Under the pieces are notes generated by a model that ran no database searches, had not been told where the DNA came from, and saw only the letters and a list, made by a program, of their open reading frames with translations. From Candidatus Zhuqueibacterota bacterium (lineage in GTDB: Bacteria; Zhuqueibacterota; Zhuqueibacteria; Thermofontimicrobiales; Thermofontimicrobiaceae): 64,000 nt of DNA. Shown here one piece after another: positions 1 to 64,000 of this stretch; the stretch's first letter is position 1; each line of letters opens with the position of its first letter. The stretch is from NCBI GenBank assembly GCA_049322915.1, contig JBMOPW010000007.1, forward strand, positions 96,001 to 160,000, written 5' to 3'. Both the position numbers and the translations under genes were made by a program.

Positions 1-828
1 AGAGAAAAAGCGGTCGGCGGCATTGATTTATCCGTTGTTCAAAATGGTGAACCGGCGGCTATGGTCCGCATGGCCATCGAGGTGCTCGGCGGAATTGGCA
101 AATTTGTGAACAAGGGCGATGTGGTCGTGGTGAAGCCGAATATTGGTTGGGACCGCGTGCCGGAACAAGCTGCCACAACGAATCCCGACGTCGTTGCGGA
201 GATTGTCAATCTATGCGTCAAAGCCGGAGCCTCTCGCGTCAAGGTTTTTGATAACACCTGCAATGAAGCGCGGCGCTGCTATATGCGCAGTGAAATTGAA
301 TCGGCTGCTGAAAAAGCCGGCGCCGATGTCAGTTTCATGTATGATCAAAAATACAAAAAAGTGACGATTGAAAAAGGGATTGCCGTTCAATCCTGGGAAT
401 TTTATCAGGATGCGTTGGAGGCGGATGTGTTCATCAATGTGCCCATTGCAAAGCATCATTCATTGTCCAGAGTGACGCTGGGGATGAAAAATATGATGGG
501 CATCATCGGCGGGAATCGTGGAAAAATTCACAACCAGTTCGAAAAGAAAATCGTGGATATGAATCTCGTGGTCAGGCCACAGTTGACCATCATCGATGCG
601 GTGCGCATGCTGATGGCCAATGGGCCGGTCGGCGGCAATTTGAACGATGTCAAAAAGATGGATACCATCATCGCCGGCGTGGATATTGTGGCGGTGGATG
701 CCTATGGCGCTACTCTTTTTGGCCATGCGCCGGAAGACCTGGGCTTCATCCGCGAGGCGCATCAGCGGGGGCTGGGCACGATGAATCTGAAGGAATTGAA
801 GATCGAAAAGGTCAATTTAGCGGCGTAG
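1..828 (+). CDS. DUF362 domain protein (5'-truncated by window edge)
   Basis: Frame is open from base 1 (REKAVGGIDLSVV...). Motifs VVVKPNIGW, TTNPDVV, INVPIAKHH, LGMKNMMG and D-x-VAVD are typical of DUF362. Confidence 0.85.
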   Translation, partial: REKAVGGIDLSVVQNGEPAAMVRMAIEVLGGIGKFVNKGDVVVVKPNIGWDRVPEQAATTNPDVVAEIVNLCVKAGASRVKVFDNTCNEARRCYMRSEIESAAEKAGADVSFMYDQKYKKVTIEKGIAVQSWEFYQDALEADVFINVPIAKHHSLSRVTLGMKNMMGIIGGNRGKIHNQFEKKIVDMNLVVRPQLTIIDAVRMLMANGPVGGNLNDVKKMDTIIAGVDIVAVDAYGATLFGHAPEDLGFIREAHQRGLGTMNLKELKIEKVNLAA

Positions 829-1015
829 CGACAGAGAGCGATGCAGCCATTCCATGCCCTGATGACGCGCCCGGTGAATTCAAGTTTTTCCCCGATGGGC
901 AACTGGCACTCGTGGCGACCTGTGGCATGGCGCTACCCTGAGCCAGTTCCCGGGAATGGGCTGACTGAGATTTCATGCAATTTTATCACGGATATAAACG
1001 TTGCCACAGGTGAAT

Positions 1016-2539
1016 ATGCTCACTGCACGTAGAATTTCACAAGTCGTTTTTTTTCTGTTATTCATCTATCTGTTCATTCGGGCTGCATTCCCGTACGAGA
1101 GTATGATCCCATCGGATCTGTTCCTGAAATTCAGTCCGCTCATTGCCATCACCACATTTCTGGCGACTAAGAAATTTCTGGCGACCATGCTCATTGGTCT
1201 CGCGGTGCTGGCTCTTTCCGTTGCGCTGGGGCGTTATTTTTGCGGATGGGTGTGTCCGCTGGGCGCATCTATCGACCTGGCCGACCGGCTGATTCGCCTC
1301 AAGAAACGGGCCGCCCAACCTGACCGGCGGCTGAGGGCATGGAAGTATTCGATCCTCATTGTGGCGCTTGTGACGGCTCTGTTTTCAACCCAGTTCATCT
1401 GGTTCTTCGACCCGATAGTCATTATGACGCGAACAGTCACCTCGTCGCTGTATCCGGCGTTTGCTTATCTCACCACAGGAATGTTCAACCTTGTGTTGGG
1501 ACTCGGCCTTTTTCAGGATACGTTTTACAGTTGGTTCGATTTTTTGCGGGAAACCGTGCTGCCGTTGGAGCCATTATTCTTTCAGCAGAGCATGGTGTTT
1601 GTGGTTATTTTCACCGCGATTCTGCTGCTGGGGCTCATCGCCCGAAGGTACTGGTGCCGCTATCTGTGTCCGCTGGGAGCGCTGTTCGGACTTGTGGCGA
1701 CCTTGCGCCGGACAAAAGGAATTGTCACGTCCGATCAATGCACTGATTGCGGCTTGTGCAAGCGGGAATGTAAGATGGACGCCATTAACGATGATTTCCG
1801 CAGCCACTCCAGCGCGGAATGTATTGAATGCATGAGTTGTCTGGCAGTATGCCCGGTTCATGCCATCAGCTATCAGTTGAAGCCGGCGCGGGCCGCGCAG
1901 AAGCTGGATATTTCGAAGCGGCGATTTGTGCTTTCATCATTGAGCGGCATTGCTGTGTTGAGCGCGATGAATACTGGTTTCCGAAACATAGTGACTGCTC
2001 AACAATCGCTGCGGCCCCCAGGCGCGCTGCCGGAACCAGAATTCCTGGATCGCTGCGTCCGCTGCCAGGAGTGCGTGAAGATTTGTTCTTCCACCGGCGG
2101 ATGTCTGCAGCCAGCCTTCCTGGAAAGCGGCTGGGAGGGGATTTGGTCGCCAGTGGTCAATGCCCGGCATGGTTATTGTGAGTACAATTGCAATTTATGC
2201 GGCCAGGTCTGTCCCACCGGCGCCATTCACCCGCTGGATTTGGAGACCAAGAAAAAGATGCGGATGGGCACTGCCTACTTCGATAAGAGTCGCTGCATTC
2301 CCTGGTATCGCGGCGAAGATTGCCTTGTCTGCGAAGAGCACTGTCCGCTGCCGGATAAAGCGATAAAATTTGACATCCGCGAAGCGCGCCGACCGGATGG
2401 CGTCTCGCAGATCGTGAAATTCCCTTATGTGGACGAATCGCTCTGCATTGGCTGCGGCATCTGCGTCACCAAATGTCCAGTCGAAGGGCCTGGCGGCATT
2501 TTTCTGACCACTGCTCTGGAACAACGTTGGGAAGGATGA
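1016..2539 (+). CDS. Membrane-bound polyferredoxin, NapH/MauN-like N-terminus fused to NapG/MauM-like ferredoxin
   Basis: Several TM helices with two CxxxCP motifs (FCGWVCPLG, WCRYLCPLG), multiple CxxCxxCxxxCP 4Fe-4S motifs, and LRPPGA...EFLDRCVRC typical of NapG/MauM. ATG at 1016 follows CAGGTG. Confidence 0.85.
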   Translation: MLTARRISQVVFFLLFIYLFIRAAFPYESMIPSDLFLKFSPLIAITTFLATKKFLATMLIGLAVLALSVALGRYFCGWVCPLGASIDLADRLIRLKKRAAQPDRRLRAWKYSILIVALVTALFSTQFIWFFDPIVIMTRTVTSSLYPAFAYLTTGMFNLVLGLGLFQDTFYSWFDFLRETVLPLEPLFFQQSMVFVVIFTAILLLGLIARRYWCRYLCPLGALFGLVATLRRTKGIVTSDQCTDCGLCKRECKMDAINDDFRSHSSAECIECMSCLAVCPVHAISYQLKPARAAQKLDISKRRFVLSSLSGIAVLSAMNTGFRNIVTAQQSLRPPGALPEPEFLDRCVRCQECVKICSSTGGCLQPAFLESGWEGIWSPVVNARHGYCEYNCNLCGQVCPTGAIHPLDLETKKKMRMGTAYFDKSRCIPWYRGEDCLVCEEHCPLPDKAIKFDIREARRPDGVSQIVKFPYVDESLCIGCGICVTKCPVEGPGGIFLTTALEQRWEG

Positions 2540-2605
2540 CGGTTTTACAATCAATGCATCGACTTTTTCAGGTGAATCTCAGGAATCCGAATCACTCCGT
2601 TATTC

Positions 2606-2771
2606 GTAACTATACAAGTTGTTAGGTTCATCGTTCAAAGTTGAAAGTGAATGACCTTTCCTGGTCGATTCCCGCGCTGGTTGCCGGTGTTGAATTGCTT
2701 CAGTTAGTTTAATTTTAATCTCTTGTAAACCTTGACCTGGCATCTTTGGAACTTTGAACTGGAATGGTTGC
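2606..2771. mobile_element. Non-coding miniature element with GTAAC-type imperfect terminal inverted repeats
   Basis: Begins GTAACTATACAAG and ends CTGGAATGGTTGC. Internal GTTCAAAG/TTGAAAG vs CTTTGGAACTTTGAAC inverted heptamer repeats. Flanked by CGTTATTC (2598-2605) and CGATATTA (2772-2779). Confidence 0.5.
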
Positions 2772-2906
2772 CGATATTAGTAACCGATCACAGGGTGGTT
2801 AAGAATGACAGGATAACAGGATGTTTGGGATAGACAGGATTAATAAACTTTAGCTCTTTATCATGTTAATCAAAACATAATCGTGTAAATCACAAAAGGC
2901 TGCGTA

Positions 2907-3352
2907 ATGGAACTTGCAAGCTTGACTGAAAAAATTATTGGCTGTGCTTACAAAGTATATAACATGTTAGGATTTGGTTTTTTGGAGTCTGTTTACCCCG
3001 TGTAATAAAACAAATAGAAATTAATAGCAAGAGAAACAATAGCATATTACACGGGGTGAATGAAAATGCCCTGACAATTGAATTAAAAACAATGGGATTT
3101 GCTGTAGAAAGACAAAAACCCATAAAGGTTAATTATGAAGGAGTAGTCGTCGGCAATTTTAAAGCGGATATCATTGTCGACGAGCTGATCATCATTGAAT
3201 TGAAATCCGTAGAAAAAATAGTAAAGGAGTTTGAAGTCCAGTTGGTGAATTATCTAACGGCCACTATCAAACCAGTAGGCTTATTGCTGAATTTCTCTCC
3301 ACATAAGGTAGAAGTAAAAAGAAAGGTGAGGATATTACCGGATAGAGAATAA
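2907..3352 (+). pseudogene. GxxExxY protein (PD-(D/E)XK nuclease-like family) interrupted by a 65-bp palindromic insertion
   Basis: ATG 2907 reads MELASLTEKIIGCAYKVYNMLGFGFLESVY, then a stop inside the insert. Removing 2996-3060 restores GFLESVY-ENALTIEL...ADIIVDELIIIELKSV...QLVNYL...GLLLNF. Confidence 0.9.
2995..3060. repeat. Short palindromic insertion element with a 13-bp perfect IR
   Basis: ACCCCGTGTAATA (2995-3007) and TATTACACGGGGT (3045-3057) enclose an A-rich loop. Confidence 0.85.
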
Positions 3353-3571
3353 TCCGGTAAATCATTATCATCCTGTTATCCTGTCCAAAGTAAACAAATA
3401 CAACTTTTGATCCCCTGGGATCAATTACCGATATTCAAATTTAACCTAATTAAAATTCAGGAATAAGCGATAATATAGATAACCCGAATTCCCCGGCGAC
3501 GAAGACCGGAATGATATGTAAATGGATATGTTGAAGTGTCAAGTTTTCATTTAAAAAGAGGATCTGCGACA

Positions 3572-4516
3572 GTGAACACGGAAGAATCAGTATCTCAAAA
3601 TACCAATCAAGCGCCAAAGGAATTTTACCAGATCAGCCTGGATCCTGGTGCGGAACTGCCAGTGCGATTGCATGAGTTGGTGGATAAATTCAATATCTGT
3701 TTTCGGGATAATATGTTCAATCTGGTCGTGGACATGGGCAAGGTAAAATTGCCTCCGACAAAATTTATCGTCGCATTGATTGAAGCCACCTCCGAAGCGA
3801 GGCGCATGGGCGGCGATATTAAAATTATCAATATCAGCCCCTCGGTCATGAATAACCTCGTCACGTTTTCGCCCAAGACGTATTTGAATATCGAACCGTC
3901 GGAAAGGCATGCGTTGCGCGAGTTCGGTGAAACTTTTGATAATGAAATTGAGTTTGATATAAACGACAAAATAAAAATTGCTCTTCCGCAGCAGCGAGGT
4001 AGTGCCTCTCCAAAACGTGTGGAATCGAAACCACAGCCAGCGGCAGCGGTCCAGGACCCACCGTATGAGCTGGATCTGGAAGCGATGGATAAAATTCGCG
4101 TCTATAGCAAAGCCGAAAATCTCTACAAGATTTGTGATTTTGTCCTGGAACGCGCGGAGTGCGCCGGCTTCGATGAGCGGGAGCTCGGGAAGATCAAAGT
4201 GACTGTATACGAAGCGTGCCTGAATGTCGTGGAGCATGCTTATTTCTCCAATCCGGACTACATTATCGATGTCTATGTGGATTATAACGAGGAGCGATTC
4301 ACCATTGTCATTCAGGACTGGGGTGAAAGTTTCGAGTTCAATCCTTCGATTTCATACGATGTGGAACAGGCTGTAAAAGATAGGCGGACAGGCGGATTTG
4401 GTCTGCATATCATCAAGCGAACCGTCGATGATATCTATTACATGAGCGATGAGAAGCTGGGAAATCGGTTGGTCTTAATAAAAAAAATTACGGATAATAA
4501 TCAAATCATTCGGTGA
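3572..4516 (+). CDS. STAS (anti-anti-sigma-like) domain fused to RsbW-type HATPase_c anti-sigma/kinase domain
   Basis: N-terminal VVDMGKV...ARRMGGDIKIINISPSV is STAS-like. C-terminal EACLNVVEHAY, IQDWGESF and GGFGLHII are the N, G1 and G2 boxes. GTG start follows AGAGGA. Confidence 0.8.
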   Translation: MNTEESVSQNTNQAPKEFYQISLDPGAELPVRLHELVDKFNICFRDNMFNLVVDMGKVKLPPTKFIVALIEATSEARRMGGDIKIINISPSVMNNLVTFSPKTYLNIEPSERHALREFGETFDNEIEFDINDKIKIALPQQRGSASPKRVESKPQPAAAVQDPPYELDLEAMDKIRVYSKAENLYKICDFVLERAECAGFDERELGKIKVTVYEACLNVVEHAYFSNPDYIIDVYVDYNEERFTIVIQDWGESFEFNPSISYDVEQAVKDRRTGGFGLHIIKRTVDDIYYMSDEKLGNRLVLIKKITDNNQIIR

Positions 4517-4520
4517 GGAT

Positions 4521-4745
4521 ATGAAACAACAAAATTCGCTCTATGAAGAAATGAAAAAATTTAGGAGTGAAAAAAAATTGTACAGTATTGTGTTGCTGGT
4601 ATTAGGTGTGATAGGCTTGGTGCTCCCAATTATTCCCGGCTTTCTGTTTATTGGTCTCGGTCTTGCGCTGCTTTATCCGAAGCAGGGGACAGAATTGCTT
4701 GAAAGGATCAAAAGGTGGTTCAGATCAATATTTTCCATATTTTAA
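4521..4745 (+). CDS. Small membrane protein (PGPGW/DUF454-like)
   Basis: 74 aa with the hydrophobic hairpin GVIGLVLPIIPGFLFIGLGL; GAGGA RBS. Confidence 0.6.
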   Translation: MKQQNSLYEEMKKFRSEKKLYSIVLLVLGVIGLVLPIIPGFLFIGLGLALLYPKQGTELLERIKRWFRSIFSIF

Positions 4746-4809
4746 GATGATGTATTCAATTGGGAATACTTATTATTTGTTTGTATAAACATAGGAGGAG
4801 GAAGTTCAA

Positions 4810-5505
4810 ATGTTTGGATTCTTTTCGATGACAGATTTAATGCTGCTGGTACCGGCATTTCTGCTGGCACTGTACGCACAAATGAAGGTGAAAAGAACAT
4901 ATTCGCACTATAATAAAGTTCCTTCCCGCAGCGGTTTGACCGGAGCTCAGGTCGCCCGTAATATTTTACGCCAGAACAATGTATCGGATGTGGAAGTCGA
5001 GGAGATAGGCGGAACCCTGTCCGATCATTACGACCCGCGGGCGAAGAAACTGCGGTTATCCAGCGACATCTATCATTCATCGTCCGTTGCAGCGTTGGGA
5101 ATTGCTGCGCACGAAGTGGGACACGCCATTCAGCATCGCGTGCAATACGCGCCGCTCCATTTCCGGAACGGACTTTTCCCTGTGGCCAATATTGGTTCGC
5201 AATTAGCCATGCCGTTATTCATCGCTGGTATGTTTTTTCAACGGAGCATGGGATTTTTAATGGACGTCGGGATTTTGCTCTTTGTCGGTGCAGTGCTGTT
5301 TCAGGTCATCACGCTCCCGGTGGAGTTCAATGCCAGCAGCCGCGCTTTGGTGCAGTTGGAGAACGGCGGCTATCTGACGCGCGATGAAATTCAACCGGCG
5401 CGAAAAGTACTCTCCGCTGCAGCGCTCACCTATGTCGCTGCGACCGCAGTAGCGATTATGCATCTTGTCCGACTCCTTTTAATTCGCGGGTCCGGAGACG
5501 AATAA
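4810..5505 (+). CDS. Neutral zinc metallopeptidase (Zn_peptidase_2/YugP-like), membrane-anchored
   Basis: LSDHYDP, AAHEVGHAIQH (HExxH), TLPVEFNASSRA and AAALTYVA; AGGAGGAGG RBS. Confidence 0.9.
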   Translation: MFGFFSMTDLMLLVPAFLLALYAQMKVKRTYSHYNKVPSRSGLTGAQVARNILRQNNVSDVEVEEIGGTLSDHYDPRAKKLRLSSDIYHSSSVAALGIAAHEVGHAIQHRVQYAPLHFRNGLFPVANIGSQLAMPLFIAGMFFQRSMGFLMDVGILLFVGAVLFQVITLPVEFNASSRALVQLENGGYLTRDEIQPARKVLSAAALTYVAATAVAIMHLVRLLLIRGSGDE

Positions 5506-5526
5506 TAACTGGCAAAGAAGTGAAGT

Positions 5527-7059
5527 ATGTGGATGGGCAAACGAAAGACGTTTATCATTGGTTTCATCATTGTGGTTTCGCTGGGATTGGTTTCCTTGTT
5601 GCTGTTCGATGATGCGAACCTGCCGCAGACTCTGACTGCCAATCGTGACTGGCAACATGAGGTTGCGAGCGCCGGGTTTTATCAGCCTGGTCAGCACATA
5701 CAGGACGACATTTTCGACTCCGGCATGTCTTTTTCAAAGGTGGCCAAATCAGTCGTCCCGACTGTGGTTTCCATAAGCAGCACCATGATGATTCGCAGCT
5801 CTGAATTGTGGAATAACAAATTCGATGACCAGGAGCTACGGGAATTTTTTGGGGAGAAGTATTTAAATTTTCCAGTGCCGAGGGAATTTCGGCAGAAAGG
5901 CTCCGGCTCGGGGGTCATTATTTCGACGAAAGGACATATTCTGACCAATGTCCACGTCGTCGAAAATGCTGAATCGATCACAGTGACCCTGTCGGATAAT
6001 CGTTCTTTCAAAGCAACCCTGACCGGCGCTGATCCGATGACAGAATTGGCGGTCATCAAGATTGATGGCGAAGATTTGCCGGTGGCTCAACTCGGCAATT
6101 CCGACTCTCTGGAAATCGGGCAATGGGTACTCGCGGTTGGAAATCCTTTGGAGTTGAGTTCCACAGTTACGGCAGGAATCATCAGCGCGATTGGCCGCGA
6201 TATAAACATCATTGCTGACACTTATGGCGTGGAAAATTTTATTCAAACTGACGCGACCATCAATCCCGGCAATAGCGGCGGTGCGCTGGTCGATTTAAAT
6301 GGCAAAGTCATTGGAATCAATACGGCCATTGCTACCCAATCCGGGTACAGCCAGGGCTATGGTTTTGCCATCCCCATCAATCTCGCCAAGGAGATCATGA
6401 AAGACCTCATGCAGCGGGGCTTCGTCATCCGCAGCTATCTCGGGCTATCGATGCAGGATGTGAACGAGAAAATTGCCAAAGCGTTGGGATTAAAGCGGCC
6501 GACGGGCGTGTTCGTCGATTTTGTGGAGGAGGAGGGCCCTGCGCGGCAGGCCGGTTTGCGGGAAAAAGACGTCATTGTCAAGATCGATAATATGATCGTC
6601 AATAAAGGCAATTATATTCAAAGTGTCATCGCGCAGAAGAAACCTGGCGATGAGCTTTTGTTGACGGTGATTCGAAAGAACCGCTTGCTCAAAATTGAAG
6701 CGACGCTTGGCAAACGACCCACCAAAGAAGTCCGGCTGAGCGGATTGATCCGCGATCGGGATTTTCAAAATCTGGGGCTGGAAGTCGAAAATGTAAGTCG
6801 GCGTTTGGCCGAAGAAATTAATCTGAAACAGAATGAAGGCGTCCTTGTCATTGAGGTCGCCCGCTTCAGCCCGGCGTACGATTCGGGCATTCAGATCAAT
6901 GATGTCATTCTCGAAATCGATGATAGGGCTATCACATCAACGACTGGTTTTGAGTCCATGCTGTCGACATTGGAAAAAGGACACGTTTACATAATTAAAA
7001 TGAAACGCGGCGATTCGATTTTTCATACCTTTGTCGAGTCTCCCGAACGAGAGGAGTAA
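5527..7059 (+). CDS. HtrA/DegP (Do) family serine protease with two PDZ domains, paralog 1
   Basis: N-terminal TM, GSGSGVII, TNVHVV, INPGNSGG, two PDZ-like regions. The catalytic Asp position reads Glu (TELAV). Confidence 0.9.
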   Translation: MWMGKRKTFIIGFIIVVSLGLVSLLLFDDANLPQTLTANRDWQHEVASAGFYQPGQHIQDDIFDSGMSFSKVAKSVVPTVVSISSTMMIRSSELWNNKFDDQELREFFGEKYLNFPVPREFRQKGSGSGVIISTKGHILTNVHVVENAESITVTLSDNRSFKATLTGADPMTELAVIKIDGEDLPVAQLGNSDSLEIGQWVLAVGNPLELSSTVTAGIISAIGRDINIIADTYGVENFIQTDATINPGNSGGALVDLNGKVIGINTAIATQSGYSQGYGFAIPINLAKEIMKDLMQRGFVIRSYLGLSMQDVNEKIAKALGLKRPTGVFVDFVEEEGPARQAGLREKDVIVKIDNMIVNKGNYIQSVIAQKKPGDELLLTVIRKNRLLKIEATLGKRPTKEVRLSGLIRDRDFQNLGLEVENVSRRLAEEINLKQNEGVLVIEVARFSPAYDSGIQINDVILEIDDRAITSTTGFESMLSTLEKGHVYIIKMKRGDSIFHTFVESPEREE

Positions 7060-7113
7060 CAGTCTGAGTTCGATCCGAGTTATCATAAATATTCCTGTCA
7101 AAGAATTTTTTTC

Positions 7114-7146
7114 AAAAGCATCCGGTGGCTAACCGGATGCTTTTTT
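7114..7146 (+). terminator. Intrinsic terminator after htrA-1
   Basis: AAAAGCATCCGG-TGGCTAA-CCGGATGCTTTTTT hairpin with T-tract. Confidence 0.8.
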
Positions 7147-7240
7147 GTTGGGTGGTTGTGTCATATTGACAGAAACATGAACTTACTTGTAAGATGGCTT
7201 AACATGAATAAATATATGAAATAAAAACTGCTGCAGAAAG

Positions 7241-7255
7241 TGGCACAATGTTTGT
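7241..7255 (+). promoter_or_regulatory. Putative sigma54 (-24/-12) promoter of grpE-dnaJ
   Basis: TGGCAC-N5-TTGT, one mismatch to TTGC. Upstream palindrome TGTCA-TAT-TGACA at 7159-7171. Confidence 0.55.
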
Positions 7256-7355
7256 ATATCGGTTAAAGGCGAAGTTTAAACATAGAGTAAGCCCTGAAAA
7301 TATACGCACTCAATGGCAGGCTTCAGTCAGCAACTAAACAAAGGGGACAATTCAC

Positions 7356-7955
7356 GTGTATGTGGAGAAAGGTATGGAGCAGAAAAAGCCAAAAGAATCA
7401 TACGAAATCAAAGAGACCGAAGAGCATGATGAAAGCACTGCCGGCGCAGAGAAGACAGTGAACGACGAGAATGCCGGAAATGGCGCTGTGAAACAGGCTC
7501 TGGTTGATCAGAAATCATCCGAAGAAAAATACATTGAGCAGCTACAACGGCTACAGGCGGAATTTGCCAATTATAAAAAACGCACGGATAGAGAGAGGTT
7601 GGAACTTTCCAATATCTATAAAAGTGAATTAGTCATTTCATTGCTTCCGGCAATCGATGATTTCGAGCGGTTTTTTAATCACGCGCATGGCTGGGAAGAA
7701 GATCTGATCGCCGGGGTGAAGCTCATTTACCAGAAATTAATGGAAAGTTTGAAAGTTCAGGGATTAACATCTGTCAGCACTGTCGGCGAAAAGTTTGACC
7801 CTGAGATTCATGAAGCTATTTCTGTGCAAGAGGTCGAGGACGGTGAAGATGATGTCGTAGCCGAGGAATGGCGCAAAGGGTATAAATTCAATGAAAAAAT
7901 AATTCGTCCAGCACAGGTGAAGGTTGTTAAAACCGGTAAAGGGGAAAAGAATTAA
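7356..7955 (+). CDS. grpE: Nucleotide exchange factor GrpE
   Basis: RLQAEFANYKKR, LLPAIDDFER, GEKFDPEIHEA, KGY..IRPAQVKV. Alternative ATG start at 7374. Confidence 0.95.
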   Translation: MYVEKGMEQKKPKESYEIKETEEHDESTAGAEKTVNDENAGNGAVKQALVDQKSSEEKYIEQLQRLQAEFANYKKRTDRERLELSNIYKSELVISLLPAIDDFERFFNHAHGWEEDLIAGVKLIYQKLMESLKVQGLTSVSTVGEKFDPEIHEAISVQEVEDGEDDVVAEEWRKGYKFNEKIIRPAQVKVVKTGKGEKN

Positions 7956-7957
7956 GC

Positions 7958-9088
7958 ATGCCGAAGCGAGATTATTACGACATATTAGGCGTGAGCGACA
8001 CTGCGACGGACTCTGAGATAAAAAAAGTCTATCGTGATTTGGCGAAGAAATATCATCCGGACGTCAATAAGGGTGATAAAAATGCCGAAACGCGATTCAA
8101 AGAAATTTCCGAAGCATACAATGTTCTGAAGGATAAGGAGAAGCGGCACAAGTACGATCAAATGCGAAAATATGGCGCATTTGATGGCGTCGGTGGAGGT
8201 GGCTTTGATTTCGGACAATTCTGGCAGCAGGGTTCGCCTCGGCCACAACATGGCGGTGGTGGCAGCTTCTCGTTTGAGGACCTTTTTGGTTTCGGCGGGC
8301 TGGGTGATATTTTTGGTGGACTGTTCGATCGGGGTGAACGGACGCGAAAGGAACGATCCGGTAAAAAATACAAAGGAGATTCGCTTCAATCGGAAATCAC
8401 GATCCCGTTTGAGCTGGCGGTCCAGGGCGGTAAGCAGGTCATTCAATTGACGCTGGAAGAGCCCTGTCACAGTTGCGGTGGAAGCGGCGCCGAACGCGGC
8501 ACCCATCCAAAAACATGCCCGGACTGTCAGGGCAGGGGAACCATCTCCATCGCTCAGGGATTTTTTGCCGTGAACCGACCCTGTCCGCGCTGCATGGGAC
8601 GCGGCACTATCATCGAAAAGCCATGCTCGGTCTGTCACGGGGCAGGAGAAGTGAGAACTGAGAAAAAATTGTCCATTACCATCCCGGCCGGCGTCTTGGA
8701 TGGCGCCCGTCTTCGACTGAAAGGACAGGGAGCGAGCGGAATAAAAGGCGGCGCGCGCGGCGATATCATTGTGACGTTGCATATTTCTCCCCATCGGTTT
8801 TTCACGCGCAGCGGCAATGACATTTATTGTGAAGTCCCGATCGATATTCGTAAAGCGATTCAGGGGACGAAAATTCGGGTCAAAACGATTTTCGATAAAA
8901 AAGTTGATATTAAAATTCCCCCCAGGACGCGGGATGGCAAAGTCTTCCGATTGCGCGGATTGGGAATAAAGGCTAAGAGCGGCATTGGTGATCACTATGT
9001 CCTGGTCCGTCTGAATCGTCCTTCTCATTTGACAGAGGATGAATTGAAGATCATCGAAGAGTTCGAAAATAATGGGGAGGCGTCCTGA
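7958..9088 (+). CDS. dnaJ: Chaperone DnaJ
   Basis: J-domain with HPD, G/F-rich linker, four CxxCxGxG zinc-finger motifs, C-terminal domain. Confidence 0.95.
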   Translation: MPKRDYYDILGVSDTATDSEIKKVYRDLAKKYHPDVNKGDKNAETRFKEISEAYNVLKDKEKRHKYDQMRKYGAFDGVGGGGFDFGQFWQQGSPRPQHGGGGSFSFEDLFGFGGLGDIFGGLFDRGERTRKERSGKKYKGDSLQSEITIPFELAVQGGKQVIQLTLEEPCHSCGGSGAERGTHPKTCPDCQGRGTISIAQGFFAVNRPCPRCMGRGTIIEKPCSVCHGAGEVRTEKKLSITIPAGVLDGARLRLKGQGASGIKGGARGDIIVTLHISPHRFFTRSGNDIYCEVPIDIRKAIQGTKIRVKTIFDKKVDIKIPPRTRDGKVFRLRGLGIKAKSGIGDHYVLVRLNRPSHLTEDELKIIEEFENNGEAS

Positions 9089-9337
9089 AAAACGCACCTG
9101 GCCGGAGAATATTGGTAGGGGAAGAATGTTGAAATATTTTTAATCATTAAAGGAAAAAAATCTCGGTCGTTCCGTCTAATAGTTGACACTTGTAACAAAG
9201 GGTGAATCATTGTGCGAATACGTTATGAGTGTAATGACCGTCACAATCCACTGGGACAATGAACGAATGACTGCACTCTGATTATCGGATAGACAGGAAT
9301 GACCAGAGAATGTGGTTGCAATCAGGAGGATAAAACA

Positions 9338-10930
9338 ATGTATATAACAAAGAAGAACGCATTTATGTTGGTGATGGCGATCTTTGTTGGCGTCATTGCC
9401 GGATTGGCGATATCGACGAACTTCGATTGGATGTTCCGGGGTATCGCGTCGGATGGGACAGAGACTGTGGCGACAGTTGCAAGCAAGGAGAGCCCATCCG
9501 CAGAGGGGAAAATTTCATCTTCTTCGGCTTCGGCAGAAAGTCAGGACGAAGGAATGGATAACCTTCTGCTGCTCGAAAAAGCCTATATCAACGTGGCAAA
9601 AGAGGTGAAACCCTGGGTGGTGACAATTACCAGCGAGAAAATCATCCGGTATAATTACAGAAATCCATTTGATATGTTCGGCAATGACTTCCTGGATTTC
9701 TTTGGTAATCGCGACCGCAGGAATCAGGATAGAGAGGAAAATCAGAAAAACAATGAGCGCGAATTTGTCCAGCAGGGACTGGGATCCGGAGTCATTGTGT
9801 CGAAAGACGGCTATGTGCTCACCAATAATCATGTCGTGAAAGAAGCGGATGAAATTCGAGTCATGACCATGGATAAAAAAGAGTTCCAGGCAGAACTGGT
9901 CGGCCGCGATGAAAAAACCGATGTCGCGGTGATAAAAATAAAAGGCAATGATTTTCCATTTGCCCGGCTTGGTGATTCCGATAATATTCAGGTGGGACAA
10001 ATTGTCCTGGCCATTGGAAATCCATTCAGCGAGTTGTTGCAGCATACGGTGACGGAGGGAATAATCAGTGCACGGGGCCGTTCCAATATCGGCCTGTCGA
10101 CGTACGAGGATTTCATTCAAACGACGGCGGCCATCAATCCCGGCAACAGCGGCGGTGCACTGGTGGATTTGAAAGGAAATCTGATCGGAATCAATACAGC
10201 GATTTTATCGCGATCCGGTGGTTTCAACGGGATCGGTCTGGCGATACCGATTAATATGGCCCGGCGGGTTATGGAAATGATCATCGATCGCGGCTATGTG
10301 TTACGCGGCTATCTGGGAGTGACACCGCAACCGATTGATGAAGACATGGCCCAGGCTTTAGGTCTGGAAAGCACGGAAGGTGCGTTGATCACGCGCGTTG
10401 AAAAAGGAACACCGGCAGATAAAGCCGGGATATTGGAAGAGGACGTGGTGGTGGAGATGGATGGCAAAAAAGTGGTCAATGATACCGACTTCAGACTGCG
10501 CGTGGCTGAACATAATCCCGGCGACCGTGTGGATCTGAAAATTTTCCGTGATGGGAAATATCGGAATATCAGTGTAAAGCTGGATGAGCGTCCCGATGAT
10601 AGACCGCCAGAAACGGTCACAGAGCGCGAAGTAACGAAGCTTGGTATTTCAGTGGCTAACCTGACGACAGAAAAAGCGCGACGGTATGGGTATGAAAATG
10701 AAGAAGGAGTGCTCATTGTTGATGTGAAACAATCGAGCGTCGCGTATCGGAAAGGATTACGTCAAGGCGATCTTATCGTATCAATTGATAAAACAGCGGT
10801 GACCAATGTACGCGAGTACGAGAAAGCATTGAACAGCGCCAAGCCCGGTGATATTCTGCTCATCCGGGTGAAGCGCCATTCCGGAGACGAAATCTTCCCG
10901 CTGTCGATTGCTATTCGATTGCCGGAATAA
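9338..10930 (+). CDS. HtrA/DegP (Do) family serine protease with two PDZ domains, paralog 2
   Basis: Intact triad motifs TNNHVV, KTDVAVIK and INPGNSGG. ATG 9338 follows AGGAGG. Confidence 0.92.
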   Translation: MYITKKNAFMLVMAIFVGVIAGLAISTNFDWMFRGIASDGTETVATVASKESPSAEGKISSSSASAESQDEGMDNLLLLEKAYINVAKEVKPWVVTITSEKIIRYNYRNPFDMFGNDFLDFFGNRDRRNQDREENQKNNEREFVQQGLGSGVIVSKDGYVLTNNHVVKEADEIRVMTMDKKEFQAELVGRDEKTDVAVIKIKGNDFPFARLGDSDNIQVGQIVLAIGNPFSELLQHTVTEGIISARGRSNIGLSTYEDFIQTTAAINPGNSGGALVDLKGNLIGINTAILSRSGGFNGIGLAIPINMARRVMEMIIDRGYVLRGYLGVTPQPIDEDMAQALGLESTEGALITRVEKGTPADKAGILEEDVVVEMDGKKVVNDTDFRLRVAEHNPGDRVDLKIFRDGKYRNISVKLDERPDDRPPETVTEREVTKLGISVANLTTEKARRYGYENEEGVLIVDVKQSSVAYRKGLRQGDLIVSIDKTAVTNVREYEKALNSAKPGDILLIRVKRHSGDEIFPLSIAIRLPE

Positions 10931-10946
10931 TTAAGTCATTCGAGTT

Positions 10947-10984
10947 GAGGCAGGCAATGAATCATTGCGCCTGCCTCCGCTTTT
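10947..10984 (+). terminator. Intrinsic terminator after htrA-2
   Basis: GAGGCAGGCAATG...CATTGCGCCTGCCTC hairpin followed by TTTT. Confidence 0.65.
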
Positions 10985-11114
10985 ATTATTAAACAACAAT
11001 AGTTATTGGATTCATTTTTACATATTTGTACGGAGTCATCGAACATTGATGAGAATGCGAAATAGCCGGGTTCGAAACCTGGAATCAATGACTGGTCAGG
11101 AGAAGGAGTGAAAC

Positions 11115-11408
11115 ATGCCGACATACGATTATGTGTGCGATAATTGTGGTTATAGTTTTGAAGAATTTCAATCGATCAATGCAGCGCCGTTGACAGTTTG
11201 CCCCAAGTGTCACGGTCATATCCATCGCCGGATCGGGATTGGCAATGGGTTTTTGTTCAAAGGGAGTGGATTTTACACCACTGATTACCGCAGCGATGGG
11301 TACAAAAAGGACAGGCAGAAGGCTGAGAGCGGTGCATCCTCAACGGATGGCAAAGAAAGCACGCCGGCATCTCCGAAAGAGACGAAAAAAGAGAAACCTT
11401 TGGCGTAG
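11115..11408 (+). CDS. FmdB-family zinc-ribbon protein
   Basis: MPTYDYVCDNCG...CPKC...FKGSGFYTTDY with a low-complexity tail; AAGGAG RBS. Confidence 0.9.
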   Translation: MPTYDYVCDNCGYSFEEFQSINAAPLTVCPKCHGHIHRRIGIGNGFLFKGSGFYTTDYRSDGYKKDRQKAESGASSTDGKESTPASPKETKKEKPLA

Positions 11409-11531
11409 AATTGTGTCAAAACGGCATGTACGGCGCTTTTTAAATAACATGGAACAGAATGGTTAAAATGAGCAAGGTTGTAACGTATATAAATATACGT
11501 GCTTATACCCTTGCTTTTTTTATGGTTTCAA

Positions 11532-11547
11532 TGGCATGGTATTTGCA
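11532..11547 (+). promoter_or_regulatory. Putative sigma54 (-24/-12) promoter of dnaK
   Basis: TGGCAT-N5-TTGCA. Upstream TGTCA-AAA-CGGCA at 11414-11426 resembles the grpE upstream palindrome. Confidence 0.65.
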
Positions 11548-11661
11548 AAATGTGATTAGAATTTTTAACTGGAAGAAAACCATGCAATTGATTGGATGGA
11601 ACTTTGGAAAATAATTTGGAAAGTTTGATCATAATCATAAAAACGTTATAGGAGGAACCTC

Positions 11662-13575
11662 ATGGGTAAGATTATTGGCATTGATCTGGGGACGACGAAT
11701 TCTTGTGTAGCTGTTATGGAAGGTGGTGAACCAACCGTCATTCAAAACTCCGAAGGCGGACGAACAACGCCGTCGGTGGTTGCCTTCACGAAAGATGGCG
11801 AGCGTTTGGTGGGACAAATTGCCAAGCGTCAGGCAGTTACCAATCCGAAGAATACCATTTATTCGATAAAGCGGTTCATGGGACGTCGTTTTGATGAAGT
11901 CACCAAAGAGATCGAGGAAGTGCCGTACAAAGTAGTCCGCGGCAAGAATGACGTCGCGCGGGTGAAGATTGACGATAAAGAATATTCGCCCCAGGAAATT
12001 TCTGCAATGGTGCTGCAGAAAATGAAACAAACGGCGGAAGATTATCTGGGCCAGAAAGTCACAGAAGCTGTCATCACGGTTCCGGCATATTTTAATGACA
12101 GTCAAAGACAGGCTACGAAAGAGGCTGGTGAAATCGCCGGACTCACTGTGAAACGCATTATCAATGAACCGACTGCCGCGTCGCTGGCCTATGGCTTGGA
12201 TAAGAAGAAGGACGAAAAAATTGCTGTATTCGATTTGGGCGGTGGTACCTTTGATATTTCCATCCTTGAGATCGGCGATGGCGTATTTGAAGTCAAATCC
12301 ACCAATGGCGATACCCATCTCGGCGGCGATGATTTTGATCAACGCATCATCGACTGGCTGGTGGATGAATTCCTGAAGCAGGAAGGTGTCGATCTGTCAA
12401 AAGACCCGATGGGATTGCAGCGATTGAAAGAAGCCGCCGAAAAGGCAAAATGCGAATTATCGACTGTGGCACAAACCGATATCAATTTGCCATTCATCAC
12501 CGCGACCAATGCCGGGCCCAAGCATCTCAGTATGACGTTGACACGGGCAAAGTTTGAACAGCTTTGCGACGACCTGTTCCAACGGCTGGTCAAACCATGC
12601 GAAACTGCATTGAAAGATGCCGGAATGAAGGTATCCGAAATCGACGAAGTGGTGATGGTCGGTGGCTCCACACGCATGCCCAAAGTTCAGGATATTGCCA
12701 AACAGATTTTTGGCAGAGAGCCGCACAGAGGTGTGAACCCTGATGAAGTTGTTGCCGTCGGAGCTGCAATTCAAGCTGGCGTTCTTGCTGGCGATGTGAC
12801 GGACGTTCTCCTGTTGGATGTCACTCCGTTATCGCTGGGAATCGAAACACTGGGCGGGGTGTTCACAAAATTGATCGACAAAAACACAACCATACCAACC
12901 CGCAAGTCCGAGATATTCTCGACCGCTTCGGACAATCAGCCGTCAGTGGAGATTCACGTACTGCAGGGCGAGCGCGAGATGGCCACTGGAAACAGAACTT
13001 TGGGGAGATTCCATCTGGACGGTATTCCGCCAGCGCCGCGCGGTATTCCGCAAATCGAGGTGACTTTTGATATTGACGCGAACGGTATTTTGAACGTATC
13101 TGCCAAGGATAAAGCAACGACTAAAGAACAATCCATTCGCATCGAAGCCTCGACCGGATTGTCGAAAAACGAAGTGGAGAAAATGGTCAACGACGCTAAA
13201 ACTCATGCCTCTGAGGATAAAAAGAAACGTGAGCTTGTTGATTTGAAGAATCAGGCGGACCAGATCGTCTATCAGACTGAGAAAAATCTGAAGGAACTGG
13301 GCGATAAAATTGACTCGGACGCCAGGGGCAAAATCGAGGCTGCGGTCGGCAGAGTGAAAGAGGCGTTGAAGTCCGAAAAAGCCGATGAAATCAAATCGGC
13401 GATTGAAGGCGTCAATCAGGTGTGGAATGAAGTGTCGGCTAAACTCTACCAGCAGCAACAGCCCACCGGAGGCGCAAGCCAGCCGGAAAGCGGCAGTACA
13501 GCTTCAGGAACCAAAGATGAAAAAGATGTGGAAGAAGCTGATTACGAAGTTGTGGATGATGACGGAAAGAAATAA
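11662..13575 (+). CDS. dnaK: Chaperone DnaK (Hsp70)
   Basis: [42 protein letters not shown]. Confidence 0.99.
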
Positions 13576-13638
13576 TCGGATTCACAGGGTGATTTCCACC
13601 TGGTTTTTCAGGTGATGATCGTTTCAATGAATCGATAC

Positions 13639-13673
13639 AGCGGGGCAATGCTACTTTTGCCTCGCTTTTTTTT
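13639..13673 (+). terminator. Intrinsic terminator after dnaK
   Basis: AGCGGGGCAA...TTGCCTCGCT plus T-tract. Confidence 0.75.
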
Positions 13674-13772
13674 ATTCAAAATTCCGACTGCCCCGGCAGG
13701 CGCGAATCCTTCGCCGGCACAGGGCCGAGTCATGACATGATGCGCGTGAACAAGCTGAAAATAATGACATTC

Positions 13773-13806
13773 AAAAAAGCGAGGTGAAAATGACCTCGCT
13801 TTTTTT
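13773..13806. terminator. Bidirectional intrinsic terminator between convergent dnaK and TonB receptor genes
   Basis: AAAAAAGCGAGGT-GAAAATG-ACCTCGCTTTTTTT. Confidence 0.8.
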
Positions 13807-13871
13807 AGAAGTCGTCGTGTTGTATGAAATCATTTGCGCGTGAAAGGACGTCAGGTGGAATACGCCGGGAG

Positions 13872-16151
13872 TTACCATTCCCACATTACACTGGTGGACA
13901 CATTTCTGATTTCGCCGAGATTGCGCTCCAGCGTGGTATAGGAATAATTAAATGCATTGTTCAACGCGAAAATGACATTCAGTCTGTGCCAGAAAAATTT
14001 GACCCGGAAATTCCAGATTTGCTGTTCCACCCGCGGATCAAGCGTGTACAGTTTCACCTGATCAATACGGCTGGCGTAGCGATATTCGGCCTGGAACTCC
14101 ACCGGCTTGGAACGGAGGGAAATGGCGGCAAATCCCAATACCCGCGGTCGATAGGATAATATCTCGCCTGAATCGAATTCATCGGTGATACGGTCCCATT
14201 TGCCGGCAAAAAAATCGCGCAGTACAACCCAGCTATTATCCAGCGATTCCATCTGGCTGGTGCCGGCGGGCAGAACCTTGGGGTCCATCAGCGTCATGTT
14301 AAAATCCAGCCCGACACGGTTGCGCCAAAGCTGGCCCTTTGTGGAGAACTCAAAGCCGCGAATCCGGGCGCGGGTGACATTGCGGAATTGAACCTGCACA
14401 TCGAAATTGTCGAGCATTTCTGCCACTGGTTCAATAAAATCATAATAGTCATTATGAAAAAACGCCGCATCGATCCACCAGTTCGAGGTGATCTGCTGGC
14501 GCAATCCTAAATCGTAGGAGTGCGAGGACTCGGCTTTCAAATCCTCATTGGGGATGATGTCGAAATAGGACACGCTGGCGTTGATGAACCGCTCGGTGAC
14601 TGACGCTGCGCGGAACGCGGTGCCGCCGGAGAATCGGAAAACGGTGTATTCGAACGGGCGATAATTGATGCCCAATTTCGGATTGACGTATGATTCGCGG
14701 AAGTGAGAATTCACTACAGTGTACGAGTCGTAGCGGATGCCCGGCGTTAAAGTCAGGTTTGGCAACACGTGCCATTCGTTCTGAAGATAGGGCGCGATGG
14801 AATACCCGCTGCGGTTCCCGATAAATTTTGTATGGCCGCCGTCGTATTTATATTCGACGCCGAACGTGAGACTGTGATCTTTGAAGGGCATCCAGTCTCC
14901 CTGTACCTCCGCGCCAATACCCTGGGCCGGATAGTAATCAGTTGAGCGCTCGTATTGGTCGCCGAACATGGAGCTAATGAAAGAGGCTCTGAATTTCATC
15001 ACCAGGGTTGCTGAAATGGGACGCTGATACAATAAATACCCATCAAACATATTGATTCGAACGCGCCGGTCAGAAAACCAGTAGGATGATTCCAGAGGCT
15101 GGTTGGGATTCTCCCACTCCACAAATTCACCCCGATCTTCGTAACTCCAACCGCTGTATAAAGTCAAATTGGTCGCATTCTTAAATTGGTAGGTCAGTTT
15201 GGTGCTGGCATTGTACCGTTCGAAAAAACCATCGGCGGCATACCCGGTGGATTTCTGTTGTCCATAATACGTATGAATTCCCAGCCGTCCAAATTTTTTG
15301 CTGAAGCTGACATCGAAGCGGTCGAATCGAAGCGGTCGGTCGGTCCATTTCCATTGAGGGTAGGGAGGATCATCGTACAGGCCGCCTGACCAGCGGATTC
15401 GGAATCGAACTTTATCAGACGGCGCTTTGGTGAGCACGTTGACAATGCCGCCCAGGGCGTTGCTGCCATACAGCGCTGACCCCGCGCCTTTGATGACCTC
15501 CACCTGCTCAACGTCCATGATGGGAATGATGTTCCAGTTGATTTCGTTTGTATCGCTGATCATCATGGGGACGCCATCGACCAGCAGCAGCACGCGCGAA
15601 CCAACACCGCGCGTGTATCCCGATGACCCGCGAATGTTGATGTGTCGCTCCACAAAATGGACGCCGGCAACGCTCTCCAGAGCATTGTCCAGCCGCATGG
15701 GGGTTCGTTCAATCATCTCGCGAACCGGCATCACCACCACGCTGTGGGGAGTGACGGTGATATCCTGATGTCGCTTGCTGGCAGTGACAATGACCGGATT
15801 CAGCCCGATGACTGTTTCTTCCATTGTTGCATCGAGTTGTGTGGTCTGGTCATCCAAAATTCGTATTTGGTCTTTCACTTCGGTGCGGTAGCCAATCATC
15901 GAAAAACGCACGGAGTGGGCGCCAACCGGAATCCGGGAGATACTGAACCGGCCGCTTTCATCGGTGCTGGCGCCTAAAAATGTGTTTGAGATTTGAACAT
16001 TCACTCCCACCAGCGGTTCACCGGTCGCCCGATCCGTAACCATGCCCTCGAGTGTGCCTTTGTGGATTTCGGCAACAACCTCAGTGCGCAAACTGGTTGA
16101 GATGAGGATGAGTAAAAAGATCACTGTTTGATTTTGAAGTCGCTTCATCAT
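13872..16151 (-). CDS. TonB-dependent receptor with N-terminal CarboxypepD_reg-like domain
   Basis: Signal peptide, GMVTDRATGEPLVGVNV, plug motifs (IRGSSG, VLLLVDG, VEVIKGAGSALYGSNALGGIVN), C-terminal aromatic residue. Confidence 0.93.
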   Translation of the reverse strand: MMKRLQNQTVIFLLILISTSLRTEVVAEIHKGTLEGMVTDRATGEPLVGVNVQISNTFLGASTDESGRFSISRIPVGAHSVRFSMIGYRTEVKDQIRILDDQTTQLDATMEETVIGLNPVIVTASKRHQDITVTPHSVVVMPVREMIERTPMRLDNALESVAGVHFVERHINIRGSSGYTRGVGSRVLLLVDGVPMMISDTNEINWNIIPIMDVEQVEVIKGAGSALYGSNALGGIVNVLTKAPSDKVRFRIRWSGGLYDDPPYPQWKWTDRPLRFDRFDVSFSKKFGRLGIHTYYGQQKSTGYAADGFFERYNASTKLTYQFKNATNLTLYSGWSYEDRGEFVEWENPNQPLESSYWFSDRRVRINMFDGYLLYQRPISATLVMKFRASFISSMFGDQYERSTDYYPAQGIGAEVQGDWMPFKDHSLTFGVEYKYDGGHTKFIGNRSGYSIAPYLQNEWHVLPNLTLTPGIRYDSYTVVNSHFRESYVNPKLGINYRPFEYTVFRFSGGTAFRAASVTERFINASVSYFDIIPNEDLKAESSHSYDLGLRQQITSNWWIDAAFFHNDYYDFIEPVAEMLDNFDVQVQFRNVTRARIRGFEFSTKGQLWRNRVGLDFNMTLMDPKVLPAGTSQMESLDNSWVVLRDFFAGKWDRITDEFDSGEILSYRPRVLGFAAISLRSKPVEFQAEYRYASRIDQVKLYTLDPRVEQQIWNFRVKFFWHRLNVIFALNNAFNYSYTTLERNLGEIRNVSTSVMWEW

Positions 16152-16288
16152 GAATTTAGCTTCGATTTCATATTTAGTTTTCTTTGTGATTATACCAATC
16201 CGGCTCTGTCACTCGCCGAACTGATCCCTGCTCCGGAACGATGATCCTTGATTCGCCCGAAGGAGACATTTCTTCTGTAAGAGCATTG

Positions 16289-17152
16289 CTATGGATTGAT
16301 GCGCGAGAAATCTGCAACCAGGTCTGCCGTCAATGTATCGCCTTCCCAGAGAATGGTGCCCTCGCGACCGAACATATTTGGGGTGTCCGGAAATTCGAAT
16401 TCAGCAATTCGTTTGAAATCGTAGGGAGAACCGCTCTCGCGCTTCCAGAACAACGCGACGTATTTGTGAAAGCTATTTCCGGTGACGTTCAATAAATACC
16501 GATATGGATGAAAACTTTTCTCGGTGATGGGAATCGTCAGGTCCCAGCCAAGCGCGAAAAGATAATCGATCGTTCGCTCCGGCTTCATGGGGAATGACGC
16601 CAGGATCATCATATCGGTATCATCAGGGAAATCCCCTTCATAGGTGATCTTGCCTTTGATGAAAGAACCGTAGCGAATCAGTCCAAAATCAGCTTCGATG
16701 TCGATTCCTGAAACGAACGTGTCGGTCTCTTTCAGCGTCACTTCGAGCGGGCGAAAAATATTCGGCTTGGTATAAACGCCCAGAATGTTCGAAATTGTCT
16801 CAAACGACCATTCTTCACCTTTTGGTTTCCAGAGAATGGCGATCACATCGTACGTCCCATAATTCAACGGTAATTGATATCGAACCGTATCCTCTGTGAA
16901 CGGCAGGGGCGAAGATTTGATAATATCAGTCCATTCATCCGGCGGAAAATCCGGCGCAACGACCACAATCACTTCCCCTGTCTTGTCGGTGGGCTGCCCC
17001 TCAAAATAGATATTGCCCTCAATCCAGGGCGATGGCTTCAGCCCGCCATCGCCTGCCATAGAAGTGAGGTCCACGCCAAGATCGCTGTCGCAGTTCAGAA
17101 CGACAACGATGAGCGCGATGAAAATGCCGAAGATGGAAAATCGTCTCTGCAT
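16289..17152 (-). CDS. Hypothetical lipoprotein with two similar beta-rich halves
   Basis: Lipobox-like VVLNC. Repeated I(E/K)G(N/K)I-x-(F/Y)EG...LxWK pattern. Co-oriented with the TonB receptor. Confidence 0.65.
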   Translation of the reverse strand: MQRRFSIFGIFIALIVVVLNCDSDLGVDLTSMAGDGGLKPSPWIEGNIYFEGQPTDKTGEVIVVVAPDFPPDEWTDIIKSSPLPFTEDTVRYQLPLNYGTYDVIAILWKPKGEEWSFETISNILGVYTKPNIFRPLEVTLKETDTFVSGIDIEADFGLIRYGSFIKGKITYEGDFPDDTDMMILASFPMKPERTIDYLFALGWDLTIPITEKSFHPYRYLLNVTGNSFHKYVALFWKRESGSPYDFKRIAEFEFPDTPNMFGREGTILWEGDTLTADLVADFSRINP

Positions 17153-17165
17153 ACTGGGATTCCCG

Positions 17166-18875
17166 TCATTTCAACAGAATTGTTTTTACAGTGGCAAAAT
17201 GAGTTTCGGTTTGCAATTTGATAAAATAGACGCCTGATCCGGCCGATACACCAGAAGCGTTACGACCATCCCATTGAATCTGATGAGAACCGGCGTCGAA
17301 GTGTCGATCCACCAACGTGGTCACATAATTTCCGTTGATATTGAAAATGTCCACGACAACCCGTTCTCTGACTGGCAAATCAAACGAGATGGTAGTCAGC
17401 GCATTGAACGGATTGGGATAGGCTGGTAACAACCTGAATTGTTTCACAGACGGGCCATCTGATCCGTCCGCCACATCGGTACGAATTTGGTAATTGATGG
17501 ATAAAGCAACCGGCGTATTGAAATTATCGAACAGGGTCCAGGCGGAATCTGCCGGGAAATTGGCTTTCAACAGGAAAATATCGCTGACCGCTTCAATTTT
17601 GCTGGTTAATTTATCGCCCGTGAACATCACGCCATTATCCCCGATGGAAACATCGTCCCCTGTGCTCAACCCTGTGTGGGCCTGGTCTTTGGCGTCATTG
17701 TCAGAACTGTCCCAGTAATAGAGGCGCCACGAGTAATTTTCGCCGCCAAAATATCTAATGTCATTGAGTGAAAGAACCGAGCCGGGCGCCCCGGATACCA
17801 TCGTCCAGAAACTTTTCTTTCGACTCAGTGAGTCAACGACGCCATCGGTTTTGCCCTGACCGTCCATGACAATATTCTGATTGACATTCACCCGGCCGCT
17901 ATCGCCGCTGAAAAATTTCATTCCCCTGGCATTGTCACTGTAGTCATAAGAGAAACGCACATGTTCGGTTTTGGCCAGCGCATCATAGTCGATCAGGTCG
18001 ATTTTTTTTGAGACGCGGAAAATGTGTGAATAGAATCGGCTCGTAAAGGGAACTTTGAACGTGTTGAGCCCTTCCAGATTCAACGTGGTATGGAGCAATC
18101 GGATGACGCGAATGGGCCCCTTCTTTATTTCAATCGGCGGATAGGCATTTGCAGGATTGACATCTTTATACAAACTCGTATCGCTCCAGTCGTATGGTGC
18201 GAATAAAATTTTGCCGGAGTAGCGGAATTTGTTTCGATCGAGAATGTCCAAATAATAGCCGGGCGCGCTGGTTTTGATTTTCACGAGATCCAGATTCCCC
18301 TGGGCATCATGACCGATCTCATAATTTGAAGAACTCGCGCGGTCCAGATTCGCGTCGTAGTCGACGTAGACCTTTGTACTCTTCGGCAGATTGTTGGATG
18401 AGCGAAATAAATAGGCCCAGCCACGTTTATTGGCTCCGTTGTATGGGTCGGTGACGATAATTTGATAGCGTGGATTTTCTGAAGCGGAAATATCGTCGAT
18501 CCATTTTTTTGTGTCGGCCTGATCTCCCAGATCGCGGACCATGAAAACCAATTCATCGCGGTTATCAAAGAGCTGGTTTTGCTCGATACCAATGGGGAAA
18601 TAAGAGAGAGTGGAATCGACACCAATCTCGCGAAAATCCATTTCATCAACCTGGAACGGGATTGGTTCCCACTGGCCTGTCGCAGCCCGATAGGCATATA
18701 AATAAAGTTGATCGATGGGTACTTGTTCGGCCGTATACTGCGGGAAGTTTTCACCCTTCAATTGCACGTACTCGTAGTTACGATTTATGGTCTTCATATC
18801 GTTTGCCTGGAGCATGGCATTCATCGCGATGATGCTGATAAAGACCGTCAGGAAAATAGTCGTTCTTTTTTTCAT
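17166..18875 (-). CDS. Secreted protein with T9SS/FlgD-Ig C-terminal sorting domain
   Basis: Signal peptide; C-terminal AYPNPFN...IQWDGRN...SGVYFIKL; N-terminal IPFQVDE...DELVF motif. Function unknown. Confidence 0.75.
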   Translation of the reverse strand: MKKRTTIFLTVFISIIAMNAMLQANDMKTINRNYEYVQLKGENFPQYTAEQVPIDQLYLYAYRAATGQWEPIPFQVDEMDFREIGVDSTLSYFPIGIEQNQLFDNRDELVFMVRDLGDQADTKKWIDDISASENPRYQIIVTDPYNGANKRGWAYLFRSSNNLPKSTKVYVDYDANLDRASSSNYEIGHDAQGNLDLVKIKTSAPGYYLDILDRNKFRYSGKILFAPYDWSDTSLYKDVNPANAYPPIEIKKGPIRVIRLLHTTLNLEGLNTFKVPFTSRFYSHIFRVSKKIDLIDYDALAKTEHVRFSYDYSDNARGMKFFSGDSGRVNVNQNIVMDGQGKTDGVVDSLSRKKSFWTMVSGAPGSVLSLNDIRYFGGENYSWRLYYWDSSDNDAKDQAHTGLSTGDDVSIGDNGVMFTGDKLTSKIEAVSDIFLLKANFPADSAWTLFDNFNTPVALSINYQIRTDVADGSDGPSVKQFRLLPAYPNPFNALTTISFDLPVRERVVVDIFNINGNYVTTLVDRHFDAGSHQIQWDGRNASGVSAGSGVYFIKLQTETHFATVKTILLK

Positions 18876-19210
18876 GGTTCAATTCCTCGGAGTTAATGAA
18901 TAATTTTTGAGTTGTAATATATATTTTTTCCAATATAAAATCAATAACATTTTAAAAATTATCAATAAATGCCCATGTGTTGGGTGACGACTAACACACA
19001 ATGAAGAAATTGTAATCTAAAATGGATATGCTAATTTTCAATTCATGCAAGTTCTGTGAGAAGCGCAAAAGAACGATTGAGGTGTTGGTCAGATGAAATA
19101 AGGACTATTTTTGAATAGGGCAGAGGCGTCAGGGGTGATAGATGCTTTGGTAGTATTAATGATATCTCTCAGGCAAGAAGGAGGGAAAAATTATCTTACT
19201 TTTTTTTGAG

Positions 19211-19364
19211 TAGGACCCGGATGATCAGCCAAACTAAGGAGGATGCGTCGCACGGATGACGAGGATGTTCACAGTTTAAAAAATCGTTTCTGCTTTTTCC
19301 GCGAGGATCAGCGCGGAACGGCCGCCGATCTTTTAGGAGGATCATCTGTGACATCAGCGTTCTA
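19211..19364. repeat. Dispersed palindromic repeat of the CGGATGAC/ATCCGCGT family, homologous (inverted) to 36511-36637
   Basis: Reverse complement shares TAGAAC...TCCTCCwAAAAGAT(C)GGCGG...TTCCGCGCTG...CGATTTTTTAAwCTGTGAACATCC...GTCATCCG with the 36.5-kb copy. Confidence 0.7.
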
Positions 19365-19639
19365 TTTCTTTTTTGGTTCTGGCTTATTCGGGTTAGGTTA
19401 TTTGTAGTGAAAAAACTGTCTGACTCGGCCATCCTTGATGGAACCAGGGAACGTTCTGCCATCTTTGTATCATTCAGAGCTTTTGAAAGGGCGTTTATTA
19501 TTTTATAACAGCCACCCGGTTCAAATGATCGCCTGGCAGGAACCTCATTTCCAATGAAGTAACCGCTTTTGAAAAACAGTCAGAGCATCTTTCTATTCAA
19601 CAAAAAAAACCGACTTGAAAATGCGGTCGGTTTTAATTG

Positions 19640-19700
19640 CTCCTGCGGTAGGACTTGAACCTACATCCCGAAGTTTCGGGATAACAGCCACCCGCTCTGC
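19640..19700 (-). pseudogene. Partial tRNA-Asn copy with a 16-bp palindrome replacing the 3' anticodon strand and variable loop
   Basis: Identical to the tRNA except that GCCTAGTGGT is replaced by TCCCGAAGTTTCGGGA. The 5' end is missing. It has its own duplicated terminator (about 19602-19634). Confidence 0.8.
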
Positions 19701-19710
19701 ATTTTCCTCC

Positions 19711-19744
19711 AAAAAAAAACCGACTTGAAAATGCAGTCGGTTTT
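19711..19744 (-). terminator. Intrinsic terminator of tRNA-Asn (duplicated at about 19602-19634)
   Basis: AAAAAAAAACCGACT-TGAAAATGC-AGTCGGTTTT hairpin; T-tract on the minus strand. Confidence 0.8.
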
Positions 19745-19750
19745 CAATTG

Positions 19751-19823
19751 CTCCTGCGGTAGGACTTGAACCTACAGCCTAGTGGTTAACAGCCACCCGC
19801 TCTGCCGATTGAGCTACGCAGGA
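19751..19823 (-). tRNA. tRNA-Asn (GTT)
   Basis: Cloverleaf TCCTGCG-TA-GCTC-AATCGGCA-GAGC-G-GGTGG-CTGTTAA-CCACT-AGGCT-GTAGG-TTCAAGT-CCTAC-CGCAGGA-G. CCA not encoded. Confidence 0.97.
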
Positions 19824-19846
19824 ATAAAAATATAAAGCGATTTTGT

Positions 19847-19912
19847 ACTTGAACCTACATCCCGAAGTTACGGAATAATAACCATCCGCTCTGCCGATTG
19901 AGCTACGCAGGA
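19847..19912 (-). pseudogene. Degenerate tRNA-Asn copy with the same palindromic replacement
   Basis: The 5' acceptor strand and D-arm are intact, the anticodon arm is mutated, TCCCGAAGTTACGGAA sits at the same site, and the 3' end is lost. Confidence 0.75.
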
Positions 19913-19929
19913 ATCAAAAATCGAGCGCC

Positions 19930-19958
19930 AATATACAAATTATTTTTTTTATTGTCAA
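19930..19958 (-). promoter_or_regulatory. Sigma70-type promoter of the tRNA-Asn locus
   Basis: TTGACA-N17-TATATT on the minus strand, about 17 bp upstream of the first tRNA copy. Confidence 0.8.
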
Positions 19959-20017
19959 GGATTTTTTCCTGATTTTGCGTCGCCTGAATCCCGCGTCCCG
20001 ATGAGGGGAATTCACAT

Positions 20018-20191
20018 TTAACTGATGTCTTCCCTGGCGTTTTCAAGATAGCTGATCACCAGATCAATGTCGGCTTTTGGTATTTGCACTTTCTCGGTGA
20101 TGCGTTTCTGGCCCGTGGGATGGATCTGCTCGATGATTATTTCACCATCCGGTCCAACCTTGAGGAGTAGATTGTTTATCACTTTTATCAC
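20018..20191 (-). CDS. Small hypothetical protein (about 57 aa)
   Basis: GTG start preceded by AAGGAGGT; protein-like composition. Confidence 0.45.
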   Translation of the reverse strand: MIKVINNLLLKVGPDGEIIIEQIHPTGQKRITEKVQIPKADIDLVISYLENAREDIS

Positions 20192-20211
20192 ACTGCACCT
20201 CCTTGTGCCAA

Positions 20212-20472
20212 TCACGTTTGTGACGGAGTGGATTCATTGGATCTTTGGTTCAAAAACAAACACATCGGACAATTGCAGTAGTTACGATTCCCATAGTGGA
20301 TAATGAAATCACAACCGATTGAATGCAATTGTTCGCACTCAAATAAATCCGTGTAACCGACTCTCTTGCTCGTGCCGTACAGACGATCGTGTAATGCCAA
20401 ACACTTGAAATGATGGGGACACTTAATCTGACTTTTTAGTTCTTCTAACTTTTGCTGATATAGTTCATCCAT
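20212..20472 (-). CDS. Small Cys-rich hypothetical protein (86 aa), possibly metal-binding
   Basis: ATG after GGAGGT; CPHHFKC...EC...C...YCNCPMC. Confidence 0.6.
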   Translation of the reverse strand: MDELYQQKLEELKSQIKCPHHFKCLALHDRLYGTSKRVGYTDLFECEQLHSIGCDFIIHYGNRNYCNCPMCLFLNQRSNESTPSQT

Positions 20473-21152
20473 GGGTTTACCTCCGAATACAAGATTTAAA
20501 CCCACTCTTCGTAAGATATACTGTCAATGATGCGAGGTTTGAGTTTTGAGTTGTCCCCCGATGTCTATCGAAATTCCCGTTTTACTGTTTAGCTGTAGAC
20601 AACTCCCAGGATTCGATTTGTCTGGATCCCTTCAATATAATATTTTCTTCAAATATGCCCATCTCAGTATAATGAATGAAATGGGTTGTGTCAAGGGAAA
20701 AATTAGTAATTTTAATAAATTTTCCATCGAGGCAAAAATTCGGACTGACATCTGCCACAGAATAAGTAATTAATTGATGCTATCGTATTTCTGAGAATTT
20801 GTATTTTTGAGAAAAGGTGGAGAGTAATCCGATGAAAACAGCTTTGTCAACTGATTGCTTCGCTTTTATCGACATTAATAAAATGCGCGAAAGATTTCTC
20901 CTTCACACCTTAACTCCGAACAGCAGCGCTGCTTCAAACAGAACGACTAGTGGATAATCTTCCATTGGTGCATATTGTGAAGGTTGGTTCACTTACGTGT
21001 CCCTATGAAATACCGGTAGCGAGCGGAGAATGGCTACGCACTGGATAGCCTTTGCCGATGATTATTGGTTGGATGAAAAAAATCGCTTGCTCACTTCACT
21101 CGTAGCCATTGGAATGTGGGTCGGAGTGAAGCTGATTCAGAACAGGTCGATG

Positions 21153-21377
21153 TTAAAAAATACTGCGCACCAGCAGTAAAACGCCCAGTAGCACTAACGG
21201 AATTCCTACGGGCGCAGCGATTACGGTGAAAATCAGAATAGCTCCGATTATTGTCAGTACCAGCCCGATGATACAGGCGACGAGTCGGCCTGTCATGGTG
21301 AAAATTGCAGTCAATAAATCTGCGAAGATTTTGAATGGCCAGAGAATCCACGGCGTCCTGGCTTGATTGGGCTCCAT
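21153..21377 (-). CDS. Small integral membrane hypothetical protein
   Basis: 74 aa, AGAGGT RBS, LWPF motif followed by hydrophobic helices. Confidence 0.65.
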   Translation of the reverse strand: MEPNQARTPWILWPFKIFADLLTAIFTMTGRLVACIIGLVLTIIGAILIFTVIAAPVGIPLVLLGVLLLVRSIF

Positions 21378-21644
21378 TTTTTTACCTCTGATTTAGATTT
21401 CGCTGGATGAAGATTGGCTGATGAATAGTCATTGAATTCAGATGAAAATACGGGAATCACTTTTAAAAGTTGCCTTGATCTTTTCACACGAAAAACATAA
21501 AAAAAAACTATGAATTTTCTTCTCAAGTTATTATATTGGGACGCTCATTTTTTCAAAAAAACAAGAGTCACATGTCCGGTGTTCGCGGATTCAATCATGG
21601 GAGAGAATGAAGAGTGCGTACTCAGAATTCATGGAGTTGATATT

Positions 21645-22673
21645 ATGAATGAAATGAATGGGCCAGCAGGTCCGATAAAGTCGACGGAGGAACTGGTTGC
21701 ACAGATGACGACTCCGTCCCAATCTGTCCGGGATGCCGTTTCAGCGATTGGTCGGAAGGTGATGATTTTGGGCGTCGGCGGAAAGATGGGACCCAGCCTG
21801 GCCGAGTTAATTGTCAAAGCCGGCGGCGCTGTCATCGGCGTGGATGTTTTTCCCGATGCCGGAGTGAAGTCCTATCTGGATAAAGTGGGGGTGACGACGA
21901 TTCAGATGGACCTGTTCGATTCCGCAGAATTGGCGCGCCTGCCGGAGATGGAACATGTCATCATCATGGCCGGGACGAAATTTGGCTCGTCAGAAAATAC
22001 ACAATTCACCTGGGCCATGAATTCCTACCTGCCCGGCAAAATAATGGAGAATTTCACCCGCTCAAAAGTCATTTACATTTCATCCGGCAATGTGTATAAA
22101 TTTACATCCGTTGAATCGAACGGGGCGACTGAAATTTCCGATGTCGAACCGATAGGGGAATATGCCATGTCGCGTCTGGGCGGCGAGCGCATTGTGGAAT
22201 ACCAGGCGCGCCGGCATGCCATCCCGTCCTGCATCATCCGATTGTTTTACGCAACGGAATTGCGCTACGGAGTCATTCACGACATCGCCGTGAAGGTTAA
22301 AAACGGTGAGACTCTGGATGTGAGCATGGGGCATTTCAATCAGATCTGGCAGGGAGACGCCAATGCCTATATCGTGAAAGCATTTTCGCTGTGCCAGACG
22401 CCGGCAAAAGTGATCAACCTGACCGGGCCGGATGTGCTTTCGGTTCGCGATATCGCCACTCGGTTGGGACAACTCATGGGGATGACGCCGAAATTCCGGG
22501 GAACGGAGAGTCCCACCGCCTTGTTGGGCGATGCTTCAGAGATGGCGGCGACGTTCGGCAAACCCGCCATTTCTCCGGATCAGATCATGGAATGGGTCGC
22601 CTGGTGGGTACAACATGACGGCGAAAGCCTGGGCAAACCTACCAAATTCGAGAAACGAAACGGAAAGTTTTGA
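21645..22673 (+). CDS. NAD-dependent epimerase/dehydratase family protein
   Basis: ILGVGGKMG Rossmann motif, AGTKFG, SSGNVY, YAMSR(L)GGE, C-terminal KPTKFEKRNGKF. Confidence 0.85.
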   Translation: MNEMNGPAGPIKSTEELVAQMTTPSQSVRDAVSAIGRKVMILGVGGKMGPSLAELIVKAGGAVIGVDVFPDAGVKSYLDKVGVTTIQMDLFDSAELARLPEMEHVIIMAGTKFGSSENTQFTWAMNSYLPGKIMENFTRSKVIYISSGNVYKFTSVESNGATEISDVEPIGEYAMSRLGGERIVEYQARRHAIPSCIIRLFYATELRYGVIHDIAVKVKNGETLDVSMGHFNQIWQGDANAYIVKAFSLCQTPAKVINLTGPDVLSVRDIATRLGQLMGMTPKFRGTESPTALLGDASEMAATFGKPAISPDQIMEWVAWWVQHDGESLGKPTKFEKRNGKF

Positions 22674-22699
22674 ACCGGATTTCAGCATAGGAATGTAGC

Positions 22700-23758
22700 A
22701 TGAAGAGAATCAAAGTTGCAATTGTCGGACTGCGCCATCTGCACCCGCGGTCGTACATGGCTCATTTTGCTGTGATGCCCGAGATTGAAGTCGTTGCCGT
22801 CGCTGAGGGCGATAAATCGCTGCGCGCGCAATTCGCCGGGGAGTTCAATCTGCGCGACTATCCGAACTGGCGGGAACTGTTCGAAAACGAGTCGCTGGAT
22901 CTGGCTGCGATTTTCCTGCCGCATGTTGACTGCCCGGATGCGGCAAAGGCCGCGATTGAGAAGAATATTCATGTGCTCATTGAAAAACCGATGACAGCGG
23001 ATTCCGGGAGCGCGCGGCAGGTGGTCGATCTGGCCGATGAAAAGCAGATTAAAGTCACAACGCCTTACGTGTGGCGATATCATCCGGTGGTGAGGGAGAT
23101 AAAAGGACTGCTGGATTCAGGCGCGCTGGGCGAGATCATCGGTTGCACCGGCCGATGCGCCGCCGGCCGACTCCACCGCTACATCGATGGCCACGCTGAA
23201 TGGATGCTCGATGCGAAGAAAAGCGGGGGCGGCCCGATGTACAATCTGGGCGTGCACTGGATCGACCTGTTCCTCTGGCTGCTACAGGACAAAGTGATCG
23301 CCGTGTCCGGCAAGAATATGAAAATCAATGAGCATTACAATATCGAAGACAATTCGTTCTCCATTCTGACCTTCCGAAGCGGCGCGGTCCTGATGCTGGA
23401 TGTCTGCTACACCGTGCCGGCGTCGTTTCCTCATGGCCGGGATTTGTTCATCAGCATTCGCGGGACAAAGGGCGTTTTGAGCTGGGCCCCGGCGTATGAA
23501 GGCGAGAAGGACGAACTTTTCATTTGCAGCGATGCGGATGAATTCAGGGGAGCGCCGGTTCAGAGGCGCAGTTACGAAATGACGCCCGCCCCGGGCTACT
23601 CGGGAATCATGGGCTTGCTGTACCTCAAGGATGTGGCGCACTCCATTTTGAACAATACGCCTGCGCCGATTCCCGGCAGGGATGGGGTACTGGTTCTCGA
23701 AATTGTCGAGGCCATTTATCAATCATCGCTCGATGGCATTGTGGTCGAATTGTGGTAA
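22700..23758 (+). CDS. Gfo/Idh/MocA family oxidoreductase
   Basis: KVAIVG, HVLIEKPM, SGGGPMYNLGVHWID. Confidence 0.9.
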   Translation: MKRIKVAIVGLRHLHPRSYMAHFAVMPEIEVVAVAEGDKSLRAQFAGEFNLRDYPNWRELFENESLDLAAIFLPHVDCPDAAKAAIEKNIHVLIEKPMTADSGSARQVVDLADEKQIKVTTPYVWRYHPVVREIKGLLDSGALGEIIGCTGRCAAGRLHRYIDGHAEWMLDAKKSGGGPMYNLGVHWIDLFLWLLQDKVIAVSGKNMKINEHYNIEDNSFSILTFRSGAVLMLDVCYTVPASFPHGRDLFISIRGTKGVLSWAPAYEGEKDELFICSDADEFRGAPVQRRSYEMTPAPGYSGIMGLLYLKDVAHSILNNTPAPIPGRDGVLVLEIVEAIYQSSLDGIVVELW

Positions 23759-23881
23759 CGGATTCCCGACCCATCGCTCCAGCCGATGCGGTTCAGATTC
23801 AATTTTGACTGAGTGAAAATTCAAACTGACAGGAACGGTGCAGCAGAACAGGTAGTTACCGGTATCAAAAGGAGTGGAACC

Positions 23882-25486
23882 ATGAATGAAATAAAATACA
23901 TCGACTGCCACGCTTCTCTGGGCAAATGGGCGAACATGGATGCTGCTGCGCCGTTCACCGCGGAACGCATGCTGGCGGACATGGAGCGCTGCGGGATTCA
24001 CGGCGCGTTGGTCTATCACAATTTTGCCAAAGAGCTGCAACCCTCGGTGGGCAATGAAAAAATTTTGGAAATATGTCGACAGCATCCGCGGCTGATTCCC
24101 TGCTGGGTCACCCTGCCGGACGTGAGCGGTCAGGCGCCGGAGGGCTTACAATTTGTCCGCGATATGGAGGACAATGGCGTCAGGGCGGTGAAGCTGTTCC
24201 CCCGTCTGCATCGTTATGCGCTGGACAAGCGCACCATCGGTTCGCTGCTCAATCCATTGCAGGAAGCGGGAATTCCCGTGCTCATCGATTGTGGCATGTT
24301 TTTGCCTGAACTGGAGCAAATTCGCTGGGAAGAAATAGCGCCCCTGAGCACGGATTTCCCCTACCTGAACGTCATCCTTCACAATGTGCGCTGGGAGGCG
24401 ATTCGGTATTTTGTGCCGCTGCTGCGCGACTTCCCCCACTTGCATCTGGAGTTTTCCTCGTGTCAGGGTAACCGCTATTTCGAATTCCTGATTGAGAAAG
24501 TCGGATCCGATCAACTATTATTCGGAACGGCGATGATGCAAAAAAGTCCCGGGGCTGCAAAGGCTTTCGTCGACTATTCAGAAATGAGCGAGGACGACCG
24601 CAGGAAAATCGCCGGCGGAAATCTGATGCGACTGCTGAAACTGGACGCGGCGCCGGCGGATTATCCCGCCGTTGAAATTTCGGACAAAATTTTATGGAAG
24701 GCCAGAAACGCCGCGCCGATTGACGACATGGTTGTGATCGACTCCCACGCGCATTTCACTGAAAAGGGTCGCTACGACATCGTCGATGGGCTGATGGGCA
24801 AATCCGACGCCGCCGGTATGATCGAGCGGAACCAGCGCATCGGCGTGGCCATCACCTGCGCCAGCCCGTGGAATGGGATCGCTGGCCAATTCGAGTCCGG
24901 CAACGAGAGCACGAAACAGGCCATCCGGGATTTCCCGCAGCGATTCATCGGCTACGCCACATTCGATCCGCGATTTGTGACCGATTGGCCAGGGGAATTG
25001 AAACGCTGCTACGAGGACTACGGGATGAAAGGCATGAAACCCTATTATCCGCGCAACGGCGTTCCGTACAATGATCCCTTGTATGAACCCTGGTTTCGAT
25101 ACGGGAACGACCATCATCTGTTCGCGCTGATGCACATGTCCGACAGGTTCATTCGGGAAATGGAAGATTTGGCGCCGAAGTACCCGGAAATATCGTTCAT
25201 TTTAGCCCATTCCGGTTGGACCTGGAAAGTCGCCCGCGAACATAGCACGCTGGCGAAGAAGTATAAAAATGTGTTCTGCGAAATTACATTCACTGCGGTC
25301 ACGAACGGCATCATCGAATATCTGGTTCAGGAAGTCGGTTCCGCGAAGGTGCTTTACGGTTCCGACACCGTCATGCGCGATCCCATCCCGCAGTTCGGTT
25401 GGGTTGTCTACGCTGATATGCCCGAGGAAGATAAGCGCAATATCCTGGGCCGGAACATGCAGAAGATCATCGACCGCTGTTTGTAA
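23882..25486 (+). CDS. Amidohydrolase_2 family protein with two tandem TIM-barrel domains
   Basis: Domain 1: IDCHAS...LLFGTA...IAGGN. Domain 2: IDSHAH...ILAHSG...VLYGSD...ILGRN. Confidence 0.85.
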   Translation: MNEIKYIDCHASLGKWANMDAAAPFTAERMLADMERCGIHGALVYHNFAKELQPSVGNEKILEICRQHPRLIPCWVTLPDVSGQAPEGLQFVRDMEDNGVRAVKLFPRLHRYALDKRTIGSLLNPLQEAGIPVLIDCGMFLPELEQIRWEEIAPLSTDFPYLNVILHNVRWEAIRYFVPLLRDFPHLHLEFSSCQGNRYFEFLIEKVGSDQLLFGTAMMQKSPGAAKAFVDYSEMSEDDRRKIAGGNLMRLLKLDAAPADYPAVEISDKILWKARNAAPIDDMVVIDSHAHFTEKGRYDIVDGLMGKSDAAGMIERNQRIGVAITCASPWNGIAGQFESGNESTKQAIRDFPQRFIGYATFDPRFVTDWPGELKRCYEDYGMKGMKPYYPRNGVPYNDPLYEPWFRYGNDHHLFALMHMSDRFIREMEDLAPKYPEISFILAHSGWTWKVAREHSTLAKKYKNVFCEITFTAVTNGIIEYLVQEVGSAKVLYGSDTVMRDPIPQFGWVVYADMPEEDKRNILGRNMQKIIDRCL

Positions 25487-25572
25487 CCGAGCGCGAAGCA
25501 CGAGGCAGCACCACTCGACTAATGGTATGAAGTGTGTCCTGAACTTATTCAGCTTGAAAAGGAGTGAGAATC

Positions 25573-27594
25573 ATGGTATCACGTCGTGATTTTTTTAGAC
25601 TGTCCGGTTTCATCTCAGGGCTACTGCTTATCAGTCCTGAAACCTTTGCCCGCATTCTCATGAAGGAGGAGCGAGAGAACCTGAATGTGCTGTTTGATCC
25701 ATCCCAGATACCCGAGCTGAAACAGCGCCTGCAATTACCGCTGTTCAAGCCTTTCTGGGACAGCCTGATCAACGCCGATTTGAAGGGCGATGAGAAATTT
25801 CTGAAGGAGGAAATTCAGTTCAATAACCAACTCAGGCATTTGCCCCGCGCCGATGATATTCTTCAACGCGAAGCCTTTGTCTATGCCATGACCGGCAAGA
25901 AGAAGCGCGGCAAATTGGCCCGATTGGCGCTGGAGAAAGTGTTGCAATTCGAGAAATGGGATTATTTTTTAGAAGCCCGGAAGGACGTCATCGGATTGCA
26001 GCGGGCGCCGTACACCACCCAGTCCATCGTCATCGCTTACCCAATGATCGAAAATTTATTATCCAAAGATGTGAAACGGGAGGTCTTCGCGCAATTGCCG
26101 GAAAAAGGATGCATGCCGTGCTATCGCAGTTTGTGGGGCATGCTGAACAAGGAAAAGGTCGTCGGCTGGGGATTTGACCCGGCAAGCACTTTCTTCGAGG
26201 AGCGCGATTTCCGGCGTTGGCCCTGGATTCTCTCCCGCACCAATCTCCGCGCCGTCCCCATGAGCGCGCTGACGCTGGGCGCCCAGTTTCTGGAAGGGAA
26301 AGACGAACGCACTGCGGAATGGATGCAGGTGGTCAAACAGAGCTATGATGAATTTTTCAATATGTTCGAGAAAGATGGCAGTTACAATGAAGGCACCGGC
26401 TATTGCAATTACACGAGCAGCGAGTTGATCCTGATGCTGGAAGTGCTGAGGCGTCGCAAGGATGAAAATTGGTCCAAAGTCATCAACTGGAACGGGGTGA
26501 TGGATTTCTTTTTGATGACGCGAATGCCCTCGGAACAGCACCCGGAAGGTCACGTGAATTTCGGCGATGGCGGCAGCGGCTTTTTCTCGGATGTCGGTTA
26601 CTGGGTCGCCGGCACGTACCGCAATCATGCTGCCCAGTACGCGGCCGAACACCACGCCCAGAAGGATCGTATCTTCTCAGTCATCTGGTACAACCCGGCC
26701 GTCGCTGCAAAACTGCCGAAGAACGACTGGTACTATCGTGAATTCGATATCGGCTGGGTGGTCGCCAGCACCGGTTTTGAAAAAGATGATTTCGTCGCGG
26801 CGCTCCGCAGCGGCGGGCCGGCGAATCACGAACACGCCGATCGCAATACCTTCATCCTGAAATGCTACGCGGAGAATCTGCTGGTGGATCAGTGGCATCC
26901 GCCGTATGATAACAAAAATCCCGGCTGGCCGCTGCGAACGTCGCCGGCGCACAATACCGTGCTGATCGACGGCAAAGGGCATCAGTATCATGACGGCGCG
27001 GAGGGGACGAACTCTTCCCTGGCGGCGGCCAAAATTGTGAAGTCGAAGAAGGAGAATAGTTTTGCCTACGTCATCAGCGACGCCACTCAGGCGTACCATC
27101 TGGTCGATGACAATGTGAAAAATGTCAATCGCACCTGTGTGGTCATTCCCCGCATGAAATTTGCCGTGATTGTGGACTGCCTGGAGACCAATGCCCGGCC
27201 AGCAGAGTTTTCCGCGCGCTGGTTCGTGGAGAACTCCGACGGGAAGGGCACGATCACTATCAGCGGCAACACCTTCGAGTTTCAGAGGCCCGGGGCAAAA
27301 CTGTTCGGCGTCTGCGCCGGCACCCTCGGCGCTGCCATGAGCCAGTCGACATTCCCTGTCCCGGTGGAATCCGGCGTGTATCCCTATCTGGATGTGCGCT
27401 CGGAAAAGCCGGGGAACAGCGTCATGCTCATCACGGCAGTGGCGGCGCTGCAGCTCGATCAGGAGAGGCCGGATATGGAGATTCGCTTCAATGGCAAAAA
27501 TTGGGTGGTGACCACAGATCTCGCCGGCCGCGAGGCAAAAGTGATCATTCTGCCGCAAGAAGCGCATCCTGAAATTTTGGTGCGAATTCTGTGA
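25573..27594 (+). CDS. Tat-exported heparinase II/III-like polysaccharide lyase family protein
   Basis: SRRDFF Tat motif; DGSYNEGTGY, NFGDG, NHEHADRNTF, AHNTVLIDG. Confidence 0.85.
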   Translation: MVSRRDFFRLSGFISGLLLISPETFARILMKEERENLNVLFDPSQIPELKQRLQLPLFKPFWDSLINADLKGDEKFLKEEIQFNNQLRHLPRADDILQREAFVYAMTGKKKRGKLARLALEKVLQFEKWDYFLEARKDVIGLQRAPYTTQSIVIAYPMIENLLSKDVKREVFAQLPEKGCMPCYRSLWGMLNKEKVVGWGFDPASTFFEERDFRRWPWILSRTNLRAVPMSALTLGAQFLEGKDERTAEWMQVVKQSYDEFFNMFEKDGSYNEGTGYCNYTSSELILMLEVLRRRKDENWSKVINWNGVMDFFLMTRMPSEQHPEGHVNFGDGGSGFFSDVGYWVAGTYRNHAAQYAAEHHAQKDRIFSVIWYNPAVAAKLPKNDWYYREFDIGWVVASTGFEKDDFVAALRSGGPANHEHADRNTFILKCYAENLLVDQWHPPYDNKNPGWPLRTSPAHNTVLIDGKGHQYHDGAEGTNSSLAAAKIVKSKKENSFAYVISDATQAYHLVDDNVKNVNRTCVVIPRMKFAVIVDCLETNARPAEFSARWFVENSDGKGTITISGNTFEFQRPGAKLFGVCAGTLGAAMSQSTFPVPVESGVYPYLDVRSEKPGNSVMLITAVAALQLDQERPDMEIRFNGKNWVVTTDLAGREAKVIILPQEAHPEILVRIL

Positions 27595-27753
27595 TGTGAA
27601 GCGCGACGCGGCTCGTCTGACTGCGGTTCAGCCAGTGACAACCAATCCTGTCAGAATAGCCGCCGGCGCATTTCGCAGAAAACCGATTGAACAACGATGG
27701 CTCGACATAGATTTACTGAGCCCGCGACGAACACCAAGTGCAAAGGAATACCA

Positions 27754-28989
27754 ATGCTGAATCTGGAAAAATCAAAGAAGTTGCACGCGCGCGCGTTGGA
27801 GATAATTCCCGGTGGAACCAACACCAACGCCAAGCGGATCGACAATCTCCTCAATGCGGATTTTTTTCCGGCTTATCTGGAACGGGGCGAGGGCGCTTAC
27901 GTCTGGGATCTGGATGGCAACCGCTACATCGATTATATCGCGTCCCTGGCGCCCATCGTCATAGGCCATCAGGAGCCGCGAATCATCGCCCGGCTGAAAA
28001 AGCAGTTGGACAAGGGCTCTCTTTTTTCGCTGCCGAGTTCCAATGAAGTGAAGCTGAGCGAATTATTGATCGAAAAAATTCCCTGCGCCGAGATGGTGAA
28101 AATTATGAAGACCGGCGCGGAAGTTACCTCGGCCGCAGTGCGCGCAGCGCGGTTCGCCACGGGCAGGGATAAAATTCTGAGCTGCGAATATCACGGTTGG
28201 CACGACTGGTGGTCGGCCAAACTCGGCTACCCAGGCATTCCGCAAAGCTATCGGGATCTGATTCGGGATTTTAGATTCAATGATTTCGAACAGTTGAAAA
28301 AGCAGGTCAGCGAACTGGATGGCGAGGTGGCCTGCATTGTTCTCACCGCCGCATCCTACGGGGTTGAACCTGAAAATGACTTTCTGCCGCGCATCAGAAA
28401 ATTGTGCGATGATGAAGGCATTGTCCTCATCTTCGATGAAATCATCACCGGTTTCCGCTGGGCCACCGGCGGCGCACAGGAAAAATATGGCGTGACCCCG
28501 GATCTGGCGGCGTTCGGCAAGGCCATGGCCAATGGAATGCCCATTGCCGCGCTCGTCGGCAGGAAAGAAATTATGTCAGGTCTCAAGGACACGCTGGTTA
28601 CGTCCACATTTGCCAGTGAGGCGCTGTCCATCGAAGCCGCGCTGGAGACAATTCACATCATCGAGGAAGATCACATCATCGACAAGCTCTACGCCCATTC
28701 GAAAAGACTCCGCAGCGGCATCGGCGAGATCGCGGCCAAGCATCAGCTTGAAATCGATACCATGGCCCCCACGCCGGCGATCAAGTTCGAGTTCGCCGGA
28801 CTGACCGATGCACTGAAGCGCACGGCCCAGTTTGAGCTCATCAAAGAAGCGGCGTCCAAAGGGATACTGCTGCGCAAGGACGGCAGCGGAGTTTCCCTGT
28901 GCGTGATAGCCGCGCTGAGCGCGGACGATATCGACTATACCCTGGATGTGCTGGACGACGCGTTGGCCCTTGTGAGCAAGATGGTGTAA
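27754..28989 (+). CDS. Class-III PLP aminotransferase (GSA-aminomutase-like)
   Basis: GEGAYVWDLDGNRYIDY, YHGWHD, LIFDEIITGFR, FGKAMANG (PLP Lys). Confidence 0.88.
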   Translation: MLNLEKSKKLHARALEIIPGGTNTNAKRIDNLLNADFFPAYLERGEGAYVWDLDGNRYIDYIASLAPIVIGHQEPRIIARLKKQLDKGSLFSLPSSNEVKLSELLIEKIPCAEMVKIMKTGAEVTSAAVRAARFATGRDKILSCEYHGWHDWWSAKLGYPGIPQSYRDLIRDFRFNDFEQLKKQVSELDGEVACIVLTAASYGVEPENDFLPRIRKLCDDEGIVLIFDEIITGFRWATGGAQEKYGVTPDLAAFGKAMANGMPIAALVGRKEIMSGLKDTLVTSTFASEALSIEAALETIHIIEEDHIIDKLYAHSKRLRSGIGEIAAKHQLEIDTMAPTPAIKFEFAGLTDALKRTAQFELIKEAASKGILLRKDGSGVSLCVIAALSADDIDYTLDVLDDALALVSKMV

Positions 28990-29074
28990 ATTATATCCGT
29001 CTCCGCGCGACGCAGACATTGATACAGGCGATGACGTGAAAAAAATCTCAGTAACTTTATCGCCTCGAAGTCGC

Positions 29075-29241
29075 TAACCTAAAATATTCATGAACTTGCT
29101 CAGAATTTGAGTCAACATTCAGATTTTCAACTAGCTAAATACTAAGCTATTTTGAAGCTCAGTTTTTGTACGTTTATTCTAAAAAGAGCACCATTCAGGT
29201 TAGCCAGCCTCCTTTAAAAATGCTATGAAAAATGCAGGCTA
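29075..29241. mobile_element. 167-bp MITE-like element, copy 1
   Basis: TAACCT...ATTCAT / ATGAA...CAGG(C)TA ends. About 12 mismatches by manual alignment to the reverse complement of 62324-62490. Confidence 0.85.
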
Positions 29242-29399
29242 AGATATAAAGAATAAGTAGGTTCAAAAAATATAATTGTACTTAAATTTCTAAAATGGAT
29301 TTTTATAATCGAAACAATTCAGGCAAGAATACATACCTGAATAGTATGTCCGCGTGAAAACTCAGTGGAGCAAATTATAAACATAGAAGGAGAAACAAA

Positions 29400-30317
29400 T
29401 TGATCTTGAAAAATCAAAAAATCGTGCCGCATCTCTGGTACGATGAAGAGGCTAAAGAGGCAGCGCAGTTCTATTGCGCGGCTTTCCCTGATTCGGAAAT
29501 CACGAGCGTCACGACCATGCGCGGAACGCCGGTTGGCGACAGTGATATTGTCTCGTTCTCGCTGGCCGGCCAGTTGTTCATGGCCATGAGCGCCGGCCCG
29601 TACTTCACCTTTAATCCGTCGGTGTCGTTCATGCTCAATTTTGATCCGTCGAAGGACAGCCGGGCGCGGGAAAACCTCGACGCGCTCTGGGACAAGCTTT
29701 CGCAGGGCGGCGTGGCGCTCATGCCGCTTGAGGAATACCCATTCAGCAAGCGTTATGGCTGGATTCAGGACAAATACGGTCTCTCGTGGCAGCTTATTCT
29801 GACAAATCCGGAGGGCGATGAGCGACCGTTCATCACGCCGTCGCTCCTGTTTGTCGGCGCAAACTGCGGTAAGACCGAAGAGGCGAGCGATCTCTACCTC
29901 TCAGTATTCGGGAATTCGAAGCGAGGGCTCATCGCACGCTATCCCGGCGGCATGGAGCCGGACAAAGAAGGGACGGTCATGTTCACCGACTTCATGCTCC
30001 ACGGCCAGTGGTTCTCGGCCATGGACAGCGCGCATCCGCATCAGTTCAATTTCAACGAAGCTGTGTCATTCATCGTCAACTGCGACACCCAGGATGAAAT
30101 CGATTATTACTGGAGCCGACTCTCAGCCGCGCCTGAAGCCGAGCAGTGCGGCTGGATCAAGGACAGGTACGGGTTGTCGTGGCAGATCGTGCCCGCTGCC
30201 CTGGATGAAATGATGCGGGATAACGATCCGGAGCGAGTGGATCGCGTGACGCAGGCTGTACTGAAAATGAAGAAGCTTGATCTCGCGGCGCTGCGACGGG
30301 TGTTCGACGCGAAGTGA
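29400..30317 (+). CDS. Double VOC-domain protein (PhnB/3-demethylubiquinone-methyltransferase-like)
   Basis: KIVPHLWYD, FNPSVSF, YGWIQDKYGLSWQ, CGWIKDRYGLSWQIVP, MKKLD. TTG start after AAGGAG. Confidence 0.9.
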   Translation: MILKNQKIVPHLWYDEEAKEAAQFYCAAFPDSEITSVTTMRGTPVGDSDIVSFSLAGQLFMAMSAGPYFTFNPSVSFMLNFDPSKDSRARENLDALWDKLSQGGVALMPLEEYPFSKRYGWIQDKYGLSWQLILTNPEGDERPFITPSLLFVGANCGKTEEASDLYLSVFGNSKRGLIARYPGGMEPDKEGTVMFTDFMLHGQWFSAMDSAHPHQFNFNEAVSFIVNCDTQDEIDYYWSRLSAAPEAEQCGWIKDRYGLSWQIVPAALDEMMRDNDPERVDRVTQAVLKMKKLDLAALRRVFDAK

Positions 30318-30403
30318 CAGCCATCGCCGGATCGCCGCTGACAGCGCATAGCGGGCGCATTGCCGTGATTAAAAACTGAATTTTTCAAAGGAGAATGGAA
30401 TCG

Positions 30404-31225
30404 ATGAAATTGGCATTTTCGACATTGGGCTGCCCGGCGTGGGATCTGGATATGATCCTTCGCAACGCCGCGCACATGGGATTCGATGGCGTCGAGCTGC
30501 GCGGGCTGGGCCAGACGCTGGACATCACGAGCCTGCCCGAATTCACGCGGGACAGGGAAATGACGCGCCGGAAATTCGCGGACGCCGGGATTGACGTCGT
30601 CTGTCTTTCCAGTTCGGTGCGCATGTCCGAGCCTGACGGAAAAAAGCGGGCGGAGCATCTGGATGAACTGAAGCGGTACGCCGAGCTGTGCGCGGTATTC
30701 GGGACGCCCAATATTCGCGTATTCGGCGGCGAGGTGGGGGAGCAACCATGGGAACAGGCCATCGACGAGGCGGCCGGGACGCTGGAAAAGATGATAGTCG
30801 CTATCAGCGATTTCCCGGCGCGGATCATTGTGGAGACTCACGATGACTGGCAGAAAGGCGCGCATTTCCATCAATTGATGAAGCTGGTCAATTCCGACAA
30901 AGCAGGGATTTTATGGGATGTGAATCATCCGTTCATGTTCATCGGCGAAGATCCCTTCGAAACCTGGGCGCAGGCTGGTCCATGGATTCATCACACGCAC
31001 TGGAAAGACTCGAAAATCGTCGTCGACACGGTGATGGGATTCGAGCCCTGTTTAATGGGCGAGGGCGATTTGCCTCATGATATGATTTACGAAGTGCTCC
31101 GGCGCGGCGGGTACGCCGGGTATCTCTCTCTCGAATGGGAGAAACGCTGGCATCCTGATCTGCCCGACCCGGAAATCGCTTTTCCCCAGTTCATACAATA
31201 CATGAAAAAACTAATGGCTGTGTAA
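30404..31225 (+). CDS. Sugar phosphate isomerase/epimerase (AP-endonuclease-2 TIM barrel)
   Basis: MKLAFSTLGCP, GFDGVELR, VETHDD, LWDVNH, HWKD, SLEWEKRWHP. Confidence 0.88.
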   Translation: MKLAFSTLGCPAWDLDMILRNAAHMGFDGVELRGLGQTLDITSLPEFTRDREMTRRKFADAGIDVVCLSSSVRMSEPDGKKRAEHLDELKRYAELCAVFGTPNIRVFGGEVGEQPWEQAIDEAAGTLEKMIVAISDFPARIIVETHDDWQKGAHFHQLMKLVNSDKAGILWDVNHPFMFIGEDPFETWAQAGPWIHHTHWKDSKIVVDTVMGFEPCLMGEGDLPHDMIYEVLRRGGYAGYLSLEWEKRWHPDLPDPEIAFPQFIQYMKKLMAV

Positions 31226-31272
31226 TTCGAGGGAAGGTATGAAACGCCAGTCAGTACATCTGATTTTCAGGA

Positions 31273-32367
31273 ATGACGATGAACTCTAAACAACGCGTGT
31301 CGGCTGCGTTGAATCGGCAGCCAGTCGATCGACCGCCGATTTTCATGTGGTTCCACCCGGACACGGCCGTGCGATTGGCCGCGGCGTTGGAAATTCCAGC
31401 GGCGTCTGTCTCGGAGGTCATGGGCGATGACGTGAAACAGGCCTGGGTGGCCAACAATTTCGCCATGGAAGGCATCGTGCATCAGCGCGATGGGGACGGT
31501 CATGTCGACGACTGGGGAATTCATTGGGTCAAAGAGGGTCCGTTCAACCAGATCAAGCATTATCCATTGCTGGACGCCAGTGACCATGAGTTGCAGCAGT
31601 ATCAATTTCCCCATTCGAAAATCGAAACGCTGTTGTCGAACATGAATCCGCTGGTAGAACGGGCGGAAGAATTTTTCATCGGCTGCGACGTTTCGCCCTG
31701 TCTGTTCGAAATGATCTGTCGGCTGCGCGGAATGGAAAACGCCATCATGGACCTGGCTGCCAATCCCGCTCTCTCGCACATGCTGCTGGAGAAATGCTGC
31801 CAATTTGCCGTGGAAATCAGTCAGAAGGCCTGCTCCCGATTCCCGCTGGACTGGCTCTGGACCGGGGATGACGTTGGCGGACAGCGGGCAATGATCATGA
31901 GCCCCCAGTCCTGGCGTGAAATGATTCGGCCGTATTTGCAGAAGATAGTCGATGTGGGAAAAAATCACGGGCTGCCGGTCGCCTATCATTCCTGCGGCGC
32001 AATTCGACCCATCATCCCGGAACTGATTGAAATGGGACTGGATGTGCTCAATCCCATTCAAAGCAATTGCCCGGGAATGGAACCGCTCGGGCTGAAAAAA
32101 GATTTCGGCCGGGATATCGCTTTCATGGGTGGTGTGGATACGGTGGAGTTGTTGCCGCACGCGACCGCTGCGGAAGTCAGTCGCGCCACCCATCGATTGA
32201 TCGACGGGATGACTGCGGACGGCGGAGGATTCATCCTGGCGGCGTCTCACACGGTTCCCCCTGAGACTCCGCTGGAAAATATTTTCGCCATGTACGACGC
32301 GGCCGGAATGAGTCGGGAGGAAATCCTCGACCGCGCCGCGGCTGTTCGCGCCGGACGAAACGGTTGA
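31273..32367 (+). CDS. Uroporphyrinogen decarboxylase-family (methyltransferase-like) protein
   Basis: VDRPP, DDWG, LRGME, GDDVG, YHSCG, NPIQ, FMGGVD, SHTV...TPLENI. Confidence 0.85.
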   Translation: MTMNSKQRVSAALNRQPVDRPPIFMWFHPDTAVRLAAALEIPAASVSEVMGDDVKQAWVANNFAMEGIVHQRDGDGHVDDWGIHWVKEGPFNQIKHYPLLDASDHELQQYQFPHSKIETLLSNMNPLVERAEEFFIGCDVSPCLFEMICRLRGMENAIMDLAANPALSHMLLEKCCQFAVEISQKACSRFPLDWLWTGDDVGGQRAMIMSPQSWREMIRPYLQKIVDVGKNHGLPVAYHSCGAIRPIIPELIEMGLDVLNPIQSNCPGMEPLGLKKDFGRDIAFMGGVDTVELLPHATAAEVSRATHRLIDGMTADGGGFILAASHTVPPETPLENIFAMYDAAGMSREEILDRAAAVRAGRNG

Positions 32368-32647
32368 ATAGCACCCATTGACAGGATGGGTGCGATTCGG
32401 AGTGAGTGAAGTGCATTCTTGATGAAATTTATATCTGACCTTTTTTGTCATAAGATTTCGAAGTTTTTTTTGAATAGAACATGGAAAATCCGTCAAACTT
32501 AAGGCGGATGTGCCGCACCGGTCATGCCGATGGCAGATGCGTCCTTCGGTGCAGTTACACAGAAAAAGAATCTGTGTAGCTCAGCGTTCTATTGTTTTTT
32601 TAATTCCGGCTTTTCCAGGTTTAGGAATAAATCAAGAGTGGATAACG

Positions 32648-33643
32648 ATGAAAAAATTCAGAGTAGGCGTTGACAGTTACAGTATTGGGCCGTTGAAATT
32701 GTCGCCATTCGAGGCGCTGGACTGGGCGCATCGCAACAATGCCGACGGGCTTCATTTCACCGAAGTGAATCTCAAAGAAAACGAAGTATTGGACAAAGCC
32801 TATCTGACCGATCTGGCGCAATACGCCGATGGCAAAAATCTTTACCTGGAATGGGGCGGCTGTCAGCATATCCCGTTTGACACCATGACATGGCAGCCGG
32901 TGGATCTGGTGAAGATCAATCGCAAAGCCGCTGAAGAAGCCAATGTGCTGGGCGCAACAATCATCCGTTCCTGCTCCGGCGGATTGATGCGCTGGCGCGA
33001 TAATTCGCCGGCCACGGAATCGCTGCTGCGGGAGATGGCCCGAGCGCTGAAACCGCAGAAGCAGATGTTCAACGATCTCCACGTGGTGCTGGGCATCGAA
33101 CTGCATTTCGAATTCACCACGTTCGAATTGCTGAAGCTGTTCGACATGTGCGATGCAGAACCCGGCGATTTTCTGGGCGTGTGTCTGGATACCATGAATT
33201 TGCTCACCATGCTGGAAGACCCGGTGATGGGCACGGAGCGAATTCTCCCCTGGGTCGTCGCCACCCATTGCAAAGATGGCGGCATTCTGTTGAATGAGCA
33301 GGGCTTTGTCTCGTTCACCGCCCAGGCCGGCACCGGCATTGTCGACTGGGACAAGGTGCTGCGCCGGTTGGCAACGCTGAAACGGGAAATAAATCTGTCC
33401 ATTGAAGATCACGGCGGCAGTTTCGATATCCCTATTTTCGATCCCACGTTCCTGTCCAGATTTCCGGACCTGACAACGCTGGAAATGAGCCGGCTGCTGC
33501 GCCTGGCTCAGGAGACCGCGGCGCGCGTGAACCGTGGTGAAATCGGCATATTGCCACGACCGGAATGGCCAAAGAATTGCGAGGGACGAATGCGAAAAGG
33601 CATTCAGAGTTTGAAACGGATTGTCGATGAATTGTCGGAGTGA
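32648..33643 (+). CDS. Xylose-isomerase-like TIM barrel protein
   Basis: GVDSYS, GIELH, CLDTMN, HCKD, SIEDH metal-ligand pattern. Confidence 0.8.
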   Translation: MKKFRVGVDSYSIGPLKLSPFEALDWAHRNNADGLHFTEVNLKENEVLDKAYLTDLAQYADGKNLYLEWGGCQHIPFDTMTWQPVDLVKINRKAAEEANVLGATIIRSCSGGLMRWRDNSPATESLLREMARALKPQKQMFNDLHVVLGIELHFEFTTFELLKLFDMCDAEPGDFLGVCLDTMNLLTMLEDPVMGTERILPWVVATHCKDGGILLNEQGFVSFTAQAGTGIVDWDKVLRRLATLKREINLSIEDHGGSFDIPIFDPTFLSRFPDLTTLEMSRLLRLAQETAARVNRGEIGILPRPEWPKNCEGRMRKGIQSLKRIVDELSE

Positions 33644-33760
33644 ACCGGGAAGCGATGCAGCGCCAACCCGAACAGCGTTGTGAAAATGGATAGCTGCCGG
33701 GCCCGGATGCGGTTTTATTTCCTATGAAAAAAATGAAACACACATCATAAACAGGAGCAC

Positions 33761-36406
33761 ATGATGTCAGCTCATGCGCGATTTAAATTTAAAGACAAAT
33801 ACGAGTTGTTGAAAAAGGCCGATGAATTGGGCATTGACCTCCCATTTTCCGATGATATTTCCATCCTGTTCGAGAAGGTGAAGGTCGGCGAAAAGACGCT
33901 GCCCAACCGCTTCGCTGTTCATCCCATGGAAGGATTCGACGCCGATATCAACGGAACGCCGGGCGAGCTATCGTTCCGGCGATACCGGCGCTATGCTGCC
34001 GGCGGCAGTGGGTTGATCTGGTTTGAAGCGACCGCTGTGAATCCGGAGGGTCGGTCCAATCCCCATCAGTTGATGATCTCTGCGGAAAATGTCGGTGTGT
34101 ACAAACGGCTGGTTGAGGAAACGCGGGAGACGGCTGCGAAGAATTTCCCGGCTTCCCACAATCCGATGCTCCTTTTGCAATTGACTCACTCCGGCCGGTA
34201 TTCCAAACCGTACGGCAAACCCCGGCCCATCATTGCCCATCACAGCGTGATACTTGATCCGATCCACCAATTGCCGGAAAATTATCCCCTGATCTGCGAC
34301 GATGAACTGGATGCATTGCAGGAGGTGTACGTTGCTGCGGCGCAACTGGCCGCGGACGCCGGTTTCGATGGCGTCGATATCAAAGCCTGCCATCGCTATC
34401 TGGTTTCCGAACTGCTGGCTTCTTTCACGCGGACGGAGAGCAAATACGGCGGTTCACTGGAAAACCGCGCCCGATTTTTAGTGGAGACAGCGGCGAAGAT
34501 CAGGCAGCGCGTGAAGAACATCTTTGTCACCAGCCGGCTCAATGTGTACGACGCGATTCAATATCCGTACGGTTTCGGAATGGCCGCCGACGGGGCCATG
34601 CGCGAGGACCTGAGCGAACCGAAACAACTGCTGAGTCAATTGGCCGACGTGGGATATCCGCTCATCAATCTCAGCATCGGCAATCCCTATTTTCTACCCC
34701 ACATCGGTCGGCCATTCGATTTCCCTGTGGCCGGAATGAATCCGCCGGACGAGCATCCGTTGCGCGGCGTGGTGCGGCTGCTGCGCATCGTCGGAGAGAT
34801 GCAGCAGAACATGCCGGAATTGCCGGTCATCGGCACCGGCTACGCATGGCTGCGGCACTTTTTTCCGCACGTGGCGTCTGCCATTGTCCAGCAGGGAAAA
34901 GCGACGCTCATCGGACAGGGTCGAGGCGCTTTTGCCTATCCTGATTCGGTGAACGACCTGATGACGTCGGGCACAATGGATCCGCACAAGGTGTGCGTGG
35001 CCTGCTCCGGCTGCACCCAGATCATGCGCGACGGCGGACAAACCGGCTGCGTCATTCGCGATAAAGAAATTTACGGCGTCGAATACCGGCGCGCGAGGAG
35101 AAGGTCGCCGGACATGCTGAAAAAAGAGGCCCTGCGTTGCCGCGATTGCGATGCTGCGATGTGCCAGCTTGCCTGCCCGGCCGGTCTGGATGTGCCGGGA
35201 TTCATCCGCGCCTATGCCGAAAACGATATTGAGAAAGCCTATTCCATTCTGGCGGAGCGGAATGTATTCCCGGAGATGTGCGCGCTCATCTGTCCTGTGG
35301 AGGTGCAATGCCAGGGCGCGTGCCTGGAGACGATTCTGTCCGGCATGCCAGTAGCTATTGCGGATATTCAGCGGGACATTGCCCGAAAGGCGCGGGAGAT
35401 GGGACTGACGGCAGTGCGGATTCCCGGGCATTCCACCGGCAAAAAAGTTGCGGTCGTGGGCGCTGGTCCGGCCGGCATCGCCTGCGCCGCCAAATTGCTG
35501 CAACTTGGCCACTCCGTGGAGATTCTGGAGAGAGCGGACAACGTGGGCGGCATTCCCGGAACAACCATCCCTTTTGCCAGAATCGACGTTGAAATCGTCT
35601 GCGCCGAAGCCGATAGCCTGTTCACTGAAGCGCAGAAGAAAGAGAGGCTGACGATTCGCACCAAATTTCCATTGAACAAAACGAACAGCCTGGATGCGTT
35701 GCAGCACAACTATGACGCCATCTTTTTGGGCTTTGGGCTGTCTGCCTCCATGAGTCTGCCGGGTGCTACATCAGTCCCGGGCGGCGTGGAAGACGCCCTG
35801 TCCTTTTTGAAGCGAATGAAGACGAGACGCGATGTTGCCGTGGGGGGCAAGGTCGCCGTGCTGGGCGGCGGCAACACTGCGATCGATGCGGCTGTCGTCG
35901 CGAAACAGAATGGCGCGCAGGATGTGTACATTATCTACCGGCGGTCGTTCAACGAAATGCCAGCCTGGCCCAAAGAACGGGATGAGGCGCTGGAACAGGG
36001 CATTCATTTCATGATTTTGTCCCAACCGCTGGATTATATCGCGGAAAATGGCCGGCTCGTCGGTCTGAAAATTGTTCGCACCGAGTTGGGCGAGGCGGAT
36101 GGCAGTGGGCGACGCCGGCCGGTGAACATCCCCGGCAGCGAATTCATTCTTCGCATCGATCATGCGATTGAAGCCATTGGCCAGCGCATCGATGACGAGA
36201 CGCGGCAGGCGCTGGGAGGCATTGCGCTCAATGACAATGGCTGGCTCCGCGTGGATGTGCAGTTCCGAACCTCGATGAATCGCGTGTATGCCGGCGGCGA
36301 TATCATCAATGGCGGCGCCACAGCGGTTCAGGCCGTCACCGATGGCATGCAGGCGGCTGTGGTCATGGATCAGGCGCTGAAAGAGCCGACCGGACCAGCG
36401 AAATAA
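33761..36406 (+). CDS. NADH:flavin oxidoreductase (Old Yellow Enzyme-like) fused to GltD/PreT-like Fe-S/FAD/NAD(P)H module
   Basis: PNRFAVHPMEG, QLTHSGRYS, GFDGVDIKACHRYL, CVACSGC; then CRDC...CQLACP, CALICP..QCQGAC, GAGPAG, GGGNTAID, YRRS, AGGD. Confidence 0.88.
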   Translation: MMSAHARFKFKDKYELLKKADELGIDLPFSDDISILFEKVKVGEKTLPNRFAVHPMEGFDADINGTPGELSFRRYRRYAAGGSGLIWFEATAVNPEGRSNPHQLMISAENVGVYKRLVEETRETAAKNFPASHNPMLLLQLTHSGRYSKPYGKPRPIIAHHSVILDPIHQLPENYPLICDDELDALQEVYVAAAQLAADAGFDGVDIKACHRYLVSELLASFTRTESKYGGSLENRARFLVETAAKIRQRVKNIFVTSRLNVYDAIQYPYGFGMAADGAMREDLSEPKQLLSQLADVGYPLINLSIGNPYFLPHIGRPFDFPVAGMNPPDEHPLRGVVRLLRIVGEMQQNMPELPVIGTGYAWLRHFFPHVASAIVQQGKATLIGQGRGAFAYPDSVNDLMTSGTMDPHKVCVACSGCTQIMRDGGQTGCVIRDKEIYGVEYRRARRRSPDMLKKEALRCRDCDAAMCQLACPAGLDVPGFIRAYAENDIEKAYSILAERNVFPEMCALICPVEVQCQGACLETILSGMPVAIADIQRDIARKAREMGLTAVRIPGHSTGKKVAVVGAGPAGIACAAKLLQLGHSVEILERADNVGGIPGTTIPFARIDVEIVCAEADSLFTEAQKKERLTIRTKFPLNKTNSLDALQHNYDAIFLGFGLSASMSLPGATSVPGGVEDALSFLKRMKTRRDVAVGGKVAVLGGGNTAIDAAVVAKQNGAQDVYIIYRRSFNEMPAWPKERDEALEQGIHFMILSQPLDYIAENGRLVGLKIVRTELGEADGSGRRRPVNIPGSEFILRIDHAIEAIGQRIDDETRQALGGIALNDNGWLRVDVQFRTSMNRVYAGGDIINGGATAVQAVTDGMQAAVVMDQALKEPTGPAK

Positions 36407-36637
36407 TATGGATGACGCTGATCGCCGCGGTGAAAAAAAATAACGATTTTTTAATCTGTGAATATCCGCGTCATCCGTGTCATCCGCGTGCTATTATTTT
36501 TCAATGCAAATAGAACCCGGATTATCCTCCAAAAAGATGGCGGACATTCCGCGCTGCTGACGCTGATCGTTGCGGTGAAAGTAAAAGCGATTTTTTAATC
36601 TGTGAACATCCGCGTTATCCGCGTCATCCGCGTGCTA
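36407..36637. repeat. Two tandem copies of a CGGATGAC/ATCCGCGT-family palindromic repeat
   Basis: ACGCTGATCG..GCGGTGAAA...CGATTTTTTAATCTGTGAA.ATCCGCGT.ATCCG.GTCATCCGCGTGCTA occurs at about 36407-36493 and 36511-36637. Confidence 0.8.
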
Positions 36638-36692
36638 TCATTTTTCCGCTGATGACCGACGTGAATTACTAACATTTTTCAAGAGAACTACG

Positions 36693-38702
36693 ATGACACA
36701 ATCAGAGATCAAATTAACGAACGTGACCCTGCCGGTGGTTTCGCTGAATACGCTGGTGATAGGCAGCGGCGCAGCGGCATTGAACGCGGCCGTGAATCTC
36801 TACAACAACGGACAGAAGGATATTGCCATTGTCACGGATTTGTGGGGCGGCGGAACATCCAACAACACCGGCTCGGACAAGCAGACCTATTACAAAGTGT
36901 CGCTGTCCGGGGATATGCCGGATTCTGCGCTGGAAATGGCCAGAGACCTGTTCAAAGGCGGCTGTATGCACGGCGATATCGCCCTGTGCGAGGCGCAAAA
37001 TTCGGCACAGGCCTTCTTTCATCTCGTCAGTCTGGGCGTGCCGTTTCCTCACGACCGATACGGCGCGTTCGTCGGCTACAAAACCGACCACGATCCGCGC
37101 GCGCGGGCCACTTCGGCCGGGCCGCTGACGTCCAATCTCATGTTCAAAGCGCTGGCGCAGGATGTTGAAAATAAAAAAATCAAAGTCTTCGATAAACACG
37201 AAATCATCAGCCTTTTGACCACTTCGGACGGCGCAGGGAAGAAGGTGGTTGGCGCCATTGCCCTGGACCGGAATCACCTGGAATCGGAGCGTTTGGGTTT
37301 CGTGCTGTTCAATGCCGTGAATGTCGTGCTGGGCAGCGGTGGACCAGCCGGCATGTACAAAACTTCGGTTTACCCTGAGAGTCAGTTGGGTTCCAGCGGA
37401 CTGGCATTCGAAATCGGCGCCATCGGCAACAATCTCACGGAATCTCAATACGGACTGGCATCGATCAAATTCCGCTGGAATTTGTCCGGCACGTATCAGC
37501 AGGTGATCCCCCGCTACGTCTCGGCCGACGCGGATGGCCGGGATGAGTGCGAATTTCTCAATGACTATTTCCCGGATATGGGTAGGTTGGCGACGGCCAT
37601 TTTTCTGAAAGGCTACCAGTGGCCATTTGATCCCCGCAAAGTGCACAATTACGGGTCCTCGTTGATCGATATTCTCGTGTTTCAGGAAACAGTGAAAAAG
37701 GGACGCCGGGTATTCCTCGATTTTCAGAACAATCCTTCCGGCGGCGGTACGCTGGACGATTTTTCGTTCGATGCGCTCGCCCCGGAGGCGTTTTCGTACC
37801 TCGAAAAATCCGGCGCACTCTTCGGCAGGCCGATTGATCGGCTGCAGAAAATGAATCAGCCGGCCATTGATCTGTACCGGAATCACCAGATTGACATCAC
37901 CCGCGAGTTCCTGGAAATCGCTGTGTGCGCTCAGCACAACAACGGCGGGCTCAAAGGAAACCACTGGTGGGAGTCCAATATCAGGCATCTGTTCCCTGTC
38001 GGTGAAGTGAACGGCAGTCACGGGGTGTATCGCCCGGGCGGTTCCGCGCTGAATGCCGGACAGACCGGCAGCATGCGCGCCGCGCTGTTCATCGCCAGAC
38101 GATATGGGGAGGAGCCGCCGGCAGTCCCGGAATTTTTGGCGGCGACCGAAGGGCAGATCAGGAAGAAGCTGGATGATGCGAAAAAAATGATCGCTCCGCA
38201 GGCAGCGGACTTATTGTACCTGGCTGCATCGCGGGATGAACTGCAGCGGCGCATGTCCGCGGCCGGGGCGCACATTCGCCATCCGGAAGAGGTGAAAAAG
38301 GCGGTGCGCGAGGCATGGCAACAGTGCAGGCGCATGAAGACCGGGATGAAAATCGCGTCGGCCCGGGACCTGCCCGCGGCGTTGCGCAATCTGGACCTGT
38401 GCCTGACCCACGCCCTGTATCTCGATGCCATTCAGGAGTATCTCGAAAAAGGCGGGAAAAGCCGGGGATCGTATCTGGTGATGGATCCGAATGGTGAAAA
38501 ACCGGCGGCGGAATTGGGGGATGACTGGAAGTTCAGCCTGACCGACGCCGGGGCCTTTGTGAGTTCCAAAATCCTGGAAATCTGGCTGGATGAAGCGCAG
38601 CAGGTGCAAAAGGATTGGGTGGATATTCGTCCCATTCCGCAGGAGGATTCCTGGTTCGAAAATGTGTGGAATGAATACCGGAAAGATAATATAATCAGAT
38701 AG
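36693..38702 (+). CDS. FAD-binding oxidoreductase, SdhA/FrdA/NadB-like superfamily, uncharacterised subfamily
   Basis: VIGSGAA, GTSNNTGSDKQTYYK, AQHNNGG, FPVGEVNGSHGVYRPGGSALN, SRGS. Confidence 0.8.
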   Translation: MTQSEIKLTNVTLPVVSLNTLVIGSGAAALNAAVNLYNNGQKDIAIVTDLWGGGTSNNTGSDKQTYYKVSLSGDMPDSALEMARDLFKGGCMHGDIALCEAQNSAQAFFHLVSLGVPFPHDRYGAFVGYKTDHDPRARATSAGPLTSNLMFKALAQDVENKKIKVFDKHEIISLLTTSDGAGKKVVGAIALDRNHLESERLGFVLFNAVNVVLGSGGPAGMYKTSVYPESQLGSSGLAFEIGAIGNNLTESQYGLASIKFRWNLSGTYQQVIPRYVSADADGRDECEFLNDYFPDMGRLATAIFLKGYQWPFDPRKVHNYGSSLIDILVFQETVKKGRRVFLDFQNNPSGGGTLDDFSFDALAPEAFSYLEKSGALFGRPIDRLQKMNQPAIDLYRNHQIDITREFLEIAVCAQHNNGGLKGNHWWESNIRHLFPVGEVNGSHGVYRPGGSALNAGQTGSMRAALFIARRYGEEPPAVPEFLAATEGQIRKKLDDAKKMIAPQAADLLYLAASRDELQRRMSAAGAHIRHPEEVKKAVREAWQQCRRMKTGMKIASARDLPAALRNLDLCLTHALYLDAIQEYLEKGGKSRGSYLVMDPNGEKPAAELGDDWKFSLTDAGAFVSSKILEIWLDEAQQVQKDWVDIRPIPQEDSWFENVWNEYRKDNIIR

Positions 38703-38711
38703 GAGACGACA

Positions 38712-39503
38712 GTGAATTTGAGACGCGTCGCAATTGTCACCGGCGCCGGCCAGGGCATTGGCCGCGGCATCGCGCTGGAGTTGGCGAAAAATGGCTTCGA
38801 CATCGCCGGAGTGGATATCGTGTATCAGCCTGAAAATAAAGAGAAAGGGTTGTTCGAGGTGAAAGCGGAGGCCGAAAAAGCCGGCGCGGCGTTTTTGCCG
38901 ATACAGGCGGATATTTCGCGTCTGGACGACCACCAGAAAATTGTCGATCAGAGCCTGGGGACATTTCACCGGATCGATTTGCTAGTGAACAACGCCGGAG
39001 TGGCGCCCAAACAGCGCCTGGACATTCTCGAGACCACGCCGGAGAGTTTTGATCGATTGCTCACCATCAACACGCGCGGCCCGTTCTTTATGACTCAGTT
39101 AGTGGCGCGAAACATGGTGGCGCATCTGGCGGATTATGGGGAGCAGAAGCCGCAGATCATTTTCATCTCGTCAATCTCGGCCTATGTTTCATCCACGGCG
39201 CGGGCCGAGTATTGCATCTCCAAATCGGCCATCAGCATGGGCGCGACGGTGTTCGCCCACCGATTAGCGGAATACGGCATCAATGTGTTCGAACTGCGGC
39301 CGGGCATCATTCAAACGGACATGACGGCTGTGGTCAAAGAAAAATATGACGCGCTCATTGAACAAGGGCTCATTCCTCAAAAACGGTGGGGTTTCCCGGA
39401 GGATATTGGCCGTGCTGTGGTCGGACTGGCAAAAGGGTATTTCAATTATTCCACCGGACTTGTCGCTGAGGTGAGCGGCGGCATGAATATCGTGAGACTT
39501 TGA
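38712..39503 (+). CDS. Short-chain dehydrogenase/reductase (3-ketoacyl-ACP reductase-like)
   Basis: TGAGQGIG, NNAG, SSIS, YCISK, RPGIIQTDMT. Confidence 0.9.
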   Translation: MNLRRVAIVTGAGQGIGRGIALELAKNGFDIAGVDIVYQPENKEKGLFEVKAEAEKAGAAFLPIQADISRLDDHQKIVDQSLGTFHRIDLLVNNAGVAPKQRLDILETTPESFDRLLTINTRGPFFMTQLVARNMVAHLADYGEQKPQIIFISSISAYVSSTARAEYCISKSAISMGATVFAHRLAEYGINVFELRPGIIQTDMTAVVKEKYDALIEQGLIPQKRWGFPEDIGRAVVGLAKGYFNYSTGLVAEVSGGMNIVRL

Positions 39504-39740
39504 AAGGTGCAAACCTTTTAAATTCATCTCCGTATTTTTTACTGTCATTCTGGTCAGGCGCCTTCTGATCGCGCTTGATATTTTTCCAGCGCAGGTAATG
39601 GCTGTGACGAATGTCCCCGTATATGCGCACCGTTCGGGATATTGATCCCGAACGATCGTTGGCAGTCTTTGTGTATTACAAATGACTAAACAGTTACATG
39701 TGCGCATTTCCGAATTGATAAATTTATTAAGGAGGATATA

Positions 39741-40700
39741 ATGACCAGTGAAATGAAACGGCGAGATTTTCTAAAAAAAAGTGCGGTGGTCGGGACATCC
39801 GCTTTTTTTGGCGGGCGCGTTATTTCTGAAATCCTGGACAATTCGATGGTACACGCACAGGTTGCCGGAAAATATGATATCGTTGAGGTGAAAGGAACTA
39901 ATTATTTCGAGAGCACGGTTAAAGCTATTGAGCTTCTCGGCGGCATGAAAAAGTTTGTCGGCGCCGGTGACCGGGTCGGATTGTTATTAAATTCGCCGTG
40001 GAGAAATATTGGTTCCTACACAAGCCCTGTCGTTGCGCTGGCTATTTTGAAAATGTGCTGGGACGCCGGGGCCAAAGAAGTTTATAGCCTGGAAAATGTT
40101 ACCCATCGGTACTGGCAGCGGACAGCTCTTGCAGAGCAGTTCAAGGATGAAATAAAAAGTATGAAACGTGCTGGCAGAAATTATGTGAAGGTTGAAATTC
40201 CCCGTGGCAAGAATTTGAAGGTTGCATTTATTGAACGACGGCTGATGGATTGTGATGTTTTCATTAATGTGCCGATTACAAAAGATCACAGCGGCACTCA
40301 TTTCACAGGCAGCATTAAAAACTTGATGGGAGCAACCGCTTATAAGCCCACCAATCGGTTCATGCATTTCGGTGATACAGGTAAAGACTGGGGCGATCCC
40401 GGTGCAGAGGATGAGGTGTTTCTGTCCCAGAGCATCGCCGACCTCGGACTGGTGCGAACACCGCAATTGTGCGTAAATGATGTCACAGAAATTCTTGTCA
40501 CAGGTGGACCGTACGGCCCAGGCAAAATCAGCAAGCCACAGTGCGTGGTTGCCGGCACAGATTCATTGGCTGTGGAATCGTACTGCGCCAGATTTTTAAA
40601 TCTCTCTGTCGAAAATAATCTCGTTTTGAAATATGCTAAGGAACATGGTTTGGGTGAGTTTTTTCATTCCAATATGACGGTTGCAAAAGCCGAACTTTAA
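39741..40700 (+). CDS. Tat-exported DUF362 domain protein
   Basis: KRRDFLK Tat motif; GGMKKFV, INVPITKDH, SIKNLMG. Confidence 0.85.
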   Translation: MTSEMKRRDFLKKSAVVGTSAFFGGRVISEILDNSMVHAQVAGKYDIVEVKGTNYFESTVKAIELLGGMKKFVGAGDRVGLLLNSPWRNIGSYTSPVVALAILKMCWDAGAKEVYSLENVTHRYWQRTALAEQFKDEIKSMKRAGRNYVKVEIPRGKNLKVAFIERRLMDCDVFINVPITKDHSGTHFTGSIKNLMGATAYKPTNRFMHFGDTGKDWGDPGAEDEVFLSQSIADLGLVRTPQLCVNDVTEILVTGGPYGPGKISKPQCVVAGTDSLAVESYCARFLNLSVENNLVLKYAKEHGLGEFFHSNMTVAKAEL

Positions 40701-40792
40701 TTGAAGCTGTGCTGCAAGCAGTGGTATGACTGGAAAATTAGTGATAAGTTCGAAATGAGGTGTCTGGTTTTCGAATCCCGGAGGCTAACGAA

Positions 40793-41707
40793 ATGAAAGC
40801 ATGCGTTTTTTTGTTCATATTACTTTTATACGCGAGCAGTCCTCTTAGCGGAAATTTGGACCCGTCGAAAAAAATTACAGCGTACCTGCCAACAGCGAAA
40901 CAGTTGAAAAACTGGAAACCAGTCGAAACGCCGCAAACTGCCGTCGGTGAAGACCTGTTCCAGCTAATCAACGGTGGCGCTGAAATCTACCAGGAGTATG
41001 GTTTCGAAGAGGCGGTCATTCAGGAATATGCTAACGAAAACAGAAAATCGGTGAATGTGGAAATTTACCGAATGATATCCCCGGCCAGCGCGTACGGTCT
41101 TTATTCGTTCAAAACTGGACAAAGCGGGACCACGCTTTCCATTGGGCAGGATGCAATGCTGGAAGAGTATTATCTGAATTTTTGGAAAGGCGATATTCTG
41201 GTCACACTGACTGGCTTTGATGCCGACAGCGAAACCATCGCCGGTTTGACTCACATTGCTCGCGTTATTGAATCAAAAATTGATACCACAGGTGAACGGC
41301 CCTGGCTCATCGGGTTGCTTCCGTCCGAAAATATGAATCCGCGCTCAGTTAAATATGTGAAAGGCGAACTGGCATTGTCCAACATGTACGATTTCGGCAG
41401 CGGAAATATTTTTGGGGTGACCGAGGGTGCAATTGGGAATTACGGCGATTCACGTATATTTATTTTCAAATATAAAAATGAGAGCGAGTGTCAGAGATGG
41501 TTCAGTCAAGCTGAATTATATTTTTCAAAGAGCAAATCCTTTTTTGATTTTTCTAAAAATGGTACAGAGCTACTGCTGCGCGACCGCCTTGATCAACCTC
41601 TTATTTTAAAGCCGTACAAAAATTGCATTATTCTCCTGATGGGATTCATCGACGTCGATTCGAATAAAATGTTGATTTCTATACAGACTAAAATTGATAT
41701 GAGTTGA
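40793..41707 (+). CDS. Secreted DUF6599-like protein
   Basis: Signal peptide; LFQLINGGAEIYQEYGF, VEIYRM...AYGLYS, FWKG. Confidence 0.7.
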   Translation: MKACVFLFILLLYASSPLSGNLDPSKKITAYLPTAKQLKNWKPVETPQTAVGEDLFQLINGGAEIYQEYGFEEAVIQEYANENRKSVNVEIYRMISPASAYGLYSFKTGQSGTTLSIGQDAMLEEYYLNFWKGDILVTLTGFDADSETIAGLTHIARVIESKIDTTGERPWLIGLLPSENMNPRSVKYVKGELALSNMYDFGSGNIFGVTEGAIGNYGDSRIFIFKYKNESECQRWFSQAELYFSKSKSFFDFSKNGTELLLRDRLDQPLILKPYKNCIILLMGFIDVDSNKMLISIQTKIDMS

Positions 41708-41857
41708 GTAACTCCTAAGTTGAAAATTTAAATTCTTAGATGGTGAGCAATTACATGGTAAGGCGAAAGGGCACGTCATAGCCTTCCCATTCGTTTTTCA
41801 TACTGGTAAATCGAACATAATAATAATGGCATTCATTATTAAAGATGGAGTAAAGGC

Positions 41858-43606
41858 ATGAACAAGTCTGAGCAGCTATTTGCAAAACTGAAAGAGAAAA
41901 AATTAATTGGATTATTGACTCCCAAAAATGTTGAGGAATGTTTGGTCGCTTATGAGACCCTCAATCCGTTGGGGGTGGTGCTGGAAATTGCCTTCCGTTC
42001 GGAAGCCGCTTTCGACGGCGTGGCAGCGGTGTTGAACAAATACCCGGACGCGCTCATTCTGGCCGGGACCGTGATGACGAAAAAACAGGCAAAGAAGGCC
42101 ATCGAAGTCGGGGTGGCCGGCATCGTCTCTGCGGATTATATCCCGGAGGTGGTGGAGCAATGCGCCAAACATGATGTGATGTGCATCCCCGGCGGCACTG
42201 CCGATTGCGGAAAACAACTCGTGCACAAGGCGAAAGAATACGAATGCGATTTGGCAGAGCTGAAAGAGAAATACCCCTACCAGTGGATTTATAAATTATT
42301 TCCGGCGGCGACCGAATCCCAGTCCAATGTCGAACTGGCCAATGCGTGGAAGGGGCCATTCAAAGGATTGATTGTGGTGTACACCGGCGGCATCTCGCTG
42401 AGCAATCTGGCTGCGGTTGTGAAGCAGGATCCGGATGGGATTTTCTGCGGCTCGGCTGTGACCAAGTCCATCGACGATCCGGCCAAAATGAAAAAAGTGG
42501 CGGAAAAATGGCTGGAGATCATTCACCAGACAGGGACGAAAAAAGCGGCGCCAACCCGGGCAGCATCCCATGCGGCGACGCCGGGGCAGAAGGTCGTCAC
42601 CTTCGGCGAGATCATGCTGCGACTCTCGCCGCCCAACATGCTGCGGTTCGTTCAGACCAAAAATTTCGATGCCACGTTCGGCGGGGCTGAAGCCAATACC
42701 TCGGTGGCGTTCGCCAATTACGGACTGGAGTCGGTGTTCGTCACGGCGCTGCCTGATCACGAAATCGGCCAGTCGGCCATCAATTCACTGAGACAATACG
42801 GCGTGGACACGCGCTTCATTCTCCGCCAGGGCGAGCGGGTCGGCGTTTACTATCTGGAATATGGCGCATCGCAGCGGCCGTCCAAAGTGGTGTACGACCG
42901 CGCCGGCGCATCCATCGCCGAAATCAAGCCGGGACAGGTGGACTGGACTGCGATCTTTCAGGGCGCGGCTTGGTTCCACTGGTCCGGCATTACGCCGGCG
43001 TTGAGCGACTCCGCGTCCGCGGTGACGCTGGAAGCGCTGAAAGCGGCCAAAAACGCCGGAGCGATGGTGAGCGTGGATTTGAACTATCGAAAGAAACTCT
43101 GGTCAAAAGAGAAAGCCCAACGCGTCATGGCCGGGTTGATGGAATACGTGGATGTGGCCATCGGCAATGAAGAGGATGCCGAGTGCGTTTTTGGCATCAA
43201 AGCCGGCGCCTCCGACGTGACCGCCGGCAAGCTGGACATTCAGGGCTACAAAGACGTGGCCAGGCAGATGGTCGATCGATTCGGATTCAGCAAAGTGGCC
43301 ATCACCCTGCGGGAATCGATTTCAGCCTCGGACAATATCTGGTCCGCGTGTCTGTACAACGGCGCGGATTTTCTCCTCAGCAAGAAATACGACATTCGCA
43401 TCGTTGACCGGGTCGGCGGCGGGGACTCGTTCTCTTCCGGTTTGATCTACGGACTCATCGTCGGCAAATCGGATGCAGATGCGCTGGAATTTGGCGTGGC
43501 GGCTTCGTGCCTCAAACAGACCATTCACGGCGATTTCAATCTGGTCAGCGTGAAGGAAGTGGAACTGCTCTCCGGCGGGGATGTCTCCGGGCGCGTACAG
43601 CGATAA
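41858..43606 (+). CDS. KDPG/KHG aldolase (Eda-like) fused to 2-keto-3-deoxygluconate kinase (KdgK, PfkB family)
   Basis: N-terminal EIAFRS, AGTV, KLFPA, TGG. C-terminal TFGEIMLRLSP, GGAEAN, DLNYRKKLW, DRVGGGDSF, GRVQR. Confidence 0.9.
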   Translation: MNKSEQLFAKLKEKKLIGLLTPKNVEECLVAYETLNPLGVVLEIAFRSEAAFDGVAAVLNKYPDALILAGTVMTKKQAKKAIEVGVAGIVSADYIPEVVEQCAKHDVMCIPGGTADCGKQLVHKAKEYECDLAELKEKYPYQWIYKLFPAATESQSNVELANAWKGPFKGLIVVYTGGISLSNLAAVVKQDPDGIFCGSAVTKSIDDPAKMKKVAEKWLEIIHQTGTKKAAPTRAASHAATPGQKVVTFGEIMLRLSPPNMLRFVQTKNFDATFGGAEANTSVAFANYGLESVFVTALPDHEIGQSAINSLRQYGVDTRFILRQGERVGVYYLEYGASQRPSKVVYDRAGASIAEIKPGQVDWTAIFQGAAWFHWSGITPALSDSASAVTLEALKAAKNAGAMVSVDLNYRKKLWSKEKAQRVMAGLMEYVDVAIGNEEDAECVFGIKAGASDVTAGKLDIQGYKDVARQMVDRFGFSKVAITLRESISASDNIWSACLYNGADFLLSKKYDIRIVDRVGGGDSFSSGLIYGLIVGKSDADALEFGVAASCLKQTIHGDFNLVSVKEVELLSGGDVSGRVQR

Positions 43607-43634
43607 AGTGAGCCTGGCTCGAATTGTAACTCTG

Positions 43635-43668
43635 AAAGAGTGGCCAATGCGCGGACCACTCTTTTTTT
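43635..43668 (+). terminator. Intrinsic terminator closing the catabolic cluster
   Basis: AAAGAGTGG...CCACTCTTTTTTT. Confidence 0.75.
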
Positions 43669-43777
43669 GTTCCTGCCCGGTGGCCTCATTCAGAGCACTG
43701 AATAAAACCATCCTTCTTCAGCCCGGGTAAGTTTGGCTGAGGCCAGGGAAGCGAGGTCAGGCGAGTATTAGTTCGGG

Positions 43778-44326
43778 CTACATCTCCAGGACGAATTTTC
43801 TATCGACTCCGTCATGAATCGCCTTTTGAAGAATGCGTTCCAGCCGTCCCTTGACTTCTACAATAACGAGTTCCTGCGGCTCCAGCGAAATGATGTAAAC
43901 CGACTCCAGCCGGTCCCTGCGGATTTGGGTGAATACCCATGCGGCGCCGTTTCGTTCGTTCGCTTTCACGACCGACTCATATCCGAGATGAGAGAGTTTT
44001 TCGCTGATCTGCTTCGGAATTTTGAGCGCCCGGGTGGGATCGATATCATGCAGTTTATACACGCCGATCTGGACATTTCGGATGTCCCGCAGATAATCAA
44101 CGACCTCCCGGTCGGCATCCGTCATCGATACCACCATTTTCCCCAACGAAATCAGACCTGAGTTGAACTGCATCTGGAACTCAGTGTCAACATCAACATT
44201 GCCCAAATCGGAGAGTATAGCATTCCTGGTCGTCCGAAAATCACGGCTGACGAATACGCAGCCAGGCAATAGCCCGGCCATTAAGATAAATAGCAGCATT
44301 ACAGACAGGCATCGTTTTTTCATCAC
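43778..44326 (-). CDS. DUF4252-like lipoprotein
   Basis: Lipobox LPGC; similar to the adjacent paralog (VIVEVKGRL). Confidence 0.65.
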   Translation of the reverse strand: MMKKRCLSVMLLFILMAGLLPGCVFVSRDFRTTRNAILSDLGNVDVDTEFQMQFNSGLISLGKMVVSMTDADREVVDYLRDIRNVQIGVYKLHDIDPTRALKIPKQISEKLSHLGYESVVKANERNGAAWVFTQIRRDRLESVYIISLEPQELVIVEVKGRLERILQKAIHDGVDRKFVLEM

Positions 44327-44345
44327 AGTTATCTCCTGCTCGATA

Positions 44346-44909
44346 TCAATAGTCGGCGTTCAAATTTTCAAGATGATCGATATCGAATTTATGACCAATT
44401 TTTTCCACCGATTCCCAGTCGAGTTCGCCGACGATATTGATGAATACGGCTTCATCGTCGTCATCCACAGCCATGATGACCAGACCATCGATGCGGTTTT
44501 CCCTGGTGTTTTTCACAAAGACATTGACGCGCTCATCGCGTTTCGTGACGCGAACGATTTTTTCCCACTTGTCGCCTTCGAGTTTCGATTCCATCTTTTT
44601 GATGCTGTTATGCAAGATGTTCAGGTCAGAATTTTCAACGGAGAACGTGTTGATGCGTATCAGTAAAAGTTTGCCCAGCACGCGCGACAGGCTCCTGTCC
44701 TCTTCATGGGCGACGTTGGCGACGAATTTCAGAATAGGGCCTTTCATGGTTACTTCGACGCTTTCTTCGGCATTCACCGGAAATTTGATCTCACTGAAAT
44801 CCACGTAGCCGGGGTGTTTCCGAATTTCATCATCCTGGCCGACCACGACGCCGGATGTTATCAGACATAGCGCCAGAATACTCAGCCAAATATAAATTGC
44901 TCTTATCAT
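44346..44909 (-). CDS. DUF4252 family secreted protein
   Basis: ATG after GGAGGT; HPGYVDF, WEKIVRV, GLVIM..EAVFINIVG. Confidence 0.75.
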   Translation of the reverse strand: MIRAIYIWLSILALCLITSGVVVGQDDEIRKHPGYVDFSEIKFPVNAEESVEVTMKGPILKFVANVAHEEDRSLSRVLGKLLLIRINTFSVENSDLNILHNSIKKMESKLEGDKWEKIVRVTKRDERVNVFVKNTRENRIDGLVIMAVDDDDEAVFINIVGELDWESVEKIGHKFDIDHLENLNADY

Positions 44910-45068
44910 TGCTACCTCCACGTTATGGATGTACGAATTCATGATTACGGTGGCACTTGAAACTCGAGTTTCTGTCAGGTAAACGTGTGAGTCAAGGAAA
45001 ATGTTACAGCGACAAAATTATAATTGCGCCGTATCTGAAAAAAGTATCCGCTCAATATGAGATGGAAA

Positions 45069-45162
45069 TGTCATTGCGAGGAACGTTTTTTGTGACGAGG
45101 CAATCCCGTGGTTTACCCCAGGAAATTGCTTCGTCCCGATAAATCGGGACTTCGCAATGACA
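45069..45162. repeat. REP-like palindrome TGTCATTGCGAG...CGCAATGACA carrying a 16-bp TCCCGATAAATCGGGA hairpin
   Basis: Terminal IR plus inner GCAATC/AATTGC arms; TCCCGATAAATCGGGA at 45134-45149. Confidence 0.8.
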
Positions 45163-45378
45163 CGTTTTCTTACCATAAATTATTGAGCGGATACTGAAAA
45201 AAGATTCAGGGCGGGGCGAAAAAAAACCAGCGTGGAACGCGAATCGATTCGTCTGATGCATCGCGCGATTCGCAAGAGCAGGGGCCCGGAGAATCCCCGG
45301 TTCCTCCCGATCAAATGGAAGCAATTCCCAGGTCCGAACGCCATGCAGCCAGAGGGTGAACAGGGTCGATGGGTTGAG

Positions 45379-46221
45379 TCAGATCATACCCTTTTCGCGC
45401 AGCATGATGTTCACAATGTCGATCTGGTATTTCACGCGCTTCTCCAACGGCAACTGTTTGCAGGTCTCTACGGTGAACGCGGGAATCTGGAAGAACTTGC
45501 CGGCCGACCACGCCGCGCTCAGTTCGATGGGGCTTTCGATCACAGAAAATTGCTCCATGCCGGCCGGAATATCGGCATTGATCTGGTCAAGCACGACCAT
45601 GGCCAGCCATGTCGCTTCCTCATTGATCGTGTAAATGAGAGTCTGGCCCAGACCGTGATAGGAGCCGTCCTTTTCGCGCGATTGCAGATGGAACACCGGG
45701 CTTTCGTGCAAATCCAGAAACAGCGACACACGGTGTTCCCTGATCAACTCGGTGATTGCATAGGCCATCTGCTCCATGGGCAGTCCATCCTTTATGCCCG
45801 GGTAGCAGCGATTCAGATTGCCGAGTTCGATATCCATGCCGTCCGGCACAGGGATTCGCCTCTCGGACAGAGAATCGGCCACGCGATTCGTTTCCGGAAT
45901 GATGAAAATTTCTCCCGACTTAATCGGTGCCTCAGTGAATTGCCGCAGCAGGCAATGGGCCGCCTCAAATCCAGCCGGCTCATTGCCATGGGTCCCGCCG
46001 AGTATCATCACCACCGGCCCGTCGGTTTCCCCTTTAAAATGGAACAGCGGCGTTTCGTATGGCGTGCCTTTCATCAAGTAATCGATGAGATGCGCATTGG
46101 GACTCCAGAATTGCTGATGGATCTCCCTTGCCTGGTTTGATAAATAATCGCCCGAAGTGGCGGCGCACTGGATGAGGCATCCAAGTAACAGAACAACGAT
46201 AGACCGTGTGAGTTTTCTCAT
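45379..46221 (-). CDS. Succinylglutamate desuccinylase/aspartoacylase (AstE/AspA, M14-like) family protein, exported
   Basis: Signal/lipoprotein peptide; GGTHGNE, NLNRCYPG, DLHES, FTVET. Confidence 0.85.
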   Translation of the reverse strand: MRKLTRSIVVLLLGCLIQCAATSGDYLSNQAREIHQQFWSPNAHLIDYLMKGTPYETPLFHFKGETDGPVVMILGGTHGNEPAGFEAAHCLLRQFTEAPIKSGEIFIIPETNRVADSLSERRIPVPDGMDIELGNLNRCYPGIKDGLPMEQMAYAITELIREHRVSLFLDLHESPVFHLQSREKDGSYHGLGQTLIYTINEEATWLAMVVLDQINADIPAGMEQFSVIESPIELSAAWSAGKFFQIPAFTVETCKQLPLEKRVKYQIDIVNIMLREKGMI

Positions 46222-46305
46222 ATTCCTGCCTGTATTTTGTTGTCCCGCTTCGATGGATCGAACGGGTGACTTTGACATGGGTTGAACCTGATTTCGGGAA
46301 CGATT

Positions 46306-47874
46306 CTATTTGATCACCTGCAACTTCAGAGCCTGGCGAAATTGCCGGGAGCCGTCTGCAGGCGTTGCTTCCAGTTGAAAAATATATATGCCGGAACAAA
46401 GCGTTCCTGCTGACCACGGAAAAATATGCTGGCCGGCGTCTAAATTCCGACCGAGGATGGCCGCGACTTGCTCTCCCAGCGCGTTGTAAATTGTGAACTG
46501 CACCAGGCTGGACTTCGGCAGGACAAATCTGAAATTGGTGCTGGCATTGAACGGATTGGGATAATTCTGCAGCAGCGCAAAGTCGTCCGGGGTGGTGCTA
46601 ATGGCAACCGGTTCGACCGAAGAAATCATGCCCTGGTAAATGTCCATCAGAGCAGTGAGCGCATAGCCGGCCAGATCCGATTCGGTGAGCAGCATGTCGC
46701 TCACATTGAGACCTGCGGATCGCCAGGCGTTGAGCTTCTGCTCGGCCTCATCGAAAATATAATCTTCGGCTACGAAGCTCTTTGTCCACACGCCGCCGCC
46801 GAGGCCGTCCCGCAATTTGTATGAATCCAGATACGAACTGTTTTCGGCGTAGTCGAATAGCAATTCCCTGATGTTCAGCGCGACGTCGCACAGCGGCGCA
46901 TTGCTGGTTCCCCTGGCGGCAGTTGGCACCTGTCCCACCGGCCAGTAGGGCACAACAATGGCGGCAGCAGGCTGCCCCAACATGGTCCACATGGTCGTCA
47001 ATTTTGCGGATTCCTGCGGCTGCACCCCGTGAAAGACAACCGCCGAAGTGGATGTAGTGCGGCAAATGCTGACGTCGCAGTAAATATAGCCGTAAGGTCG
47101 ATCGGGAATCCATGTTCTGGGATAGGGCACCGGGACGGGGTCGCTGTCAAAATCCGAAAAGTCCCGCATCTGATAGCGGAGAATGCTGTGATAGGTCAGA
47201 CTGTCGCCGCTGTGAAAATCGCTCATGAGTTGTTCCTGCCGCCAATAACGTTCGATGCTGTAGATTCCCGAATGAATGCCTTCCGCCGCTGCGCCATTGA
47301 ATGCGAAATTGGTCCGGAGCACATAGCCATTCGGCGCCTGGATGGAATCATTGGCATCAAATTTCCAGTACTCGGACCCGGCTGTTTCGAATATGGCGGC
47401 AGCGCCGGTGCTGTCGATGACGCCAAAATTGGAATGCGTGGTTCGGCCGGTGATATTGGTTTCGTCTAGATAGTTCTGAAATTCATCGACCGTGGCGCAT
47501 GTACCAAGCGCGTTGGTCATGACAGTACCGTTGCCGGGGCCACTGCTGCCTCCCGGCAAATCCGATGAATCGGAATTCAGAATGGCCAGGCCTTTTTCGT
47601 TGACGCCCATCCACGCTGTGGAACCGCCCACAGTGTTGACAGCGATGTATTTATATTTTTTGGATGTTGAATAAATAATCCCGTTGTTTCGCTCCGATGT
47701 ATCCCTCGTTTTCCAGAGCAGGGGACGTCCATCCGGCGTGGCTTTGCCGGAGGCGACGCCAATCGTGCATTCGTCGTTCCCTGTCAGGGAAGTCAGAGAC
47801 GCTGCATTCACATATCCGAATTGAAATACAATAAGCCATGCGAACAGAATACGTGTCAGTTTTTTCAAATTCAT
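46306..47874 (-). CDS. C45/Ntn-hydrolase family peptidase with T9SS C-terminal domain
   Basis: Signal peptide then E-CTIG (Cys nucleophile), DGRPLLWKTRD, GVNEKGL, RTNF. C-terminal QNYPNPFN...SGIY. Confidence 0.8.
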   Translation of the reverse strand: MNLKKLTRILFAWLIVFQFGYVNAASLTSLTGNDECTIGVASGKATPDGRPLLWKTRDTSERNNGIIYSTSKKYKYIAVNTVGGSTAWMGVNEKGLAILNSDSSDLPGGSSGPGNGTVMTNALGTCATVDEFQNYLDETNITGRTTHSNFGVIDSTGAAAIFETAGSEYWKFDANDSIQAPNGYVLRTNFAFNGAAAEGIHSGIYSIERYWRQEQLMSDFHSGDSLTYHSILRYQMRDFSDFDSDPVPVPYPRTWIPDRPYGYIYCDVSICRTTSTSAVVFHGVQPQESAKLTTMWTMLGQPAAAIVVPYWPVGQVPTAARGTSNAPLCDVALNIRELLFDYAENSSYLDSYKLRDGLGGGVWTKSFVAEDYIFDEAEQKLNAWRSAGLNVSDMLLTESDLAGYALTALMDIYQGMISSVEPVAISTTPDDFALLQNYPNPFNASTNFRFVLPKSSLVQFTIYNALGEQVAAILGRNLDAGQHIFPWSAGTLCSGIYIFQLEATPADGSRQFRQALKLQVIK

Positions 47875-47887
47875 TGTTGACCTCAGA

Positions 47888-49573
47888 TTAGTAACCCAGA
47901 GCGACTCCGGGGCGTCTTGGATCGGATGATCCGGTGAATGTTCCAGTGTTTGAATCGATCATAATGAGCTGCACTCCGCCGAAGAACAAATCCATCTCCC
48001 CGTATTGTTCGATGGAATGCCCCATTGCTTTCAGATGTTGCAGCAATGCCTCATCGAAACGGGATTCCACCGCGATGGCAGTGCCCGATTTCTGGCAATA
48101 AAATCGCGGGGCGGCATTAGCGAGGTGCGGATCTTTATCAAAATCGATCAGGTTACAAATGACCTCCACGAGCGTGGATAAAATGCGTCCCGCGCCGGGG
48201 GTACCCAGGACAATGGCCAGTTTGTCATCCCTGAATAAAATGGACGGTGCGATGGTGGTTCTGGGCTGTTTGCCCGGCTGGGCCCGGTTGAGCGAATCGC
48301 CTTCGAAGAAAGTGGTCATCCCGTTGTTCAGCAAAAATCCGCACACGCTGATGCCTGAGCCCCAGAAGTGATTGAGCGTCTGGGTGAGCGACACGGCATT
48401 GCCGCGGGCATCCACGATGGAAATGTGGGTCGTGCTGCCCTCTTTGTCGTACGGCGCCGGCGCTGACGTTTTCAAAAATCTGGAAATGTCGCCGGCCGGC
48501 ATACTTTCGGGATGAACCGGGTGGGCTTTGGCCATGTCGATGGTTTCGAATCGGGCTCGGGCAAAGGATTTGGAAATGAGAATATCGTCGTAAGAAGGGT
48601 CGAATTTCGGATCGCCCAGATAGTGCAAACGGTCGACGGAAGCGAGCTTCATCGCTTCGGCCATCACATGGAATGACGCGGGACTGGTGACGAAATCACC
48701 GGACTGGCGCAGATCGGTGAATTCGAGAATGTTGAGCGTTTCGAGGACAGTGATACCGGAGTGAGGCGGCGGCGAAGAAAAGATATCATAGCCGCGATAC
48801 GTTCCGTGCAGCGGGGGCACCTCGCGCACCTGATAGTTCTCCAAATCCGCAGCGCGCAATCCACCGCCGGTGCGAATCATGACTGCCTCGATGGAGTCGG
48901 CGATTTCACCCCGATAAAATACGTCCGGTCCCTCGCTGGCCAATTTCTGCAATGTGGCTACCAGCGGGGCATTGCGGAGCCGATGGCCAGGTTCCGGCGG
49001 AAAATCATTCACCAGATAAGTCGTTCTGGTACGGGGATCCAGCAGCAGTTTGTCGTACGAATCGAGAATGATCTGGTGAAAGGCGCCATCGACTACAATG
49101 CCGTCCCTGATCTTTTCGATGACCAGTAAAACCAACTCGTTCCACGGGATGGCGCCGTACTTGCTCAGCGCATAATGCAGCCCGGCCACGGTCCCCGGCA
49201 CGAGGACAGATCGGGCGCTGCTGCTTTCATGCCGGGCATCGAATCCATCGGCCACCTTCTCCGGCGCGCAGGCGTAATAGTTGATGTAGGTCAGGGTATC
49301 CTGTTCACTCAGATAAACCAGCATGGCTCCGCCGCCGCCTAATCCCGATGCATGCGGCTCCACCGCGCCGATGACCAGCGCCGACGCGACGGCCGCATCA
49401 ACGGCGTTCCCGCCGGATTTCAGGACTTCCAGCCCCAATTCAGATGCCAGCGGATGAGCGGTCACCACCATGCCGGAAGTTCCGGACGTATCGCTGCAAA
49501 ACAACTCGCCATGAGAGAGCAGCGCGAGGAAAAGGATCGCTATCAAAACAGACAGATTTTTTTTCATCATCAA
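47888..49573 (-). CDS. ggt: Gamma-glutamyltransferase, exported
   Basis: GGNAVDAAVA, EPHASGLGGG, S-TTHISIVD (Thr nucleophile), TQTLN, GTPG, SDPRR. Confidence 0.93.
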   Translation of the reverse strand: MMMKKNLSVLIAILFLALLSHGELFCSDTSGTSGMVVTAHPLASELGLEVLKSGGNAVDAAVASALVIGAVEPHASGLGGGGAMLVYLSEQDTLTYINYYACAPEKVADGFDARHESSSARSVLVPGTVAGLHYALSKYGAIPWNELVLLVIEKIRDGIVVDGAFHQIILDSYDKLLLDPRTRTTYLVNDFPPEPGHRLRNAPLVATLQKLASEGPDVFYRGEIADSIEAVMIRTGGGLRAADLENYQVREVPPLHGTYRGYDIFSSPPPHSGITVLETLNILEFTDLRQSGDFVTSPASFHVMAEAMKLASVDRLHYLGDPKFDPSYDDILISKSFARARFETIDMAKAHPVHPESMPAGDISRFLKTSAPAPYDKEGSTTHISIVDARGNAVSLTQTLNHFWGSGISVCGFLLNNGMTTFFEGDSLNRAQPGKQPRTTIAPSILFRDDKLAIVLGTPGAGRILSTLVEVICNLIDFDKDPHLANAAPRFYCQKSGTAIAVESRFDEALLQHLKAMGHSIEQYGEMDLFFGGVQLIMIDSNTGTFTGSSDPRRPGVALGY

Positions 49574-49627
49574 TGAGCCGTTTCAATGAATTGAACCCGG
49601 AAAACAGCGCGGTCCGCAATCAGTGCA

Positions 49628-50191
49628 TTATTTTTCTTCAGAAAAAATGTTCTTCAACTCGGCGCCGGCGTCCATGATTTTTTCGATATATTTCAGCGGG
49701 ATTTTCTTTTCCCTGGCAATGCCGCTGAAAAAATTGTCATCGTCGCCGCTCTGAACCGCGATGATATAGTCGGCGTTTTCAGCCGATAGTTTATTGAATT
49801 CATCCGACAACTTCCCGCGCCGTGCTTTGCCGCCGACATGCATGGTGATTATTTTCATGTTGGCAGCGCGCGCCGCCTTTATCAACGCATCCACGCGTTC
49901 CAACTCCTGGTTTTTATCGATCTTGGCGGCGCCCAATCCCTTGGTGCTGCCCCCGGCGACCAGGATGAGCGCTGCATTGCCCTTCAGTACATCCGGCGTG
50001 GCCAATTTGTCGAATGCAAAGGCGATGTTGTTCTTCTGGGCCAGGATTTTCACCATGAGCGCATCGGCGCTTTGACCGGCAGCCGTGATGAGCACCGGCG
50101 GTTTCGCTTTAAAATCCGAAGCATGCGCCAGACAAACGGCCATGAAAAGAATGAAAATCATCATACCATAAATTCGAAATACTTTCATCAT
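49628..50191 (-). CDS. DUF6305-like exported protein
   Basis: Signal peptide; PVLITAAGQSAD, GGSTKGLGAA, HVGGKARRG..SD. Confidence 0.75.
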   Translation of the reverse strand: MMKVFRIYGMMIFILFMAVCLAHASDFKAKPPVLITAAGQSADALMVKILAQKNNIAFAFDKLATPDVLKGNAALILVAGGSTKGLGAAKIDKNQELERVDALIKAARAANMKIITMHVGGKARRGKLSDEFNKLSAENADYIIAVQSGDDDNFFSGIAREKKIPLKYIEKIMDAGAELKNIFSEEK

Positions 50192-50525
50192 AATCTCCTG
50201 CATGTTAGTAGTAAATTATTCATGTCGAAACGATAATTCGCCAAAGACGCGATGATTGACGTGATCGCCGGGTCGAAGTTTTTGCGTTGCGCATGTTGAT
50301 TCCAGCGTGGCCCCGGTCTGGTTCTGACGCTAAAACGCTTGTGCCCTGCGCGACCCACATCATCACGTTGTGAATTCACTTTTTGTTCAGATCGATTTTT
50401 ATAAAAAACCCAGGTCATGATTCGACCTGTGGCAGTCATTTCACAATGTCCGTGCATTGGGGCAGCGTGTTTCTCTCTAAACGCCTGAAGCAGAGAGCGC
50501 GCCGGCTGTAATTATTTTTTTTACC

Positions 50526-51644
50526 TCAATTCAAATACGCGCCCAATCCGGCTGCCTGCAATTCGAAATAGTCCGGGATGTTTTGGACGACGATGGACTC
50601 CCCAGGATGGTACTCATTCCAGACCTGAAAGATCGTCTGAAGCGCGGCCAAATGTCGTCCGACGCGCTCCACCATGGGAATGCCCTCGGCCGGATACTCC
50701 ACCTCCAGCAGTCCGTGCTGAGCCGCTTCGTGATAAAAGCGGTCCTTGCCGCTCAGAACGACATCCTCTGTCAACCGGCCGTGATAGCGGCCCTGCACCG
50801 TATTGGCCGATTCCATGAGAATTGCCGGGATATTCAGAAAATCGCCCCATTCCCGGTGCGACAGGCCGTGGAAATTCTGCGGCGATGGTTCAATGTTAAA
50901 ATTTAATCCCTGCATTTGCAGATTGATGATAGCCTCGCCGGCCAAATCCGACGCCAGGGGATGCGCGACCACCGCGTTGATGACCGGGTACTCCGGCGAT
51001 GCCTCGTGTAAATCAAAGCCCAGGTCGACCTGTTCCTGTTTCATCAATTCCATGATAGCGAAAGCGATTTTCTCGGTCATGGCGCCATTGGGCCGGCCGG
51101 GATAGGATCGATTCAGATTGCGCGTTTCACTGCCGGAGAGCTTTTGGCCGGAGGGATAATGGAGATACACCTCAGGGTCTGGCCACTGATCCACGGGATT
51201 GGTGCAGCGCGAGCCGAAACGAAACCAGCGCTCCCCGTTCTTCCCATGAATGGTGAAACGCTGGGGATTCCCTTCCTGGGGATCGTTGTGGGTGAAGGCG
51301 CTGTTATTGGCGCGCGGAATGATGATGAATTGCCCCTGATCCACAGCGCAATTTTCAATCAGAAACAGAGCCGATAAAAAGCCAGCCGGCTCGTTGGGAT
51401 GAGTCCCACCCAACAGCAGCACTGTGGCGCCGGCGGTTTTCCCGCGGAGCAAATAGACTTCAGTGTCGCCGTGGCTGTTTTTCAGATCGGGAAAATAGTC
51501 GCTCAGCATCCGCTTCTCCGTGACGCCTGGGCCGGGAAAGATCGGCTCCGGCTGACGCATTTTCAAAAATGATTTGGCAGAGACAACCGTGATGCCGATG
51601 CTGATCGCCAGAAAGAGGAGAGCTAAAAGTGAGTGGCGTTTCAT
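50526..51644 (-). CDS. Succinylglutamate desuccinylase/aspartoacylase family protein
   Basis: N-terminal TM; GGTHPNE, RNLNRSYPG, DLHEASPEYP, HREWGD. Confidence 0.85.
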   Translation of the reverse strand: MKRHSLLALLFLAISIGITVVSAKSFLKMRQPEPIFPGPGVTEKRMLSDYFPDLKNSHGDTEVYLLRGKTAGATVLLLGGTHPNEPAGFLSALFLIENCAVDQGQFIIIPRANNSAFTHNDPQEGNPQRFTIHGKNGERWFRFGSRCTNPVDQWPDPEVYLHYPSGQKLSGSETRNLNRSYPGRPNGAMTEKIAFAIMELMKQEQVDLGFDLHEASPEYPVINAVVAHPLASDLAGEAIINLQMQGLNFNIEPSPQNFHGLSHREWGDFLNIPAILMESANTVQGRYHGRLTEDVVLSGKDRFYHEAAQHGLLEVEYPAEGIPMVERVGRHLAALQTIFQVWNEYHPGESIVVQNIPDYFELQAAGLGAYLN

Positions 51645-51652
51645 CGAATTCC

Positions 51653-51796
51653 CTATTTGATTAATAGTATGCGCAGCAGAAATGGAATTATCAGGATGAT
51701 GTGCGTCAGTTGATCTTTCCAGTTTTTCTCGTGAAATAAATCAACGATGGTGAGCACGAGAAACAGGGCTGTGATGAACAGATACACGATTTTCAT
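51653..51796 (-). CDS. 47-aa two-helix membrane protein (absent from ORF track)
   Basis: MKIVYLFITALFLVLTIVDLFHEKNWKDQLTHIILIIPFLLRILLIK. It fills the gap between the permease and the desuccinylase on the same strand. Confidence 0.75.
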   Translation of the reverse strand: MKIVYLFITALFLVLTIVDLFHEKNWKDQLTHIILIIPFLLRILLIK

Positions 51797-51811
51797 GGTT
51801 CAAAACCTTTT

Positions 51812-53089
51812 TCAAAAGACCAGGAATTTTGCTAACGGATTCGCGAACAGAATCATGCCAATCCCGTACAGGGCTATCAGCACAGCGTAGGGCAGGCAGA
51901 CTTTGAGTATCTTGAAATAGCTTGGTTCACCGACAACCTGGGCTGCGAAAATGCCTGCCAATGCTGTGGGCGGCATCAGATCGCCGAGGCTGGCGATGAG
52001 CGTGAGCCCCGAGGCAACGATGATTTCGTTTCTGCCCAGCAACGCCAGCAGGAAGGGCACGCCCAAAACGTAAGACGCCCCGTACGAAGAGATCGCGCCA
52101 AACAACGGCAGGCTGAACATGATACCGACAAAGAGCCAGAACGAGGGTAATTTCACGGCATTCACAATCAGATAGCCGCGCACCCCGGTCAGGCTCATGA
52201 CCTGAATGAACATGCCGATGCCGATCAGAATTCCCATCACCGGCAGCGCATTGTGAACCGCTTTGCGGGCGACTGTGACGAAGTTGAAGTCGCGGCCGGA
52301 CCGATAGGCGGCCAGGCTGCCGATGAAGAAAATGAGCGGCATGCCCAGCGAGGTGTAATCGTTCGGGAAAATGCGGCTCACCAGCATGAGCACGATGACG
52401 ATGCCGATTGGAATGAACAGTCGCGCGCTGCGATGATCCAACTGGAATTCTGACATTTCAATCTTTATTTTTTCGATGTCGACGGTTCTGACGTAGCTGT
52501 AGCCCAGAAACAGCGTGGTCACAATGGCCAATGGCAGGGTTGCAAACAGAAGCGGCAGATCAAATCCAATATACGGCATGTCCACGCCGCCGCCGATGAT
52601 CATGACCGGCACATTGATGGGCGGGGCGATCATCCCGTACAACGCGGCCATAGCGATGATGGCGCCGACTTTGACGCGGGGCAAGCCCAGATGCAGCAGC
52701 GCCGGAGCGACAATGGCGCCGGTGGTCAGTACGCAGGCTGACGAAAGTCCGGTGATCATGCCGGGGAACATGATGAACAGGGTGATCAGCGACAGCATCC
52801 AGAACGGCCTGTGATTCAGATGAATGATGATGAGGCGGCTGATTTCGCCTAATGCCCCGGTCTCTTTGATGATCTCCATAAATACCATAGCGGAGGCAAT
52901 GATCAGAATCGCATCGAGGTACGCGAACGATCCTTCGACGAGATGACGCAGGGGTAAACCATACCCGCCGGCCAGGGCGCCAATGATGGATGAGATTGCG
53001 AGCGATACACCAATGGGAAATTTTCCTAAGAAAACGGCAAGAGCAAAAGCAGCGATCATGAGAATGAGCAGGTAAAATTCTAACGGCAT
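51812..53089 (-). CDS. TRAP/ion-transporter superfamily large permease (DctM-like)
   Basis: About 11-12 TM helices; FPGMITG, GMIAPPINVP, GDLMPPT. Confidence 0.85.
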   Translation of the reverse strand: MPLEFYLLILMIAAFALAVFLGKFPIGVSLAISSIIGALAGGYGLPLRHLVEGSFAYLDAILIIASAMVFMEIIKETGALGEISRLIIIHLNHRPFWMLSLITLFIMFPGMITGLSSACVLTTGAIVAPALLHLGLPRVKVGAIIAMAALYGMIAPPINVPVMIIGGGVDMPYIGFDLPLLFATLPLAIVTTLFLGYSYVRTVDIEKIKIEMSEFQLDHRSARLFIPIGIVIVLMLVSRIFPNDYTSLGMPLIFFIGSLAAYRSGRDFNFVTVARKAVHNALPVMGILIGIGMFIQVMSLTGVRGYLIVNAVKLPSFWLFVGIMFSLPLFGAISSYGASYVLGVPFLLALLGRNEIIVASGLTLIASLGDLMPPTALAGIFAAQVVGEPSYFKILKVCLPYAVLIALYGIGMILFANPLAKFLVF

Positions 53090-53436
53090 CAGATCTCCAT
53101 CTTAACCTGTTTTACGTTGCTTGAAATGATTCATGGATTTTTAGGATAGCCAGATGATTGAATCATCAAAACACGCAGCGATGCAACCCGTGCGACTCTT
53201 GCCGCTGATTGAAACGGACAGCGCACGGTGCTTCAGCGATCTCGATGAAATCCAAATCTGAAAAGATTAAGTATACAATGAATCTGTGAAAAATGCAAGA
53301 AAAATTTCGATATAGCTGGCAGTGGATTTTCCAGGTGCGCTGTGACGAGTTACACCTGTATCGCTGCATATTTTTGCGCGTCCCGGCGCCGGTGAAATTA
53401 TGTCGTGCAGGGAGCGATCCGGCGCAAAGTTTTTTC

Positions 53437-53465
53437 TTGACATTTATTTAATATTTGATTACAAT
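53437..53465 (+). promoter_or_regulatory. Sigma70-type promoter of the TonB/T9SS module
   Basis: TTGACA-N17-TACAAT. Confidence 0.75.
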
Positions 53466-53623
53466 TACTTGTGCAGCAAAACAAAGTTATCGATTCTCTC
53501 AATTCACATCCCTTGCCTTAATCAAAACAATTCCCTATCTATCCCGAAGGAGGTGGTTGCCTCAGACGAACAATTCCACAATTCACCATATCCATAACAA
53601 CAATTTTATCAGGAGAACTCAAA

Positions 53624-55177
53624 ATGGCAAAGAGAGTTACAGTGTTTTTGATGAGTGTTATCTTTATCATGACGGCAGCTTTGGCGTTGGCTCAAGTTTC
53701 CCCTTCAAAAATAGCTCCGACAGATAATACCTATGGTATCAATTACAACAATGGGAGCTGCATCGATCGCGCTCCCAATGGTCAGGTGCTTTGTGTTTGG
53801 GCGACCGGCGACGCGTACAACAAACAGGTATTGTGGTCAATCTATGATAATGATTTTCTATTCTGGTGGACCCCGCAGGTGCTCGGGAATGGAAATGGGG
53901 ATCGCACTACACCGACTGTCATCGCGGATGATATGAATCATTTCCACGCCACATGGAGCGATAATTACACACTCATGTATTCTCAGTTCGATGGCACAAA
54001 CTGGACAACACCCACAGTCGTCTGGAATGATACCGTCGATGCCAATAAAAATAGCATCGTCATTGGCAGCGATGGGAAAATCTGGATTGCCTGGAGCACG
54101 TATCGGCAGGCGGATAATGTGAACGAGTGGCTGATGATCTGCAACAGCACCGATAACGGCCTGACCTGGAACCCTCCTGACACACTGGCAAAAGATATGC
54201 ACCCCGGAATCATCTCGTCCTATTTTTGCGTGCCTCATCTGGCAGCCGGACCCGATGGTAAAATTGCTGTCGCCTATCGGGAGAAGGACACCAATATCAG
54301 CGCCTTCTATCAGGTCTTTTATCAGGAATACAGCGGTGGCACATGGACGGATGCAGCTATGATTACGGATTATGCGCTCACTGTCGATTGCTATCAGGCA
54401 TCGATCGAATATGATTCCAAAGGAAGATTGCATTGCGCATTTTACACGGATGAAGTGGACTGGCCCAGCGTGGATCTGGGACAAATTTATTACACCTGGA
54501 AAGATGAGGGCGGACTCTGGTCTGCTCCTGTGGCCATTTCTCATGTAGCAGATGGAAAAGCCGATTATCCTGCCATTGCCATTGGCGATAATGACGCGCT
54601 CTACGTGACGTATTTGCAAAATAGTCCCGTCTCCGCCAGTGGCAAACTTCAGGTTTTTGCCGTCACGTCCGATGACCGAGGCACCACATGGAGCGATTCC
54701 GCTCGAATCAGCGACGGCACCGTGAACATGGATTTGCGCTCTGTCAGCATTGGCAAACATCCCCGAGCGACCGGCGCGAATTTCCAGGGCGGCGCTGATC
54801 TGTGCTGGATAGAACCGGATGTTTCAGAGCCGGATGGTTACTCCCTGCACTACGGCCGCATTCCCTGGGTGGAAACGACGGGCGTTGCATCGAATAACAA
54901 CCCGGATGTCCCGACGACATTCCGCTTGGGACAAAATTACCCCAATCCATTCAATCCCACGACCACCATTCAATTCGATCTGAAAACTGCCGGACATGTC
55001 GAGCTGACAGTTTACTCGCTCACCGGCCAGCAAGTCGCACGACTGGCGAATGAAGCAATGCCTGCCGGGTATCATCGCGTGCAGTTCGATGCGACCGGGT
55101 TCAGTTCCGGAATTTATATGTACAAACTAACGACGGATAATTTCACTGCGACAAGGAAAATGTTGTTGCTGCAATAG
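53624..55177 (+). CDS. Secreted BNR/Asp-box (beta-propeller-like) protein with T9SS C-terminal domain
   Basis: Signal peptide; STDNGLTW and SDDRGTTW Asp-boxes; QNYPNPFNP...SSGIYMY CTD. Confidence 0.8.
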   Translation: MAKRVTVFLMSVIFIMTAALALAQVSPSKIAPTDNTYGINYNNGSCIDRAPNGQVLCVWATGDAYNKQVLWSIYDNDFLFWWTPQVLGNGNGDRTTPTVIADDMNHFHATWSDNYTLMYSQFDGTNWTTPTVVWNDTVDANKNSIVIGSDGKIWIAWSTYRQADNVNEWLMICNSTDNGLTWNPPDTLAKDMHPGIISSYFCVPHLAAGPDGKIAVAYREKDTNISAFYQVFYQEYSGGTWTDAAMITDYALTVDCYQASIEYDSKGRLHCAFYTDEVDWPSVDLGQIYYTWKDEGGLWSAPVAISHVADGKADYPAIAIGDNDALYVTYLQNSPVSASGKLQVFAVTSDDRGTTWSDSARISDGTVNMDLRSVSIGKHPRATGANFQGGADLCWIEPDVSEPDGYSLHYGRIPWVETTGVASNNNPDVPTTFRLGQNYPNPFNPTTTIQFDLKTAGHVELTVYSLTGQQVARLANEAMPAGYHRVQFDATGFSSGIYMYKLTTDNFTATRKMLLLQ

Positions 55178-55185
55178 TCTGAGCC

Positions 55186-55221
55186 AGAAAGGCATGGGGA
55201 TCATCTCCATGCCTTTCTTTT
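55186..55221 (+). terminator. Intrinsic terminator/attenuator between the T9SS protein and TonB receptor
   Basis: AGAAAGGCATGG-GGATCATCT-CCATGCCTTTCTTTTT. Confidence 0.75.
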
Positions 55222-55256
55222 TGAAATAAACGGCCAGACCTTTAGGAGGAGATGAA

Positions 55257-58061
55257 ATGCGCAAAAAAAATATTGGTTTTCTTGTCGTCCTTATTGGGTT
55301 GTGCTCCACACTGACATTCGCCGGGACAACCGGCAAAATCGCCGGCACGGTTGTGGATAAAGAATCCCGGGAGCCGCTGATTGGGACGAATATCATTATC
55401 GTTGGTACACCCATGGGCGCTGCCACGGATATGTCCGGCAATTTTTTCATCAACAATATTCCACCGGGCACCTATCGATTGGAAGTGCGAATGATGGGAT
55501 ATAAGAGCGCCATGGTGAGGGATGTGCATGTGACCACCGATTTGACCACCGAGGTGAATATCGCGCTGGAAATTTCCATCATCGAAGGGGAGATGGTGAC
55601 CCTGGTCGCCGAAAGGCCTCTCGTGGAGAAGGATGTGACAGCAAAAATGGCTGTCGTTTCCGGACAGGATATCGCCGAGCGGATGCCGGTAGCGAATATT
55701 CAGGAAGTTCTGAGTTTGCAAGCCGGATTTGTAGAAGGCGAAAATGATGGCGCGCTGTTCTTGCGCGGCGGTCGGCAGGGTGAAGTGGCGCTTTATATCG
55801 ATGGCGTTCTGGTGGAAGATCCCATCAATCGGGGATTCGGCAGCGGCATCGATGTGAACATGGTTCAGGAGCTCTCGGTCCTCACCGGCGGCTTCAATGC
55901 CGAGTATGGCAATGCTATGAGCGGGGTGATTAACATCACCACCAAAGAGGGGGGAAGCGAGTTTCAGGGTAAAGTGCAATTCGAGAGCCCCATGCTCAAT
56001 GCCTCGCCGTATCACGAGGCGGACTGGATGCTCAATTCGAGCCTCGTGGAGGGACTGACCGAACAGGAGAAATTGGAATACTACGACGCTGTGCGTTATT
56101 ACTCCTCGCCGGACGATACCATCGGCACGTCGCGCTACAGCCATGTGAGTGTGCTGGACGATCCGGTTGGAAAAGAATTCGTCAAGATCCCCATTCTGGG
56201 ACAGTTCAATGCCAGTTTGAGCGGCCCGGTTCCGGGACTGGCTGGCCTGAGCTTTTTCGCGTCAGGGCAATTCAGCAATCAAAACAGCTATTTGCCATGG
56301 GGCTTCGATTTGCAGCGGCAACTTTTTGGCAAACTGAGCTATAGTATTTCGCCGAAAATTAAACTGGCGCTGGATGTGCAGAACACGTGGAATTACCGTC
56401 AGGATTACACCCATGGCTACAAATACATTCCGCCGAGTTACAATGATCCGGACGATGCATTGAATTACAATTCCCTGCTCGTGGGCCAGCGCGGATTGAT
56501 CCGGGAATTCACCGACCGGCAGGCGATTTCCCTGACGCACACGCTGTCGCCGTCGACATTTTATACGTTCAATTTCCAGCGTCTCTTCCGGCGCGAGATG
56601 CAGAATATCATCGGCAAATCGTTCATTTACGATGAAGCGACCGGCGCCCTGGTGGACACAGTTCAATCCAGCTACGATAAATTGACCTACATTTTCGGCA
56701 CTGAGACCGATTTCCAGGGGGGCGATGACCGCGACTGGTATCGCAGCCTGTCCACCACGTACAACGCAAAATTCGATCTGACCAGTCAGCTTCACAAGAA
56801 TCACCAGTTGAAAGCCGGTTTTGATTTCAAACAGCACGACATATTTCGGCATGCGATTCGCGATCCGTGGCCGGGTGCGTTTCGCCATCGTCTGGAATAC
56901 TACGAAAAAGATCCGTGGGAAGGGGCTATCTACGTTCAGGACAAAATGGAATACGATTTCATGATTCTGAACTTTGGCCTGCGAATGGATTATGCCCGCG
57001 CCAATGATACCTATTGGCCCGATCCCGGCGACATACAGGAGACCGTGACGGTGGTGGACGAGTTCGGCAATTCCACCAAAGAGTTTCGGTTCAAAGAACG
57101 AGTCAAAGTGCCGGATCGCTACCAACTCAGTCCCCGCATTGGGCTGGCGCATCCGGTGACCGAACGGCTGGTTTTTCATTTTTCATACGGCCATTTTTTC
57201 CAGAATCCCAGCTACTATCATCTGTTCCGCAATGACTGCTCCCTGCTAAATCTGGAAGAATCGGATGTGATTATTGGAAATCCCGGGCTGAAACCGCAGA
57301 AGACGGTGGCCTTTGAGGTCGGCGGGAAGTACCAGATTTACGAGGACATCGCCCTGGATTTCACCGGATTTTACAAGGATATCCGCGACCTGACCACCAC
57401 AAAATTCTTCGCGCGACAGCCTTACCACTACACTATTTACATCAATGAAGATTACGGTCGCGTGAAAGGCTTTGACATCACGCTGACGAAAAAGTATTCT
57501 CATTATTTTTCCGGCAAACTCAATTACACTTATAGCGTCGCTCAGGGCAGCGGTTCCGATCCGCTGGCAGGTTATTATTACCGCGAGGAAGAAGCGTACC
57601 TGCGTCCGAAAAAAGAGGTGTATCTGGATTTTGACCGCACCCATGATTTGTCGGTCAACCTGGATTTGCGGTTCCCCGATGAATTTGGTCCGCTCTTTTT
57701 TGGCAGGAAAATTTTCTCCAATACCGGTTTCAACCTGTTGTTTCAGTTGTCCAGCGGCTTGCCGTATACGCCCTCGGAACAGGGAGCGCTCAGCCTGGAG
57801 CCAAATTCGGAACGGAAGAACTGGGTGAATACAGTGGACATCCGCGCGGATAAATTGATTCAGGTGATGGGATTGGATCTGGTCGGCTACGTGAAGGTCA
57901 CCAATTTATTTGATCACATCAATGTTCAGCAAGTGTGGGCAGCGACCGGCGATCCCTGGCAGAATGATCCGCAGTCCAATATTACCAAAGACCGCCAGGC
58001 CAATCCTGATAATGTGGGGCCGCGGCGCGATATCCGACTCGGCTGCTACATCAAATTTTAA
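55257..58061 (+). CDS. TonB-dependent receptor
   Basis: GTTGKIAGTVVD N-terminal domain, RGGR, TGGFNAEYGNAMSGVINI plug, SPRIG, C-terminal Phe. Confidence 0.93.
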   Translation: MRKKNIGFLVVLIGLCSTLTFAGTTGKIAGTVVDKESREPLIGTNIIIVGTPMGAATDMSGNFFINNIPPGTYRLEVRMMGYKSAMVRDVHVTTDLTTEVNIALEISIIEGEMVTLVAERPLVEKDVTAKMAVVSGQDIAERMPVANIQEVLSLQAGFVEGENDGALFLRGGRQGEVALYIDGVLVEDPINRGFGSGIDVNMVQELSVLTGGFNAEYGNAMSGVINITTKEGGSEFQGKVQFESPMLNASPYHEADWMLNSSLVEGLTEQEKLEYYDAVRYYSSPDDTIGTSRYSHVSVLDDPVGKEFVKIPILGQFNASLSGPVPGLAGLSFFASGQFSNQNSYLPWGFDLQRQLFGKLSYSISPKIKLALDVQNTWNYRQDYTHGYKYIPPSYNDPDDALNYNSLLVGQRGLIREFTDRQAISLTHTLSPSTFYTFNFQRLFRREMQNIIGKSFIYDEATGALVDTVQSSYDKLTYIFGTETDFQGGDDRDWYRSLSTTYNAKFDLTSQLHKNHQLKAGFDFKQHDIFRHAIRDPWPGAFRHRLEYYEKDPWEGAIYVQDKMEYDFMILNFGLRMDYARANDTYWPDPGDIQETVTVVDEFGNSTKEFRFKERVKVPDRYQLSPRIGLAHPVTERLVFHFSYGHFFQNPSYYHLFRNDCSLLNLEESDVIIGNPGLKPQKTVAFEVGGKYQIYEDIALDFTGFYKDIRDLTTTKFFARQPYHYTIYINEDYGRVKGFDITLTKKYSHYFSGKLNYTYSVAQGSGSDPLAGYYYREEEAYLRPKKEVYLDFDRTHDLSVNLDLRFPDEFGPLFFGRKIFSNTGFNLLFQLSSGLPYTPSEQGALSLEPNSERKNWVNTVDIRADKLIQVMGLDLVGYVKVTNLFDHINVQQVWAATGDPWQNDPQSNITKDRQANPDNVGPRRDIRLGCYIKF

Positions 58062-58086
58062 TGTGAATCTAATGAAGGAACGTGCA

Positions 58087-61044
58087 ATGGTAACGATAAA
58101 GCAAAAAATCATTCTTGCCTGCGCGCTATGTCTGGGATTTTCGCTGTACGCACAGGACAGAAGAAATAGCGACATCGATGGCGTGCCGGATAAGCAGACC
58201 CTGCGCAAGCCAACGGCTCGCGTGGATGAGGCCATCGGCGTGATGAATAAAGGGCAGCTATGCAATTTGACGATGAATTACGGCCAGATCACCGACACCC
58301 GGCTGGAAGATCCCGGCAATCGTCCCACCGACGAATTCTATAATTTCAGATACCCGAAAGTGAAACCCTACGGCTCCATGGTGGACGATTTCGCCCTGTG
58401 TTTTGCTGTGGCGAAAAATTCTAAAAACGGGGACAATGGCAATTTCATCGATGGCTACACGGCCAACGGCAACGAGGACTGGATTGCCAAAGATGGCTCA
58501 CTGGGTAAAACTCACTATGATGGCAGCGGCGAAGATCCAATGCTGACGTATGTGGATGGCACCACGCCGTATTTGGCGCACAGTGATCTTCCGCAAACCT
58601 GGCCTATGGATGCAAACGGCGATCGGTTCTGGCCCGGGTATTTTCGGCGCAATCCGAGCACCGGCGAGACGTTCACCGGGGAGTTCGCCTCGGATCGCGA
58701 TGTATATAGCGTTTTCACTGATGCCAACAACGTGCAGGGCAATTCTCTGGGACTGGAAATTGAGCAGATGGCCTATTGCTACGGCCGCGTCTATGCTGAG
58801 GATTTTCAGTTCTATGAATTTTTCGTGCATAATACCAGCGCGGATACGATCAAAGACGCCTGGATCGGTCTGTATCAGGATCCTGATTGCGGCGATTACG
58901 GCGAAGAAATATTGATCGTGCCGGCAGGATATTCTTTCTCCGATCCCTATCCGGTCGTCATGCAGCGGGACTTCACCGGCGATATTGGCGGAGCGACGTT
59001 TGCCAATTCCGTGGGGCGATACGAAGATATGGATTTCGGCATTGTGATTCTGGAAACGCCCAAGAATGTCGGGGTCACTGATTTTCATTACTTCACCGAC
59101 GCCGGCCCCACATTTGATGATGAGCTCTGGCCCATCATCAGCAGCAAGAAGGACGATCCGGATATTGCCATGTCGGTCGCGACCTATTTTCACGGGGATA
59201 ATCCGAAATTGGATGAAGTCGCGCTGATCCAGCAACCGCAGGATTGGGTGTACATGGTTGCCAGCGGCCCATTTGATCTGGCGCCGGGCGAAGTTGTGAA
59301 ATACTCCATTGGCGTGGTCGTGGGCGACACTGACGCGGATTTCATCAATAACGTGGAAATGGCGGTTCAGATGTTCGAAAAAGGTTTTGTCGGACCGTCA
59401 GCGCCGCCAGGCCCGGAGGTGGCTGCTGTGGCTGGCGATGAAAAAATCACGCTGTACTGGGATAATTCATCGGAGTCCAAAGCTGATCCGCTCACAGGCG
59501 AGATCGATTTTGAAGGATACAAGATCTATCGCAGCCAGGATGGCGGCGCCACATGGGGCACGCCGGTGACCAATGCTCATGGCGATGTCATTGGATACGT
59601 CCCCATTGCCCAGTTCGATATCGATAACACCATTGAGGGGTATGATCCAATCAGTCCGTCGAACTATCTGGGGGCCAACACCGGATTGCAGTACATTTTT
59701 GTCGATGAAAATGTGATCAATGGGATTGAGTATTCCTATACAATCACGGCGTACGACCGCGGTGATAAAGAAGCCAATATCCCTTCGTTCGAGACGGCGA
59801 AAGGCACGGGCGCGGCGGAGAAGCATTTTGTGACCTGCACACCCCGGCCGGATCCGCTGGCCTACGTCTCTGCGTATCCCATGCAATTGAATCAGATCTC
59901 CGGCAAAGGTCGGGGCAAGGTGACCATCAGGATTGTGGATTCGGAAAAATATGGAGCTTATAAAGCGGAGAATGGCAATGCATCGGATCCGGTTTTCAAA
60001 ATTGATTTCAGCGGCTTCCCGGCAGCATCGTTCTCGGTGACGGATTCCACCAATGATGGCGCGGTGTTGGGCAGCAGCTTGCCATTGAATACTGAGATTT
60101 TCCCGATTTTAAATCAGGCCGGCATTCAAGTGGCCATCGAAACAATCAGCCGGATCGGCGGTATTCAGAGCATCACCGATGGCGAGGGCGTCAATGTGAT
60201 GGGATCGGGCAAAGCCGACGCCAGCGAATCGTGGTATGTTCAGGCGTCAGAGATTCCGCCGGCGTCTCTGGAAGCGCGATCGAACAGCTATGAAATACGC
60301 TTTACGGCTCAGGGTTCAGTTGCCTACACAAAAGGCCGGGACCCGGTGGCGTACATGACAGTGCCGTTCGAAGTCTGGCGAGTGCTGCCGGATACGGCTC
60401 AGGTCATCTGCGAATTTGAGGATAAGAACAACAACCGCACTTTCGACGCATCGGAATTTCTATTCATCGGCAATGTCGCCTACCCGACTGTGACGCCCAA
60501 TACGGGCGATTCCATCAAAGTCAATTTCCCGTCGGATTTCCCGCTGCAAGTCAATTTCGTGCCGGTACCGGTCGATTCGGCGCATCCATTGGGTGGCAGC
60601 ATGCCGGTCGCAGGGCAGAAAGCGATCCTCTACACCAACAGCGGATTTTCAGATGGAAGCGGTTTTCCGGGGACAAGTCAGTCCGGACGCGGCGACCAGT
60701 TCATTTTCACGATACAGGAAGATGCCGTGGACCAAAGTCGTGAGGCAGGTCTGCTGAACGATATCCGGGTTGTGCCCAATCCCTACGTGGCTGTTTCTTT
60801 ATTCGATCCGCGGCAGAATGTCCATAGCCTCAAATTCATGTACCTGCCGGCAGAGTGCAAAATTACCATCTATTCGTTGGCTGGCGTGAAAGTGACGGAA
60901 TTGGATCACAACGACGGCGCCGGCATTGAGAACTGGAATTTGACAAATGAATTCGGCCAGGACATTTCGTTTGGCGTGTATGTGTATGTCGTGGAAACAA
61001 CCAGTGGCGATACGCACGTTGGGAAATTTGCCATCATTAAGTAG
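58087..61044 (+). CDS. Large secreted protein with FN3-like region and VVPNPY-type C-terminal sorting domain
   Basis: Signal peptide; GPFDLAPG, GDEKITLYWD, DFEGYKIYRS, YSYTITAYD; IRVVPNPY...LP..C.I.IYSLAG...GVYVYVV...GKFAIIK. Confidence 0.8.
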   Translation: MVTIKQKIILACALCLGFSLYAQDRRNSDIDGVPDKQTLRKPTARVDEAIGVMNKGQLCNLTMNYGQITDTRLEDPGNRPTDEFYNFRYPKVKPYGSMVDDFALCFAVAKNSKNGDNGNFIDGYTANGNEDWIAKDGSLGKTHYDGSGEDPMLTYVDGTTPYLAHSDLPQTWPMDANGDRFWPGYFRRNPSTGETFTGEFASDRDVYSVFTDANNVQGNSLGLEIEQMAYCYGRVYAEDFQFYEFFVHNTSADTIKDAWIGLYQDPDCGDYGEEILIVPAGYSFSDPYPVVMQRDFTGDIGGATFANSVGRYEDMDFGIVILETPKNVGVTDFHYFTDAGPTFDDELWPIISSKKDDPDIAMSVATYFHGDNPKLDEVALIQQPQDWVYMVASGPFDLAPGEVVKYSIGVVVGDTDADFINNVEMAVQMFEKGFVGPSAPPGPEVAAVAGDEKITLYWDNSSESKADPLTGEIDFEGYKIYRSQDGGATWGTPVTNAHGDVIGYVPIAQFDIDNTIEGYDPISPSNYLGANTGLQYIFVDENVINGIEYSYTITAYDRGDKEANIPSFETAKGTGAAEKHFVTCTPRPDPLAYVSAYPMQLNQISGKGRGKVTIRIVDSEKYGAYKAENGNASDPVFKIDFSGFPAASFSVTDSTNDGAVLGSSLPLNTEIFPILNQAGIQVAIETISRIGGIQSITDGEGVNVMGSGKADASESWYVQASEIPPASLEARSNSYEIRFTAQGSVAYTKGRDPVAYMTVPFEVWRVLPDTAQVICEFEDKNNNRTFDASEFLFIGNVAYPTVTPNTGDSIKVNFPSDFPLQVNFVPVPVDSAHPLGGSMPVAGQKAILYTNSGFSDGSGFPGTSQSGRGDQFIFTIQEDAVDQSREAGLLNDIRVVPNPYVAVSLFDPRQNVHSLKFMYLPAECKITIYSLAGVKVTELDHNDGAGIENWNLTNEFGQDISFGVYVYVVETTSGDTHVGKFAIIK

Positions 61045-61053
61045 GAGATAAAG

Positions 61054-62091
61054 ATGAAGAATAGAATACATGTCAGGATGCTTGGAATGCTCCTGGTTGT
61101 CGCGCTGATTGCAGGCAGTTCCCATGCAGAATCATTTCGCAAAGTGGGCACTTCTGCGGCGCAATTCCTGAAAATCGGAGTCGGCGCGAGAGCGCTTGCC
61201 CTGGGAGGCGCCTATGCCGGCATCGCCGACGACGCTGACGCATTGTACTGGAACCCGGCCGGCATCGTGCATGTCAACGCGATTAGCTGGACCGGCACCC
61301 ATACAAACTGGATCGCCGACGTGAAACATCAATTCACTGGACTGGTTGTGCCCATGGGAAGAGGCGCATCGTTGGGATTTTCCGCCACATTCGTCACTAT
61401 GGACAAAGTGGAAATCACCACCGAAAGCGAGCCCCGTGGCACCGGCTTTTACTGGGATGCCAACGACATCGCAGTGGGTCTGACCTATGCCCGCTGGATG
61501 ACGGATCGGATCGCTGTGGGTGTGACCGGAAAATATGTCTCGCAGAAAATCTGGAATGAAAGCGCATCGACGTTCGCCGTGGATGTGGGGACCTATTTGA
61601 ATACCGGCTACAAAGGAATTGTCATCGGTATGTGCTTTTCCAATTTTGGCGGCAATCTTCAATTGGCCGGCCGCGACCTGATTCGGGAATACGATTACAG
61701 CCCGGACAATTCGCTCAATACCGGCGTGGATACGCGAATGTTCACACAGCCCTGGCCTCTGCCCGTTAATTTCAGAGTGGGGATTTCCATGGAAGTCGTT
61801 GGCGCCGGGGATATGCTTTTGCCCTCCGAGAACAATCGCCTCACCCTGGCTGTGGACGGTAACCATCCCAATGACGACAGCGAGAAGCTCAATTTCGGCT
61901 TTGAATACAGTTGGAAAGAAATCCTGTTCACGCGCATCGGCTATGGTCTGGACTACGACCTGATGCAATTCAGCTATGGCCTCGGCCTGAAAATGAACAT
62001 CAGCGACGCTCGTTTCAGTTTCGACTATGCGCTGGCTCCGTACCAGGAACTGGGGACGATTCATTACTTCACCGTGGGTTTGAGTTTTTAG
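61054..62091 (+). CDS. PorV/PorQ-family outer-membrane beta-barrel
   Basis: AAQFLKIGVGARALALGGAY, LYWNPAG, FDYA, terminal Phe. Confidence 0.85.
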   Translation: MKNRIHVRMLGMLLVVALIAGSSHAESFRKVGTSAAQFLKIGVGARALALGGAYAGIADDADALYWNPAGIVHVNAISWTGTHTNWIADVKHQFTGLVVPMGRGASLGFSATFVTMDKVEITTESEPRGTGFYWDANDIAVGLTYARWMTDRIAVGVTGKYVSQKIWNESASTFAVDVGTYLNTGYKGIVIGMCFSNFGGNLQLAGRDLIREYDYSPDNSLNTGVDTRMFTQPWPLPVNFRVGISMEVVGAGDMLLPSENNRLTLAVDGNHPNDDSEKLNFGFEYSWKEILFTRIGYGLDYDLMQFSYGLGLKMNISDARFSFDYALAPYQELGTIHYFTVGLSF

Positions 62092-62169
62092 AGGGAGTCT
62101 TTTCACCCTGTCGACCAGACCATTGGCATGAACTACCTGCGACAGGCGATAGAATTCCACAGGCAGCTT

Positions 62170-62208
62170 AAGAGGTGAGAATCCGGAAGGTCTTCTCACC
62201 TCTTTTTT
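62170..62208 (+). terminator. Intrinsic terminator after PorV-like gene
   Basis: AAGAGGTGAGAA...TTCTCACCTCTTTTTT. Confidence 0.8.
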
Positions 62209-62323
62209 ACATGATTTCGTTTTGTGGTTGGTAAAAATTTGTCGCCTTAAACCCAGATAATGCGATTGCCACAAAGACTCCGAGGCGCAAGGAAAATTTT
62301 TATAAAATTTTAGAATCACTTTT

Positions 62324-62490
62324 TAACCTGCATTATTCATAGTAGTTTTAAAGGAGGCTGGCTAACCTGAATGGTGCTCTTTTTAGAATAAACGTATAAA
62401 AACTGAGTTTCAAAATAGCTTAGCGTTTAGCTAATTGAAAATCTGAATGTTGACTCAAATTCTGAGCAATTTCATGAATAATTCAGGTTA
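62324..62490. mobile_element. 167-bp MITE-like element, copy 2 (inverted relative to copy 1)
   Basis: TAACCTGCATTATTCAT ... ATGAATAATTCAGGTTA, a 17-bp TIR with one mismatch. Homologous to 29075-29241. Confidence 0.88.
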
Positions 62491-62671
62491 AGAAAAGCAT
62501 TTTCATTTTTTTGTGCTTTGATTTTCAAGAATAAAATACGTTTTTTCTTTGTGATTCTTGGTGCCTTCGAGACTTCGAGGCAATTTTTTAAATTTCAATT
62601 GCATTATATGGATTAAAATTTGAAACTGTAATTTTTCCAAACGTCTTTTAATTGAAAAGACATCACGACCT

Positions 62672-63142
62672 ATGCGGCTGAAACTGATAGTGGTTGGCAA
62701 GACAAAAGAGAAATATATCCACCTGGGGGAGATGGATTTCGCTGCGCGGCTCAATAACTACTGCGAGTTCGAACAGGTCATCGTTCGGGATGAACGAATT
62801 ACGGCATCGCGGCGTGAGGGCGCGATCAAAATGCAGGAAGGCGAACGAATTCTGCAGAAGCTCGGACCTTCCGATCTGGTTGTTGTTCTGGACCAGCGCG
62901 GCGAGCAGGTCAGTTCCGAGCGCCTTGCCGGGTTCATTGATCAGGAACGGAATCGAGGGACAAAGCAAATCGATTTCATCATCGGCGGCGCGCTCGGGCT
63001 GGGGGAGAATGTGCTCGCCCGGGCGGATAAAATTCTGAGCCTGTCGGCGATGACCTTCACCCATGAAATGGCGCGATTGATTGTGCTGGAACAACTCTAT
63101 CGCGCGCACTCAATTTTAGCCGGTACAAAATACCACAAATGA
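62672..63142 (+). CDS. rlmH: 23S rRNA pseudouridine-1915 N3-methyltransferase RlmH
   Basis: LIVVGK, LDQRG, FIIGGALG, LSLSAMTFTHEMARLIVLEQLYRA..I..GTKYHK. Confidence 0.97.
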   Translation: MRLKLIVVGKTKEKYIHLGEMDFAARLNNYCEFEQVIVRDERITASRREGAIKMQEGERILQKLGPSDLVVVLDQRGEQVSSERLAGFIDQERNRGTKQIDFIIGGALGLGENVLARADKILSLSAMTFTHEMARLIVLEQLYRAHSILAGTKYHK

Positions 63143-63183
63143 AATTACCGAAGATACCATTGGTTCATCGATGTCATTTTTTT

Positions 63184-63378
63184 GTAACTACTCAGGTCCT
63201 GCTATTTGGAAGCTGCTGAAGCAGCTAAACATGTAGCGAGTGCTTATAATACACCAAGCTGAAGCTTGGTGATGATTCAATTGTTCCAGCACCACAATTT
63301 ATTGCGGTGTCTCTTATACGAACGAATCAGCAACAGCCGCTTCAGCGGCTTTTAAAACAAGCATAGCTTAGTAGTTAC
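63184..63378. mobile_element. GTAAC-ended miniature element with internal palindromes
   Basis: Ends GTAACTACTCAG / CTTAGTAGTTAC. Internal AGCTGCTGAAGCAGCT, CACCAAGCTGAAGCTTGGTG and AGCCGCTTCAGCGGCT. Confidence 0.65.
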
Positions 63379-63391
63379 CATTTAATTGCCT

Positions 63392-64000
63392 ATGAAAACA
63401 CACGTGAAAAAAATCGTACAGAATATCCTGTTGCTGTGCATCTCGAGCCTCCTGATTCTTCTGGTGCTGGAATGGATTTCTCGGCTATCTTTCAAGCAAA
63501 TGTATCCTCATGTCACGGATGAATCCGGCGCCATTGTTTCCATGCAGCGGGAAGTCGGGCGTCCTGAAGAAGGACTGCGGCCCAATTTCAAGGGACGACT
63601 GCAATCCGGGGAATACAACACTGAAATTCGCCTGGATAGTCTCGGTTTTCGTTCCCCGGTTAGGAAGGGAGTCGGGTTGAACGGCTCGCCCGTGCGCATC
63701 GTCCTGTTAGGGGATTCCTACATGTTCGGATGGGGCGTCGATCTGGAAAAATCGTTCGCTGGCTATCTCGCTGAGGAATTGAGCCAGCGATGGCGACGAC
63801 CGGTGGAAATTTCCAATCTGGCCATTCCCGGCACCGGACAGTTCACCCAGCTCAAATTACTCAGAGCCATTCCCGCGATCAACCCGCATCTGGTCATCTC
63901 CGGGCTGTACGTGATCGATTATGCCGCCAGCGGCAATGACCTGATCGATAATATGAACGATTATTATTCGCTGCGAAAGGCGCTGCCATCGGATGATCTC
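63392..64000 (+). CDS. Membrane-anchored SGNH/GDSL-hydrolase-like protein (3'-truncated by window edge)
   Basis: N-terminal TM (..LVLEWISR), DSLGFR, IVLLGDSYMFGWGV, NLAIPG, GND. No stop before 64000, so it is absent from the ORF track. Confidence 0.8.
   Translation, partial: MKTHVKKIVQNILLLCISSLLILLVLEWISRLSFKQMYPHVTDESGAIVSMQREVGRPEEGLRPNFKGRLQSGEYNTEIRLDSLGFRSPVRKGVGLNGSPVRIVLLGDSYMFGWGVDLEKSFAGYLAEELSQRWRRPVEISNLAIPGTGQFTQLKLLRAIPAINPHLVISGLYVIDYAASGNDLIDNMNDYYSLRKALPSDDL

Follow-up and report, generated by a model that had tools for sequence, protein, structure and literature searches.

What substrate could be shared by a set of amide hydrolases and a permease that lie back to back with an outer-membrane module? 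The question is raised by a locus at positions 45379–62091 of a 64,000-nucleotide stretch (the window) from a bacterium of candidate phylum KSB1. An earlier note on this DNA proposed utilisation of a gamma-glutamyl polymer such as poly-gamma-glutamate (PGA). That interpretation is, overall, partly supported: in this bacterium, an outer-membrane import module is combined with a cassette that is widespread but unstudied and is usually found beside PGA synthesis genes.

Organization of the locus

Gene calls and profile matches placed every gene named in the earlier note, in both arms, within 45379–62091. The edges of the locus are gene ends, 45379 being the stop of the last leftward gene and 62091 that of the PorV-like gene. 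The content of the leftward arm had been given correctly but its order had not; transcription from 53089 runs permease, 47-aa peptide, AstE1, DUF6305, GGT, C45 and AstE2. N-terminal export signals were read off the sequences by eye.

51812–53089, minus strand: DctM-like permease (ion-transporter superfamily), 425 aa; full-length PF06808 match, 40.7 bits (cut-off 23.8)
51653–51796, minus strand: conserved 47-aa two-helix membrane peptide, always after the permease gene
50526–51644, minus strand: AstE1, 372-aa AstE/AspA (M14-like) zinc hydrolase, membrane-anchored or exported; core cassette member
50411–50429, minus strand: terminator-like hairpin between AstE1 and DUF6305, 7 pairs plus a T-run (consensus scan, pattern match only)
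49628–50203, minus strand: DUF6305 protein, predicted exported, single Rossmann-like domain of about 160 aa; PF19823, 173.1 bits (cut-off 25)
47888–49573, minus strand: GGT-family Ntn hydrolase, 561 aa, predicted exported; nucleophile Thr381
46306–47874, minus strand: C45/AAT-type Ntn hydrolase, 522 aa, with a T9SS type A C-terminal sorting domain (CTD)
45379–46278, minus strand: AstE2, 299-aa AstE/AspA (M14-like) zinc hydrolase with a lipoprotein-like N-terminus (..LLLGC..)

The intergenic region shared by the arms, previously put at about 530 bp, measures 534 bp (53090–53623). It contains a predicted promoter and is followed by the rightward arm in the order BNR/Asp-box protein, receptor, CTD protein, barrel.

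53437–53465, plus strand: predicted sigma-70-like promoter of the rightward arm, TTGACA-17-TACAAT
53624–55177, plus strand: BNR/Asp-box beta-propeller protein, 517 aa, with a T9SS type A CTD
55257–58061, plus strand: TonB-dependent receptor, 934 aa, CarboxypepD_reg, Plug and barrel (Pfam); cassette-linked subfamily
58087–61044, plus strand: exported protein of about 985–990 aa from an unnamed FCB family, with a divergent T9SS type-A-like CTD; middle gene of a triad
61054–62091, plus strand: PorV/PorQ-family outer-membrane barrel, 14-strand-type, 345 aa; NF033709, 197.4 bits (cut-off 90)

The putative promoter matched 11 of 12 consensus positions in a consensus scan and is the longest conserved block in an alignment with the intergenic region of a same-genus locus. 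With this hairpin the leftward arm may consist of two transcription units; the AstE1-side and DUF6305-side units are separated by 6 kb in genomes G135 and G137. A look-up of listed RNA runs gave none that contains this stretch. An 89-aa ORF at 50188–50457 had neither a family match nor a counterpart in the same-genus locus and was taken as non-coding.

Distribution of the cassette and its association with PGA genes

The core of the leftward arm (GGT, DUF6305, DctM-like permease, 47-aa peptide and AstE-like hydrolase) is not peculiar to this locus: it is a conserved cassette of many phyla, carried also by Fusobacterium nucleatum and glutamate-fermenting clostridia. Among 42 well-flanked loci, defined by at least 5 kb on each side, AstE1 adjoins DUF6305 in 41 and the permease adjoins it in 40, and permease, AstE1 and GGT all lie beside DUF6305 in 40. 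The guess that PGA is the substrate is strengthened by the surrounding genes: PgsB/PgsC/TIGR04332 genes are found no more than 9 kb away in 33 of the 42 loci. In F. nucleatum and C. tetanomorphum, PgsB, PgsC and TIGR04332 directly follow the cassette (PgsB 481 and 371 bits, respectively; cut-off 222.7). Across 167 KSB1 genomes, DUF6305 and TIGR04332 occur together in 34, DUF6305 alone in 2, TIGR04332 alone in 1 and neither in 130, a table that overstates the number of independent events because kin are not independent; no KSB1 genome at least 90% complete carried DUF6305 without TIGR04332. The link between the cassette and PGA is well supported. The window's organism itself encodes PgsB, PgsC and TIGR04332, on another contig.

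For the permease, ESM Atlas feature scores of 0.99 and TM-scores of 0.81–0.97 to DctM clusters accompany the profile match, and a role as importer of glutamate or gamma-glutamyl peptides is proposed. The 47-aa peptide, which matched no Pfam or NCBIfam profile, can be aligned across KSB1, Marinimicrobia, Melioribacteraceae, Fusobacterium, Clostridium, Halanaerobiales and Atribacterota, with Y5, E23, I37, L41, R42 and K47 invariant throughout. DUF6305 has the invariant elements GQS, GxSxKGxGA, E, R, H..G...RG and D. Its AF2 model has a mean pLDDT of 93.3, and its fold matches are generic only (Foldseek TM 0.3–0.5, VIA Z 9.9). All three soluble cassette proteins carry export signals, which in clostridia, including those of the DUF6305 homologues, are lipoprotein signals. 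DUF6305 is proposed to be a solute-binding (or catalytic) partner of the permease.

Leftward-arm hydrolases

Both zinc hydrolases match PF24827 (cut-off 25), AstE1 with 35.3 bits and AstE2 with 59.6 bits; AstE2 also matches Peptidase_M99 (28 bits). Residues H82, E85, N178, R179, D211, H213, E278 and R327 of AstE1 are invariant in 18/18 aligned sequences, and the HxxE, NR, DxH and catalytic Glu columns of AstE2 are invariant in alignment A6. AstE2 orthologues sit after the C45 gene in G124, G122, G135, G137, G128 and G129. Those AstE/AspA enzymes that have been characterised use small N-acyl amino acids as substrates and not polymers. A known PGA hydrolase, PghP, is a carboxypeptidase A-related zinc enzyme (PMC4497714); the phage PGA hydrolase families gave no sequence match among PHROGs.

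The C45 enzyme matches PF03417 (28.2 bits, cut-off 23.2) and TIGR04183 (30.6 bits, cut-off 23), while its score of 60.6 bits to NF040521 is under the cut-off of 85. Its predicted nucleophile is Cys36, directly after the signal/pro region. The motif EEC-TIGVASG..DGRPLLWKTRD is kept in 10 of 12 aligned sequences, two ‘b’-type paralogues having Ser-Thr in it instead. At thresholds of 150 bits and 30% coverage, the C45 gene was found in 7 of 80 loci, all from FCB phyla, and the CTD-bearing hydrolase was seen only where the outer-membrane module occurs.

The exported GGT was correctly assigned to its family (PF01019, 432.6 bits; TIGR00066, 384.5 bits, cut-off 357.85) but is an atypical member, without the Asp that binds the free alpha-amino group. 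Thr381 is identified as the nucleophile by the small chains of PDB entries, which start at this query residue. The enzyme has no lid loop, and over the whole small subunit it can be aligned with Bacillus GGTs that also lack the lid, in which LNNELTDFD stands against LNNGMTTFF here. A Thr occupies the position of the alpha-amino-binding Asp433(Ec)/Asp445(Bs), and Thr-Thr replaces the Ser-Ser of the PLSSM motif. This Asp-less, lid-less subtype is conserved across FCB loci; most cassettes carry a canonical GGT with NNEMDDF...PLSSM. By bit score, the window GGT is closer to hydrolytic GGTs than to CapD in both its large part (278.6 vs 152.5) and its small part (103.5 vs 77.9), and the lid-less form has been linked with PGA hydrolysis (PMC8062742). 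Loss of the Asp would fit cleavage at internal, N-acylated glutamyl residues. Since the canonical gamma-glutamyl-donor Asp is missing and Thr-Thr is present, another substrate, such as a glutaryl-type acyl group, is also possible.

Outer-membrane module and its linkage to the cassette

The BNR protein (BNR_2, 46.7 bits; Por_Secre_tail, 41.1 bits; TIGR04183, 46.2 bits) has no sequence relative in PDB and is proposed to be a surface binding protein; its gene lies upstream of the receptor gene in G124, G122, G127, G133, G135, G137 and G118. The middle protein has no match in Pfam, NCBIfam or PDB. Its C-terminus aligns with type A CTDs in an hhalign profile-profile comparison (94%, E 1.4e-7), its look-alike Atlas clusters carry T9SS sorting-domain names, and the genome encodes a T9SS. 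An ATG at 58072 is a possible alternative start for this protein; its Atlas record begins at residue 5 of the protein as called. About 20 of its paralogues adjoin PorV-family genes in this genome, which holds 30 paralogues of the barrel above cut-off. The barrel scores 84.6 bits to PorQ and 59.4 bits to PorV, each under its equivalog cut-off. In P. gingivalis, PorQ and PorV are described as anchoring the CTD-retaining PorZ and PorU (PMC5562754), and the barrel is proposed to anchor the CTD of the preceding middle protein.

About 16 triads of a TonB-dependent receptor, a ~1000-aa CTD protein and a PorV/PorQ-like barrel are found in the genome, and the right arm represents one dedicated subfamily. 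Triad neighbours include GH10, GH16, GH94, amylase, S41 protease or S51+M20+DcuC, together with inner-membrane symporters and regulators; at two sister loci, peptidases are paired with dicarboxylate-type carriers. From this gene context, the triads appear to act as PUL-like scaffolds. What had been described as an outer-membrane capture module is indeed linked to the cassette, but is a generic multi-copy scaffold.

Nine other KSB1 genomes have orthologues of the module, with 49% identity or more in the middle protein. In seven of them the permease/AstE1 cassette lies next to it, in four different gene orders, and in the other two the module locus is truncated by a contig edge. Cassette and triad are neighbours in loci from Marinimicrobia, Calditrichaceae and Melioribacteraceae, too. 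One receptor clade (SH-aLRT 99) contains 12 of 13 cassette-linked receptors, two contig-cut ones and none of 22 unlinked ones; the linked receptor of Calditrichaceae falls outside it. The anticipated linkage of the arms was thus recovered within KSB1 and in other FCB phyla, and, judged by synteny and receptor phylogeny, the two arms are evidently linked in function.

Proposed function and alternative explanations

As the cassette normally lies beside PGA synthesis genes, the locus most likely captures, cuts and re-imports PGA. With somewhat better than even confidence, the locus is read as PUL-like, taking a gamma-glutamyl polymer from the surface to the cytoplasm; the polymer is most probably PGA and would come from the cell itself or its neighbours. 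This reading draws on observed gene content, catalytic-residue conservation, arm synteny, and the PgsB/PgsC/TIGR04332 neighbourhood and co-occurrence. The C45 Ntn hydrolase, the BNR propeller and the ~985-aa protein, all three of them CTD proteins, would be exported by the T9SS, and a dedicated PorV/PorQ-like barrel next to the TonB-dependent receptor would retain the ~985-aa protein. The surface CTD proteins would bind and cut the polymer, and the receptor would import the fragments. In the periplasm, the lid-less GGT variant, presumably needing no free alpha-amino group, and the two AstE-type zinc hydrolases would yield glutamate or small gamma-glutamyl peptides, for which DUF6305, the 47-aa peptide and the DctM-like permease could form a TRAP-like three-part importer. 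Substrate, flux direction, enzyme specificities, the DUF6305–permease partnership and barrel–CTD anchoring are what we infer here.

Of the PGA utilisation pathway first suggested, the tie to PGA stands. Because the organism encodes its own PgsB/PgsC/TIGR04332, and KSB1 genomes at least 90% complete include no DUF6305-only case, use by a forager gives way to turnover or recapture of polymer made by the cell itself or its kin. Given the near one-to-one co-occurrence with synthesis genes (34 genomes with both vs 2 and 1 with either alone), no clear ‘consumer-only’ KSB1 genome is seen, a pattern that fits maturation or anchoring as well as recapture. It also favours a biosynthesis-side accessory, in which cassette and module would mature, anchor, trim or display the cell's own PGA without feeding: the GGT would be a CapD-like transpeptidase, the zinc hydrolases would set chain length, the permease would supply glutamate, and the triad would hold or pass polymer at the outer membrane. 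Triad, cassette and pgsB-pgsC-TIGR04332 all lie on the same strand in Marinimicrobia, TIGR04332 is found within the cassette, between GGT and permease, at some loci, and the GGT-family CapD anchors PGA in Bacillus anthracis (PMC4497714, PMC8062742). We nevertheless give this explanation a minor share of the probability, since the window GGT is nearer to hydrolytic GGTs than to CapD, the cassettes of this genome and G124 keep the import module while being unlinked from pgs genes, and sister triads in the same genome accompany catabolic enzymes and symporters. TonB-dependent receptors and DctM-type permeases are, moreover, importers.

The locus could also serve more generally to scavenge small molecules of gamma-glutamyl or N-acyl amino-acid type (glutathione, gamma-glutamyl peptides, peptidoglycan stem peptides, N-acyl-Glu/Asp), the pgs neighbourhood reflecting only a shared glutamate economy. 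The canonical GGT of most cassettes belongs to the type acting on glutathione-like donors, some carriers are classical amino-acid fermenters, and the peptidase–carrier pairs at two sister triads agree with such a role, as do the Peptidase_M99 match of AstE2 and the weak match of a clostridial AstE2-like protein to MpaA (29.9 bits). It is improbable, however, because it leaves the PgsB/PgsC/TIGR04332 adjacency in 33/42 loci and the genome-wise co-occurrence unexplained, three T9SS surface proteins and a dedicated receptor subfamily would be needless for small solutes, and the C45+CTD hydrolase is confined to loci with the outer-membrane module. Chance adjacency of functionally unrelated arms is strongly disfavoured. 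The genome has many copies of the triad family, which is mobile within it, and no receptor lies near the cassettes of more distant KSB1 families or of any non-FCB phylum; against this, the arms stay adjacent in 7/9 genomes in spite of four rearrangements, and also in three other FCB lineages, and the linked receptors are monophyletic except one.

Comparison with known systems

The PGA turnover genes of Bacillus are those for secreted GGT and PgdS, with CapD in the cap operon and PghP from phage. As in Bacillus, a GGT-family enzyme, here also lid-less, and a carboxypeptidase-A-like zinc hydrolase lie with or co-occur with pgsB/pgsC. DUF6305, the DctM-like permease and the 47-aa peptide are absent from these Bacillus operons. 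The present locus has zinc enzymes of AstE/AspA type, with no PHROG or Pfam match to the PghP or NlpC/P60 PgdS types. The synthase partner is TIGR04332 instead of PgsA, the window GGT has lost the alpha-amino-binding Asp, and an outer-membrane import module has been added. The cassette resembles TRAP systems (DctP-DctQ-DctM) in encoding, in one conserved order, a DctM-like permease, a small membrane component and a soluble component that is exported or a lipoprotein. The small component is, however, a 47-aa two-helix peptide without a DctQ model match, and DUF6305 is a single Rossmann-like domain of ~160 aa, not a two-lobed DctP or TAXI protein.

The predicted pairing of a PorV/PorQ-family barrel with a CTD-bearing surface protein resembles PorQ-PorZ and PorV-PorU of P. 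gingivalis. In contrast to those sub-complexes, the pair has about 16 copies in a genome, each following a TonB-dependent receptor gene and set among nutrient-use genes, outside the secretion machinery. Bacteroidota PULs likewise combine surface enzymes and binding proteins, a TonB-dependent transporter, periplasmic exo-enzymes and an inner-membrane importer. They differ in their SusC/SusD pair: the locus has no SusD, its receptor scores 91.7 bits, under the SusC/RagA cut-off of 368.25, and the receptor's partner is a ~1000-aa CTD protein with a PorV/PorQ-like barrel. Both are multi-copy scaffolds with variable cargo, the predicted substrate here being a polyamide instead of a glycan.

Gene content and surroundings of the locus

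The locus lies at 45379-62091 of the window, in a source genome of 6.25 Mb (96% complete) whose proteins have relatives labelled candidate division KSB1, and consists of two arms that diverge from a 534-bp spacer. The permease, 47-aa peptide, AstE1, DUF6305 and GGT genes of the leftward arm are referred to here as the cassette, and the receptor, ~985-aa protein and barrel genes of the rightward arm as the triad, or outer-membrane module.

Genes of the locus at 45379-62091, numbered within each arm
Leftward 1: DctM-like permease, 425 aa
Leftward 2: two-helix peptide, 47 aa
Leftward 3: AstE1, an AstE/AspA-like zinc hydrolase, 372 aa
Leftward 4: DUF6305 protein, 191 aa
Leftward 5: GGT, 561 aa
Leftward 6: C45/AAT-type Ntn hydrolase with a T9SS type A sorting domain, 522 aa
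Leftward 7: AstE2, a second AstE/AspA-like protein, 299 aa
Rightward 1: BNR propeller with a T9SS sorting domain, 517 aa
Rightward 2: TonB-dependent receptor, 934 aa
Rightward 3: ~985-aa protein without a Pfam or NCBIfam match
Rightward 4: PorV/PorQ-family barrel, 345 aa

All the genes that an earlier note had named for the two arms were found; the order in which it had listed the leftward ones differs from the true order. By pattern match, a sigma-70-like promoter (TTGACA-17-TACAAT) is located at 53437-53465, ahead of the BNR gene, and a terminator-like hairpin at 50411-50429 (minus strand), between AstE1 and DUF6305. Alignment of the spacer with that of a same-genus genome has the promoter as its longest conserved block, and the hairpin agrees with the AstE1 and DUF6305 units being split in two other Zhuqueibacterota (KSB1) genomes, G135 and G137. 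A second conserved spacer block, GAAGGAGGTG (53545-53560), is found ~70 nt 5′ of the start codon of the BNR gene, and that start has a separate Shine-Dalgarno-like site. The block could represent a leader ORF or part of a 5′ UTR; short ORFs downstream of it showed no conservation between the two genomes compared. An 89-aa ORF at 50188-50457 has neither a family match nor a same-genus counterpart and was dismissed as a gene. An Rfam scan of the window for riboswitches and other RNAs matched only a tRNA (19751-19823), and no regulator gene occurs within the window's locus. Elsewhere, F. nucleatum, C. symbiosum and Fusibacter have a histidine kinase and a response regulator directly 5′ of the cassette, and NtrC-like response regulators are close to it in genomes G129, G135 and G137 (loci with regulator neighbours: L110, L136, L089, L034, L036 and L037).

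Beside the cassette lie a DUF4252 gene pair (43778-44942) and a fused KDPG-aldolase/PfkB kinase gene (41858-43606), both of which flank it likewise in genomes G123 and G129. GGT, C45 and AstE2 are absent between DUF6305 and the DUF4252 pair in G123 and, being missing together, behave as one insertable block. A DUF362 and a DUF6599 gene stand side by side at 39741-41707. A plus-strand cluster at 21510-39503 encodes an epimerase, a GFO/IDH/MocA oxidoreductase, an Amidohydro_2 protein, a heparinase II/III-like protein, a class III aminotransferase, two xylose-isomerase-like TIM barrels, a URO-D-like protein, a FAD_binding_2 protein, an SDR and an 881-aa OYE-type FMN reductase fused to Fer4_20 and Pyr_redox_2 domains. 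It probably serves uronate or amino-sugar catabolism and is probably unrelated to the locus.

Linkage of the two arms

Orthologues of the ~985-aa protein (49-80% identity) are present in nine other genomes among all 167 genomes of the phylum, and the window proteins were placed on the DNA around them by tblastn. The permease/AstE1 cassette adjoins the module in seven of the nine (G124, G122, G127, G133, G135, G137 and G118), and the other two loci (G126 and G125) end at contig edges. Four gene orders occur: divergent as in the window; a single strand led by the module; a single strand led by the permease; and divergent with GGT first. Paralogous modules, at no more than 44% identity, have no cassette close by (G121, G062, G122 and contig C12 of the source genome). 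Outside KSB1, the same triad adjoins the permease in Marinimicrobia-type (L070, L075, L076), Calditrichaceae (L072, L073) and Melioribacteraceae (L077, L078) DNA. The linkage of cassette and receptor module, which the earlier note had proposed as a check in other genomes, is borne out in related ones and extends to three other FCB lineages.

A maximum-likelihood tree was built from 37 receptors, comprising 13 linked, two contig-cut and 22 unlinked sequences, the last including 18 paralogues from the source genome. A single clade (SH-aLRT 99) holds 12 of the 13 linked receptors, both contig-cut ones and none of the 22 unlinked ones; the linked receptor of the Calditrichaceae is placed in the sister clade. 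The locus is real, and its two arms belong together. That they are adjacent by chance is highly improbable in view of the recurrent linkage and the clade of linked receptors. The receptors of L075 and L076, Marinimicrobia-type records of which one bears the label Lentisphaeria, branch within the KSB1 clade, and these two stretches have all 12 genes in the same order as the KSB1 loci. Taken together, the nesting and the common gene order suggest that the locus has passed as a whole, by lateral transfer, from one FCB phylum to another.

A conserved cassette and its association with poly-gamma-glutamate synthesis genes

DUF6305 (PF19823) is present in 36 of the 167 KSB1 genomes; in distant families of the phylum, only DUF6305, the permease and AstE1 remain together. 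Scanning a DUF6305 alignment against one genome per species yielded 590 confirmed stretches, of which the best 80 were kept. Carriers among these best 80 of 590 include KSB1, Marinimicrobia, Calditrichota, Ignavibacteriota, Atribacterota, Thermotogae, Spirochaetes, Synergistetes and others, as well as Fusobacterium (including F. nucleatum), Clostridium tetanomorphum, C. symbiosum, Fusibacter and Peptoniphilus. In the 42 loci of this set that are well flanked (at least 5 kb on either side), GGT is always found (42/42), AstE1 in 41, the permease in 40 and all three in 40. The 47-aa peptide comes after the permease from KSB1 to Clostridium and has six invariant residues. The shared neighbourhood and the conserved peptide indicate that the core is a conserved five-gene cassette. 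Our literature search found no paper on DUF6305 and nothing relevant on the TIGR04332 family.

Directly after the cassette, F. nucleatum SB042 and C. tetanomorphum DSM 4474 both carry genes for the poly-gamma-glutamate (PGA) synthesis proteins PgsB (TIGR04012; 481.4 and 370.8 bits, respectively, cut-off 222.7) and PgsC (TIGR04011), together with TIGR04332, a family named 'poly-gamma-glutamate system protein'. Production of PGA has been reported for F. nucleatum (PMC3815933, citing Candela et al. 2009). By tblastn, at least one Pgs-system gene lies within 9 kb in 33 of the 42 well-flanked loci (PgsB in 26, PgsC in 26 and TIGR04332 in 33), and the Pgs-bearing loci include some from KSB1 (G122, G118 and distant families). 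TIGR04332 is present in 35 of the 167 KSB1 genomes: 34 have it together with DUF6305, two have DUF6305 alone, one has TIGR04332 alone and 130 have neither, a co-occurrence to be read as a pattern and not as a statistic, since related genomes are not independent. The two genomes with DUF6305 alone are 85% and 74% complete, and the per-family tallies of DUF6305 and TIGR04332 are equal in 10 of the 11 families that have either.

The window itself contains no Pgs synthase genes. They are found on contig C28 of the same genome, where PgsB (239.8 bits, cut-off 222.7), PgsC (106.1, cut-off 96.45) and TIGR04332 (324.2, cut-off 100) all exceed their thresholds. The locus is part of these bacteria's PGA system. 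The neighbours of the Pgs genes at C28:50001-68740 (L143) are an M19 dipeptidase, an 897-aa Sortilin/BNR protein, an S9 peptidase, an M28-like aminopeptidase, a GAF-SpoIIE regulator, an IS200-type transposase and a 913-aa M14 carboxypeptidase. In seven loci (L079, L080, L083, L095, L099, L127 and L090), no PgsB or PgsC was detected within 9 kb; TIGR04332 lies between GGT and the permease in six of them, and after DUF6305 in L090. TIGR04332, which has no Pfam domain and no sequence relative in the PDB, may have a role nearer to the cassette than to the synthase.

Predicted hydrolases

The GGT (MEROPS T03) matches PF01019 over its full length (432.6 bits, cut-off 27) and exceeds the TIGR00066 threshold (384.5 bits, cut-off 357.85). 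Its predicted nucleophile, Thr381 in the motif 'TTH', is kept in GGT orthologues, and small chains from the PDB align from query residue 381. The small subunit aligns end to end with the lid-less enzymes of B. subtilis and B. licheniformis; lid-less Bacillus GGTs are described as having an open cleft suited to PGA (PMC8062742). Comparison with CapD gave 152.5 bits for the large chain and 77.9 for the small one, against 278.6 for the large chain of E. coli GGT and 103.5 for the small chain of B. subtilis GGT; a CapD-type PGA transpeptidase/depolymerase was therefore rejected, as the window GGT scores nearer to the hydrolytic GGTs. The B. subtilis enzyme is reported to strip residues from the N-terminal end of PGA (PMC4497714).

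The α-amino group of the donor is bound by Asp433 in E. coli GGT and Asp445 in that of B. subtilis, and the D433N exchange brings glutaryl-7-ACA acylase activity (PMC8062742). This Asp is absent from the window GGT, which has Thr in its place ('LNNGMTTFF' vs 'LNNELTDFD'), and the position is T, S, V or A in locus-type orthologues. It is retained ('NNEMDDF...PLSSM') in the canonical C12 paralogue and in most of the cassette GGTs from other loci, and the canonical and Asp-less types occur together in some FCB loci. An enzyme with no need for a free α-amino group could cut at internal PGA residues, where that group is acylated, and the window variant might do so. A third subtype has Asn at the Asp433 position ('NNEM[KGV]NF', 'NNEWANF') and occurs in Thermotogae, spirochaete, Halanaerobiales and other loci (L101, L103, L118, L125, L135 and L139). 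This Asn is a natural counterpart of the E. coli D433N variant.

Both AstE proteins match PF24827 (AstE2, 59.6 bits; AstE1, 35.3 bits; cut-off 25), and residues H82, E85, N178, R179, H213 and E278 are invariant in all 18 AstE1/AstE2 sequences. By comparison with M14/aspartoacylase enzymes, we take HxxE...H to be the zinc ligands, NR the carboxylate-binding pair and the Glu the catalytic residue. Neither protein is an equivalog of AstE, aspartoacylase or DoeB (best model TIGR02994, 38 and 31.7 bits vs 402.7). The known PGA hydrolase PghP is described as a zinc enzyme related to carboxypeptidase A (PMC4497714). A PHROGs scan of AstE1, AstE2, C45, DUF6305 and TIGR04332 matched no phage PGA hydrolase family and gave two chance-level matches. 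The C45 protein scores 28.2 bits with PF03417 (cut-off 23.2) and 60.6 bits with NF040521, under the cut-off of 85. Its predicted N-terminal nucleophile, Cys36 in 'EEC-TIGVASG', comes right after the signal region and is shared by 10 of 12 aligned C45 sequences. At the thresholds used, the C45 gene was found in seven of the best 80 of 590 loci, all from FCB bacteria.

DUF6305, the permease and the 47-aa peptide

The structural model of DUF6305 is a single Rossmann-like domain (pLDDT 93.3), in which invariant polar and basic residues are predicted at the C-terminal ends of the strands. Foldseek matches to SGNH and other proteins were weak (TM 0.3-0.5), and an SGNH-type esterase was rejected. VIA-align likewise returned generic Rossmann-like folds (Z up to 9.9; ribokinase-like and GT-B domains); no specific family emerged from the structure searches, and a profile search of the PDB gave nothing significant. 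In clostridia, DUF6305 carries lipoprotein signals; on the strength of these and of its sharing a cassette with the DctM-like permease, we propose that it is a binding protein. The permease, without sequence relatives in the PDB, scores 40.7 bits with the DctM model (cut-off 23.8) and 20.6 with the fused-TRAP model (cut-off 320.65). Neither the 47-aa peptide nor DUF6305 matches the DctQ or DctP models.

The outer-membrane module and related triads

The source genome encodes a T9SS, with SprA (712.8 bits), two PorU proteins (868.7 and 818.5 bits) and dozens of proteins bearing the C-terminal sorting domain (CTD). Within the locus, the BNR and C45 proteins match the TIGR04183 CTD (46.2 and 30.6 bits, cut-off 23). 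The ~985-aa protein has no direct TIGR04183 or PF18962 match; in profile-profile comparison (hhalign), the C-terminal domain of its family matches type A sorting domains (94%, E 1.4e-7). Neither this family nor the BNR protein has sequence relatives in the PDB. The barrel scores 197.4 bits with NF033709 (cut-off 90) and falls below the equivalogs PorQ (84.6/220), PorV (59.4/250) and PorV2 (70.9/325). By these profile scores, it is a member of the PorV/PorQ family and not the secretion-system PorV or PorQ itself. The receptor scores 91.7 bits with the SusC/RagA model TIGR04056 (cut-off 368.25), and no SusD-family match occurs among the 12 locus proteins. In P. gingivalis, PorQ and PorV are described as keeping the CTD-retaining PorZ and PorU on the surface (PMC5562754); these pairs are a precedent for a barrel that would anchor the CTD protein beside the receptor. 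For KSB1 or related FCB phyla, we found no literature that brings PorV together with TonB-dependent uptake.

Thirty PorV-family genes exceed the cut-off in the genome, and nearly all of its ~20 paralogues of the ~985-aa protein lie beside a PorV-family gene and a receptor gene, making up 16 complete receptor/CTD-protein/PorV-like triads and three variants. All flanking ORFs of at least 180 aa were scanned in 16 regions (109 ORFs, 58 + 51). The triad neighbours include two GH10 with a sodium:solute symporter; GH38; an amylase with CBM20 and LacI; GH16 with a CBM9-CTD protein and a symporter; GH94 with CBM9, a sugar ABC system and LacI; a tricorn-like S41 protease; and RpiR with M20, S51 and a DcuC carrier. 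Standing beside catabolic enzymes, carriers and regulators, the triad appears to be this organism's scaffold for loci like polysaccharide utilisation loci (PULs), of which the window locus would be the gamma-glutamyl version.

In the last of these neighbourhoods (C16:203001-223000, L150), the triad is preceded by RpiR, an M20 peptidase, Peptidase_S51, a DcuC C4-dicarboxylate carrier and a CTD protein. Peptidase_S51 is the cyanophycinase/dipeptidase E family, and L150 may represent a second PUL-like locus for something other than carbohydrate, such as Asp-containing peptides or products of cyanophycin. The nearest paralogous triad (C12:1-17600, L051) is accompanied by RpiR, a 990-aa LTD/BNR CTD protein, an alpha/beta hydrolase, a further CTD protein, a DASS Na+/sulfate-type symporter and an M20 peptidase, and has the same theme of an amidase plus an anion carrier. 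The second GGT on C12 was rejected as a member of this triad, as it lies ~12 kb off, behind unrelated genes.

Interpretation

PGA serves as a capsule, biofilm and storage polymer. To our knowledge, only a handful of enzymes have been found to degrade it, and Bacillus and its phages account for nearly all of them. The functional readings that follow draw on sequence, gene neighbourhood and what has been published on the families. PGA or a PGA-like polymer is the likely substrate of the locus, and an extension of this to a full path of import and hydrolysis is slightly favoured. With synthesis genes adjoining many of the cassettes on the one hand, and a receptor and a permease accompanying the hydrolases on the other, a role in maturation or display seems unlikely. 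Small gamma-glutamyl or N-acyl compounds, which GGT and AstE/AspA-like enzymes might also bring to mind, are an improbable substrate beside the recurrent Pgs genes and the outer-membrane module.

A conserved five-gene cassette with a DUF at its centre travels with PGA synthesis genes across many phyla, and a testable role is now on offer for DUF6305, the small peptide and the AstE subfamily. KSB1 and its relatives appear to arrange nutrient uptake around the triad, which offers a handle on polymer capture by FCB bacteria that lack SusD. Uncultured bacteria in sediments and biofilms may cycle PGA by making, cutting and re-importing it. No literature was found on the DUF6305 cassette, on triad-based uptake in KSB1 or on such PGA cycling.

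A broader proposal, that a PUL-like PGA locus, a class of SusD-free capture modules and a minimal TRAP-like importer all hold jointly, is put forward tentatively, with the balance somewhat against it. The locus would then be the first PUL-built locus for utilisation or recapture of a polyamide, poly-gamma-glutamate. SusD-free outer-membrane capture modules would be widespread in FCB phyla, each with a ~1000-aa protein whose T9SS-type CTD keeps it on a dedicated PorQ-like barrel, with a TonB-dependent transporter alongside. The importer would be tripartite, with DUF6305 as a new single-domain binding protein and the 47-aa peptide replacing DctQ, and would serve PgsB/PgsC/TIGR04332 systems in many anaerobes, Fusobacterium nucleatum among them. 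Compared with a SusC/SusD-type polysaccharide utilisation locus, the window locus is built without a SusC-level receptor and without SusD; compared with a classical TRAP transporter (DctM, DctQ and DctP/TAXI), its cassette shares, by family models, the DctM-like part only.
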